Shown: positions 1 through 64,000, numbered from the stretch's first letter. The stretch is DNA of 64,000 nucleotides from Ramazzottius varieornatus (GCA_001949185.1 BDGG01000002.1:3593826-3657825); one strand, 5' to 3'. Translations and numbers: made by a program. Notes: a model not told the origin generated them from the sequence alone.

Positions 1-78
1 ATTACGCACGGAGTTTTGAAATTACACTCCAGTTTCTCAACAGAAAATTGACCGGAGATGCTCGATGGTCTTTTTCAG

Positions 79-473
79 CGATGATGGGTGGGCTTCTGGC
101 TGGTACAACCGAAACACCCGGCGAATACTTCTTCCACGAAGGCCTTCGTTTGAAGAAATACCGAGGAATGGGTTCGCTGGACGCCATGGAGCAGAAGAGT
201 GGTAGCGGACCTGAGCGCTACCTGATGGCCGCTGCCACCAAAGTCGCGCAGGGCGTGTCCGGCTCCGTCGTGGACAAAGGTTCCATCCACAAGTTTGTCC
301 CGTACCTTATCAACGGTATTCAATATGGTCTTCAGGACGTTGGAGCACGCAGCATCGTCCAGCTCCAGCAGTTTGCCAAAGAGGGCACTCTACGCTTCGA
401 ACGAAGGTCTCCGGCAGCGCAGTACGAAGGCGGCGTCCATGGACTACATTCCTATGAAAAACGGTTATTCTAA
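79..473 (+). CDS. IMPDH: Inosine-5'-monophosphate dehydrogenase, terminal exon (gene starts upstream of window)
   Basis: [37 protein letters not shown] and C-terminal [14 protein letters not shown] are IMPDH motifs; acceptor tttttcag ends at 78; AATAAA at 708-713. Confidence 0.95.
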
Positions 474-809
474 AAAACTGTAATGTTGGCTCAGTGGATA
501 GCGAAGCTCGAAGGTTTTATGCGCTCGTTTCAGTTCCATCGCACCTTTCGAAGTTGTCCTATGTTTTTAGTGCATTGGCTGTGATTGCTTCTACTGTAGT
601 TGATCAAAATTTAGTACATGTTGCATCCTGGAAACAACGTACAGCTTCCTATAGCAAAATGTCACGCTACTATGTTATGCTACGCTTGTTATGGCCCTGA
701 TTTGCTGAATAAAGTTCCGCTCACACAGCTTTCGTGCTTTTGAAAAGAGTGAAATACTAATGTCAGATGGCCGTGTGGTTGTGCGTGTTTGGGTTATCGC
801 TATATAGTA

Positions 810-923
810 CTGTAATGCTTCATGAACTTGGCGAACCCCGGTCGAGAACCATACCCAGACAACCCGCTAAGGGATGTTTCACGCCTAGGAGGACCACTTC
901 GCCAAGTTCATGAAGCATTACAG
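810..923. mobile_element. MITE family A (Tc1/mariner-like), TIR CTGTAATGCTTCATGAACTTGGCGAA, TA target duplication
   Basis: 26-bp perfect terminal inverted repeats with TA on both flanks (808-809, 924-925); same TIR at 24538-24680. Confidence 0.88.
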
Positions 924-1376
924 TATGGCTCCTTTAGATTGAAGAGGTTGTTGTTGTAGGTGGCGACCCGATCATTTGGTTCAATCCAATTCTACTCAGG
1001 CTTCGGTTTCAACTGGAAGACAGCATTCGGCTTCGTGGTCGTGCGATTCATCCCCGAGATCTATGGTCTAACTTGTTTTGGATCTGCCTATGTATAATTC
1101 TAATCTGTAATACTCTTGCCTGTTTTTGACTTGATGATCCAAAATGATCTGTACACAACATCTCCGTGCCTATATTTTCATAGTGAATTACTGTTTTGTC
1201 GTGAAGAAAACGTGTTGCGCGCGGAATGAAAAATACGATATAAGGCATTTTAAGCCGGTATATAAGCCCATTGTAGGCTGCAGTGTTGGTTTACTATGAC
1301 TTTCGGAATAAAAATTCCAATTACGATTTCAAAAGCATGGGACTATTGGCACCGCCTCGAACCGCCTAAAACACTA

Positions 1377-1874
1377 CACGCGCGAAGGGAAAGTTTGGCG
1401 CAGTAAAAAGTTTGGATTAGGCTGTTTCGCTACGGCGGCACGGACAGGTGCTTTTTGCTGCATGGAGAAAACAGCATAACTGGCCTTCCTGCCGTACGTA
1501 CGTTATGGGTTTCGGAACGCGCGGCTAGAAGCGTGACGCTTTTACTGGCTTCTTTTGTCCGAACGAGCACACCTTAAACACATACATAAACGCGACTCCA
1601 GAAATGAAACCTCCAATCACCTCCAAAATGGAAGCATGAAAACCGGCTGATTTCTGGACAGGAAAACAAACGACAAACTTACGGGATCCATCCAGAAGAC
1701 TAACAGCTAATACACTACACTGTACCAATGTTTACGGTAGTTTCCACTGCGGTTGAAATCTACTACGTTACGTCATGAAGGTTTCTGTTTCTTGCCTGCG
1801 TATAAAATCTAAAATTGCCGTCGTTTCCGCCTGATCCAAACTTTTTACTACGCCAAACTTTCCCTTCGCGCGTG
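1377..1874. mobile_element. MITE family B, TIR CACGCGCGAAGGGAAAGTTTGGCG...
   Basis: About 45-bp imperfect TIRs, TA on both flanks; related termini at 3202, 38595, 56769 and 58635. Confidence 0.88.
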
Positions 1875-1907
1875 TACTGACACCGCCTTTTTTAGGAATT
1901 TAGCTAA

Positions 1908-2026
1908 TGTAAATATTCGCTGCGTCCGCGCAGCACGTCATCGTACAAGTGAAGTACAGCCCCGGTCCGCTTGTACGGATTGCGCAACTCCCTACGGGGA
2001 TGCATCGTCACGTACGTGTACGTACT
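1908..2026. mobile_element. Truncated copy of MITE family C
   Basis: Closely matches the body of the element at 13891-14038 but lacks its right TIR. Confidence 0.7.
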
Positions 2027-2455
2027 GTTCAACACCACCTTAGATCCATCGATACCGCCTTTTATCGCTGTTCTTGAAATTTAACAAGAGCTAGGAATGA
2101 CACGTCAAATGTTGCAGTCCGTTTTACATGGTCCGCTCCGCAAACTGACCGTGTAGTATGCGGTACGTCGGTACGGAAAATACGGTTCTACGGACGTTCG
2201 CTGATGTCAAACGGCCAACACCATGCCCGGTTTTGAGCTTCCGCCTAGTTTTACTAGACTTGGGCTCAATTTTGATTATCTTCTTGACTATTCAACCATC
2301 CAGCTGGTTTTTCTATAATTTTACTGAGTAGACAAATTCGTTAGCTGGCTTTAGATGTATTCTTTCATTGATTTTCGTTTTCAAGTCTCAAACGATGTTA
2401 ACAAAAAGAAAGAAGCCCAGCACAAGCTGGACTTGCAGGTTACGAGTATCTCAAA

Positions 2456-2776
2456 TATAAAAGACTTCTTCTAGAACGCGAAGGAATGGAAAGGTTCCTG
2501 AAACACAGACAGCATTTCACCTCTGCATGTCTGCACTAAAACGGCTTTTCCAATTTCAATTATCGCAATACAATAATCCAATATCAATTTTCCAATTCCA
2601 ATTTCAATTATCGTAATACGATAATTGAAATTGGAATTGGAAAATTGATATTGGATTATCGTAATACGATAATTGAAATTGGAAAAGCCGTTTTAGTGCA
2701 GACATACAAAAGGAAGTTGCTGTCTGTGTTTTAGGAATCTTTCCATTCCTTCGCGGTCTAAAAGAAGTCTTTTGTG
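2456..2776. repeat. Long near-perfect palindrome (fold-back) centred on 2616
   Basis: 2461-2465 AAGAC pairs with 2767-2771 GTCTT at equal distance from the centre; single-base loop; three internal TTATCGTAATACGATAA-type sub-palindromes 48 bp apart. Confidence 0.92.
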
Positions 2777-3201
2777 ATTTATTCAAAAATTCAAATATTC
2801 AAAAAAAGGCCGATTTGGATCCATTTTCAAATTATCTATCACTAGCAAGTGGTCACTAGCAATTAGGCAATATTAGATGCTTTTTCCATCTAATGAATTA
2901 TATTAATACTTATTAGATGACTTCTGAGAAAACTTTATTAAATCAACATTAAATTAGGTGCAAAATAGCCAATTCGGCTGATATAACATATTGAACTTAG
3001 CTTATTAGGTCCAAAAACGACTAAATATAATAAATTTTATTGAATTATATCAAATTAGATTCAACCTGGAGGGTCGATATTATAGTAAAATTATATTTGG
3101 TTCGGATTTGCTTATGCCCACAATGCCCACAAAATTTGCACTGACTGTAACGCCCAACGACTTTCTGACCCCTATGGTGGGCCTCGCTCCGGCGTACCGT
3201 A

Positions 3202-3364
3202 CACGCGCGAAGGAAAAGTTTGGAACAGGCGCTTCCGAAACAGCGGAACGGAAGTTCGTGCGTACGTGCGCAATCTACACCGACGCACTTCTTGACAATT
3301 TTCTACGGTTGGATTCTCAATCTGCCGTCGTTTCCGCCGGCTCCAAACTTTCCCTTCGAGCGTG
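3202..3364. mobile_element. Short MITE family B derivative
   Basis: CACGCGCGAAGGAAAAGTTTGGA ... TCCAAACTTTCCCTTCGAGCGTG termini. Confidence 0.75.
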
Positions 3365-4949
3365 TGCCCCATACACTGAAATAGTCAGAACAGGCGCGCG
3401 AAAGAGTTCTGCGATCAGCGTTGGACGGGTAATTTACCAGGAAAATCATCCGTCTGCGATGGTCTATAAAACCACTGTTCTCCATGACACGGGGAGAACC
3501 CGTTTAACTGCTTGATCCATTTTCCTTTGCAGTTGACTTCACCCGTCTCTCGCAGGGCCTAGATGTCGCCTTCCGTACCTACCCTATCTTCGCGAAGTAT
3601 TATCAACCACATAACGATTCAGAGTTTTCACAAGATTCCGACTCTCGAGTTATCCGGAAAAACTATACACTGTGCTTCATTCGATAGATCTTGGTGAGCT
3701 GGTCAAAATGATCGCCTCCTATTCACTTATTCCCCCGCAGGATCGAGAGTTACTCCTGAAAAACTGGCCGAAAGAGACGTCCCCTAGGCCACGACGAAAT
3801 CTAGACAGAGAAGGGTGCAAGGCCTGATTTTCCTCCCGTTCTTCCGTTTTGACTTGCGTTGACCTGATGCAGGATGCTCTCTTCTCGAGGCCTGAAGAAT
3901 TGCTCAGCTCTCCCAGCTTTGTTGTGTGAGCTGCCTAGGTTCTTGTTGGAGAAAGTAAGCTTACTGATACATTACTGAAAATGAGTTCCTCTGTTCGAAT
4001 CCGACTTCGGACCACTCGTTTTCCGAATTCGTCGAGGAGCAGTTGATCTTCTACATGCATAGCAAACAGTTCCGAAAGGGCGTGCTCTACATAATGTGCT
4101 CTAGACAGCTAAGAATCGACACGGCGAAACTCAAGGTGGCATTCGCGGTCGTGGCGGGAGATCTGGCCGGTCTTCCCCCGGGTTCCAGTAGCTCGAACAC
4201 ACATCGAAGGACCTCTTGAATCTGAAGCAGAAGATCCGGTCGTGCTCAACCGCTAGCTGCAGTTTTCGGTTATGGTACAGTACAGACGTTAGAAGGGACT
4301 CGCTCATTTTCAAAGGTACGTAAATGCGGCAGCGCTCACTTCAGGTCCATTCTGAACGGCTGGAAAGGAAAGCACCCACCAAGGCACCCGTGTGACATTG
4401 GAATAATTACATGCATGCTGAGCTTGCCTTTTGAGATCTTCTTCAAGAACTGCATTTTTGTTAGCGCTCGCCGGTTGAAACATTCCTCACTGTGGTCCTT
4501 ACCTGTCATGGAATGCTGTACACGCACGAAAGAAATTACGGGTCAGTAACAATAATTCAATACGTATACATCTCTTCACGTTTCCCAACCATCAAAGCTG
4601 TCCATCCTACAATTCTTATAGTGTCGAGGACCACATAAGTCTACCAGGTACGTTTTGTACCCTATGGTGCTGTGGTCAGTTGGCTGCCGTGTGTAGTGTT
4701 TGAGGTGGTTTCGTCTCAACCGGATGTCGTGTTCCGAATAACCGATCAACAATCAGCCGAAAGAACTCACGCTGAACGGCAGAACGCAAAACAATTTTCT
4801 GTCTTCCTCCATCAGCTTCCTCCTCTTGCTCAAGCCGTCTACTCCACTTTGGGCCATATTGGAACAACTCCGGGGGACAGGCACGCTTGCCTCCGGATGT
4901 CTGTAGGTTGTTTCCACATCGTAAAAGCGGAGATAAACTCGTACAGACC

Positions 4950-7370
4950 TGAAAGCCTCAACAAAAGTCATCCGCAGAATACCAAAAGGAGCTCGTATGC
5001 TGGCAGCAACGAGTTTAACGGAAAGAATGGAAGATTTGCTTCAAAAGAGGTCGGAATCATCCTGGCGTCATTTGATGCTGTTCAGCTTTGGCTTGAAGCA
5101 GCCGGACAAAGATAAGAGCAAGAAAGGAAACCTCAACAAATTCTCGCAGCTGTAAAGAGTTTCCCCAACGGATCTGCTGGTGGCGTTGATGGCCTGAGAC
5201 CGCAGCATCTCAAAGACATGCTGTCAGGTGCACCGAACGGGGCAACGGTGGCGCTAGCAGAAGCATTGGCTAAGCTGATTACGCTGATGCTTCTGGGCAG
5301 AATTCCTGATGCTATTTGCGGTGTGCTCTACGGGGCATCGTTCACAGCCCTCAAGAAGAAAGATGGAGGCCTGGAAACACGCTACGTCGCTTGGCAGGCA
5401 AGATCGTTGGCAAGAGAGTGGGCCGTGTGATGGAGGAACAGGTCCGTCCTGAGCAAGTTGGTTGCGGTACCGGAGGTGCAGCAGAAACAGCAGTCCGTGC
5501 GGTTCGCTGCTTCCTTGAGAAGGGAAGAGACGAAAGTCAAGTGCTGCTCAAGCTAGACTTCAAGAACGCCTTCAACACTATATACCGAGAAGTTCTTCTT
5601 CGTGTTATTAAAGACTTCTTGCCTAAATACTTCCCATTTGCCTGGCAGTCTTACCGATATTCCTCGAAGCTACTGTTTGGCCAACATACTCTCGAGTCAG
5701 CAAAGGGTGAGCAGCAAGGAGACCCACTGGGGCCCTTATTGTTTTGCGTTCTCATCCAAAAGCTTGTCAAGAGCCTCACTTCCCCCCTGAATGTGTGGTA
5801 CCTCGATGACGGCACCATCGGCGGTAAGATTGAAACTGCTTTGTCAGATTTGGTGGTAATCAGCGAAGGGTGGAAGCTCGGACTGGAACTGAACTCGGCC
5901 AAACGTGAGCTTTCCTCCTTCGGGGGTTCTGCTCTGGAACGCCAAGCCGTTCAGGAAAGAGCAGCCGTCGCCTGTCCGGGTATTCTTTTTCGTTCCAGGA
6001 GCGACCTCAACCTTCTAGGAGCACCACTGATGGAAGAGGGCCTGGAGGAAGCCGTCCGAGCTAAAACAAGTAAGATCCGGTTGGTAAACGCAAACCTAAA
6101 TCTCTTGTTTGCCCACCATTTCCTGCTCAAGAACTGCCTTTGACTGCCTGAGTTGCTGTACATTCTCCGGTGCTCTCCAGTATGGAAGGTCCCTGCATTA
6201 CTCCGCGAGTTCGACGAAGTGGTTCGGTCGAGCTTGTCGGAAATTACCAACACTGGGATGGGTTCCGGTCCATGGCGGCAAGCAACACTACCTGTCGGTT
6301 TGGGTGGATTAGGCATCCGTCGTACGGAAGAAGTCGCGCTCCCTGCCTTCTAGGCTTCGCTTCATTCTGTACAACAACTGGTGCTGAGTATCCTGCCTGA
6401 AGCCGACTTGCATGGTGAAGCAAACCTCGCTCTCTCCAAATGGAGCCTCCACTCCACAGCTGAGCCTCCTGTTCCCGAACTTCGCCGCCAGCAGAAAGCC
6501 TGGGACATACCTTTGCTAAAAGAAATACACGAGCAGCTAGTAAGTACTGCTTCGGATAATGATAAAGCGCGACTTCTTGCAGTTTCAGATGAGAACTCAG
6601 GCTCCTGGCTTTATGCGCTGCTGTCATCCTTGTTGGGAAACCTGCTCGACAACAACGCCCTACGGATTAGTATTGGTTTGCTTCTTGGTGCCAAGCTATG
6701 CCGTTCCCACGTGTGTCGATGTGGCGCCAGCGTGGATGAGTTTGGCCAACACGGGTTGAGCTGTAAGTTCAGTGGAGGGCGTCACAGTCGTCACAGTGAG
6801 CTCAACGAGTCCCTAAAAATTCCTGCAGTTCTCAAACCACCCGGGATTTTCTGAAAAGACAAAAAACGGTCAGATGGAATGACGCAAGTCCCTCGGAATA
6901 ATGGTAAGGAGCTTGTATGGGACGTCACAGTTGTGGATACACAGGCTTTGACAAACTTTGCAATGTCAACGGCGAAAGCTGGATCAGCTGCTGACGCCGC
7001 CGAGAAGAGAAAGATCACGAAGTACGAGGACATCGGAAGCCAATTTGAGTTCTGCCCTGTCGGACTGGAGACCCTTGGACCTTGGGGTCCTTCCGCGACA
7101 GCGCTGTTCGAAGCTGTAGGAAAAAAGATGGCGGAAGTAACGGGCGAGCCGAGGTCATTTCAGTTTTTTAAGCAGCGAGTGTCCATAGATATTCAACGCG
7201 ATTATTGTTATTCTGTTCTGACTACTGTTAGAGATACGAAGGGTCTTGATGAAGTGTTTTATGTTTTAGATGTCAAAAAGGGAAAATCCGTGTAGCGTTT
7301 TTGTTAATTATGTATCGCTGCTTCCTCATTTTTTGAGTATAGATTATTATCTACAAATAAAGATATTTCT
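4950..7370 (+). mobile_element. Degenerate non-LTR retrotransposon with RT and C-terminal restriction-like endonuclease (CRE-like clade)
   Basis: GSAGGVDGLRPQHLKD, LDFKNAFN, QQGDPLGPLLF and WYLDDG (RT); CRCG...HGLSC...RHSRH zinc knuckle; DG...GKELVWDVTV (RLE). In-frame stops (6141-6143, 6351-6353) and frameshifts; AATAAA near 7356. 5' boundary uncertain. Confidence 0.9.
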
Positions 7371-7965
7371 AATACGTGTAACACCTAAAAAATACCACTC
7401 TAGAAGATTGGCTCTGGATAAATCAAATAGAACCTTCCTCTGCTGACTCGAATAGCTTTACCGCAGCTCTCCCAACACTTCACATCTGCTTCACGCGGTA
7501 ATCCAATCATTCGCTTCACAGGCCCATCCCGCCGTACCGTAAATAAACGCAATAAAGCAAGAAGCGAGTCCTTCACTTAGTGCGACGCACCATGACGTTA
7601 ACGATATGGCTTGTCATTAGTCAAAAGGCAGTGACGCCGGAAGCACAACAACGACAAAACAAGACGAAAGGAAGCAGCACGATGAGCTGTTCTGGAAAGG
7701 CCGAAACAGATTAGATTAGAGTCGCGTAGGCAAGCCAATTTAAAAAGACGGCGCATGAGGCGGAGTCGCACTTGTGCAGCACCAAAAAACAGCCAATAAG
7801 CTACATGCGCACCCTCAAAGGGCTCCTGTGCGCGACCATATCGCAATTCCCTGATTATCTTCTCCCGCCGCAAATCCCACCTGTTTACTTAACAGATGTC
7901 ACGTCGCATTCGGCTACCTTCTACTTCCTCGTTTAACGGATAGTAACTTTCAACCACGTGCAGGT

Positions 7966-9223
7966 ATGGGCGAATTTAAACTTCCGTCCGGGAATACCAC
8001 CAATCGGTCCTTCGAACTGGACAACTTAGAATCCATCTTCCGCTTCCACGAAAAATATCGCGACCTTGTCATAGTGTACGTTGTGATCTGCCTATTCATC
8101 TGCGTCTTCGGCGCAGTTTCGAACTCGATATGCTTAATATCCATCTACCTGTATCCACGTTTACGACACCGTGGAAATATTCTAGTGGGTCACCTGGTAC
8201 TTCTCAACGTTGTCCTGTGTTCCACTGTCTATTCCCTGAGTTCGGTGTCCCTCTTGCTTCGTGGTCTTCGATGGCTGTATCTTCCACCGAACTTCTGTAA
8301 CTGGGTGGAGTATTACTACTTTTGTATCCACTGCTTGGTGTGGCACGAATGCTTCCTTGCCATGAATCGTTTCATCGCGGTTATGCTACCTCACCACTAC
8401 AACCGCATAGCTTCTAAACGAGCCATACTACTGACCATCTTCTTAGGTTATCTCGTCCCTTTTACTTTGAACGTCTATGCATCGTCCACCACAGTTCCAA
8501 CTTTCTCGGCGAACCCACCTTTCGGCGGCTGCTTGTTCAATCTACACAGCAATACTATCTTCCAAGTTATTCACGGGGTTCTAGGAGTTTATATCCCAAT
8601 GGTGGTAATTGGTGTGGCCTACTCGATCGTCTGCATTCGGGTACTCGTCACAAAGCTGTACTTGAAGCAAAAACTGACGGGTTCCATGAAGCGAAGAGTT
8701 ATAATGGCTCAGATGCTGTTTGCGGCATTCCTATGGTTTTGTCTGACTTATCTTCCCCAACCGATACTAACGACATTCTTCAAGAGCATCTACCTTCGCT
8801 ACCCGATATCTTACTTTGGTGTGCGATGGGCTCTGGCTTTTGGATCCAGCACGAGCTCTGTAAGTGTTGTCGCGTCGGCAGACAGCTTCCAGTATGACCG
8901 TGATCCATGAACATATTGTCGGTACTCGTACTCGGTTGTAAGGAGCGGTTCACGGATGTGATCTCCGTAATGATCCCATTAACGTGTGCCACATCGATTT
9001 TCAGATTACGTACGCGATGACCAACAAAGAGTTCCGCACCGGGATGCTGTTCGTCGTACGCTGCCGGAAGGGAAACCTTGCGGAAGTGAAAGGAACTTTG
9101 GAAATGGGTAACGGCACCACACGTGGAGACGGGGCAAATTGTCGCTCTGCTTTGTACAGTGGACGACAAAATAAGCTTTCAAAAATTGAAGTGAACGGAA
9201 ACCAGGTGGACACAACGAACTAA
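7966..9223 (+). CDS. Orphan rhodopsin-class GPCR, 2 exons (7966-8859, 9005-9223)
   Basis: Seven hydrophobic segments; AMNRFIAV (DRY equivalent); CLTYLP in TM6; ITYAMTNKEFR (TM7/helix 8) follows a GT-AG intron. Confidence 0.88.
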
Positions 9224-10243
9224 ATTTGACCACTGGCTTAACGCTGATTTTAATTCGTGGCCTGTATTTAGGACGCTCTGCCCATTTTTTAAAGCTTATT
9301 TTGTCGTCCACTGTAGCTCTACTTTCGCTGATTTGAGTCCATCGGACCTCCGGATCCGTAGTTCTTTCTGCAGATTCGTGTACTGTCTATCTAGAGTCAT
9401 GGGACAAGTACAGGTCAAAATTCATGGAAACCTGTACCTCCAAACCAAAGATTACCCGCCAATGAAGCGTAACAAACGGGCAGCAATCAAAGAGTCGGGT
9501 GATATTTACTGCCGTGTTGACGTAGTTCGGAGGGCTATCGAGGGAATACAGCACCATAGTTTCAGTGACATCCGGTCAAGCGAAAAGGAGGGGTAATCTG
9601 GACTATGAGCGCTTCGACGAACGCAACCGCGATCTTGCACAGCTCCCGCTCGGGACTGATCCACGAGACCGAACCGATAATAGGTACCGATGCTTATGCT
9701 CGTTTTAAGCGTAGCTTATTTATCAATAGTTCAATACTTCTGCACCCGATACTTATCCTGTCATGGATAAGTCCGTGGGTGATGGGCCCTAATACTTTTG
9801 AGTGGTCTACCGGTACAGTGTACGACAAGCTTATTGGGTAAGTGCAGACTGTGCAGCTGCGTTGAAGCTTTATGTTTTGCGGTGACTAATGACTACCTTG
9901 AAAAACGACGTTGCAGAACTTCTACTTCTGGAATCTGGATCCTCACAGCCCGTTAAAGATCTTGAGCTCCACAATTACGAGCGAAACCATGAATACATCC
10001 ACGATGTATGGTAACAGTATTCCGGTCAATATCTGCCGGATTGAGTTCTTTTTGCTGTAAATCCGACTAAGAAGTCGATCGGTGTTGAGTTGGCGGAAGC
10101 TATTTTGATGCAGAAGTTTTGCGCAGAACACGTGTCGGTCTTTTTTATTGGTCTAGTTTTGATAATCGTCTAAATGCATTGGACCACAGGTTCACGCCAA
10201 AAGAAAAAGAAAATTTGACTTCCGGGTTCTACCCTTTTCTTTT

Positions 10244-13172
10244 CTAATGTCCTTTCTTCTTCTTTTGAGTTGGCACAAATTTCTTGTCCTCAAGTGTGCA
10301 TTCATTGGCATCCACAATACAAAGTGGCAGGCGCTGGGTGAACTTCTCCAGAAGTTCCGGAAGATCATACTTTATTGCATAGTCAATCTTGTCCTTCAGA
10401 TAAAAACGTGTTAATGATCGAGGTACAGTGTACAAAATGCATCCCTTCACGGTCTACCGTGTGGCTTTTTTGTTTGGGTTCCAGTTGGAATTACGGGTCC
10501 TTATTTGGTATTCCTAGCTTGAAACCCGGAAAAAGAGCCACCTGGAGGACCGCCCAGGGATGCATTTAATACACTGTACATACACTGCACAGTCCGGTCG
10601 CTCGAAATGCGAGCAAGTTTCTCGGTTTATTTCTAACTCCTTTCAAACATCCACCACACAGCATTCCAAGCTAAGGCCCAAAATTACATAACACATCCAA
10701 CACATCGTGCTTTGACTAATCTAATCCAGTGATTCGTCTGTGTGGGTATGGCAAGCAGCATCGGTAACTTTGGATGATTTTCGTGCTTAAAAATCTAAAA
10801 CTTCGGCTCGCATTTCGAGCCCCTGGACTAAACTCCTTCGCTCAGTGGACGAAATTAACATGCGCCGTAAAAACCCCACCGTTACGGCTTTCGGAACCCG
10901 TCGTAGCGACAACGGGTACCCGATAGCGAAGCGCAAACGGACAACACGGTGTAGGCGGTCTAGGTTTGGGTGAAGGGTCGCTCCGGCACTATGCCGTTCG
11001 GCGTGTAATGTCACCCATCGCCGTAAAGGTGGGTCACACAGCAGTCGTCCGCTGAGCGAAGAAGTTTTACCGGACTGTACACGTAAGAGAATGTTCACGA
11101 ATCAGCAAAGGAGACTCTTACCGAAGGACATCCTTTCATAAATGAGCAGGATTGTGCCAGCGTTTTGAATTGCTGCATAGGGTTTACTCCGAAGAAAGAC
11201 TTATAATCTTCCGGTTCGGGCAAGTCGTCTGCGCTGGCATTGGTTCGTCGCAGGACCGCATCGTAAATGCCGAACTTGGCGGGAAAGTGAGTTATATCCT
11301 ACAGGAAGATTTGGCGTTCATATGCCCGGCAATCGGGACCACATGCTTAACTGATAAAATGGAACATTCTGCTGTTTTCGAGACCTGTTCATTGAACCAA
11401 CCTTTTCGAGGTTCTTGTTGTTGGATCCAAAGAAGGACTTCTTCTGCAGGAAGGTGTCAACAAACTTGTCGACCAGGAAGGCGTGGTTCCGGACATCGAT
11501 CGCTCGTTCATACACCGTAGTCAACCGGTTCTTGAATCGATGATCAAGAATCCTATGCAAGTCGACCAGAAACTGTCGTTCTTGCCGACCATACAACTCC
11601 GAGCACTCCCCATCCAGCGGCTTCTCGAAGCTGGTCAGATACATCTTTGGCGCTTCGTTCACATCGAAATGCGGACCGAAAGACCATGCCACCCTTTTCA
11701 AAGCACGCACACTGTCATCGATGCTCTGTTTGTATCCACTCTCGATCAAGACGAACAATGTGTCTTCCTGGTCTTTCAGTTCCTTGAAAACAGCTTCGAG
11801 AGTCTCTCCAACGTCCACGCGATCTGGCTCGACAATGAGGATGACAGCGTCTGCGCGTGCGACGAACCACTGATGGACTTTTGCAACAGGGAACTCGCGG
11901 TCGAGCTTGCTGTTTTCGAGGATATCGGGTGTCTCCACAAAGGAGACTTTTTCCAAAAGGGGATGAGGTAGTTCAACAGCTTTTAAGTGACTAGTCAGGG
12001 ATTTTCCGAACCGTTGCAGTTGTTCAAAGCTTTCGTTGCGGAGAAGCTGAATGCCTTCAAGGGTTCGTGGCTTCTGACCGTACGAATAGATGACAAAATC
12101 GGTGTTCTCTACCACTTCTTCACCTAAAAATAGAGATGAAATCGTAAAATGGAGAAGGCCGAGTGATCTTTCATCCTTGGAATTCTCTATGGCAAGGACT
12201 GACCATCTTCGACTTCCGTTTTTCCCAAAAGGAGAGGCAATAAGGATGACTTTCCGCGCTTGTAGGGTTCCATGATCAGCACTGTCGGTTTGGCAAAGAT
12301 CTCGGCCTCTGGAAAATAAAACCGTAGAATCTTGTATACGGCACGAGATTTCACTGGGCTGAATAACTGAACTGACAGGATTCTGGTACCTCCAAAGCTA
12401 TTCAAAGCCAGCTGCTCATATTTGTAAGATTTCTCCAAAGGCTTGACTTGGTTTTCTACAATCTGGTGCAACCGCTGGAAAGCTTCGTGCATGAGAATAT
12501 CCTTGCGGCGGCGTTCTTCATGATTCTCCTCGTTCAGATGCAGAAGGTCTGGTACGCAGTAAGGGCGATCAGTTCCACAGCCAGGATCATCTTCCTCTTC
12601 TTCGTCATTAACCTTTTCATCAGTCTCGCTCTTCGCATCATCATCCTTACCATCGTCATGACCAGCTTCTTTTTTGTCATCCTCATCTTCCTTATCGTCC
12701 TCATCCTCGTTTTCCTCCTTCGCCTTATTTTTTGCGGTGTAGGCGGAGTGCTTCTTCGCGTGCACATGTGTCTTTACGTCGTCGTCTTTGTCGTCGTCTG
12801 CATTCTCCTTGTCATCCTTATCCACGTCGTCTTCCTTATCGCTCTTTTTCGATGTAAAAACAGTTTTCGTATGTTTCTTCCCAAGCGGTTTTGCATCATC
12901 ATCGTTATCATCGTTGCTTGCATCCTTCCCTGCTGTTGCCGACGGAGTGTCCTCGTCGGCTGCGACTTCCTGTTCTGGCTCGGGCTCCGGTTCTTTTTTC
13001 ACCCACACTGCCGGTTGTTAGAAGAGTATGATGCAACGTACGAAGGTCTCGTAGAAAATAGTCGGAAATTCAAGGAAAAAGGCTTGAACTACTTACTCTT
13101 CCTTCCTTCAGCACAGCTTATAAAAGCAGCCAAGCTCAAAGCAATAAAAAGAAGACAAATTTTTTGGTTCAT
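10244..13172 (-). CDS. SRL: Sarcalumenin-like luminal protein (signal peptide, acidic D/E/K domain, EHD/dynamin-like domain), multi-exon
   Basis: Signal peptide MNQKICLLFIALSLAAFISCAEG; long Asp/Glu-rich tract; VKPLEKSYKY, ELPHPLLEKVSFV, QWFVARAD, VRNHAFLVDKF, FFGVNP..F..L.Q.CSFM.GC and DKIDYAIKYDLPELL all follow the sarcalumenin pattern. Confidence 0.85.
10590..11077. mobile_element. Composite or adjacent MITE-like elements in the last sarcalumenin intron
   Basis: Outer CAGTCCGGT/ACCGGACTG ends; inner inverted pairs GCTCGAAATGCGAGC/GCTCGCATTTCGAGC and AAACTCCTTCGCTCAGTGGACGA/TCGTCCGCTGAGCGAAGAAGTTT. Confidence 0.6.
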
Positions 13173-13890
13173 GTTGGCAGATCACAGTTGGGTATATGGA
13201 GTAACAAGCTTATCGGGCAGTGGTGCTTCCTGTTTCCCTCAGGAAGCTCACATGGGCGTATGGATTAATTTAACGTTGCATATCTGGTTAGAATACTGAT
13301 GAACGCTGGGAAAAAGGTTACAAATTACTCCCTTTGCATGCAAGCGAAGAAGAAAGTGCTAAAGTTGGCTGTGGTTTCAGTTTCCTCCTCGAAAGTGCTT
13401 GCAGTAGCAAAAGAAGCTCGATCAAGCACGAGAGACGGAAGACCGCCAGTCTGTCCTCACCGATGGAATTTTGCATAATCGAGTGACTGCATGTATGACG
13501 GCATTTTTTGACTGATCTTTTTTTAGCAGTGCGCCACATTGAGGCAGAACTGAATTACTCGGATCTGTACAGGCGTGAATATGACTGAGTGCGTCGCAGT
13601 AAAAAGTTCTGGCTTGTCGGAAATCGGCATTTACCGAACAATTTGTGAAGGTCGGATTACGTTTCGCGAACGCTATTTTTACTCGCGTGCACGCCGTGGC
13701 TCGAGATCGTGGCTCTTTACGCTGAAATTCCCAAATCTTCTATCCGATATGTCAGGCTTACTCTTCGAGTAATCTGCATCTCTTCGGCGAGGTCCTGCGT
13801 TTGTGAATATGAGAAAATTAGTTTGGAACATGCTTTTTCTTCATCTGAGTCATGACGCACTTTGAGACAAAAGTTAGAACTCGGGAATTA

Positions 13891-14038
13891 CTGTAAATAA
13901 TATTCGCTGCATCCGCGCCGCTCGTCATCGTAAAAGTGAAGAACAGCCCCGGTCCGGTTTCACGGATTGCGCAACTACCTACGGGGGTGCATCGTCACGC
14001 ACGTGTACGTAATGTGCGGATGCAGCGAATATGTACGG
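13891..14038. mobile_element. MITE family C
   Basis: Imperfect TIR (ATATTCGCTGCATCCGC / GCGGATGCAGCGAATAT), TA flanks, second copy at about 1908. Confidence 0.78.
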
Positions 14039-14066
14039 TAAGTAATTCATTTCTAGTCGGAAGTGG

Positions 14067-14415
14067 GCTAGCGAGTATCAGCGTAACATCATACTAGTTA
14101 TCCGCCGGCACCGCTGGCGATCGTGTCGTTCTTCTCGCCGAAGATGGAAGCACGGCTTGCTGCCTGTCCAGTGGCATTCGAGGCTCCTCCGGCTTGGGTC
14201 GCTCCGTTAGCCTGGAAGCCTCGGTCTCCCGATGGATCATTTCCTGCAAGTCCTTTTCCCATCTGGCCGAAATTTGCGTTGCCGTTGTTAGTTTGATTCA
14301 TATTTTGACCGGTGGACGCGGAAGCTACTGCCGCGGTTTGGCTGTGTGGTGTAGCGCCACCTTGCGGGTGTGATGGTGCTAGCGAGTATGAGCGTAGCAT
14401 CATACTAGTTATCCG
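14067..14415. repeat. 38-bp direct repeat pair (14067-14104 and 14378-14415)
   Basis: GCTAGCGAGTATSAGCGTARCATCATACTAGTTATCCG, 2 mismatches. Confidence 0.92.
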
Positions 14416-14539
14416 TAGAGTTATTATGGGCCGCTTCCCGCATTGCGTCGATAATCAAATTAGGATTCACCGATGCTACCGGTGAATGTCCGAGTACAGA
14501 ACAAACCATCAACAAGGTCACAGCCAAGATCAACTGCAT
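14098..14539 (-). pseudogene. Putative small secreted G/A/N/Q-rich protein gene interrupted by a 37-bp copy of its own 3' end
   Basis: ORF 14405-14539 encodes signal-like MQLILAVTLLMVCSVLG; ORF 14098-14403 is low complexity; removing 37 bp of the repeat at 14378-14415 joins them in frame. Confidence 0.5.
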
Positions 14540-15205
14540 GTTAAGCTATAATGAGATTTCTGAAAGCGGAGTTTTGAAAACTGCGAACCGGTGAGCCCAA
14601 AAACTTGGCCTTTATGCTATTGATATAGTGAAGGCTTCCTGAAGCACGGTTTTCAGCAACGCTGGTCGTAATGCGTTACGACATCGTGTTTGTGAACATA
14701 TAAATGTAAGATGTAGTTCAGTTTTGGTCGTTAAAAAAAACAACTCTGACCATGGAGTGGCTGATGTTTCGTTGTACTAACAACTTGTCGGCCTATTATC
14801 GAGCATGGTTTTATGAGGTTGGTTTGCCCCTATCGGGAACTAACAACTGTCACAGTTGCTGAGCCGGATTATCGCGCAGCCTTACGCCGCTTTGGAACCA
14901 TAAAACTAAACAAGATTTGATAGGGCCACAATTCAGGTAAAATTTGAGAAAATATACGATATTGCCGTTCAGCTGCATTCCGTCGCTGTAAACTCGATCG
15001 GCGGCAGCTGGTCCACGCTGGACAAAATTAGCGAAAAATTAGGATTTCACTACATGGGCTCAAAAACGCGCCAATTACGTAATTTCACACCATGTGACAG
15101 CTTGCCGTGCGGTAGAGCGGTATCCCTTGGTTTTTTCTCTACACTTATTTGAGTATCCAGAAGTGAATTCAAAGTTCAGTGCGCACTTACTAATAAGCTG
15201 AGCTG

Positions 15206-15916
15206 TCAGTGACGTACCGAAGAAGTGAGGATTATCACTGTACGATATGAAGGTTCGTATATAAAGGTGGTGGTGTACCCACGATCCGAAATCCGAAACC
15301 TGAATATCTCACGAGGTTTCCAATTCAGTGAATTTCCGCGATCCGGTACGACCGTGACATTTTTATCGTCGACACAACGAGTACCCGTAGACTCGCAGTG
15401 GTAGCTCGCACGTAGCTCCGGCACTACATAGTACACTGCTTGTGCAGTATGATCGTTGAGAATTATCAATCTGTCGCACTCTCGGCCGTAGATTTCTTTA
15501 TCAGAGCGAAATATTAAAAGTTGCAAATCGGTTGTAAAGTTCTGTTGCCCGATCATGTCGATCCGCGCAATGGTCGCTCGCTGGTACCGATGGATAGTCG
15601 AACTGTAGTTTCGCTTTTGAAAGTCAGATCGATCGTCACGAATAACACCGCCAAAAACTCTCTGCTCCTGGTCGAACCCGTTGTCTTTGCAGAGATTCTG
15701 AATGTCCTCGATTGCTCTGTCCGTACCCGCTCGGACCTTCGAAGCTCCTTTCTTCGTCACGGGGCTATGCGCTGCCTTTTCAGGTTTGACCCAGACCCAA
15801 CTTGTAGCGTGCACAAATTCCGGTTCATTAGTTCGCTTCCAGAGCGGAACCGGATCGGCCCGGAAGGTTAGGAAGAACCACCCTGGACAAGGACGAAAAT
15901 GGCCTCCGAAATTCAC
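15206..15916 (-). CDS. Hypothetical orphan protein (uninterrupted ORF of about 236 codons, no in-frame ATG at the 5' end)
   Basis: Long ORF with globular-like composition, not a shadow of a recognised gene; no family recognised. Confidence 0.45.
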   Translation of the reverse strand: MNFGGHFRPCPGWFFLTFRADPVPLWKRTNEPEFVHATSWVWVKPEKAAHSPVTKKGASKVRAGTDRAIEDIQNLCKDNGFDQEQRVFGGVIRDDRSDFQKRNYSSTIHRYQRATIARIDMIGQQNFTTDLQLLIFRSDKEIYGRECDRLIILNDHTAQAVYYVVPELRASYHCESTGTRCVDDKNVTVVPDRGNSLNWKPREIFRFRISDRGYTTTFIYEPSYRTVIILTSSVRH

Positions 15917-16696
15917 TAACCATATCAGCCAACTATGGTACGACGGGCACGCAACTGCTTTATAGCTTTAATTTCATGATGCGGTGCGGGAACTCGTCCC
16001 AGCCACATTTACTCTGGCCAGTACACTAATGACTCGTTACGCCTTGGTTGTCTCACATGGGCAGCGCCACCTGCACTTCTGTTAAACTGTTCAAAATCTA
16101 AACTCTTTTAATCATATAGGCTATATATATACAGCCCAAAACTTGATCAGGTAGGGCTTCTTTGGCGGTCAGGTTAACTAATACGGTGAACTTAAAGATG
16201 TGAATTGTTTCGAAAGTTCAAGATCCCAGTCATGGTCCTACACGTAGCGATAGGGGATCTGGCGGGATAATACCGGTACTCGTAGCTCACAGTGCGAGAG
16301 CTCGTGATCACGCACTGTCGCAGAAGCTTTGATATCGGCATCCCCAAACAGCTCGCACCGTACAGGCTGTTGTGCTAGAGAGGGTGAAGACAGGGATCAC
16401 TGACGAGGATAATATTCCCGGTTGCTTTCGGTTACGCAGTGATGGGACCTTTTTCCTTCCTCACATTGCTGTCACATGCAGCAGTTGCTCTGTTTGTTAA
16501 CCAAGCCATCTATGTGGTTGGCACTAACTTCGCCTAGCAGTATACCCCGTATGCCTGTGAACCGTTATTCGCGATCGAGCTGCAGTTTTGCTTGGCGCGA
16601 CATTTCATGCGGGTGTTGGAATGGGAAGCCAAGCTTTTTGGACAGTGTGAACCTGGGAGGATAGGTGAACGAGTGTTGTGAGTGGCAATTGGAATA

Positions 16697-19600
16697 ATGG
16701 ATATTTTCGAGGAGGAAAGAGTACCGATCAGGAACTGGAAGGAGGATGGACGGGAGCCGGATGCTGTAAAGCCTTATTACGAGAACTCAATGAAGAGGGA
16801 GGATACCGTCAAGCCCCGGCCGAAAATTGGTCTCATTAGCGGGATTTCAATCATTGCGGGATCTGTTATTGGTTCTGGAATATTTATCTGTCCAGCCGGT
16901 ATGTTATTTTGACGAAACTTCTCCATTATTCTCCATGAGGAAACTTTCTAACTTACAGTATATAGTACTGCGCGCGATCTTGAATCTAAATGTCAAGTAG
17001 TGCTCTTCAGCCAGTACTTCGCCTGGTTTGATTATATTACGTATTCTGTAAATTTTACAGGAGTTCTTCGGAACACCGGAAGTGTTGGAGTGTCCCTCGT
17101 AATTTGGGTTTTATCCGGACTCTTTTCTTTTCTTGGTGCTTATTGCTATGCGGAACTGGGCACAACTATTGTTCGCAGGTATCTATCCGAATTCCCGCTT
17201 TACAGTCATGTGCGCACTCATCTGAAAACACACCCGTCAAGTTTAAATGTTTACAGTGGCGGAGATTACGCTTACATTTACGAAGGTGGGCTTTGCCAAA
17301 AAAATCGATAACCCTGTGAATGGGAGCCCAATCTCTTGTGATAATAATAACAGTATTGTGTGTGCAGCGTTTGGACCACTTTTTGCCTTCTTTCGCCTCT
17401 GGGTGGAGTGCCTGATTGTTCGACCTGGTAAATGAACGTTCGGGAACTTTGACACACTTCGTCTTCAAATCCAATAATTGCAAACCATGCCTCGATCTGT
17501 TGTTTCCTTTTTCTTAGTATGCCAAGCAATCGTTGCACTGACGTTTGCCGAGTACATCCTTATGCCGTTCTATCCTGGCTGTTCCCGTGTTCCACATGCA
17601 CCGACCATCATCCTCGCCGTTGTCTGCGTCTGTAAGTCTCTACCTCCAAACGTCGAGCTTGCCCTAGAAATATTAAAGGGAGACGATAAGACGAGGACTG
17701 ACATCATTAGCAACCAAGGCGGGAAACAGTGTCGTCAGCCGCAAGTGGTCCCCGATGACGCGTAAAACAATCGCCGGATATCCGATTGTGCAGTTTCATC
17801 ACTTTGAAGTACTGCACGTAGTAAGAGGAGAAGCGTTTAGATTCACTGCGGTAGTTGGTTGAGCATTATGGATTTCTTCTCTGGATATCAAAATTCCTGT
17901 TCGATGCTTCGAGAACCCTTGGGGTTCGCTGGTCATGCCGGAATTGCGCGTCGGTCTCTAGCTTCCCGACCTTCAGCCAATGAAGAAGAGCTTTTGTTGG
18001 TTAAGCTCCTCATGATACGCAAAGAGTGCTCGTAATATTTTGCGAAGCGTCAAATGAAAAATCGATAGGGCATGTTATAACAAAGAACAAGAGGGGTTTG
18101 TTGAATACACTCGGAGTGCTGGAGTACTACCGTTGTTAGCTTCATCTGAATCAGTACCGAAAAAAGCTTCATTTGCATTTCATTACAGCAGCTGTCCAAT
18201 CTGTCAAAGGACTCAAGACTCTCAGGAATTCAGGCAATCACATAATCCACGTCTTTGAGCATACGTCCTCATCTTTTGCGACAGCTCGACAAGCGAGGCT
18301 TTCTTTGCTCATTTTTTTTTCAAGCCTTGGATGTTCTCGAGGCTGTGAAATTTCTCTATTCTCCAGCCACAAACGAAGAAAGCGCGGCCACAAAAAATAT
18401 TAATCCGGGCGTGGGAAGGGGATTTAAACCAGATCGTTTACCTGAGTGGCGCGCCCATTTAGCCACCAGCAATTGAAACGTGCGCCACATCGTTCACTTC
18501 TTTTGCTCTTTTCCTAAATATGAAAAACAGTAGATCGTTATACTTTTTTGTTTACCTTAGAAATTATAAGTCCTTGTTATTTCATGTCAAGTTGTTGGGT
18601 GTCGATGGGAAAGCTTCCATCAGTCAATCATCGAACGGTTCGTCGTGAGGAGCTTGAAAGTCCAACTTCCCGTCCTACTGCAGATGCGTAAATGTTGATA
18701 CGGTCGAGTTAACAGTTGAGATGACAATTAAAACAGGAGCAGGAACGATTAGTCTAAGTTTGTCAGTGGCCGACAAGCAATTCGGACATTTATTCACTTC
18801 CTCGTTATCATTCTAATTTATCTTTTACAGTCTTGCTGACATTTATCAATTGCTGGGACGCCAAGTGGGCAATCAGAACCCAAAACTTCTTCACAGCTGC
18901 CAAGCTTATTGGATTGGCTATCATTATCATTACCGGCTTCGTTCAACTTGGAAGAGGTATCAGCGGAAAACATTACTCGATTGTCAGATCAAAAGCTGTT
19001 TTCCTCGATTTATTTTCTTACAGGACGTACGAGAAATTTTGACAGCGCCTTCGACGGAACCACAAAGGACCTTGGCAATATCTCGATTGCTTTTTACTTG
19101 GCACTCTTTGCCTACAACGGATGGAACAGCCTGAATTTTGTAGCGGAAGAGCTCCATGATCCGGAAAGGTACCCTCTCACCCTGACTTCATCATGGCTGA
19201 TGTTTGTTCCGCGTTGGCTCTTCGAGCTCTTCGAAACCGTACAACTGAAATTCTATGATTTTGCACAGGAACATACCAAAAGCCATCATAGTTTCATCCA
19301 TTGTGGTCGTAGTCATATACTTCCTGGTGAATGTTGCCTTCTTCGCTGTTATTCCGTCGGTCATTCTGGTGGAGACTCCTGCTGTGGGGGTGTTGTTTGG
19401 GACATCCGTATACGGTTCCATGGCGTGGATCATGCCGCTTGCTGTGGCATTATCGACGTTTGGGGCGTATAACGGCATACTCTTCACCACCTCCCGCCTT
19501 TATCTGGTACTTCTATAGAGCTTTGAACCCAGTTACGGGAAATAATTTGGATTTCTTTTTGAACGCAGGCTGGAGCTCGACAAAGCCAGATGCCAGAAGT

Positions 19601-20720
19601 CTTCGGCATGGTACAAATTGGTAATTTTATTGTGCATCAGTTTTAACGTGCAGAAAACGGTACTCACTTTTTCTTTGTTTTTCATCAGATCGAGTAACGC
19701 CAGTGCCGGCTGCGCTCCTTACCAGCTTGGTCTCGCTTTTATATTTGGCCTTGGGAAGGAACGTTTATTCTTTGATCAACCTTGTCTCGATAGTGAACTG
19801 GTTGTCAATTGGAACATCAGTTTTCGTACTGGTAAGAGTACACTACCCCCGATATCTTCGCGAAGCCTGTAACCCATGGCGCCACCTACAGGACGGACGT
19901 CTTCCACACAGTCCCTTTGCACGCCGTACGTCTCGTAGATTCCGCAGGTGGCGCCGTTGGTGCCAGGCTTCACGAAGACATGGGGAGATGTCGTACTTCA
20001 GAAACGGCATAGAGTCACAGCATAACTGCTGTCGGCAAATAAGTCCAATATGATCGTCTATCCGAGTGGCAAACGGTTAAAGTTTATGGCAATGGAAACA
20101 TGCGCCACTGGTCCAACGACAGTATTCATTTCATTTGCCGGCGTCGCATATTGTATCGCCACCCAATTGGGCAAGCAAGAAATCGCTGGACAGCTCTTTT
20201 CCTAATAGATATTCCTGCGATGGAAAAGACCGAACCTTCGGCGACCATTCAAAGTAAGTTACCATCTAGATACCTGCGATCACCTTCCCCAAACGCGGAA
20301 ACCTTCCTGTGGTTTCTGCTCCCCACAGATTTCACTTCTCTGGCCAGTGCTGTACCTGCTCAGCACAGTTTTCCTGAGCATATTACCGCTGTACAGGAAG
20401 CCGCTAGAAACAGGTGCGACCCGAAAGCCTTTTGTTCGAAGAACCCAGAGAACCTACGAAACAACTTCTGATTTCAGGTGTTGGAATACTGCTCATCCTG
20501 ACAGCTTTACCAGTTTACTTCTTAATGAGCTTATACAGGAAAGAGAAACCGCCGGCTCTTGAGAATCTAACCGGTACGAGAAACACAGTTAGTAAAATAA
20601 AACAAAATAACAAATAATCGTACCGACCACGGTTGCAGTTTTCATGCTATCATATGCTAATGTGGGTTAGTTTCAGATCATTTGACACGCTTTGCTCAAA
20701 AGACACTATTAGTTTGCTGA
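16697..20720 (+). CDS. L-type / y+L amino acid transporter (SLC7 light chain), multi-exon
   Basis: [68 protein letters not shown] and other SLC7 motifs across GT-AG exons; ends [10 protein letters not shown]. Confidence 0.93.
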
Positions 20721-20746
20721 CCAAAGGAGGAAGAAACAGAAGACCC

Positions 20747-23700
20747 TCACTGTTTGCTCGGCTTCTTCTTCTTGGACGGATTGGCCTGTTGCGAGCTGGC
20801 CTGGTCGCTGCCTGGAGAATCGGAAGTACCGTTACGGACGACTTCCTCCTGAACGACGATCAATTCCTTGTTCTGCAAAAACAAAGAGTCCACGTTGCAG
20901 CATTTTGTACACGTGTACAGTGAAAAGTTCCACTTTGACAGAACCTCTTCAATTCTAAAGTGTAAAATATTATTCCTTCTCGACAAAGCCAAAAGCTTGT
21001 CTAATTATTACAGAATTCTCCCTCGCTGTCCATGAATAGCCCCTCAAAACCTTGAACCTTGAGCTCCTCTTTGACTGCGAAGACTTGAGTTTTCCGAATC
21101 CAACCGGAAGTCTTCGTTTCTTTCGGGTTAGATGTTTTAATGTGAAATGAAATTTCTAGCGAAAACCAAAACTGGGATAAAATTAAGAGTCGAGATTCTT
21201 CGAAAAATATTAGTATACTGAAGAAGTATGGTGAAATCACACGGGGAGTAATGGTGAAGATGAGAGAAAAGCATGCCTGACTGAAGTGGGAGATTCGCTC
21301 ATCGAAGAAGAGCTGCCACAAATGTGCTGTAGACGAAAGTTACACAAAATCAAAGGGAAAACCAGTAGGCCGTTTTGGAGAAACAGTTCTTCTTTTCCCT
21401 TACTTCTGCACTTGCTGCTGGATAGTTCGCACTTCGGTAACAGTCTTCCCACGCACCTGTTCAAGCTCTTGGCGCAGTTCCCCCATCTCGTGCTCCATGT
21501 TGCCGCGCATCAGCTCCAGCTCCTGACGAGTGCGATTCAGCTGCTGGTGAGTGTCGTTCAGCTCCCGGCGCAACTGGTCGCGCTCCTGGTAGACAGCCTG
21601 GGCCTTGTGCTGCACCTCCTCACGCTGAGACTGTGCCACACGTATATCCTCTACCACGCGGCGAGTCTCGTTCTCCGAACGACCAGTGCGCTCCTTCATC
21701 TGCTGCATCTCACTTTCCCACATGGCCTTCTGTTGCTGCATCTGCTCCAGAGTCTTGTGCATCTCTTGGATCTGCTGGTCTTTCTCCTGCAGATACAAAG
21801 AAACCACATTCGACTTCAACACTTCAAAAAATAGTGCAGTTTGGTAATCGAAACGTACATGATGGATATTAAAGTGGCGCAAGCTTTCAGTGTCATTGGC
21901 TGGAAGAGCGCGCTACTCATGGTAACGATCTTGTACATTCTGTTTGCCCAGCTCCCATTTCACAAGATAGAATTAAAGGAAAGATGGAAAAAGACTGAAA
22001 TAAACGAGAGCACCCTCCTCTAGATATTTTCTGAGAAACAAAAACAGTGACAGCTGAGGAAAGGGCAAGAGCCTCTGTAACAGCGAAGATACAGCAACAG
22101 TAGAAAGGGTCATGACGTATCGGTGCTGTACTGTATAGCCACTGCACGTGCACCGAGTGGGCAATGGCACGCTCTTGGACGTCACATGGTCACTACGCAG
22201 CCGCTGGGGGAATGCCACGTGTTGCATCGGACGTTCAAGAGAACTTCCTCTTTCAGAAGTGCTATCCGAGACAAATCCCAACAAATTCGACATGCAAGCG
22301 AAACAAAGCTCAAGGATAGAGTATGCCGAAAGGTAGGTGCGCGACCGAAGTCGAGCACGACTTCCCTACCCTGAATTTCGTACTTCCGGGTTTGTCTCCC
22401 CAAATTTGAACACTTCCTGGTACGAAAGCTAAGCTGAAGCTAACCCTAACCTGAAGTCTCCAGCTCAAGGTTCGTTCTCATTTGGAAGCAGACCATGAAA
22501 GTAAAATTCAAAAGGAAGGAACGTAGAAATTTGGAAGAAGGAAGTGCGCTTTACCTTAACAGCTTTGTCCATGGCGTTGCGTTGCTCCATCACCTCCATC
22601 ATCTTCATAGCTTCGCGCTGAGCGTTAATCTGCAGACTTTCTACATCTCGACGGACCACCAGTAGTTCATCAGCTGTCGCCTAAAGACACATTCAACGTA
22701 AGGAGCAGGTTAGAAAAGGTAGTACAGGGAGAAGCCAAGTTGGAAACCTGCCTTGATGACTTCTTCTCGTCTGGCAGCATCGTTGCGCATCTTATTCAAC
22801 TCCGACGAAGCCTGGTTCCAACCTTCAGTAGCGTCTTTCATCTTTTTCTGCACCAGCTCCATCTCCTTCAGGGCACGTTGGTTCCTGTAAAAGAAACAGC
22901 GGATCAACCAGGAAGGGAAGTGAGAACGAGCAAAATCAAGTCAATCAAGCTCTTTCAATCAGTCGATTGCACGAATCCAGATTGGTTTCAAGTTGGTAAG
23001 GGGGCTCTCGATCAACTCATATTGGCTTACGCTCGGTTTTCTTCCTGGGCGTTGAAGAGGTTAGCTTCCGTCTTCTTCAGGGTAGACTCGGTCTCGTTGA
23101 TGCGGTTTCTCAAAGTGGCGTTCTCGTTCTTTGAGGTGGCCAGTTGAGAGTGGAGGCTGCGGCAGGTTTGGTCCAGGTCGTTGAGGTGATCTTTCATCTG
23201 TTTGTTCTCTTTCTCCAGTTGCTGGACTTTCCTGGAAGGAAACGAACCGAAAAACTTGGGAAAAAAGTCAGAAAAATTCTGAGCGACCAGAATACTGCCC
23301 TCACCTGGCCAGGTCAGCATTCAAGAAGTCCTTTTGAGCAGTCAAGCGCGTGTTGACGTCGTTGACATCTCGGATGTAGTTGCGCATCCTCTCCATCTCC
23401 TTCTGCACTTCCTCATTACTTGCCACGATCACCACGTTGCTTTCGATGCCGAGCCAGTTGGCGATGGTCTTGTCCAAGCCCAGTTGAACAAGGATGGTCT
23501 TGGTAATGGCCAACGGGAGGTAGAACATCATGGCAAAGAGGCCATCCAGGAAGAGACCACGAACCATCTTGACCGGCATCATGGAGGAAACGAAGTTGGC
23601 CATGGGGATCACCTTGGTCTGAACAATGGTGATGGCCAGTTCGATGGTCAGCAGGATCAAACCGGAGACGGACAAAGACTGCTTGGCCTTTCCCTGGGTG

Positions 23701-23807
23701 AAGCGGAACTCTTCTGTGACGATCCCGGAAGCCGACTCGTTGTCCACGGTTGACTTCCTGTTGATAACGACGCCTTCCTGTCGACGGCTCACCACGTTCC
23801 CGTTCAT
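20747..23807 (-). CDS. Uncharacterised protein: N-terminal hydrophobic region plus long coiled coil, about 6 exons
   Basis: Exons near 23305-23807, 23030-23232, 22752-22885, 22554-22681, 21402-21788 and 20747-20874 with GT-AG borders; E/Q/R/K heptad-rich; ends SKKKKPSKQ*. Confidence 0.75.
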
Positions 23808-24460
23808 CCTCCTTCTGCGATGAACTCGCGCTTTCGGTTTTACCGGAAAGACCTGTGAAAAATACAGAAGAACTAGGAGCAACAGATCGGCAACGCAATT
23901 TTCAAATTCCGGGAAGAACTGAAAATGAGGCGGAATTTTGCGGCTTTCACGAGAAAAGCACGAGGAAGCTGAGCACTGACTGAAGCAATCGCCCAAAGGA
24001 AGCTCGCGATCGCAGTTCAAATTTCAAAAGGCAAGGCACATTGTGGGAGCTGGCCCAGCTGGGCAAACAACAATTACAAGATGGTTATCTTGAGTGGCGC
24101 ACACTTCCAGCCAGTCGCAACGAAAGCGTGCGCCGCTTTCGGCCACAGGTCATCATCATCAGAAGGACCTCCTTGTGGGGAAAAGCCTATGAGGATTGTT
24201 GGTGAACTGTGAACTGGAATCACTGGAACTAGACGGCGCAAGAGTGGAAGACTGGAATTTTCAGTACGGTGCGGTCAATGACGTCATCCAGCGGTGGACG
24301 GATGATTTACGCAACGAATTACCGAAAGCACAGAGCGGTTCATCGAAATCGAGTACTGTACAGCCTAACCCAGACCTCGGAATCAGTCAATCAATACATT
24401 GTTGGTCTGAAAAATCAGTTTAAATGGATTCGAGCACTACTGTAATGCTTCATGAACGTG

Positions 24461-24535
24461 NNNNNNNNNNNNNNNNNNNNNNNNNNNNNNNNNNNNNNNN
24501 NNNNNNNNNNNNNNNNNNNNNNNNNNNNNNNNNNN
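24461..24535. other. Assembly gap (75 N)
   Basis: Run of N; the same MITE start lies on both sides. Confidence 0.99.
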
Positions 24536-24537
24536 TA

Positions 24538-24680
24538 CTGTAATGCTTCATGAACGTGGCGAAGTAAGTCATCATACGCGTACAGTTAAACCCCGGTGTC
24601 GAAATTTTGCCCTGACGATCCCCCAAGGGATGTTCCAAGCGTATGATGACTCACTTCGCCAAGTTCATGAAGCATTACAG
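24538..24680. mobile_element. MITE family A copy
   Basis: About 40-bp TIRs CTGTAATGCTTCATGAACGTGGCGAAGTAAGTCATCATACGC, TA flanks; left end repeated at 24440 before the N gap. Confidence 0.88.
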
Positions 24681-25118
24681 TAGCTCTCCTGTTTGGGAAA
24701 GGTGGAATCCACGCACCTGTGACGGATTGCCTGTAACAACTTGCACCCCCTGGCCGGTCGTAGGCGACAGTAGCGTAATTCGTCGAACATAGATCGCTGT
24801 TCGAGTTTTTGGAAATGGGAAAGCAAGTTCAGCAAGATTCCCTTCCTTGCATTCTTTTCCTTCATTAGGAGTAGTACGACACGGAGTCAAGACTACCCTA
24901 GGTTCGTCCGCTCACTCAACTGCCCGAGGATAACACTGTCAAGAGATAGAGGATTGTGTTCAACCATCGTGGAGCAGCTGGGCTTGAGAAACACTCTCGG
25001 CAGATCCTTTTAGAGACTGCTGGTAAGAAAAGTCTGCTTCAAGTTGCGTCAGTGCCAGACACGAATATTTTCTTGCAGAGGTTCTAGTCCTCATCCCCAT
25101 GGTACGCTCGATGGAAGA

Positions 25119-28100
25119 ATGCTGAGTGTGGGGAACGTTCTGATCCGGCATGGGCGAACGAAACTAACGATCACATCGCTCGCCACGGGCTTCCGTCCAA
25201 CGAAGGTTTGTCTGCTGATCGTCAAGCGACCATTCTCGCTTCCGACTCGCTCAAGCAGGCACTTCCCTGCCAGAAACCTTCTCCAACGGCCCGAAGCTCA
25301 ACAGAAAGGATGGCTGAAAGGATGGCTGAAAGGATGGCGGGGGAAGTCATCGAGCAAGCCACCGCGGAGACCAGAGAAGCCAGGGAAACCAGAAAAGCCA
25401 AAAGAAGTAGAATCCGAAGAGACACCTCCCGAGAATCTCTACGCGAAACAACTCGACAAGATTCCCGAACCTATTCCGAGAATGAAAGACTTGAAAAAGG
25501 ATGAAATTCGAAGGTTCTTCGGGCAAGCTTACAACCAGAGATGGAGAATAGGCGGTAAGAATGGCCAATTGTCCGAATTTTCAGAATCTTTAGGGTTTTT
25601 TCCTGAATATTTCGATAGATCTTCCAGAGTTGTTTTCTTTCAGGTGCGGTGGCTCTTTTGCTCATCTCAAGTTCCGTTTCGATGGCGGTACCTTACTGCG
25701 TGGGGAAGATCATCGACGTCGTCGCGAAGGCCGGTGAACAGACCAAAGATACGTTATTCACAATAGCAGCCATTCTCGTCCTCGTTTTCGTTGCTGGAGC
25801 TGCCGCGAATTTCGGACGAGTTTACCTCTTCCAAACCACATGTATGCATTTCTCTCAAATTCCTAACCACAGTGATGACATTGGTGAAGACTTAATGGAG
25901 AAAATTTCGCTTGATTTTGCAGCGGCGAAGATTGTCGCGGAAATTCGTACACGACTGTACTCGTCGCTGATGCGTCAGGACTTGACGTTCTATGACGCCA
26001 GGAAGACTGGCGAACTAGCTAATAGGTTGTCCAACGATGTCTGGACTGTCGGTGATTCTCTCACACAGAATATCTCCGATGGACTTCGCTCTCTCATGTC
26101 GACTGTGATCGGAATCGGTATGATGGTACGCTTCGACTCATTTTCTCACTCCGATTTACCTTACGACCTCGCGCGTGACATAATGCGCGACTGCATCGGG
26201 ACATTGTGCTGAATAGTATCTCTATCTTTTCAGTTTTACATATCGACGGATTTGGCAGTATTAGGTTTGGTGACAGTTCCTCCCATTGCCGCCTTGGGCA
26301 TCTTTTACGGAAAGTACCTAAAGAAGATCACAGAGAAGATCCTGGACGCTTGGGCAGCTTCGACTCAAGTAAGTAAATTTCGCAAGTTATTGTCTTCACG
26401 AGCCGTCTGGCTAGGCCGCGCCTGCATACATTTTTACTGTTGAAACAACATAGCTTGGTGTATGCAAGTAGTTGACAAATTAGTTCCTTTCTACTTCCGC
26501 CGTATTGCAGCGTTCTTACTTTGCCAGAAGTGTTCTCGTTTCATATCTTTTTCTTTCCAGGTCGCGACGGAACGTTTGGGTAATATGCGGACCGTCCACG
26601 CATTCAACCAAGAGCAGAAAGAGATCAAGCTGTACGATGACAGCGTGGTGGACATGCTGAAGCTGCAGTACAAAGAAGCAACGGCCAAGGCGATGTTCTA
26701 TGGAATGGTAAGAAGCATGAAGCCCGGATCCAAGAAAGAGGTCCTCTTCTCCGTCTTATTCTTGCTTAGGTTCCGTGGCTAAGACTTACGTACCTTTTAT
26801 GATTTCAGGCTGGGCTGACGGGGAACTTAGTCGTCTTGAGCGTTCTGTATTACGGCGGAATACTCATGTCAAGAAGTGCCATCACGGTTGGGGATTTATC
26901 TGCCTTCATAATGTACTCGGCTTACGTCGGTACATCTATTGGCGGTAAGAAAAACGGTTCACTACCAGAACCTGAGTTAAATTTCTGACAAGAACACTTT
27001 TTTGTAAATTGATTTGCTTTTCGGGTTTCTAACTTGCATGGTACGTGCCAAACGTAATGGTACTACAATTAGTGTCTTGTAGTCTTACAGTTGGCATATT
27101 TATTTCGGATTCCTCTCACCTGACGAGCTTTGTATTTTTGGAAGGTTTATCTGGATTCTACTCCGAGATGATGCGCGGTATCGGTGCCAGTGCGAAGATG
27201 TGGGAGATTTTGGATCGCGAACCCGCCGTTCTTCTCGATAGTAAGTCAATAAAGAACAATTCTTGAGTACAGCATAGTGTTAGTGGTCGATCGGAGGCAT
27301 AATTGCTTTGATTTTATAGCTGGGATCATCCCATCGCAACCGCTGAAAGCTTCATTAAAGTTTGACCATGTCGACTACAACTACGGTGCGCGGAAAGAAG
27401 TGCCGGTCCTTCAGGACTTCACGCTGGAGATATCTGAAGGCTCTTTCACGGCTTTCGTCGGTCCCAGGTATGTTGTGTTTGTCTCTACTTCTTTACTAAG
27501 TCTTTGTCTTTCTTGAACAGCTTGATGAACGAGTTGTGGTGGATGTGCGATACGAAGGAAGTAGACCGATCAGCGTCTTTTCAGTGGTTCGGGAAAGTCG
27601 ACAGTCCTCTCGCTTCTGCTTCGCCTGTACGACCCAGATGAAGGCGCCGTCTACTTTGGTGGCATGGACATCAAGACACTCAACCCAAAGTGGCTGCGTT
27701 CCAATATCGGCTTTGTACCTCAGGTATTAGAAAATTTTGCCACGCAAAGTTCGGTGATTCAAAGTCGAAATCAGCAGGGACTTTTTGGTACCGTTGCTGC
27801 TTGGAACGGCCTTTTTCGGAGTGACTGAGGGGCACGGTCTTGTCAAGCGGTAGCTGCTGTAGTCGTATTTTCCAGATCAAAGTCATTCACCGTGCATTCT
27901 TTCTTTGTCTTGCAGGATGTGCATCTGTTTTCCTCGACTGTGTACGATAACATCGTGTACGGTGGTAACGAGGGCGTAACGAGGGACGAAGTAATGGAGG
28001 CTTGCAGGAAAGCCAATGCTTACGACTTCATCATGGAAATGCCAAACCAGTTTGACACATTGGTTGGCGAACGTGGGCTTCTCCTCTCCGGTAAGTAGAA

Positions 28101-28799
28101 ATTCTCTCGACATTAACAGTTATCATTCCAGACTTCAGACACCTTCCATAATTCGGTAATGTCCGTAATTCGGTAATTCGGTAATTCGGTGAAGTCCTGA
28201 GACGTCATCTAACCTTTCTGACTAATGCCTTTTCAGGAGGACAGCGGCAAAGGATATCGATCGCCCGAGCTTTGGTTAAGGTAAACTAAGCTGATAATCC
28301 ATCAGAATATTATCTTTTTAAGACTGGTTGTGAAAATCAAAGGAGATGGACCTGGGCAAACAGAAAGTGCATGATCGTTGTCTCGAGCCGCGCACGTCTT
28401 GTTGCTATTGTCCGGAAGGGTGCGCCACTCAAGATAACGATCTTCTCGATATTGCTTACCAAGCTTTAGATTCTAGATTCGCTTAGTCAGATTTCTTTTT
28501 GAGATCTCAGTTCGGCTTTCTTCGTTGAATAGAATCCAAAGATTTTACTTCTGGACGAAGCCACGAGCGCTCTGGACTCTGAGAGTGAGTCTTTGGTCCA
28601 AGCCGCTCTGAAGGAGCTGTCGAAACAGCGGACTGTCGTGACGGTCGCTCACCGTCTTTCCACGATTCGAGAAGCGGACCAAATCTGTGTGCTGGATCAA
28701 GGCAGGATCATCGAGAAGGGTCGGTACGCCGAATTGCTGGCCAATAAGAAAGGTGCCTTTAGGAAGCTCATCCAGCGGCAAATGCTGGCAGTAACCTAA
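25119..28799 (+). CDS. ABCB10: Mitochondrial ABC half-transporter, ABCB10-like, multi-exon
   Basis: Arg-rich presequence; [46 protein letters not shown]; Walker A GPSGSGKST, signature LSGGQRQR, Walker [21 protein letters not shown]. Confidence 0.92.
28148..28190. repeat. Short intronic tandem repeat (TAATTCGG)n
   Basis: About five imperfect 8-bp units. Confidence 0.75.
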
Positions 28800-29138
28800 T
28801 ACAGGGCTCTCCAGACCTGTAATTTGCATCCACACTAACGAATGTGACCAAAGATGATTTTAGTGCTTGAAAATACGACTGCTTTCTGATTGCCTTGGAC
28901 AGTGGTAATTTTTACCGGTTTTAAATGTTGCCTAGATCAAAATTTATATCCCTGTTTGAACGCTTAACACTTCTCTACTCTATTTCCTTCTTCGTTTATT
29001 TTGCGGTGAGAAGTGCGTTGGGTTTTCGGCCTGCTCTCTGTTTTGTTTCTCCGGATGTTGTTTAGGCTTTGTAAACTTCGCTGCGGATAATTTTTGGGAA
29101 ATTTTTCCCTGCCGGAAGTCTGCGTTCGGCAGAGAAGA

Positions 29139-32100
29139 ATGCACCTGACAGGGTATATGGTGGTCAGTTTCGGTTTGAGTCTTTCTCTCCTGGCTGGTCT
29201 CTCAGCTTCCCTACAGTGTCAAGCGTTTTGCCGGAAAGACCAGGCTCAGAACTTTAGGCAGTTTCGTAACGATACCATCATAACTTTCTGTCAGTTGTGG
29301 GAAGACAAGGACGCCTTGATCGACCCAGCCATCGAACTGGGCATTCAGAGCCTACGGGATTCTTTCCCGCCCAACGTCCATTTCGAATGGATCAAGATGG
29401 AACTTCCGGGTGGCTGTTCCAACTCTGACGAAACGTAAGGTTATTTTATCTGTTGGGGCGGAGGTGCTAACGAGTTTGTCGAGCGGGAGTTGTGTCTTTC
29501 TAGGTCTTTGCTGATTTCGCCAGCTGCAGTGGAACTGAACGTGCGGAAAAGCTCGTTTGGCTGTTCAGTCTTCATGGGACCAGCGTGTACGGCTTCGGTC
29601 GAACAAATTCGGGGTCTGCTGAGCTCGTGGAATATCCCCGTGCTAACCACCGAGGCTGGAGGGATTACGGGGAACCAAAAGGCTGCCAGCAAGCTTTTGA
29701 CCAGGCTGGGTTTCAACCAAGAAGCCGTTGGTCTGTTCCTTGTCAAAGTCCTCGAGTATTTCTCATGGACCAACATCGTGATTGTAAGCTCCTCCTTTGC
29801 TTGATTGCAAAGTTTTGATGCCTGACAAAACAGCCGATTAGTAACATTACCCGAACGCTGCAGATCACGTACTTGCATACAGAGTAGGCTGAGCCCACCA
29901 TATGACGGAAGTAGGCAGGTGCATGCTGGCTTAGCTCGCTCTTGTTTATCCCGCTAACTCCTCAGCTCTTGATTTCTTTGACTCTAACAATCACTTCGTT
30001 GAGAGGGGTTTTTGTAATTTAGCGTTTTATTACAGATTTTTGACAGTGATGCTGCGTCGACAGCCTTCGCCAACAGCTTTGAGATAGTGTTACGGGACTT
30101 GACCGGAAGTAGCGTGGACCCGGGTTCCAGGATGCTGCCGATCTCATCGGGAGCAACAGCGACGGATTATAGAGGTCTATTGTCCCGAGTACGACTCACC
30201 GCCAGAGGCACGGCTTCCTTTCTTCTGGACGAGTCTTGTAGTCTTTCTCCTCCATCAGATATTTTCAACGTGACACCGTGACTTGCATGAATGGCTAATT
30301 ATACTGTTTTCCAGTGGTCGTTATCGCGGCGTTGTCCGATATCGCTCGTGACATAATGGTAGGTCCAAGAAAGGCTGAAATATCTTTGCCGAAATTTTAC
30401 TACTATTCTTGTCGGAAATTATAGGTGACTGCTGGAGATATGGGCATGACCAGCGGAGACTACGTAAGCTCAGCTGACCGGAACCTCCTGAAGAAGACAC
30501 ACGGCTCGTTATGGAAATGCGAAAGCAGTTCAGCTCTGTTCTCGTCTAGGTATACATTACGACGGATCTTTTTTACACTAACGGACGGACTGGTTCCATC
30601 ACTTTCAAGGCAACGACAGACGTAGGTATCAATATTCGTCCACAGAACGAAGCATCGCTGCAAGGTAACCTTTCCAAAGAAGCAGCCGACACCAATGCGG
30701 TAAAGAAGTCTCTCAAACAATCCTGGTATGGTCTCCCAGTGTAACATGATTACTACAGGATGTGAAGGCTGCTTTCCAAAGTCTCTTTATTATGACTTTA
30801 AAAGTCCCTGACACCAGAGCGAACGCCGAGTATCAGACCCGAATCAAAAAGCTGTCCGCCGAGAAATATCACTACATCTACGACGCAGCCGACAAGGTCG
30901 GGGGATGGGTACACATACTTTCCTAGAAAGCCTTGCGCTATGATCGTGAAGGTTTCCATGTGAGATTAAGGTCTTGGTTGCAGGTACCATATTCCGTCAC
31001 GGGTTTCTTCGACGCCTGTCGTCTGTACGGACTGGTGAGGTCGCCTCCTATAACCAGGTCGACCGCATGCAAAGAACTTCTCTGACAAAAGGTTTTGTTT
31101 CAGGTGCTGAACGAAACTCTGAAAGCCGAACAAGATCCACTCGATGGTCTGGCAATGACTCGAAAGATGTGGGGTCGAGTGTTTCCCGGCCTAGGAGCCG
31201 AGGTTGTCATCAGCGAGAATGGCGATCGCGTGTTCGACTTTTACCTGCTGGGTTTCGATCCACACATAGCGGCATTCACTGTATGGAATCTGCTAAAATT
31301 TTCTCAAGGTGATCCAGGTTCAAGCTCTTCCTTTTGCAGCCCGTGCTGGACTTCACTGCCTCGACCCGGAAAGTAAGCCTGGTTAGGGATATTTTCTGGG
31401 CGAACCGCCAAGGTCCTCCGCCCAACACGCCACCTTGCGGCTATGACGGCAAGAGTGGAGTGTGCGCTCGTGCTGCCACCACCGGTGTGCTGTCGGCTGG
31501 TGCTATCGCTGCCATCGTGGTCGGTGGAGCTTTGGGCTTGATGGTGTTCATGGTGCTCATTGCAAGGTAAGTATCTAGTGTTAAGAAGAAGAATACAATC
31601 ATGTCCGTCTGAGAACTTTCTCTTGGATTGAAATTTTAGACAGCGAAAAAAGGGCTGTGCGAGAGACAACGAAAACTGGTGGCGGATTGATTGGTTAAAC
31701 ATTACGGGTACGTACCAGACTCGAAACCTCAAATCTGTACTGGTACCAACTTTGTTATCTTGTTTATAGCGTTGAAAGATGCTCGCTCGGAATATCTTTC
31801 GTTCCATAGTAGCGGTAGTTCGTTACAACGAGTTACCTTTGCTGTCGGCACCGCTGGCGCAGCCCCAGAAATTGCAATACAGGCGCCGAGTCAAGATGAA
31901 ATGCACAGTGCACCGCGGGTGAGAGCAAATTCTCCCTCCCCCAGTCGTCATCTTGCAGTGCTGAAACGTCTGAAAACTCGACGGTCTTTGCAGCTGCCAT
32001 CGAATTCGGTCGGCCAACTAACGGCTCTTAAAATCCCCTCATCGCATTCTAGCAATACTATGCCTGAGTCAAAGCGAGTGCGAGAAGCTGCCGCATCGTA

Positions 32101-34831
32101 TGTCTCCCGCCATACGCGAACTAGCAATGGTGCCCGAACACTTAACAGTAGCATGCAGGCCACGTACATTGAAACAGGCATGTACCTGGACACCCAGGTC
32201 GCCGTCAAGCGTGTGGGAAAGGCCGTCTATCTCAGCCGAGCTATTCTCCACGACCTCCGTCTGGTAAGAGCCACTGCCCTTAGCACCATAGGTAATAATT
32301 GGACACCGATGCATTGGCGGTCGCTTTAGCTAAGAGATATAAATCACGACAACGTGAATCGCTTCGTCGGACTCTGTACCGAAGCAGGTAACGAGAGCAT
32401 CATTGCCGAGTACTGCAGTAAAGGAAGTCTGGGAAATTTACTGGACAATGATGCGGTCAACTTGGACGAGACCTTTCGTTTCTCCCTGATGAATGATATC
32501 ATTCAGGTATGCAATGCACAGTAGTATTGTTGCAAAGTCGCTGAAATAGTGGCTGAAAGCTGGCTTTACTAGGGAATGTGTTACATACACTCGTCGCCGT
32601 TTCACTCCCACGGTCGGCTGAACAGTTCGAACTGCCTGGTCGACGGCCGTATGTTGGTCCAGATTGCCGACCTGGGTCTGTGGCCACTTCGTCGTCGCTA
32701 CCTGGCCTTCCTCGATCCGGAGGCTGAGGAAGCGGAAATCCGTCCTCTGCTGTGGGTCGCACCTGAACACTTGCGCGAACCCATGCCGGTCAACGGTACA
32801 CCCAAAGGCGACGTGTACGGTTTCGCAATCATTCTCCAGGAGATCGTCTCTCGGTTACCGCCGTACCACGACAACGCCTCCGATACTCGCAGTAAGGAAT
32901 ATACAGTACGAAACAATTCGCCCAGATATCCACACTTTTCCAGGAAAGCCTCGAGAGTTTTGTACGAAATAGAATAGATCGTAGAGCAAGAGTCTGATCT
33001 CCTGTTCCCGACCTCCAATTATAAACTCTCGTAACCCAAAGATTCGACAGATTTTATGAAACATGCTTATGCATCTCCTCATGGTACTTGGACACTACCT
33101 TACGTTTTCAGCTGTCATTCGGGAAGTTAGGAAGGGTCTGAATCCGCCCTATCGACCAGTAGTCGAGAGTGGATCCTGCAACCTCCACGTTCTCACGGTG
33201 ATGCAAGAATGTTGGTCAGAGTTTCCGGAAGAACGCCCGTCATTCGAACTGGTCAGAAGCCGAACACGGCTGCTGATCAAGGACTTTTCGGGTAATCTCA
33301 TGGACAACTTGCTGAAGCGTATGGAGAAGTATTCGAGTGACCTCGAAGAACTGGTTGAGGAGCGCACCGCCGCCTTCATGGAGGAGAAGAAGAAGTCCGA
33401 GGAACTACTTGGCCAGATGCTCCCTAAGTAAGATCAGTCTTCACCGGCAAATTTCACCGTGAAACAGATATCTCCATCATTGCACTGGTTCATACTTTTC
33501 GCTTTCAGAGCTGTTGCAGAGAAGCTAAAGCGGGGAGAGTACATCGAAGCCGAAACATTCATCAGTGTTACCATATGTTTCAGGTAGGTTCGCCCCTGCG
33601 CGCCTGTGGCTTTTGCTGCATGTTAACCGGTACAGCCCTGATAAGGTTCTTGATGGTTGGATACTTGATTTCAGCAACGTCATGGACTTCGCAGAGCTGT
33701 CCGCCAAATCTTCGCCCCTGGAAATCGTCAACCTGCTCAACGGACTCTACAGTAAGCTATGTCCTCCAGAAGCTCAATGTGTGCGAGACACCATCGAATT
33801 CGAGTACGCACGTTCCCATACTTTCCGCTGTTTTACGTCTGATGAAAATGCAGGTCTGATGGAAGGTATTATCAACGAGCACGACGCTTTCAAGGTGGAG
33901 ACCATCGGAGAGTCCTGCGTGGTAAGCCTCGATTTTCTGTGAACTTCAGTTGTTTTTGGAGTACCATTTAACTGCATAGTTCGGTCGCTATTCCATCTGT
34001 ATGGCATTATGTACTCTACTACAGGTTGTCAGTGGATTGCCGATTCGCAATGGTACACGCCATGCGGTGGAACTCGCTAAAATCTCTCTAAAGATTATGC
34101 GAGCTATGGACCGCTACCACGTTCCACATCGTCCCGGAGAACGGCTGCTGCTCCGCTTTGGCATGCATACCGGACCGGCGGCTGCTGGTTGGCCATCGGC
34201 AAAAGTTTCGGCTAATCCCAATGCTAATTTACCTTGCTTGTCGGAATCTTTTAGGTGTCGTGGGACTGAAAATGCCGCGTTACTGCATGTAAGAATATTA
34301 TGAAGTTAACAGTTCGCGGTACCGTGGTTGCTTCTCAAAACATGTTGCTCGATCTCCAGATTCGGGGACACCGTCAACACTGCCAGCCGTATGGAGTCGA
34401 ATGGAGAAGGTGCGTTGCGTTAATGTTAATCTTTTACCCCATTGGGACTTGACGGAAACGTGGCCTTACTTCGCACAGTACCGTTCTCACTAATGTAAAG
34501 GTTGATGAATTGTGGTCATTTGCTGGGAAAGGGTGGTTCTTCCTTGCAGCCACACGCATTCACATCAGCCAAGCCACAAAGGTGCTGCTCGATCAATATC
34601 CAGAATTCATCGTTCACCTGCGCGGTAACATGGATATTAAGGTACTACACCCTCAGGGTTTCGTCAGCATTCTGTACAAAGGTGTTTGAAATACCAGTGA
34701 TGGTTCACGTTATTCGCGTGACGCATTGTGTAACGTGATCTCTCTCCGCACAGGGCAAAGGAAGCATGACCACGTACTGGCTGGTAGATTGGGTGGCTCA
34801 GGTCGCGACGACCTATGGATCGAGCTTGTAA
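29139..34831 (+). CDS. Receptor guanylyl cyclase 1 (signal peptide, ANF-receptor-type ECD, TM, kinase-homology domain, cyclase); beta-like half site
   Basis: PPPNTPPCGYDG hinge, [64 protein letters not shown]; cyclase FSNVMDF / ETIGESCV / MPRYCIFGDTVNTASRMES / KGKGSMTTYW. Confidence 0.93.
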
Positions 34832-36601
34832 TCACACAAGTAGAAAATATTCGAATTTCATTCCTGGTTCAAGAAGTTTCAGTCCAAACCTTCGTTTTAT
34901 CCTAGCATGAGAACAATCTGAAGCGGTGAGAGAAGCTGGGTGTGTTCCTTGCACGTACCAGAACCGCTCAACGAACGTTCGTGTCACGGTATTCGTGGGA
35001 TTTCCGAAGCCACACTTCGGGGCTGTATGTGCTGTAAATGGCTTTTCTAATCCAACATATCCAAGACACCAGTTCGTGCTGTACAAATAAATCAAGAGTT
35101 CCGTTTTGGCTAATTAACACTCCATTCTTTGTCTTTTGGGATTGAAAATCCGGATTAATACCGGCGATTGGTTACACGTGTTTTCCTTCAATGCTCTGCT
35201 AATTACTATGTACCTATGTACGCATCCCCCACTTGATTGCCGTGGAGCCGGAGTTTAATTCTTAGGTGTGCAGTCAAGTTCCTCTTGAATCTCTATCTCA
35301 GTTCCTTCAAGACGTCCCGTCATAATCAATGTAACAATCTTGGTAGCTTTTGTTCGGTCTGGAAAAAGTGAGGCGACTCACAAAACAATAATTTCCGAAG
35401 GTATTGATTAGGGACTGAATCAGATGGTTGGTCATTATGGCTACACTGCAGGATGCGATGATAAACAATCAAGGTGCTGCGTGTATCTCTTTTCCAGTAT
35501 CCAACATTCATCCACCCACGAGGCATCGTGGATATCGAACGCTTCACATGGTGGTGCAAACATTTCCAAAATGTTCTGATTGACCTTTTACCCTTGCTGA
35601 CGCAATCGACTCGATCGGTTCCTGCCTTCCTGGATTTTCATGGATTACGGCAAAAGGGAGGAAAAATCTGACGGGAACTGGGTCATTTCAGCAAGGCGCC
35701 GGGACCTTCAAACCGGGCACGGGTATCAGCAGCCATAGCAGGTACACCGGCTGTAGTGTACCACAGTCTGATCAGCAAAGTTGATACCGTTTTTTCTGTT
35801 GCTCGTCCCCGCCCAGTTTTTTCAACTCGGACTATTCCCTTACAGTCAGTAAACAACCAGCTTTGTTTCCCTACGTGTTGGAAAAGGATCCGACAAAATC
35901 CAAGTTTGGGAGAAAACCCCAACTATAATTCAGACCTATGACGCTGGTTATAAAACAGAACGCGGTATCTTGAGCAGCAGGTTTGTCAATTCCCACTCCT
36001 CCGGTAAATGCATAAAGAGTTTGCGTCTTCATTTAACAAATTACGGAACCACGTGTTTTGTGCACGGTTTGAGCCACTGGATCAAAACTTACCGACGAGT
36101 TTTTAACTGATGGAATCACAGGGGCTGGTACTCGATCGACCAACGACGGCAAGAAAGGTGGAGCTAATGTGCGCGATATGATCCGAGCAAGCTCCGTCTT
36201 TGTGCACCGGTCTGATTTCTTCCCATGGACAGGCCAACACCGCCACCTCAAATCCGACCAGCCCACTCGACGGACACTATGTTCCTGTATCTACGCAGTT
36301 TTTGACAGTGGAATCTGCACTCTATCAAAAAACAAAAGTTTTAAGAGCAAACACCACCCCCTGAATTTTGAATTTTCACTGGTTTTCCGCTGGTCTGACC
36401 TGTAGCCACATAGCCTCGCCGCGCCGACAAGGGTTTCGTGGAGACAAAAGAGAAAACGCCGCGCTGATTTGACCAAAATGAAACCCGCAGTAGGTCTTCA
36501 GTATCATGTTCGGGTCAATTTTGACTCAGTGGTTCCGTAAGTGTTAAGTTGAAGGAACAATCTGAAAGGAACAGCACTGAAAATTTAGGCTTCAAATGGT
36601 T

Positions 36602-36648
36602 GTTTTTCCGGTTTTTCCGGTTTGTCCGGTTTGTCCGGTTTTTCCGGT
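36602..36648. repeat. 9-bp tandem repeat (CCGGTTTKT)n
   Basis: About five units visible in intergenic DNA. Confidence 0.8.
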
Positions 36649-37923
36649 GAATCTTCCCCTTCCGAAAAAGCTTGGGTGTGCTTTTCTCGACGGTATTCCG
36701 AAGAGTCTTGGTAGTGGCATTTGCGCACATACACTGTTTAACAGACCGCGGTTTTGTCTGTCTTTTGATGTCACGGTGTCTCTAAGGAAAACGAACCGGA
36801 TGCTCAGCGAATTTTCACTGAAAAGCTGATCAGTGCTTAGGCAGTTTCCGATCGGCGTTTTCGCCCACCCGGGCTTTGTTCTGGCCTACTGAGTTTTTGT
36901 AAAACGAATTTCCGGAGTTAGAATGAGCTTCGTACAGATTCCACGTCCTGGAAGGAGTACTGAGCCGACGAGAAGAACTGTGGAAAACAGTGTCAACTTT
37001 GCCGAATCGGACTGGGTTTCTTCTACGTAGTACGAGTACATTAGTATTTAATCTGCTTGTCGGATATTTCAAAAATACTATACTCGCAGAAAGTTCATTA
37101 TTAAACGAGGCTTAATGGACCTTGCTCGCAGTAATACGCACCGGACTCTTCAAGTTTTCAATGGGTTGTTTTGTATTGCAATCTCTTTTCTCACTGCATT
37201 ACACGTACTTCGCCAAATTATGGGCAGGACAAAATTTCGGGCACCGGCCGAGAGCGGCAGGTTTTCGATCTATTGGTCAGCTTTAGCTGACCCTTGCCGC
37301 TTTCGGGCAGTGCCAAAAGTTTGTCCATGCTCATGATTAGGCAAAGTACGTGTATATATAAGTGATTTCTGGAATGCTCACCGTCATCGCCGGGTGAAAA
37401 TCAAACCGTTCCACGCTTCCCGAAACCTTTGGCGTAAACATCGCGTCATCCGGGCTCTGCCACGCCTTGTTCCATCGTACCGAACTATATATACTGTAGT
37501 TCGGCACACTTTACTCAGCAGTAACAAAAGGGAACGACCTAAGGCCAGATCGGTAATATCCGAGTATTCAACCGCTGATGTCGACACCTTGCTCTCTCTT
37601 GATGAAATAGGACCTGCTCCGCCCTGGCACATTTCGAATAATTAATTTTCCCAGCATTTTGTATGTAGTATACGTTGTTAACGATGCGCCGCACAACAAC
37701 AAGGCAGATGACTGGGCGTATCGCATTTCCGCAAATCAGCTCCTGGTTAACTTATGACGTCAACTATATCCTTAAGTCATTAAAACCCTCCTAGCTACCG
37801 ATAATGGTATAAATCCAGTTCGGCATCTTTCCTGACATGTGAACATTCTTCCAGAGCTTTTCAACCGTTAGTCTAGCTCTTGATGATAATTTTTCACCGA
37901 AATCGCAGATCTTCTAGTGGGAC

Positions 37924-38502
37924 ATGACGGCTATGGTGGTTTGCAATATGATATGGTGGGTGACCCTACATCAGTCGGTTTGCCTCCCGATGCCATCGAC
38001 TGGGTTGCCAATATCCTATCCGCTAACAAAATCAACAGCATTCCCCGTGCATCAGTTAAGTCATGCTACTTCGGACTTGGATTTGCCTGGCGAACGACCC
38101 GACAACAACGTTGAGCTCAAGCTCGGTCGGATGGGTAGTTCGAGTCTGCCCAGTGAAAGCGATTCGCCCTTTCGGTTCTTGGATAGGAAGAAGCGACAGA
38201 TTTCTCTGCATTTAAAAGAACCCACCCCGGATTCGGACGCTCTGGGATACAGCGCACCTTATCGCTTTCTTGAAGCTGACAACGGTCGCAAAATCCCACA
38301 TCCCTCGCCACCACCCTCCCGAACGACCAGGCACTGGAGTACGGGCTACACGACTAGCCATTTTCACCGCAGAGGAAACTCGGGAAAGGCCGATTTAGAT
38401 ACACCATATCGCTTTCTCGACCTCCGAAAACGAAACACAACTTTCAAACTCCCGAGCGTCAATCTTACCCACTTAACGCGCGGATCTCCGGATTTTGTTT
38501 AA
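37924..38502 (+). CDS. Putative neuropeptide precursor (single exon, 192 aa)
   Basis: Signal-like N-terminus; three copies of [STA]P[FY]RFL[DE] followed by RKKR, (ADN)GRK and (L)RKR. Confidence 0.72.
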   Translation: MTAMVVCNMIWWVTLHQSVCLPMPSTGLPISYPLTKSTAFPVHQLSHATSDLDLPGERPDNNVELKLGRMGSSSLPSESDSPFRFLDRKKRQISLHLKEPTPDSDALGYSAPYRFLEADNGRKIPHPSPPPSRTTRHWSTGYTTSHFHRRGNSGKADLDTPYRFLDLRKRNTTFKLPSVNLTHLTRGSPDFV

Positions 38503-38594
38503 CAATGATATTATTATGGCTCATGCATTCGTAAAGCCTGCAACATAACACACGCCTTGTATGCTGTAATGCAGAAACTGATGTATGCAGTGTA

Positions 38595-39210
38595 CACGCA
38601 CGACGAGATATTCCGGGCCAGTAAAAATTACGGACCAGGCCTTTTCGCTACGGCGGAAAGCACGGGCAGGTGATTCTTGCTTCAAGTAAAAACCACATCG
38701 AAGGCTGCACTGCTGTACGTGCGTGCTGGATATTGGGCCGAGGAGCTAAAGCTTGTCATACAGTGTACCAAAAAATTAACCATCGAAAATGGGTGTTGGA
38801 AGAAGCCAGATGGAAATGGCCAATGAAATTAGCGCATGCGGCGGATCAAAACCGTTATTGGTCACAGGATAACTAAGCTTCTGTTTAATTGTTACGCCCA
38901 TTATCGACGGTTAATTTTTGGTACACTGTATTAATGTTATAGCAGTCAGATCTTCATTATACCTTCGACAGTTCAAACTATTCCAAGGCTTCTCCGGCCT
39001 CCGGGAGAAAGTCGACAGCAGCATAGAAGCGTTAGAGTAAAAGAGCTGATCAGCTGATGGCCACTGTCCATGATAATTTTCTACGGTTGAATTTTACTAC
39101 GTTACGTCATTTGTGCGATTTCTGTTTCTGACTTTCATGCAATTATGAATTTGCCGTCTTTTCCGCCTGGCCCATAATTTTTACTGGCCCGTAATATCAC
39201 ATCGTGCGTG
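38595..39210. mobile_element. MITE related to family B, carrying a nested MITE
   Basis: TIR CACGCACGACGAGATATTCCGGGCCAGTAAAAATTA / TAATTTTTACTGGCCCGTAATATCACATCGTGCGTG; TA flanks; internal TTTCGCTACGGCGG..CAGGTG shared with the 1377 copy. Confidence 0.82.
38761..38928. mobile_element. Nested Tc1-like MITE (CAGTG...CACTG)
   Basis: TIR CAGTGTACCAAAAAATTAACC / GGTTAATTTTTGGTACACTG, TA flanks. Confidence 0.82.
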
Positions 39211-39264
39211 TACTGAGAAAGATTTTAGGCATGCTTATTTTATGTTGTGCACTAGTAAAATCGT

Positions 39265-40296
39265 TCAAAATCTTGATCCTGTATGACCTCCAGTGGCACG
39301 TGACCCTCGGCTTCCCTCTGAGACCGGCACTCTGAGTCCAAAGAGCTTTTTGATAGAGTTAAAGATATCCTTGTTCCCGATATTGAACAGAACCGGATTG
39401 ACGGCGGACAAGGAGTATCCCAGCCAGTAGGCCACATCAATGTACAGCTCTGATGATTCATAATGGAAAAGGTGCATCCGAATTAGGTAAACGATCCAGG
39501 GCATCCACAGCGCCACCTGCGCGATCACCAACAACGTCAGTACCCAAAAAGCTTGGCGCTCTTGACGCTTCCTATTTCGCGAGACTTGTCGAGTGGGGGC
39601 AGCAGCTGGCTCAGGATGCGTAATATTAATACCCCTCTTGTAAATGGTGACCAGCGTAAGTACGTAGCAGGTAACAACGATGGGTGTCGGCAGCCACCCG
39701 TCCATAACCGATACTGGAAATGATGAGGCGAAAACAGGAAGACCGTCATGTTCCCATGAGCAGCTTCGTTCCTTCTCGGTCAACCACCCAAAGGTCATCC
39801 GCGTATGGATGAAACCGGGTAAAATGGTAGCGTTGACAATCAGCCAACTGAGTACAATACCAATCAAGGCTTTTAACCTGTTGTTATATTCGCGATATGA
39901 GACTGGCCAATGAGCAGCCCATAATCGGTCGAAAGATACGATAACCAAGGTCCATACGCTGACGTTCGTGACTGTGTAGTCAAAGTACATGTAGAATGAG
40001 CACGACGCTGTACTCAGCGGCCAGTATTTATAGTATTCGTATACAATGGAGCACGGAATGCAAATTGCCCCTACCAAGAAGTCGGAGATCGCCATGTTCA
40101 GTAGGAGATAGTTGAAAGGATTACGAACTCGTTTTTCACGTATAAACGTTACGATAACGAGAAGGTTTGCTACGATGGTGAAAATGCACAGAAGAACGAG
40201 AAGCAGCACTACCCACCAAGCTGTTGGTACCATTAGAGTCCACCATTCTGGTGAAGTCGCATTTTCCGACGAGCTTGAAAAGGAAGCATTCATCAT
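39265..40296 (-). CDS. Aminergic-type (muscarinic/histamine-like) rhodopsin GPCR, intronless
   Basis: ANLLVIVTF, NMAISDFLVG, YWPL, TM3 Asp (FDY), SFDRLW, LWMPW, WLGYSLSAVNPVL. Confidence 0.93.
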   Translation of the reverse strand: MMNASFSSSSENATSPEWWTLMVPTAWWVVLLLVLLCIFTIVANLLVIVTFIREKRVRNPFNYLLLNMAISDFLVGAICIPCSIVYEYYKYWPLSTASCSFYMYFDYTVTNVSVWTLVIVSFDRLWAAHWPVSYREYNNRLKALIGIVLSWLIVNATILPGFIHTRMTFGWLTEKERSCSWEHDGLPVFASSFPVSVMDGWLPTPIVVTCYVLTLVTIYKRGINITHPEPAAAPTRQVSRNRKRQERQAFWVLTLLVIAQVALWMPWIVYLIRMHLFHYESSELYIDVAYWLGYSLSAVNPVLFNIGNKDIFNSIKKLFGLRVPVSEGSRGSRATGGHTGSRF

Positions 40297-40752
40297 ATCT
40301 TCCGCACTAAAACCTTATTGGCATAACCAGATAGGGAAGTGGACATGAGAAATGAGAAATTCAAACTGCACAGCGGACCTCCAACCTCTACCGTCAAAAG
40401 GCGGACCTCAATGCATGCGCAGCCTTTATCTCACAGCTTCATCATTATCTGGGCCGACAACGACACTGCTCTCCCCATGCACAGTATCCTAGGGTTTCCG
40501 GTAATCAAAATGTCCTCCGACGGAACAAGGGAGCTGAAGAGTTGCAGGGTACAGCTGCGAACCGACTTTCTTTCACTCTACAGCATATTATCTGTCATTA
40601 CCAATCACTAACACTATGAGATCAATACTTTAAGCCATTTTTTCCTTGGATTCGGGCGAGATTTCCCGTCAGACCGACAACGCGCATCCGTGATTCCGTT
40701 CATCTGTTTGCTCGGGCTGTGATTCAGTTTTTCGTTCACGCCTACATTTCGA

Positions 40753-41760
40753 TTAGCTTCGAATTCCTTGGTCACCTGGATCGGCGGGAGCGAGATATCT
40801 CGTCATTCGTGTTCCACGGCTCTCAGCGGCTACTCTTTGACGCGCTCGCAATCCGAATACTCTTCTGACTGCGTGGCAGATGTCCCTGTTCCCAATCATC
40901 AGTAGTATAGGGTTGACGGCTGACAGCGAATACCCCAACCAATACGCTACTGTGACGTAGACTTCCGACGTTTCATATTGCAGAAGATGCTTCCGCATCA
41001 GGTAGGCCATCCAGGGCATCCACAGCGCCACCTGCGCAACCACCAGCAATGTCAGCACCAAGAAGGCTTGGCGCTCTTGCCGACGTCGGTTGCTCGCATT
41101 GTGTCGAGTGGGACCGGCTGGCATTGGCTGCGCAAAATAACCTATCTTATGAACTTTGATCACAATGACCATGTAGCAGACTAGAACGATTGGTGTCGGT
41201 AGCCAACCGTTGATAACGGATGTGGGAAATGATGAGGCCAAACTCGACAGGCCGTCATGCTCCCATGCACAGCGTTTTTCTTTCTCAGTTAGCCATCCAA
41301 AAATTATCCGTGTGTAAATGTAACCAGGTAAAACAGTGGCGTTAACGGCCAGCCAGCTTAGCAGGACACCGATCAACGCTTTGGAGATCTTGTTATGCCG
41401 GTGATAGGTGGTCGGCCACTGGACAGCCCAGAAGCGGTCAACCGCAATGACGACTAGTGTCCAGACGCTGACGTTCGCCGCTGTGTAATCAAAGTACATG
41501 TAGAAGGAGCAGATGGTTTCGTTCAATGGCCAGTACTGGTAATATTCGTATATCAAGGAAAAGGGCATGCACACTGCTCCGACCAGGAAGTCCGAAGACG
41601 CCATGTTTAGTAGTAAGAGATTGAATGGCTTTCGGAGTCGAGCTTCACGGAGAAGAGTGACAATAACAAGGAAGTTGAGCACGCTCGTAAGGGTGCTCAA
41701 GATAATGAGGGACAACCACCAGTGTGAAGGCTTCAACGTGACCCACCACTCTCTTAGCAC
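40753..41760 (-). CDS. Tandem paralogue of the aminergic-type GPCR; true start unresolved
   Basis: Same motifs and high similarity to 39265-40296; frame stays open upstream to about 41880 without an ATG. Confidence 0.88.
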   Translation of the reverse strand: MLREWWVTLKPSHWWLSLIILSTLTSVLNFLVIVTLLREARLRKPFNLLLLNMASSDFLVGAVCMPFSLIYEYYQYWPLNETICSFYMYFDYTAANVSVWTLVVIAVDRFWAVQWPTTYHRHNKISKALIGVLLSWLAVNATVLPGYIYTRIIFGWLTEKEKRCAWEHDGLSSLASSFPTSVINGWLPTPIVLVCYMVIVIKVHKIGYFAQPMPAGPTRHNASNRRRQERQAFLVLTLLVVAQVALWMPWMAYLMRKHLLQYETSEVYVTVAYWLGYSLSAVNPILLMIGNRDICHAVRRVFGLRARQRVAAESRGTRMTRYLAPADPGDQGIRS

Positions 41761-42731
41761 AGGATTCCTGGTCGAGTTGAAGGTCGCGTTCTGGTCGCAG
41801 AGAACGCGGAGATATTCCTGTCCATTTTCCAGGTTGGGTTCTTCAACGCAAAAGCATGAAATTTCGATGTTTCATGCAGTGTTCATCAGGAAGACTGACT
41901 GCTTGAATCCCAAAATGCCGTTCCATCCAAAGTGACGATGGGCATTTCCTCACAACAAAGATTTGCATTGATTGGAGTCAGTGTTTGCAGTCTTGGGTTA
42001 TTTCCTAAAGATTCCCATCAGATGTACCGGTAATGAGAATAGTCACGAAAAGCGCACTAGTCTGTCAGCATCGAAGCAGGAGCTCATTACAACGCCGGTA
42101 ACTTTAGACCCACACCTGTAAGCTTATACAGTAAGATTCAGATTTCCTCGAGCCGTTCAGGGATAAATTGGATGGAAGCATCCGGATCTTATATGTTAGC
42201 CGGTTGCTATTTCCTAGCTGGGTGGTATACCCCGAACAACTGATACCAAATCCTAAGATTTCCGTCAGATCGTTCCTCGAACCACGGTAGTCCTGTGTGT
42301 GCGATGGAATGTCTGCTGTTTCCTGAGGCCGTCGATGCAACGTCCACGAAGAGCCCAGTACATGAACGTTAACCTGGAATAAAACTAGACGCGACTGAAG
42401 TGCTGTGCAGGTACTATAACGAACTTTCAGCTCATTAGACGGGTACCGGCCGGGTGTCGTGTTGTGATAAGGAATTCATAACGGACTCCTTTACGAGGAA
42501 CACGCTACTGGGTGACATTTTATCTGTAATTGATTTATTCTCACAAACAGAGCTAGCTTTCCCCCGACTGTCATGAACGAAAGTTGCTGCGACCATAGCG
42601 CTTCACTCTCAGTACATCGGCATTTTCAGGAGGGACTGTTCTGATCACGATGACTTTATAATTTGATGATTGGGACGTGGGCAAATGGATGGGACCAGAT
42701 CGTTCAAGTGGCGCTACTTAGCGCTCTCTGG

Positions 42732-44200
42732 TCATTCTTTACGCAGTTCCACCGAAGTTAACACCGCTTCCTTGAACTCCTTACGCTTGACATGCGCGCG
42801 GATGATATCGAAGTACACTTGGCGCGTCTTCTGGTCGTACTTATTCAGACGTAACTTGAAACAGAAACTCTTTCCGACTGATACAAGGGACGTCGTCAAA
42901 TGGACTGAACCAGATCGTTTCCCACAAGTGATGCACATCTCTATGCTTATCGGTTGGAAGAGCGCGCCACTTCCGTTCAAGTCATTTGCCGACATCTGAC
43001 CGCGAAGGATGGAACTGGAACTTACTCGACAGAAGGAATGACCTGCTTCAACCAAGGAATGTACTCAGGAGACGCGTTCTGCTTAAACGCCTTCATCCAT
43101 TCGCAGTCAGCCAAGCAGTCTTTGCCCAGCAGAAGGTTGTTCGAACGAAGCAGTTCAGTACCTCGTTGAACTTGGTCGCGAAGGACCTTGAATTCGGGCA
43201 GGATTTTCTGGCATGATATAAAGGCCCCGTTAACGAACTGCATACCGCCCTCGCGCTCGTCCCACCATTCGCTCATCTCATCGATGAGCACCTTGGCCTT
43301 TTTTTACCGCTAACTGTTGTTGGTACCGCAAGCCGGACTTGGCTTGTTCGCGCGGTCGTCGTACGGAATAGGCCGGGTACAGTTCCCGTTCGTACACCTC
43401 AACGCGCACTGCTCCGCTCCCTTAAACAAAATTACACGGGCAAACTCAGATACAAGCAGAAAAACTTCGGTTTATTCTTCAAAGACTTTAAAACTGGTTG
43501 CACACTCGAGACTTACGAGGGCCGGATCCCAGCATGACCTGCAGGTACAAGTGATCCAAAAAGCGCCGCCCGGATTCACCATTTGGATCAGAGAGCGTTT
43601 CATATCGACGAGTAAGCGAATGAAGGCGCTATCCGTAACACCTTTCTCCGTTTCTCTCTGGAAAAAAATCAACAGGCTAGATAATCGGTTAAATATCCCA
43701 GTCCTGGCTATATCAACGGGTAAGATATACTTGATGGATAAGGGTTACCGCGAGATGAGCGATGGCCGCGAACACCAGAGCAGTGGTCTCTTCTTGAAGT
43801 GCAGGTCCGGAGGCGACGATTTTGTGCGAGAGAATCTTGCATTCAATGTTGTGGCGATCCTTCCAGTCCTCGACCTGGGACAGAAGAAAAAGTCTACCAA
43901 TACTGGATGAGCGACAAAGATGGGGTAAAAACTAAAAACTAGTTGAAATACAGTATACCTGGCGTTCTTTGGAGCAGTAATGGGCGTACTAACATCCTGA
44001 GCAGCGCTTGACTTCTTTCGGTTGGGGATTCACGACACAGCGGTAGCAGTACTGGTCGGCGAAGGCAGGCGCAATAGACCATACGTACGGGGAGTATTGG
44101 CAGATATGGATCCTTCTTTGAAGACGATGTGTGGATCGTTCGACTGCTCCGGCTTCGCTTCCGGTGAGGCTTGCTTAGTCCTAATCCAGCAGCGTGAAAC
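42732..44200 (-). pseudogene. MYND zinc-finger (SMYD-like N-terminus) gene, apparently disabled
   Basis: PYVWSI..YCYRC..KRCSGC*YAHYCSKERQ|VEDWKDRHNIECKIL: in-frame TAG at 43989-43991, Cys-to-Arg in the finger, probable frameshift near 44105; downstream GT-AG exons run to a stop at 42732. Confidence 0.7.
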
Positions 44201-45672
44201 TCATGACGGACACAGGAGATCGATAACCGTCCTAGTCTTTAGACTCCAGCAAATCTACACGGACGAAATGCTTGATGGACAGGTTCGGCCGATTCTTGAA
44301 TTCGGATTTCTGGCCAAAATCAAGCGTCGGAGGTCAAAGTTTTCGAGGTCTCTCCACAAGGCCGTGCTGAAACCGCCAACTCTTGATATGAGCAGTGGGC
44401 AGAGCTGGTTTGAGAATTATGGAGCGGTAACGAAACAAGAAATTTCTTTTTGATTGACCAATCGAAATTGTCGATGCTGGAGACGCTGTGCTCTCATTGG
44501 TCGTCTGCATTCACTCAATAATTTCATGCCCCGCTCCATATGATGTCATCTGGCCACGCCCCACTGCTCATATACATAAGGGGTTCAACCGTCGTCCGTC
44601 AACTCCAACAAGTTTTAAAGCTGATTTTATTACAAATTACTGGTCGCCACACCGAAAAGCCGTGCTATGGCATTGGCTTCGAAGGACTTGCTTTGCTCAT
44701 GCAAGGCTTGCACGGACCCGACTTTCCTAAGTGCCTTTTAACTCTTTCAGCACCACATGTTTTGAGTTCGACTTGAGCCATGGGGTACAAACGATTCCAC
44801 AATTTTAACTGGTTAGAAGGAACGGGTGGGGCTGGAACTGGCTAATGACACGGAAAGGGCCAACTCGCGTCGCTTGATCGGACAGTTGCGTCTTGCTCTT
44901 CGAAAGTCCCTTTTCTGCGATCAGCAAAGCGTACGTGTCAGTTAAATCACGACCCTTGTGACTGCGCACGTTTCTCCACTTCCATGTTTATCTGGGGAGA
45001 AATCGACCGTTTGGCATAAATCAAAAAAGTACTCAGAGGTCAAGCGAGAAAAACACATCTGCTAGAACTGTGATTCACTAAGCATCTTTGGTTCGGCGTA
45101 TCGGCGACATATTTCCTTCACCACGTGAAAAAGTATTTCGTCCAGGCAAAGCAAGAAATGGCATCGAATTCGTTGGAAACGGAGCCCGCATCCCAGCAAG
45201 AACTGTGGCTCTGGGATCGTTTGCACCCCATGGTACTGCAAGTGTTAAGATACCGGTACTTGGACGAGTTTTCTAAAGTGACCTTTAGGCTATAGAGTTT
45301 CGCAGGTACAGTATATCCGAACTCGACGTAAGGCTAGTTTTACTCCGTGGTTCTCAAGCCTTTCCTCCCCTTTTGACGACATTGAACTTTTGCACACCGC
45401 CACTCTAACTCGCGCAGATGAGGTGTTTTCGAAAATAAAATTGGTTCATCAAGAAAATGGCAGTAGCACTGGTTTAGAGCGATTACTCCTCTTGCAAAAC
45501 TAGCCCAGTTTGACTCCAGAAAGAACTCTCTGCAATTTCGATCAGCTGTAATCGACGCTAATCTGTGGCTGATGTCAGTCCCCAGGAAGCAAAAGGTGGG
45601 GCGCAAACGTCAGGAATAAAAGATGATTCCCTCGTCCCCGCAAACCCTGCAGTGACTCAGTCTTCGGAGAGC

Positions 45673-48600
45673 ATGGCTTCACGAATATTCTGTTTGCACA
45701 TGTTGACCTTGGCGGCCACCTTTGTTGCCGTATTCTCGTTGAGTATTTCTCAGCAGAAATTGGCCGAACAATGTGGGGACACCTGTTCAGCAATGGCCAG
45801 ACGAGCACAACAGTCCGAGCAACTGAGACGCCCGCTGGTCTCCTTCTGCCAGCTATGGGAAGACTCTGACAGCTTGATCGACCCAGCCATCGATCTGGGT
45901 CTTCGAACTCTGCGGGAAGATTTCTCCGATGCAGTGGACTTCGAATGGGTTAAGGCTGTCGTGCCGGGTGGTTGTACGGACGAGACCTTTATGCGTTCGT
46001 CGCCGGAAGCTGTGGACCTGCAGATGGTCAAGTCTGTCAACGGATGCAGCGTCTTCATGGGACCCAGTAAGTTCTTTGTAGAAAACTTTCAGTCCCACAA
46101 GGCCCCAAGCTAAAATGTTGAAGCGCAGCACGTGACACTGGAAATAAAACAGTTCGCCAAAAATAACCTATACATCTCGAGAAACTCGGTCGTATTTTGT
46201 ACGCTTGGGAAAATGGATGACCAAAGCGAAGAAAGGGAAACCTTGAGATAATTACGATTGAGATGTTTTGTTACGTTTGTTGTGCTGCAGGCTGTAGTGG
46301 CGCAGTTGAACAAATTCGTGGGTTGATTAACTACTGGAATGTTCCGCTGATCACAACCGGTGCTTCCTCGTTGTCCACGGCGCAGATGGTCGGCAGCAAG
46401 AGGATCACCCGGCTGGGTTTCACCCAGGACGCGGTGATGGGGGTACTCACGACCACTTTCCAGACTTTCGGCTGGACGAATGTAGCCTTGGTACGTACGA
46501 GCAAGACATCCCACACGCCTTCCAGTATCTAATACCACGCGATAGCCACCGTTTTTTGCATTACAGATTCACGGTGACGACACGGCATCGCTTGGCTTTC
46601 ACAAAGCCTTCGAGTTTAGCATGCAGCAAGGACAAAAGGGCGGACCGACGGATGCGTCCGGCGTGTCTTCTCGAATATTTTCCCTTCCCCTAAGCCAAGC
46701 TCCCGATGATATCAAGAAAGTCCTGACCCAGACAAACAACACCGCCAGAGGTAATGGCCAGATTTGCCGCTCTTCTGGTACGTTTTCCATACCAGATAAA
46801 CTTAGCCGTAAAATATCGATGATCACTTGGTTTGCAGTGATCATAATTACTGCTCCGGCAAATGTAACGCGGGATGTGATGGTAAGTGTATGCACTAATG
46901 ACTGGAATTTTCAATCAGCAATCACCGTCTTGCTGTGTTTGAATGGTAATTCTTGAATGTCTTTCCATTTTAGCTGGCAGCTTATGATTTGGGGATGACG
47001 AATGGAGATTATGTACGGTCTGGTACTAGTAATTTTGATTTTTTTCCCCCCCCCCCGCCACTACTTACCATATAATTACAATTTGGAGCGACACCTCCAC
47101 CGTTATCAATTACCTGTGCGAACTCTCGCACCCCAGCGCCACCTGCATCCCTGCACTTTTGCAGGTGTACTTTGCCGTTGATTTGTACCATGCTAGCGGA
47201 CAAGCGGGGTCGATGTCGTGGACATCGGCTGGTCGGAAAACGGCGGAAGATCTGGTAGGTAGCGACTCGCTAAAACTCAGCGGATTTCTGAAGTCGGATG
47301 ATGCTGGTCGCGAGGTATTTCTTTTCTCGAGCAATTACCCTTGGTCCGTCCCTGGGCTCCCTGGAAGTCAGATTCTGCACACACAGGCAAACGAACTTTC
47401 TATGGTATACCTTGCAGGAAATAAAAAATGCCTTCCGCTCACTGTTCCTGGTTCAGCTGAAAATGCCCGATAACCCAGAGTACTTGCGCTACCAACAAGA
47501 CCTCAAAGACTTGTCTTCTTCCAAATACAAGATCACATTCGGGAAAGATGAAAAGGTATCAGTTACGTGAAAGCCATCTTGGCCCTTGTTGTCAGTATTT
47601 ATTCGAAGGTGCAGGTTCCGCCGTCCGTTATGGGCTTTTTTGACGCTTGTCGTGTCTACGGACTGGCGCTAAACGAAAGCCTACGTGCCCACCAAAGCCC
47701 AAACGATGGGTTAGCCATGACGCAGCGCATCTGGAATCGGACATTCCATGGCGTCGGCATCGACATCGCCATCAGTCCCAAGGGCGATCGAATGTACGAT
47801 TTTTTCCTACTCTCCTTCGATGTGGCCAGCGGTCAGTTTCTGGTTAGTTCTTTCATTCGCTTCGAGCATTCGTGCAACATTTCCACTGAAATCTTTTGCT
47901 TGACATTGAACGGGTAATTTTAGCCGGTGTTGCAATACGTGGCTGTGAACAACTCACTGCAGCAACTTCGAGCCATCAACTGGGTGGGCGGTCGAGGTCC
48001 TCCCTCCAACATGCCTCGTTGTGGCTTCGATGGGAAATATGGACCGTGTCGCGAGCAGATCTCAGCAGGTCAGAAAGATCACTGGACATTAATACAGCAT
48101 GACGGTCGCCCAGATGTTTCATTGTTTTTTTCCCAGGTCTCGCGTTGGAAGGACTGGTCGCAATCATCGTCGTCGCCGTACTGGCCATGTTCGGCGTTGC
48201 AGCCTGGCTCCTGTACATGTGAGTTTGATACTGCCCTGAACAGTTCGTTGCTATTTGTCGTTGTCTTTTACAGAAAATGGTACAAGCCCAATATCTCCGC
48301 CAATGACGAGTGGTGGCAAGTGGAGTGGGAAGATTTGACGGACTTCCGGGAAACCAACAAGTCGTCGTCAGTGGGTTCAAGTATAACTAACAACCATCGT
48401 CGCAGCCCAGCTCTGCACGTAAGTTCTAGCTTTGACAAGTGTTTTTGGCTCAGGGTGGTTAGATTCGTGCATTGACAGCCTCCGAGTACGACAAAACCGG
48501 CAATTATAGCCCAACGCTCTGTTGGGTCGCGATCAACAGGGGGATCGCGGAAGTCGCGCATCTATATCGAAAACGCGATGTACAAGGATGTGCCGGTTGC

Positions 48601-50998
48601 CATCAAGCGCATTCCGGCTGGCATGAACCTAGCCCAAGCGGAGCTGCAAGTCCTGCGAGATGTATGTTAGTTCACTACACTTCCTTTGTGAATCATTGTG
48701 TCTGACCAAGGAGTATTTTTGCAGCTGAGAAACTTGATTCACGAACACATCGTACGCTTCATCGGCATGTGCCTGCAGCCCGAGCACGAGTGTCTGATTT
48801 ACGAATACTGCAAGAAGGGTAGCTTGTCGAACCTTCTCGAAAAAGACTCTGTTACGTTGGACTGGGCATTTCGCTATTCCATCATTAGCGAAATCGTTGA
48901 GGCAAATTTGATTTACCATCTGGGACGTGGCCTTCGGGACGTAGACTTGAACCAGCTCGTGATCTCGAGTGGCGCACGTATCCATTGTGAATGGCTCAGA
49001 TTATGCGCCACTTCGAAAAACTGATCTGTCCAGTTCAGGGCCACGTCCCATTCTGTCGACTGTGGGAATTACGAGGGAAGTTAACCTTCGTCCTTTTCTA
49101 CTTAGGGTATGATCTTTCTGCATTCCTCCAAGTTCAAATCCCATGGAAGGTTGTGCAGCCTGAACGTTTTGATCAACGGACGAATGGTAGCCAAGGTCGC
49201 CGACGTCGGGTTGTGGACTTTACGGAAGCCCTACCCGATATTCCTCGAAGCCGACCTGGTCGACGACGATCTTCGTCCGCTCTTGTGGGTGGCTCCCGAG
49301 CACCTGCGAGCACCCATCTCACCGTACGGCACACAAAAGGGCGACGTTTACAGTTTCGCCATCATCTTGCAAGAACTCATCCTCCGTAACGAGCCATACG
49401 ACAATGGAAGCAGCTGTGTGGACATAAGAGGTAGAGACGACGTCTTCCCTTACAAAAAGAAGCACGTTCATTGGACAAGTCGCAAGTGTTGTACGTGGAA
49501 CTTTTTCCCTCTGACCAATCATATGAAGAGGTGCTGTCGTTTCAGCGATCGTGAGGGAGGTGCGGAAGGGCGGACAACCTCTGATGCGTCCCTCAGTTCC
49601 CTACGACTCGTGTGATCCAACCTTGTACCGCTTGATGACGGACTGCTGGCAAGAGACTCCAGAAGAACGTCCCAGCTTTCTGCAGATACGATTTCGATTG
49701 AAGCCTTTGGTCAAGCATCACACTGGCAACTTGCTCGACAACATCGTCAAACGGATGGAGAAGTACACAAAGACGCTAGAGCAGGCAGTGGAAGAAAGAA
49801 CGGGAGCTTTCTTGGAAGAGAAGAAAAAGTCGGAAGAACTGCTGAACCAGCTGCTGCCCAGGTAAGCGTTTAACGGTATAAAACATCGGAGGCGTTTTGA
49901 CGCTGCTTCCACGTACGTAGACAAATCGCAGAGAAACTGCGGCAAGGAGTCCGACTGGAGCCAGAGACCTTCTCCAGCGTCACGATCTACCACAGGTACT
50001 GCTGCCAGTCTCGTTTTTAGCTAGCTCACATACCAGCGAACGGTGTCGGTATCTTCCTGTTGCAGCGACCTGGTAGGATTCACGTTGTTGAGCTCGAGCA
50101 GCACAGCCGTCGAGGTGGTCGACCTCTTGAATGACCTGTATTGTAAGAACTGTCAGAGTGACTGAATGATGTAAGACGCGTTGAAGGAAAATGCCTCTTT
50201 CACAGCGCTCTTTGACGGCATTATCGAGGGGTTCGATGCGTACAAGGTTGAAACTATCGGAGATGCTTACGTTGTAAGTACACGTCTGTCTTGCCGCATC
50301 AGCTTTTTTGAAAATGGCAATTTGTCACATTACTATGATGGATTCTACCATACATCTTGTGGTCCCATACTCGTACTAATAAATTGTTGTCCGTCTCTAC
50401 CACAGGTGGCAAGCGGTCTGCCGGAGCGAAATGGTCAGCTTCACGCTTACGAGCTGGCCGCCATGTCCATCAAAATTCTGAAAGCTTTACGCCGTTTTCG
50501 AATTCGTCACCGTCCAAACGAAAGCCTGCGAATGCGCATCGGACTTCATACCGGCGCGGCTACAGCCGGTGTAATCGGCCTCTTGATGCCTCGGTACTGT
50601 GTGTAAGTCCTCGTCATGTTTTCGCATGTTTGGATATTGGTAAGGCTGACAGTGTGAGCTGTAGGTTTGGAGAAACCGTTGTTCTGGCTCACAAGATGGA
50701 GACCCTGAGCGAACGTAAGCGTTCCGTAAATGCCGATGGCCCACCCTAATCCGCGCAAAGAATCCCGTTGGCAGTATTTGTTTTTCAGCCATGAGGATAC
50801 ATATGACGGCAGCAACCTACGAGCTTTTGCGTGACCGACACGAGCTGGTTATAGCACCACGTGGAGAAATCGTCGTACCGGTACGATTCATCAATGTGAA
50901 AACCCTCTCAATTGTTTGACATGTCGGATTAATTGATTTTCGTACAGGGTAAGGGCGTTATGAAAACCTACTGGTTGGACGGATCCGTAGGAGGTTGA
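45673..50998 (+). CDS. Receptor guanylyl cyclase 2 (paralogue of rGC1); alpha-like half site
   Basis: ECD motif FCQLWED.D.LIDPAI.LG shared with rGC1; [40 protein letters not shown]; cyclase HSDLVGFT / ETIGDAYVV / [19 protein letters not shown] / GKGVMKTYW. Confidence 0.93.
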
Positions 50999-52953
50999 GA
51001 CAAACTGCGTCCATGAGGAAGGGAATATTGACGCGTGATCTATGCCAAGGTCAAATACCGGCTGAACAGCCGTTCTCCCTTTGTCACTAAAGTACGCGTC
51101 TTAGTAAGAACCACTTTTGTAGTGACGCGTCTACTATGAGAATTAATGCAACTTAGGTAAAAGCAATACATACGATACGTGGTTAAAAGATGCAAACCAG
51201 CAGTACTCGTAGTGGTACTCGTCCTTGTGCGGGTACTAGCAGTGCGAGTACGAGTACGTACTCTTCGAACATCAGCATCGATCGTTCCACGGCTGAGGTT
51301 CGAAGATGGAACAAGCATTGTAAGGTATTCGTGAGAGATACAAAAGATTACGAATATCTGAGAAAGACATTCTTTGCGTGAGTGGCTGTGCGTTGGTCAC
51401 GCAGCGGTCCCAGCACACTGCATCACTGTGATGTCAACGAGGAACTCTAGGTGTTTCAGCCACTCCGCCAATCTTTCATTCGGCCGCGAAGTGCCAATTT
51501 CCTCAAAAGTATGGTGGGGCCCGCTTCACTCGCTTATTTGGCATGGTATAATACATTGACAACCTTCAAACGTCACAGCAGAGTGGTCATGTACGGCTCA
51601 GCTTCCCTGTACTCTTTGCGCTTGATAAGTCCGCCGCTGATATCGATGTAGACGTGTAACGTCATGTGCTCTTGTTTGCTCACGTTGAATCGGCAAGAAA
51701 AATAGGGAACCTGTTCTACCAATTTGACGGGCCAGTTCTTACACACTACTTACGTTCTTCCGACGACTGAATGAGGTTCGCGGACACTAACTCGACCGGC
51801 GGAATGACACGTTTGAGGAAAGATGTGTGCCCGGGTCATTTGACGCTGGAACCTTCCGTAAATCCGGTGTTCTTGCAGATGTCGTAGCTAGTCTTACCGA
51901 GTTGGCCGGGGACAAAACGGGACGTTGGAAAGACAGCTTCTGACAAAACCTACAGGAGGAACTTGAATCGGCAGAGTGGTGGCAGTGCCACCGGAACGGA
52001 GCTCATATTTCTGCGCTAGTGACAGATCAGTCCGCAGAGACCAGCACCATATTACAGCGCTAGCAGACTTCCACATCCAAACTGCAGACTATAGGACGCT
52101 AAATCCTAAACCGGATGCAGATCTGGAATATGGAATGTGACCCAGAGTGAGAAGGAACAGGTAGTACTGGTGGACTACTATTGCAACTGTGCAGACCGGT
52201 AGAGAAGAAGATTGGAACTCCGCCCTCCGTCACTTTTTGCTGAGCAGGCTGGTTTGATGCACAGGGCGGCAATACAGGACGAAGGGATGGCGCAGATACG
52301 ATGGATATACAATAGAATTAGTCCCTGCTCTTTGTCACTACTTTTTGTTGGGACTGTACACTATCCATTCCAGATTCGGTTGGTTTACGTGGATGAACAG
52401 GTGTACAGATTTCACAAATTTATCACAACCGATATTTCATAAGCAGAAAGCCCTTACGGGCAACAGCGCCGAAATACCTCAGCCGCATGCAGCAAGGGTA
52501 AAGTTTGGCGACAGTACCGGTTGTTTATTTTTCCCTCGTCCCCGGTTGGTTTTGGCGCTTTGGTCGGGTTGAGTTCCAGTTCGCCAGGGAGACAACGGAA
52601 GCAGCGTTTCCTTTGTATGCTCTGGTTAACGGTCGTCGTTTTCACTGTTGTCTGATGGCATGGTTGCAGCCTTGCATGCGATGGTCAGCTCCTTGACGGT
52701 AACCATGCGCACAAAAATGTTCCTTGGCAGGTTGGTGGTGCTACGTAAGATTGAATTGCTTCGTCAAAACCATCGAAAATAACTGTCTTCATGCGTATCG
52801 GTTTTGGAATTCCGGTAGTCTTCGCCTTTACGCTCATGCGAGATTTCCGTCGCCAAATTGGAGTCATTATCGTGGTCCTCTCAGATCACCGGAAGTTCGT
52901 CTTTTCCACCTCAGCTGGCCGCATTTTCACAAAATTCTGTTTCCGCCGATCCC

Positions 52954-55900
52954 ATGGATTCATTGTGCGGAAAAGTTCATTTCAATACCACTGACCAATA
53001 TGCAGCAACTCAGGATGGTGATGACACTTCTCTTGCCGAAGAGGTACATTGATTTAGCGGTCAGTTTTGATCGGCAGTTTGTCCGACTACGAGTCTTACT
53101 GTATGTTAGGAACGTCGCTATATCCGAGTGAATTACGACGTTTCCTTGCAAACTCTGGCCGAATTTATGGTCACCAGTTGGGGCCTCGGTTCGCCCGACA
53201 TCATGATCAGTATGATTTCCGGTGTCCATCAAGCGAAAGCATGGAAAAAAGCTGAGCACCGTTCGGCTCTCCAGCGCGGAATAGTCAAGGTAAAACAAAA
53301 ACTGGACGGGGCCAAGCGAACTGGGACTTGATCGTTTTCCCGGTGGCGCATACTTCCAGCCAATTACAACGGGCATATGCGCGACACTCGAGATCGCGAT
53401 CTGGTTCGAGTCATTTGCCCTCGTCCCACATGTTTTCGCTTGTTATGCATATTGCTGAATGGTTTCTCGATGATGTGAATGTCCGGTCAGTTAGCCAACA
53501 CTTCGCAAGCTTGGATCTTCACGCACGGTTTAAACTACGGTCTTGCGCGCTTGATTGGTGACGCTGTTCGGGAAGATCAAGACCGACGAGCTGTTCACGG
53601 CAACTGGAACTACATGGCTCACGGAGCGTACAACCAGCGCGTCATGCAGCCCCGACTGATCGGTGTGGTTCCCGATGCCCTGCTAAATAACCCTGACCAG
53701 TACCTACACGGAGTGGGGAAAGTGGAAATCGATACAGAGGAGTTCGAGCGTCCAAAGAAAAAGTACGAGATGAATCCCAACCACAATGTCTTCGTGTTAG
53801 TCAACAACACGTCCTACACGGCCACCGCGGTCTTCCGCGGACAACTAGAAAGGGGTCTCCAAGCAGCGGCCAGTGCGAAGAAAGAAGCGACTCGACCTGC
53901 CCCTGCTATCACTTTAATCTGTAAGACGAGCACTGGATGCGGTCACTGAATATTTCCAGGCTGTACAAACAGAATACTCTCAAGAATGAAGTCATACAAA
54001 AGTAGCAAATTGTGCGTGGCTTAGACGGTACTGAAGCCCTATCCGATGTTTCCAAAATGACCATTGAATGTTGTAGCAAAGCCAGATGACGAGTATTACG
54101 AGTTGTCAGGGATTTTTGATCCTGAGACCGCACAGAAACCAAAGAACTACGCCATGCCGCTGGTCTGTATTTTGATTCAAGGAGGGCCACCGGAAATCGA
54201 TCAGGTATTGTACTATTTGAACGATAACGTACCGGTCATCGTGATCAAAGGAACCGGGCTGATGGCGGACTTGCTCGCATTCGCCTACGAAGAAATCATG
54301 GAAAGGTAATAAATTAACGCCGTTGTTTTGGAATGTGAGAAGCTGACGTTTGCTTTTTCACTTTATCGCAGAGGTGGAATGGACCTGGAGATGAATCATA
54401 TCAAGCCGGAAATAGAGAACAAGATGATCCGCTACTTCCCCTCGGATTTTAAGGACCACGAAGCTGAGCGTCAGGCATACCTGGACAAACTCCTTCAGTG
54501 TGTTAGCGCGTCACATAAACAAGATCGGAAGTACATTACCATTTGTGACTTGGCTCTCAGCGACGCCGACCTTGCTGACCTGGACTGGTTTATTCTTAAA
54601 GCTCTATTTGCCTGCCAGTCACCCTACGGTAAGTTTGTTCCCATCAGTATCGCTTGCTGAATGGGCTTACGTGCAAGATTTTACAGCATTTCTGAAAAGA
54701 GAAACAATAAGGAAAAATTTGATGTTGACCGTCATGTGGAATCGTTCCGACTTGGCAAAGAGTGAAATATTCCAACGGGACTTCTCTCCGGCGAACCTAA
54801 GGGTGATCTTCCCTCCCCCCCCCCTGTTGCTCCCTTACTTCCACTAACAAAGTCTTCCTTAGATAGATGGCGAAATATTTGAACAAGCCCTGCTCATGCG
54901 AGACCGTCAGGCCTTTGTCGACATGTTCCTTCAGCAGGGTTTCCGGCTGAGTTCCTTTGTGTCTGCTGCCCAACTGAAAGCTCTGTACGCCAAGGCCGAG
55001 GACCGAGAATTCTTCGTGACAGTCGTTTGGGAAGGCCTTCTGGAGAAGAGCCCGGCTGCTCCGCTGAAGGACAAGTTTGTCGATGTCAAGCTGAACGAAA
55101 TTGTGGAACATCTGACTGGTATCCGCAACTTTGTTACGCTCCAAGAAAGCCTGCACGGATCGCGCGGAGGTCCAATAGTCATGGACCACGCTGCCGCCGA
55201 ACGAGCGGCAATCAACGCCTTGATTGTGTGGGCTGTTCTCATGAACCGTTTTGAGCTGGTGAAAGTCCTGTGGAAGTTCAGCGAGCAGCCGATACCACTG
55301 GCACTCTTCATCAGCTCGCTTTACAAAGGCCTGTCGTACTTTGCCGTCAGTAGCGAAGTGGAAAAGAAGACCATCGAGAATGGAAAGTATTTTGGGAGTT
55401 TAGCAGTGGATGTGTTGCATTTGAGCTACCAGGACGCCACCAACAGGGCGTTTGAAGTTTTGGCGGAGCCCTTTGAAGATTTTGAAAAGATGACGCCTAT
55501 GGACCTGTCGTACCGTGTTGGAAACAAGTAAGCAGGCCTGGCGTGATTAATGTTCGGCCGAACTGACATTGTGTTTTTACAGACATTTTATAGCGCATCC
55601 GTGCAGTCAGCGTTACTTGAACGAAGTCTTCAACGGAGGTATTCGAGTGGTAAAAGGTCCCGGCAGTTTGCACACGCCTGATTTCGTCAAGATTGTTCTG
55701 TCATCGCTTTTGGTCTTTCCGATGTATTTCTGGATCACCTTCCCCCGTCTTGAGGCCATTGAGCGTGACACCAAGGAGAAAGAGAAGCAACAAGTCAGCG
55801 CTTACGCGACTGCGCAAGCTTCAGAGAGACGTCTGAACCCCCCGTTGCTTTCTGGATCTGACACCCGGACGATAGTCACGAACGCCGAACTATTGGAGCT

Positions 55901-58900
55901 GGTCGGCAAGAGGTCGGGAAATACTGGCTGGTCGCAGAACAATAACTCTACATTGTACGTTGCTGATCAGCAGAAGGAGGAGAAAGAAATTGTCTTCCTC
56001 AGTGCCAAGAAGTCCGAAGGAGGTACGTAGCTTTTGCGGGTTCTTGCCGAGGACTGAGTTACCTCCTACAGTTCTGTAGGATTGTCAAGGCTTACAACGG
56101 GAGGAGACGTTACTCTGAAACGAATACGGAAAGACAGCGAATTCCCTCGGGTATCAACATGGAGACGCTGGATGAACCAGCTGAAGCGTTGTTGTGTGCG
56201 GAAAAGAGGAATAGCTACGACGCACACGCAGTTCAGCGAAGCGTCTACAGCCAAGAAGTTGTATTACTTGTGGAATGCTCCTGTGACCAAATTCTGGATG
56301 TATCAGGTAAGCGCCACCGACGTATTATAGGCTTGTTCTAAGACTTACGAGAGATGCTGTGGAGATGCTGTATTCAACGAGTTTTCTTTCAGCTGAATTA
56401 CTGGTGTTTCCTGGCTGTCCTCAGCGTTGTCACGTTCTTACCCGGCTGTGGGGAGTACTACCTCGATCTGACCGTATTTGTCTGGACATGGCTCAATCTA
56501 CTGGAGTACATGTGCAGGTACCCATACAGCGTTTCTCGATTGAACATTCAAACTTGATGAATTTTGAGCACTCTTTCTTTCAGAACTTACCTGGAGTACA
56601 TCTGGCGTCGAATGATTTCCTTGACTGGTCGTCTCATCGAGATGTCTCTTGTTTTGTCTTTTCTCGCCGCCTACCTTTTTGCCCGTATATTACCGGTTGG
56701 CTTCCGCATGGATAACTATTCTACAAAGATCCTCATGTGCGCAGGTTCGTTAGGACGCATCGTCGGTACACGCACGAAGAGGAACTTTAGGCCAGGCGGA
56801 AAAGACGGAACATTGAAGTTCAGCCAGTATTTCAGGAAAATTGTTGGAATATGCATGTGTAATTCATACAGGGGTGTGAATTACACATGTGCGTACGCAC
56901 ATCCGTTCCCCCATTTCAGAATGCATTGCCCAAAATTTTCCTTCGTGCGTGTACCTGAAGAAGTCTTCAAACCTTGACTAACCGCGTTGGTTTCCACAGC
57001 TCTTTTGTTCTTCTACTACCGACTGGTATTCTCCTTCTTCCCCATCAGTCGGAAACTGGGACCAATGTTGGAGAAGATCAAGCTGATGACTTCCGTGGAC
57101 TTTGTCGTGTTTCTCAAGATGGTCACACCCTTCATGATCGCCAGTGCGGTGGCCATGCAGACGGCGCTGTTTCCTGACTTTCCTCTAGGATGGGAGTCTA
57201 TCCGCATGACGTTCCATCGAGCCTTCTTCTCGCTGTTCCTCACTCCGGCCAATGACTTGCAAGTAGAAAACTTTGCCAGATGTTCACCACACCGGATCGA
57301 AGACCTGGCAGCCCCTCAGCCGAAAGAACGATCTGACGTCTGTTGGGCTGGTACGCACAGTCGATATGATTGTCCGGTCGTCGGCTTCTCATCCTATAGC
57401 ATCGTCATCCAGTACTCGATTATACTCAAGATGATTTTGATGACCCTGCTATCGGCCATGTTTTTGTAAGTCGATACCATAAAGTAAAAGAGAAAGATTG
57501 TCATAATACTTCTCGCACCATTCTGAACGTTTTTATCTTCGTCCCGTTCGTACGAATACCTTCGCCCAAATCAGTCTCCTCTAAGCCAGAACAGGAATGT
57601 GCGAAGGGTGACACGTGGAAATTAATCTGGATAACGAGTCAAGTTTCTTTTTCTCTGTAATTTGATGACAGAGTAACCCGCTTATTACTTTTCCGCTTGA
57701 TTTCTACAGCAACACCTTTAGCGGGATCGACAGAGAGGCCGACGCGGTATGGAAGTACCAACGTTATCAAGTGGTACTGGATTTCTCAACACGACCAGCC
57801 CTTCCAGCGCCATTTTCGTTAATTTCCTACTTTATCACGTTCTTGAGCGTATGCGCGAAATCATTCGCATCTGCAGTGAGAAGAATACGTCGCAAACAGG
57901 TGAGTAACACGCCCACGTTTCACTTGTACAGCTTTACAGTCCTAGCTGCACAAAGGGTTGACCGGTTTTAGGAAAAAACACCTCCCAAGTTGCTCCCTCG
58001 AAAAGGCGACTTCTTCAACTATTGGAAAGCCATGGCGCGCGAACATTCAAGAAACTTGGATATGGTGGCGAAGAACGCTAACCTACCCAAAGAACAGTTC
58101 AAAAAGTAAGGCTTCCTCTCACAGGGACGTAGATGTAGCAAAATTGACAGCCAACTAAACGAATGCTTGCAGGATACAAGGTCTCGGTGAAGAGCTAAGT
58201 CGCCAGAGGAGTAATTGGTATCGTATGCGGGAGCGCATCATCACCCTCGAAAAAAACGTTACCGAAATCAGGAAACACGTTGTTTCTTCATCCAGCATCG
58301 AAGAGCCAAAGCAAAGTACTGTTGAATCTCAGGGCAAGTACTCCATCAAATCGAAATTCCGCAGCTGAAGATCGGACAACAGGATCGAGACCAATTTCCA
58401 GGTCGCCGACGCGAGGCTGGCACTCCCTGCACGGCGAACTACCACTTATGTGTTTTCACCGCAAAGGATCTGCGGATCGCAGCACCGAAGCAGAGTTCCT
58501 TTCAATAAGACGCCGTCTCCCATATTTACCAACGACGAGCCCAGCCTCGTCAGTGTTGGTGAGTCGTCAACGCTTAGACTACGACGTACAGGCAACCGCT
58601 TTGTTGGGTTCGTAACTGTATTTCGTTTGAAGTACACGCACGAAGGGAAAGTTCGGAACAGTAAAAAGTTTGGAACAGGCGGAAAAGACGACGAAATCAA
58701 AACTCAACCGTAGAAAATTGTCAAAACGTGCATTGGAGTGAAGTGCAAACATACGTACAGGAGGAGTAAGCATGCGTGACCCAGTGAGGAACTGTGTGAC
58801 CCAGTAGTCTCAGACGGCGCATCCATAGAAAAGCATGAGACACTCGTAATTAAAATAAAGCCTATGACGTAACGAAAACTTTCTGAATTACAGTGTTGTC

Positions 58901-59220
58901 TATCTTACATAAAAAGTGATTCTGTTAACGTAATGCATACTTGATACATGTCACGCCGTCTGAGACTACTGGGTCACACATTTCCTCACTGGGTCACGCA
59001 TGCTTACTCCTCCTGTACAGTACGAACGTCCGTTCCGGTGTTTCGGAATCGCCTGTTCCAAACTTTTTACCGTTCCACACTTTCCCTTCGTGCGTGTTTT
59101 ACAGATCTGCTTAAGCTTGATGGGTATAATCGGCCACCGTCGACTCGGAAGTTTTCTGACTTGCTCTTTTCCATCCCTTTCCGAACAGGACGTGGGGCAG
59201 GTATTAGGTCGACATGGTAG
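52954..59220 (+). CDS. TRPM-superfamily cation channel, probably TRPS (ced-11-like), multi-exon; 3' end lies between 58368 and 59220
   Basis: MHR/SLOG motifs YIRVNYD..W.L..P.IMIS, AWIFT.G, NPNH..F.LV, VPVIVIKGTG..AD, WNRSDLAKSEIF, FIAHPCSQ..L; WNAPVTKFW; LGPML; TRP box VWKYQRY; LPAPF. Confidence 0.88.
56769..56951. mobile_element. Short MITE family B derivative in a channel intron
   Basis: CACGCACGAAG ... CTTCGTGCGTG termini, TA flanks. Confidence 0.78.
58635..59096. mobile_element. MITE family B copy carrying a nested MITE
   Basis: TIR CACGCACGAAGGGAAAGTTCGGAACAGTAAAAAGTTTGGAACAGGCG and its near reverse complement ending at 59096. Confidence 0.85.
58758..59015. mobile_element. Nested MITE with about 60-bp TIRs (CAGGAGGAGTAAGCATGCGTGACCCAGT...)
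   Basis: Near-perfect long TIR, TA flanks, AT-rich core. Confidence 0.88.
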
Positions 59221-59469
59221 GAAACTATATTGTACAGCCGGACATTCGACTACATCCATTTTTCTGATTTTCTTACTAATGCCCACGAGCGTCATGCGGC
59301 CTTTGTGGTTTGAAAAACCACTTCCTGGCGCATGATTGAAGTGGAAGGGCGAGGTACACTAACGAAATGTGACTATGTTCCTGTGGGACGGTGCCTGAAC
59401 AGAAAGTGTCGAGGCGCTCTAGGTCCGGAGTCGAGGTCTAGAACACAGCTCTCAGTATTTCCAAATTAT

Positions 59470-62139
59470 TCAGCAAGCCTGAATGATGCCGGGTAAATAC
59501 CTGTGCTGGAGAAGCGTCTCTTGGAGGATCCACCACCGTGGTTCATGAATCCCGACCAAAATCCACCTCCTGCAAAAGCAGTCTAGCGATACTGTAAAGT
59601 AAAATTGCTACTGCACAAGTATAGACCGTCTTTACATCTGTTGCACGACTATAGTGAGCACTGCGACCACAGCAACGCACGTAACACTACTTGCGATCAA
59701 GGTGGTGGTCCTCAGGCTCGAAACACAGAGGTCGTTCTGCAAGCCGCATATTGGTCGATGTAGCGGTGGGGATCCCGACTTCCACCTTATGGCGTTAGGG
59801 TTCTCCGGCCGCAGTCTTCGCTCTGCCGAATTGTATTGGTAGGCCATCTGCAAAACCAGTCGACTCGACGAGACACCGGGAAACGTGTGTACAGCGGGGA
59901 GTTACCAGAAACTGTCGCAGCTCCGGATGGAAATACTCAATATTGGCGGTTATCACACGCATTCCGTTTGAGTCCAGAGAAAAATTGCGTTGAGGTAACT
60001 GATAAGTTCGATTTCTTAACTGATTCGCAAGAAATCGCCCACTGTAACATTGGGACTGTCGATGGTTCTCCAAATCGCCGCATGAGTTGTTGAAGGTCTA
60101 ACAACAAAGGTCCAGCAGAGGGTGAAGAACCAATGATCGCGACGTGTACCGTCAGCTGCATTACCTTGATCACCGTATGTGCAGCCTCGTGGCAAGTGAT
60201 CATCATTTCGTTGTATTGAGACTCCAAGCTAACCGTTTGGTTGGAGCCGGAAAGAAAGGCTCTTCTCGCCATTACCTTCGTGAGCATATCAGTCGCTCTG
60301 CTCCATGGGTATTGAGGCGACCGGATAACAATCACACTTTCAGCGGCAGAGCGCACGCCCTAAATACGAGAAAATATATGTTGCAACCCAAATGGAGATA
60401 GGCTGTCCATAGATCAGCTACAGTGCAAAACACCTACCGTATCAGCGAAGTCTGTCGTGTCCAGGAAGGACTCTCCCGGTATCTGGAGCTCGTAAAGAAA
60501 CAAAAATACCTGGAACAGAGGCTGTTTTCCGTGAATATTTTATTTCTTGCCAACCGTGTTTGATTGCCTTACGAAATCACCGCTCGTCATGTTGAGCTCC
60601 TGTGCTGCCATCTAGAGCAAAACAAAGCAAGGGATCATGTTGAAAAGCAATATCGATACGAGGAAGGCGACATAATTCGAGCACAGCGGTTCTTAGGACA
60701 TAATTCAGGAGCTGCGGGAAGTTTAACTATGCGTGTAAACGCTTGATTGATTCCTCATCGTATGCCTCTTGAAATAACTTTAGGCTGTTTAACTTTTGGC
60801 GCACCCCCTCTCTTACCAGAGCGGATCTCTCACAGTTCTGGCCATTCTGCTTGTCAAAACCGATTGAAAACCCTAGTAGAAAAATTTTTGACTTACAGAG
60901 CAGCAAGATAGTCGGTAGGCTCAGGAAATGGCGAGATATGAGGTGCCCGAATTCTGTACCAAGAACCGCTGTGCCCAAATTGTGGAGCCTACTGTTTCCC
61001 TCATAGTACTGTACAGTTTTTCATCTGGTATTAATTTCGCAAAAAATAGCAACTTCATACGTACCAGGAAAAGCTTTAGGGGTTGAGACAATGCGCACAG
61101 CAAAATGACTGCAAGAAAGCATTACTGATTTGACTTAATATCTTCCTGAGCAGGAGGAACCTCGCTTCTTGGGTGGGTGCCTGTGTGGCGTGATACGACG
61201 GTGCATGCCCATACCTCTGCTGAAGTTTCGAGCTCTTCCCAGGGACTCCTTCACCTTCTCTTGTCCGGATGAAGAGATCACTGGTATTTCGATGAATGAA
61301 ATGTTTCCAGACGTCTGCAAATTACGGAAGTTCTCCAGTGGAGCTCGACACATGTCACGGACTCTTTGCTGGCCTGGGCCTGCAGTCGCGTTAAAATCGA
61401 CCACCACTGCTATGCTTCTCCAGTTGTACCGAAACAGGAGCAAGACGAGGGCATCCGCATATGGTCTGATCGAAAGCAGGGAAAATGACACGGTTGACGG
61501 ATACCGGGCCTTGTTGGCAAAGATATCGTCGGATACAGCACTGTATGCAGAAGAAACTTCATGCTTTTGATTCCCAAATGGCTGTTCTCCAAACCCTCTG
61601 TTCCTTACCATGGTACAGCCAGAAGGTCAAGTTCTGCAAAGCCAAGAAGGATTACGGAACGTAATCAATGGCATATCCACTGTGCGTACCTCTAGCCACA
61701 TCAGCGACTGGAGCGAAGTTTAGCCCGCATACTAAGGACGGAGATGTTTGTGAAGATACAGGACATTCTCGACATCCCAAAAGAACTGAGGTGCCCAATA
61801 CTTACATGTTCCGAACACAACTGTTAGTTCTCGACGGGCTGGTATGCTCGTCAGGTAGACATATTTGAGCAGATCGGGAATGCCAGACAGGTCACACGCC
61901 CCGAGACTGTTTTCCAAAGGCGCAGCAGTCCACTGATAGTCTCGCATTACTTCAGGATAGGTGGTGTTCATTTCCTCGAAAGCTACTTCGAACAAGGAAG
62001 CGGCGGTTAAATATCCGTTGCTTGTTGATTTTCCTGCCGCCAGCGTTAAGAAATTCATTCGTGCCGATACACTGCGCTGGCAGAAAAAAAAGCAAAAGAC
62101 GAAACACGGCAGGTGACGATACACTTTCTGACTATACAT
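59470..62139 (-). CDS. ANF-receptor-type ectodomain plus TM and short tail, no kinase-homology or cyclase domain (NPR-C-like architecture)
   Basis: Signal-like MYSQKVYRHLPCFVFCFFFCQRSVSA; FANKARYPSTV, YNWRSIAVVVD, GRFLANQLRNRTY, IRWKSGSPPLHRPICG hinge, TM LIASSVTCVAVVAVLTIVV, then EPRWWILQE...QAC*. Confidence 0.8.
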
Positions 62140-64000
62140 TGATCTGATCTGTCGTCTGAATTCTTCCCAGACAATTAGAAAAACCTTCTCAATCACCACA
62201 TATGAAATGCTAAAAGACGTCGCTCTTGACCTTCGGTCGGCAGATTCCGCACATATCCGGGAGGTTCTGTCGCCTGGTACTTGCTGCGCATGTCACAAAG
62301 AACCACAGGTCCTCGGTAAGGGAAAAACGAAACTCGACGAGACCGATGAAAAATATGTCTTGGCCTAGGAAGAAAAAGATGTCTGCCTTTTAATTACGGC
62401 GATTGCCTGCGGGTCGCGGGTGCCCGTGGAGGTTTCGACTCTGGATAAACCCCAGACAGGAAAGAGCACTGTATATGGTGAGGCGAGCCTTCCTTCGATA
62501 AGGTTCGATTAATGCGGTTCAAAAGTATGAATAATTGCTTTCTCCTAAAAGTAGCACTTCAATATCTGATTTACTGTCACTAAACACAGAACATACCCAC
62601 GTCACGCGCAAAATGCTAAGGTTAATTTGAGTTATTCGACTAAGTGCAGGATGTTTAAAATTTCATTGTGCAATACTGCACGGCGACATCCGAAAGGCTA
62701 AGATCCCCCTCCCTGTGCTCCAACTTAGTGGGATGACATGCACAAATTCTGTTGCCGGATTAAATCTAGAAGAGCTGCGTTATCCGTTCATCGAGAATAC
62801 TATAGTCTGTGATGTGCGGACTACGACTTTACGGGGACTCATATTACCTTGAACCAATATAGCGGCGCGGACTGCGAACCGTAAGCAGACATTCAGCTAC
62901 TGTTCCGTACACACCTGAGAGCACAGTTCTTTGGTCCGGCAGCCTAAAATATGTGTTGTGTAAAATTCGACTCATCCGAACGAGCTCTATCACGCAACGC
63001 TGGGTAACCAGACTAGCCAGTCGGTGCTCATAATGGCCGGCGAACATCATTCAATGACCACATCAACCTTCGTGCAACAAAAGACATTATTACTGGCCTA
63101 AATCTCAAAATTCGTTCGAATGGCCGCAAGACAAAGTTCGTTGGTGGGCTTCCATCACGGAAAACGACTACTTTGGTTCAAACTACCTTCACTATTGGAA
63201 CTGCACCTTACAGAAGTTGGAAATGTTTGTGGACCTGCGGATAAGGTTTCTTCGTGGCGGCAGGCACGGTACGAGTCTTTGTCGTGAGCTCCGCCGCTCT
63301 GCTGCTCTCGATCCGAAGGGAAGATCTGGTGCACCGGTGACTGCCAAGAGTCAGATGCCATCAGCGGAGGGTTCGTAGTGCAAACAGGTTTCGAAGTTTG
63401 ACTTTCTCACTTACTGCTCAAAATTACGAACGCGGTGTGGTCTTGCCGTAGACTATGAGCGCATCCGACCGTCATTCGGACGCGTATACTTTTTCCTGAC
63501 ATTGGATTCGCAAAGCCAGATTTCTGCCGGGCGTGTCATTCATACCAGAGGCTCTATTCGAGAACCGCTGCTCTGGGTGGTTTATGTCCTAAAGTCTAAA
63601 GAATCACCACTTATATTCCATTGTCTGCGACTAGCACTTTCAGGCAGCTTACCGAACAAGTATTCGACCGGCATCACGCTTTACTACTGTCAGAACTCAG
63701 GGTAATAAATCATCGGAGAACTCTGACCGACTACGAACGATTTTCAAGAACCTTTGTCTGACCAGCAGAAAGTGTGTTGCTCGACAGCCTTATTGGAGGG
63801 ACGTGTGGCCATTACGAAGCCTCAGTATGCCAGTCGCCAAATCTCTAAATTTGTAAGGGCAAAACTCTTCACTCTGAAGTGTAAACCACGATAAAAACTC
63901 ATGTAAAAATAAGCAAGACCTCCATCCAAAGCTCGATCCAAAAAGAACTGAACGACACAGAGCACGAAGGCGTAAAGATAAGCGCCACCACGCTCAAAAA

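What the first reader, a model, noticed from the sequence alone, without database searches (positions are those of the whole stretch)
29139..50998. Two paralogous receptor guanylyl cyclases with complementary half-active sites: predicted obligate heterodimer
Seen: rGC1 reads FSNVMDF (AAC at 33676) and ETIGESCV (GAG at 33910), so both metal-binding Asp residues of the canonical FSDIVGF/ETIGDAY motifs are replaced, but it keeps FGDTVNTASRMES (N at 34376, R at 34388). rGC2 keeps both Asp residues (SDLVGFT at 50067; ETIGDAY at 50262) but reads [13 protein letters not shown] (N-to-V at 50681, R-to-K at 50693). No stops were noticed in the exons read, and the ectodomains are clearly paralogous. Established: class III cyclase active sites form at the dimer interface, with one subunit giving the two Asp residues and the other giving E/C/N/R. 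Soluble GC alpha (FGNNVTLANKFES) and beta (FSGIVGF) split the work this way, whereas vertebrate receptor GCs are homodimers; heterodimers have been proposed for some nematode receptor GCs. Inference: a local duplication partitioned the catalytic residues, converging on the alpha/beta layout (VLAHK vs TLANK). Each homodimer should be dead or weak and only the heterodimer active, giving a co-expression AND gate for cGMP signalling.
Basis: partly seen in the sequence, partly recalled or inferred. Interest (0 to 1): 0.92.

Follow-up and report, generated by a model that had tools for sequence, protein, structure and literature searches.

The report
Tardigrade receptor cyclase pair, complementary half-sites
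Two neighbouring sister genes of the tardigrade Ramazzottius varieornatus encode receptor guanylyl cyclases that have each lost the opposite half of the catalytic residues, so they probably make cGMP only as a mixed pair; this arrangement is already known from nematode ODR-1/DAF-11 and from soluble guanylyl cyclase.

Summary
rGC1 (29139-34831, 24 exons, 1167 aa) and rGC2 (45673-50998, 22 exons, 1121 aa) are open, full-architecture receptor guanylyl cyclases: ANF-receptor ectodomain, transmembrane helix, kinase-homology domain, coiled coil and cyclase. At the eight canonical class III positions, rGC1 lacks only the two metal Asp (N, E). rGC2 lacks only N, R and K (V, K, P). The split therefore matches soluble GC beta and alpha.

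Spliced RNA contigs confirm 15 rGC1 junctions, including most of those in the cyclase domain. rGC2 is held by RNA-like runs. The two genes are each other's closest paralogs in the genome (support 0.97), and a canonical gene lies in the sister clade. This fits duplication followed by reciprocal loss.

The heterodimer itself is inferred and was not tested. Three points temper the claim:
- Obligate heterodimeric receptor GCs are already described in C. elegans (ODR-1/DAF-11).
- This genome holds at least 7 alpha-like and 8 beta-like receptor-type cyclase domains, so the partner is not fixed by sequence.
- Three RNA runs hold rGC2 but no rGC1.

Other notes of this scan on the same genome flagged further half-site cyclases. 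I class this as a new member of a known kind, of moderate interest.

The parts
29139..34831 (+). rGC1 gene: 24 exons, 1167 aa, TAA stop at 34829-34831. This is the beta-like (C2-like) subunit.
   Evidence: The model was built from RNA joints plus my own spliced alignment, and the ORF is open. 15 junctions are listed as GT..AG joints in spliced contigs of run X4 (one further joint was not shown). Junctions at 29783/30036, 30207/30315 (predicted GC-AG), 30896/30984, 31034/31104, 31308/31374, 32263/32330, 33583/33675 and 34641/34754 are predicted only.
29139..31498 (+). rGC1 signal peptide and ANF-receptor ectodomain exons
   Evidence: PF01094 hits on exons. 45% identity to the rGC2 ectodomain.
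31499..31564 (+). rGC1 transmembrane helix
   Evidence: A 22-residue hydrophobic stretch in the exon 31374-31566.
31994..33427 (+). rGC1 kinase-homology domain and start of the coiled coil (4 exons)
   Evidence: PF07714 at 2e-12 and a faint HNOBA hit. Joints at 32506/32573, 32891/33112 and 33427/33509 are seen in RNA contigs.
33509..34831 (+). rGC1 cyclase domain, 8 exons: 33509-33583, 33675-33751, 33854-33921, 34025-34187, 34255-34288, 34360-34409, 34550-34641, 34754-34831
   Evidence: PF00211 hits. 305 bits against my cyclase HMM. Best solved relative is GC-A at 1.4e-12. Five of the seven internal junctions, and the junction into the first cyclase exon, are confirmed by RNA contigs, including the weak GTTGGC donor at 34188.
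33676..33678 (+). rGC1 position 1: metal Asp replaced by Asn (AAC)
   Evidence: It aligns with the Asp before IVGF of GC-A.
33910..33912 (+). rGC1 position 3: metal Asp replaced by Glu (GAG). The guanine-specifying Glu at 33898-33900 is kept.
   Evidence: This exon is fully covered by a spliced RNA contig with no differing letters.
34278..34286 (+). rGC1 positions 4 and 5: Arg (CGT at 34278) and Cys (TGC at 34284), both kept
34376..34390 (+). rGC1 positions 6 and 7: Asn (34376) and Arg (34388), both kept. Position 8 Lys is kept at 34639-34641.
45673..50998 (+). rGC2 gene: 22 exons, 1121 aa, TGA stop at 50996-50998. This is the alpha-like (C1-like) subunit.
   Evidence: Spliced alignment of the rGC1 protein to the DNA, all junctions GT-AG, ORF open. 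PF01094, PF07714 and PF00211 on exons. 8-45% of its sampled words are held by 20 runs (15 guessed to be RNA) of 4 named studies. The splice junctions are predicted and were not checked with reads.
48139..48216 (+). rGC2 transmembrane helix, on its own exon 48137-48218
   Evidence: Hydropathy 2.8 over 19 residues. Exon placed.
49921..50998 (+). rGC2 cyclase domain, 7 exons: 49921-49995, 50066-50142, 50206-50273, 50406-50602, 50665-50714, 50789-50880, 50948-50998
   Evidence: PF00211 at 6e-20. 296 bits against my cyclase HMM. Best solved relative is GC-A at 4e-23, against soluble GC alpha at 3e-9.
50067..50069 (+). rGC2 position 1: metal Asp kept (GAC). Position 3 Asp is kept at 50262-50264 and Glu at 50250-50252.
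50592..50600 (+). rGC2 positions 4 and 5: Arg (CGG at 50592) and Cys (TGT at 50598), both kept
50681..50695 (+). rGC2 positions 6 and 7: Asn replaced by Val (GTT at 50681) and Arg replaced by Lys (AAG at 50693)
50878..50880 (+). rGC2 position 8: the Lys before GKG is replaced by Pro (CCG)

Best explanation
rGC1 and rGC2 are sister receptor guanylyl cyclase genes of Ramazzottius varieornatus, created by a local duplication of a canonical, homodimer-competent ancestor. Afterwards each copy lost a different half of the composite class III active site. rGC2 keeps the residues that a C1/alpha-type subunit gives (two metal Asp and the phosphate Arg) and has lost N, R and K. rGC1 keeps the residues that a C2/beta-type subunit gives (E and C for guanine, N, R, K) and has lost both Asp. 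Shown here: intact ORFs, the full domain architecture, the residue states, sisterhood, and transcription with splicing of rGC1. Inferred: a mixed dimer, most likely rGC1 with rGC2, rebuilds one competent GTP site and one dead pseudo-site, as in soluble GC and membrane adenylyl cyclase. Also inferred: either homodimer lacks a complete site and is inactive or very weak. cGMP output would then need both subunits in the same membrane, each carrying its own, different ectodomain.
For: The residue states at all eight positions are reciprocal with no cross-type loss. The positions are those defined in PMC3591389. Both cyclase domains still score 296-305 bits on a cyclase HMM, within the range of canonical paralogs and well above doubly degenerate ones at 146-229 bits. 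Both ORFs are complete. rGC1 is spliced as modelled in RNA contigs, and rGC2 is held by RNA-like runs. The two are reciprocal best matches in the genome in the kinase-homology exon, at 126 bits. They are sisters at 0.97 on 410 columns, next to a clade that contains the canonical gene at L029. The coiled coil is the best conserved part between them, at 64% identity. As an internal control, the same census picks out the genome's soluble GC alpha/beta pair, which is also adjacent. An alpha-like receptor GC is conserved at 77% identity between R. varieornatus (L060) and Paramacrobiotus (P0048), so half-site receptors are maintained in tardigrades. There is precedent in ODR-1/DAF-11.
Against: There is no evidence of physical interaction or enzymatic activity. 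Runs X1-X3 hold 32-45% of the rGC2 words but give no rGC1 contig. Only X4 shows both genes, and rGC1 there has depth 1-6. The genome holds about 32 canonical domains and at least 15 other half-site receptor domains that could complement either gene. The rGC1 changes are conservative (D to N, D to E) and the rGC2 change R to K keeps the charge, so residual homodimer activity is not excluded. No orthologs from other tardigrades were recovered, so conservation of this particular pair is untested. One rGC1 junction needs a GC-AG intron that RNA does not confirm. The 15 differences between X4 contigs and the reference in rGC1 are 9 nonsynonymous and 6 synonymous, all outside the cyclase domain. That is only weak evidence of constraint, and the contigs are of low depth.
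Confidence: 0.5

Rival explanations
1. Both are half-site subunits but are not dedicated to each other. Each pairs with other receptor cyclases, canonical or half-site, in a promiscuous network, and their linkage only reflects their recent origin.
For: The census finds about 32 canonical, 7 alpha-like and at least 8 beta-like receptor-type domains. A canonical partner would complement either gene. rGC2 is present without detectable rGC1 in three RNA-like runs. The same clade holds further variants: L070 (DD|MK), L030 (DD|NK) and L033.
Against: They are the only linked alpha/beta receptor pair in the genome and are sisters. Their coiled coils are the most similar part of the two proteins. In the one other adjacent complementary pair, soluble GC alpha/beta, the neighbours are the partners.
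Confidence: 0.25
2. One or both are pseudo-cyclases with no catalytic role. They would act as ligand-binding, scaffolding or dominant-negative receptors.
For: This genome has other degenerate domains hit on both sides: L025, L026, L033 and L046. Earlier notes of this scan describe large families of cyclase-less ANF-type receptors in the genome. rGC1 has low RNA depth.
Against: Random decay should hit both residue classes. Here every loss in one gene is of one class, and every residue the partner would need is kept (p about 0.04). The HMM scores remain near canonical values.
Confidence: 0.15
3. Each homodimer keeps useful activity, because Asn/Glu in rGC1 still bind metal, or Lys in rGC2 replaces Arg. 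On this view the pattern has no functional meaning.
For: The substitutions D to N, D to E and R to K are chemically conservative.
Against: From established knowledge: in soluble GC the homodimers are inactive because these same residues are split between the subunits (PMC3591389). rGC2 has also lost N (to V) and K (to P).
Confidence: 0.08
4. One of the genes is a decaying pseudogene.
For: A predicted GC-AG donor at 30208 and weak donors in rGC1. The rGC2 junctions were not checked with reads.
Against: Both ORFs are complete over 22-24 exons. rGC1 is spliced in RNA and rGC2 words are held by RNA-like runs.
Confidence: 0.02

Closest known systems
C. elegans receptor guanylyl cyclases ODR-1 / DAF-11
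   Same: Both are receptor-type cyclases that lack complementary catalytic residues. The nematode pair is proposed to form an obligate heterodimer with a single active site, and is supported by chimera experiments (PMC5225109, PMC8045692).
   Different: Orthology was not tested because I had no nematode sequences in hand. The tardigrade pair sits in a tardigrade clade beside a canonical paralog, so an independent origin is likely. [quoted passage not shown]
Soluble guanylyl cyclase alpha1/beta1
   Same: The partition of the eight catalytic positions is the same: alpha gives D, D and R; beta gives E, C, N, R and K. Alpha carries T and K at the N and R positions, while rGC2 carries V and K. The genome's own soluble GC alpha/beta genes are also adjacent.
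   Different: rGC1 and rGC2 have an ectodomain, a transmembrane helix and a kinase-homology domain. Their closest solved relative is GC-A, not soluble GC. rGC1 has lost both Asp, whereas beta1 keeps the second.
Membrane adenylyl cyclase C1/C2 pseudo-heterodimer
   Same: One competent site and one degenerate site, formed by two diverged class III domains.
   Different: In adenylyl cyclase the two domains are in one polypeptide and specify adenine (K/D). Here they are two separate genes and specify guanine (E/C).
Vertebrate GC-A (NPR1) homodimer
   Same: The domain architecture is the same, and it is the best solved match for the cyclase exons.
   Different: GC-A has all eight residues in each chain and works as a homodimer.
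Other tardigrade half-site receptor cyclases (L060 / Paramacrobiotus XP_055350346.1; Hypsibius OQV15544.1)
   Same: These are receptor GCs with alpha-like (DD|QK, DD|AK) or beta-like (HD|NR) states.
   Different: They belong to different subfamilies and have no linked complementary partner.

Membership tests
Receptor (membrane) guanylyl cyclase | Extracellular ANF-receptor-type ligand-binding domain | tested here: met
   PF01094 hits on exons of both genes.
Receptor (membrane) guanylyl cyclase | Single transmembrane helix followed by a kinase-homology domain | tested here: met
   Hydrophobic helices at 31499-31564 and 48139-48216. PF07714 hits on both genes.
Receptor (membrane) guanylyl cyclase | C-terminal class III cyclase domain with guanine-specifying Glu and Cys | tested here: met
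   PF00211 hits on both genes. E and C are kept in both. GC-A is the best solved relative.
Canonical homodimeric receptor GC (GC-A type) | All eight catalytic residues present in each chain | tested here: not met
   rGC1 lacks both metal Asp. rGC2 lacks N, R and K.
Heterodimeric class III cyclase with one composite site (soluble GC-like layout) | One subunit keeps D, D and R and lacks N and R; the other keeps E, C, N, R and K and lacks the Asp | tested here: met
   rGC2 fits the first description and rGC1 the second, at all eight positions.
Heterodimeric class III cyclase with one composite site (soluble GC-like layout) | The two subunits are expressed together | tested here: inconclusive
   Run X4 holds both genes. 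Runs X1-X3 hold rGC2 words but give no rGC1 contig. These are whole-sample contigs with no cell resolution.
Heterodimeric class III cyclase with one composite site (soluble GC-like layout) | The subunits bind each other, and activity needs both | not testable with these tools
   This needs co-immunoprecipitation and cGMP assays. Complex prediction was not run because the spliced domains have no reference and any two class III domains are expected to dock.
Soluble guanylyl cyclase alpha/beta family | Closest relatives are soluble GC subunits, with no membrane receptor part | tested here: not met
   GC-A scores 4e-23 and 1.4e-12 on the two exons tested. Soluble GC reaches only 3e-9 on the rGC2 exon and is not found for rGC1. 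The ectodomain, transmembrane helix and kinase-homology domain are present.
ODR-1/DAF-11 orthologs | Orthology to the nematode genes | not tested
   No nematode sequences were retrieved. The placement beside a canonical tardigrade paralog argues for an independent origin.

The most novel reading that the evidence does not exclude
Tardigrades may run a combinatorial receptor-cyclase system built from alpha-like and beta-like half-site subunits. This genome has at least 7 alpha-like and at least 8 beta-like receptor-type domains, and at least one alpha-like receptor is conserved across tardigrade superfamilies. In such a system cGMP would be made only where two different receptors meet. rGC1/rGC2 would be the one pair caught in linkage: sister genes whose active site was split by reciprocal loss after tandem duplication. 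That would make them a natural example of how obligate heterodimeric receptors arise. The two GPCR genes nested between them might belong to the same sensory module.
Probability: 0.25. Interest if true: 0.7.

Novelty: new member of a known kind. Interest (0 to 1): 0.45.

Why it matters
If the pairing holds, this would be a second, probably independent, case of an obligate heterodimeric receptor guanylyl cyclase outside nematodes. Its history can be read unusually clearly: sister genes, still linked, a canonical gene in the sister clade, and every loss of one class only. It would be a textbook case of duplication followed by complementary degeneration acting inside a single active site. It would also give a tractable pair for testing how two different ectodomains control one catalytic centre. 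The wider census suggests that about a third of the cyclase domains in this tardigrade are half-sites. That makes combinatorial cGMP signalling in a large lineage-specific receptor expansion directly testable.

Tried and rejected
- Orthologs in other tardigrades were not recovered.
  - The profile search of the kinase-homology exon against representatives gave only short unnamed fragments at 55-69% identity (P0001-P0003, from ENA/Logan contigs). The best full-length hits were no closer than about 50%.
  - Two searches used alignments of window exons laid on a full-length scaffold. They returned only relatives of the scaffold.
  - This is a limit of the tools and is not evidence of absence.
Full genes of L029, L033, L015 and L030 could not be fetched, so the tree uses the kinase-homology C-lobe, coiled coil and cyclase only.
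- IQ-TREE with bootstraps first failed on a thread setting and then timed out. The support values are FastTree SH-like values.
- On the cyclase domain alone, the sister grouping was weak at 0.61.
- PDB searches with the 25-27 residue exons were too short to be useful.
- Descent from soluble GC was rejected. A pseudogene reading was rejected.
- The joined spliced models were built and used only inside the sandbox: for the ORF check, for the pairwise alignment, as queries for my own spliced aligner, and for a local BLAST against proteins already fetched. They were sent to no search, fold or complex tool. Structure and complex prediction of the spliced domains were therefore left out.
Full report
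**Organism and setting.** The window is G000:C2:3593826-3657825 of a 55.8 Mb assembly in 200 contigs. One representative protein, P0103, is encoded at my locus L078 on contig C17. It is GAV08190.1, RvY_17920 of Ramazzottius varieornatus, and it sits on a contig of 777,369 bases, the same length as C17. Introns are short, 48-252 bases in the two genes.

**Observation.**
- In rGC1 the codon for the first metal Asp is AAC (N, 33676) and that for the second is GAG (E, 33910). AAC (N, 34376) and CGT (R, 34388) are kept.
- In rGC2, GAC (50067) and GAT (50262) are kept. The N position is GTT (V, 50681) and the R position is AAG (K, 50693).
- rGC2 has also replaced the Lys before GKG with Pro (CCG, 50878).

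**Gene models.** Contigs of run X4 laid on 29000-34950 show 15 GT..AG joints in rGC1 (one further joint was not shown). These include the junction into the first cyclase exon (33427/33509) and five of the seven junctions inside the cyclase domain: 33751/33854, 33921/34025, 34187/34255 (weak GTTGGC donor), 34288/34360 and 34409/34550.
- I filled the remaining junctions with a small protein-to-genome aligner of my own, using each paralog as the guide for the other.
- rGC1 is 24 exons and 1167 aa, 29139-34831. rGC2 is 22 exons and 1121 aa, 45673-50998. Both are open from an ATG with a signal-peptide-like start to the stop.
- One rGC1 junction (30207/30315) needs a GC-AG intron and is not covered by RNA. 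The rGC2 junctions are all GT-AG but are predictions only.
- Pfam on single exons finds ANF_receptor, PK_Tyr_Ser-Thr and Guanylate_cyc in both genes. Each has one hydrophobic helix.
- Identity between the two proteins is 46% overall: 45% in the ectodomain, 50% in the kinase-homology domain, 64% in the coiled coil and 52% in the cyclase domain.
- The joined models were used only inside the sandbox and were sent to no search, fold or complex tool.

**The eight catalytic positions.** PMC3591389 defines eight positions in soluble GC. The alpha subunit gives D486, D530 and R574. The beta subunit gives E473, C541, N548, R552 and K593. The paper states that homodimers are inactive because these residues are split between the subunits. 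I built a cyclase HMM from 33 canonical receptor-GC domains and mapped the spliced domains onto it.
- rGC1 reads N E E R C N R K. It lacks only the two alpha-type Asp.
- rGC2 reads D E D R C V K P. It lacks only three beta-type residues.
- Nothing the partner would need is missing. If two and three losses fell at random on eight positions, a cleanly reciprocal result has a probability of about 0.04 (my calculation).
- Both domains still score 296-305 bits on the HMM. Doubly degenerate paralogs score 146-229 bits.
- Their best solved relative is GC-A (4e-23 and 1.4e-12), well ahead of soluble GC. The alpha/beta layout is therefore convergent.

**How common this is in the genome.** PF00211 matches about 80 loci in this genome. 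I fetched them and classified 78 after spliced alignment.

| Class | Loci | Notes |
|---|---|---|
| Canonical (DD\|NR) | 32 | |
| Both Asp kept, N and R both lost | 11 | 7 receptor-type, including rGC2; also the two adenylyl cyclase C1 domains and soluble GC alpha |
| An Asp lost, N and R kept | 17 | at least 8 receptor-type, including rGC1; also two adenylyl cyclase C2 domains and soluble GC beta |
| Only one of N or R lost | 7 | |
| Hit on both sides | 11 | |

- The control works. L057 and L058 lie 7 kb apart and are best matched by soluble GC alpha1 and beta1.
- The method aligns to a canonical consensus and so leans slightly towards canonical calls at exon edges. The counts are approximate.
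- Among representative receptor GCs of other animals, degenerate sites are rare, about 6 of 80.
- Two of those rare cases are tardigrade proteins: Paramacrobiotus XP_055350346.1 (DD|AK) and Hypsibius OQV15544.1 (HD|NR). The former is 77% identical to R. varieornatus L060 (DD|QK), so an alpha-like receptor has been kept across tardigrade superfamilies.
- Other first-stage notes of this scan flagged further half-site cyclases in this genome, which agrees with the census.

**History.** In the kinase-homology exon, rGC1 and rGC2 are reciprocal best matches in the genome at 126 bits and 56% identity. The genes at L033, L030 and L029 come next. In one ectodomain exon, rGC1 scores slightly better against the L029 and L033 genes than against rGC2.
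- A FastTree tree on 410 columns (kinase-homology C-lobe, coiled coil, cyclase) puts rGC1 and rGC2 together at 0.97. L029 (canonical) plus L033 form the sister clade at 0.94.
- The cyclase domain alone gave only 0.61 for the sister grouping.
- The simplest reading is a local duplication of a canonical gene followed by reciprocal loss.
- No other alpha-like and beta-like receptor loci are adjacent.
- The two genes are 10.8 kb apart and are not immediate neighbours. Two GPCR genes lie between them on the other strand.

**Expression.** Runs X1-X3 cover only the 3' end of the upstream ABC-transporter gene within the 5.95 kb that I laid, so they behave as RNA. They hold 32-45% of the rGC2 words but give no rGC1 contig. 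Run X4 holds 22% of the rGC2 words and gives spliced rGC1 contigs at depth 1-6. Contigs cannot rank expression, but this is no sign of tightly coupled abundance. The 15 differences between the X4 contigs and the reference in rGC1 are 6 synonymous and 9 nonsynonymous. None lies in the cyclase domain.

**What is known.** Reviews state that a number of C. elegans receptor GCs lack complementary residues. They describe ODR-1/DAF-11 as an obligate heterodimer in which each monomer gives essential catalytic residues, supported by chimera experiments. Formal proof in native cells is still awaited (PMC5225109, PMC8045692). I found no paper on this in tardigrades.

**Verdict.** The heterodimer is a well-founded inference that remains untested. 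The partner is not fixed by sequence in a genome with so many candidates. This is a new member of a known kind. Its main value is as an unusually legible origin story, and as the entry point to what looks like a widespread half-site receptor system in tardigrades.

**Limits.** No orthologs were recovered. No structure or complex was predicted.

Noticed in passing
window 39265-40296 (-) and 40753-41760 (-): Two single-exon rhodopsin-family GPCR genes (PF00001 at 4e-40 and 7e-42), 61% identical to each other. They lie on the opposite strand in the spacer between rGC1 and rGC2. In C. elegans, ODR-1/DAF-11 act downstream of GPCRs, so a functional link is conceivable but untested.
   Followed up: partly
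window 37924-38502 (+): A 192-aa ORF that another first-stage note flags as a candidate neuropeptide precursor. It has no Pfam family at E <= 0.01.
   Followed up: partly
window about 27000-28800 (+), 3' end to about 29190: The upstream gene has ABC-transporter-like exons (an LSGK-type signature and a Walker B region are seen in translation). Its 3' end is covered by RNA-like contigs at depth 10-50 in all four runs laid.
   Followed up: no
G000:C6:1514451-1515138 and 1521242-1521873 (L057, L058): The soluble guanylyl cyclase alpha-like and beta-like genes of this genome are adjacent, about 7 kb apart on the same strand. They are best matched by solved soluble GC alpha1 and beta1.
   Followed up: partly
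G000:C2:1930443 and 1940012 (L025, L026); G000:C2:8683753 (L033): Receptor-type cyclase domains degenerate on both sides of the active site (SD|TV twice in tandem, and PD|GK). They are candidates for true pseudo-cyclases.
   Followed up: no
G000:C8:465217-465595 (L060) and protein P0048: An alpha-like receptor cyclase (DD|QK) with a 77% identical alpha-like ortholog (DD|AK) in Paramacrobiotus metropolitanus. Seven of the nine GC-type alpha-like domains carry Lys at the Arg position, as soluble GC alpha does.
   Followed up: partly
window 24461-24535: A run of 75 N, either an assembly gap or a withheld stretch.
   Followed up: no
window 31035-31103, 34188-34254 versus 48069-48136: Intron positions differ between the paralogs. 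rGC1 has extra introns in the ectodomain and in the cyclase domain, and rGC2 has one before the transmembrane exon. There has been intron gain or loss since the duplication.
   Followed up: no
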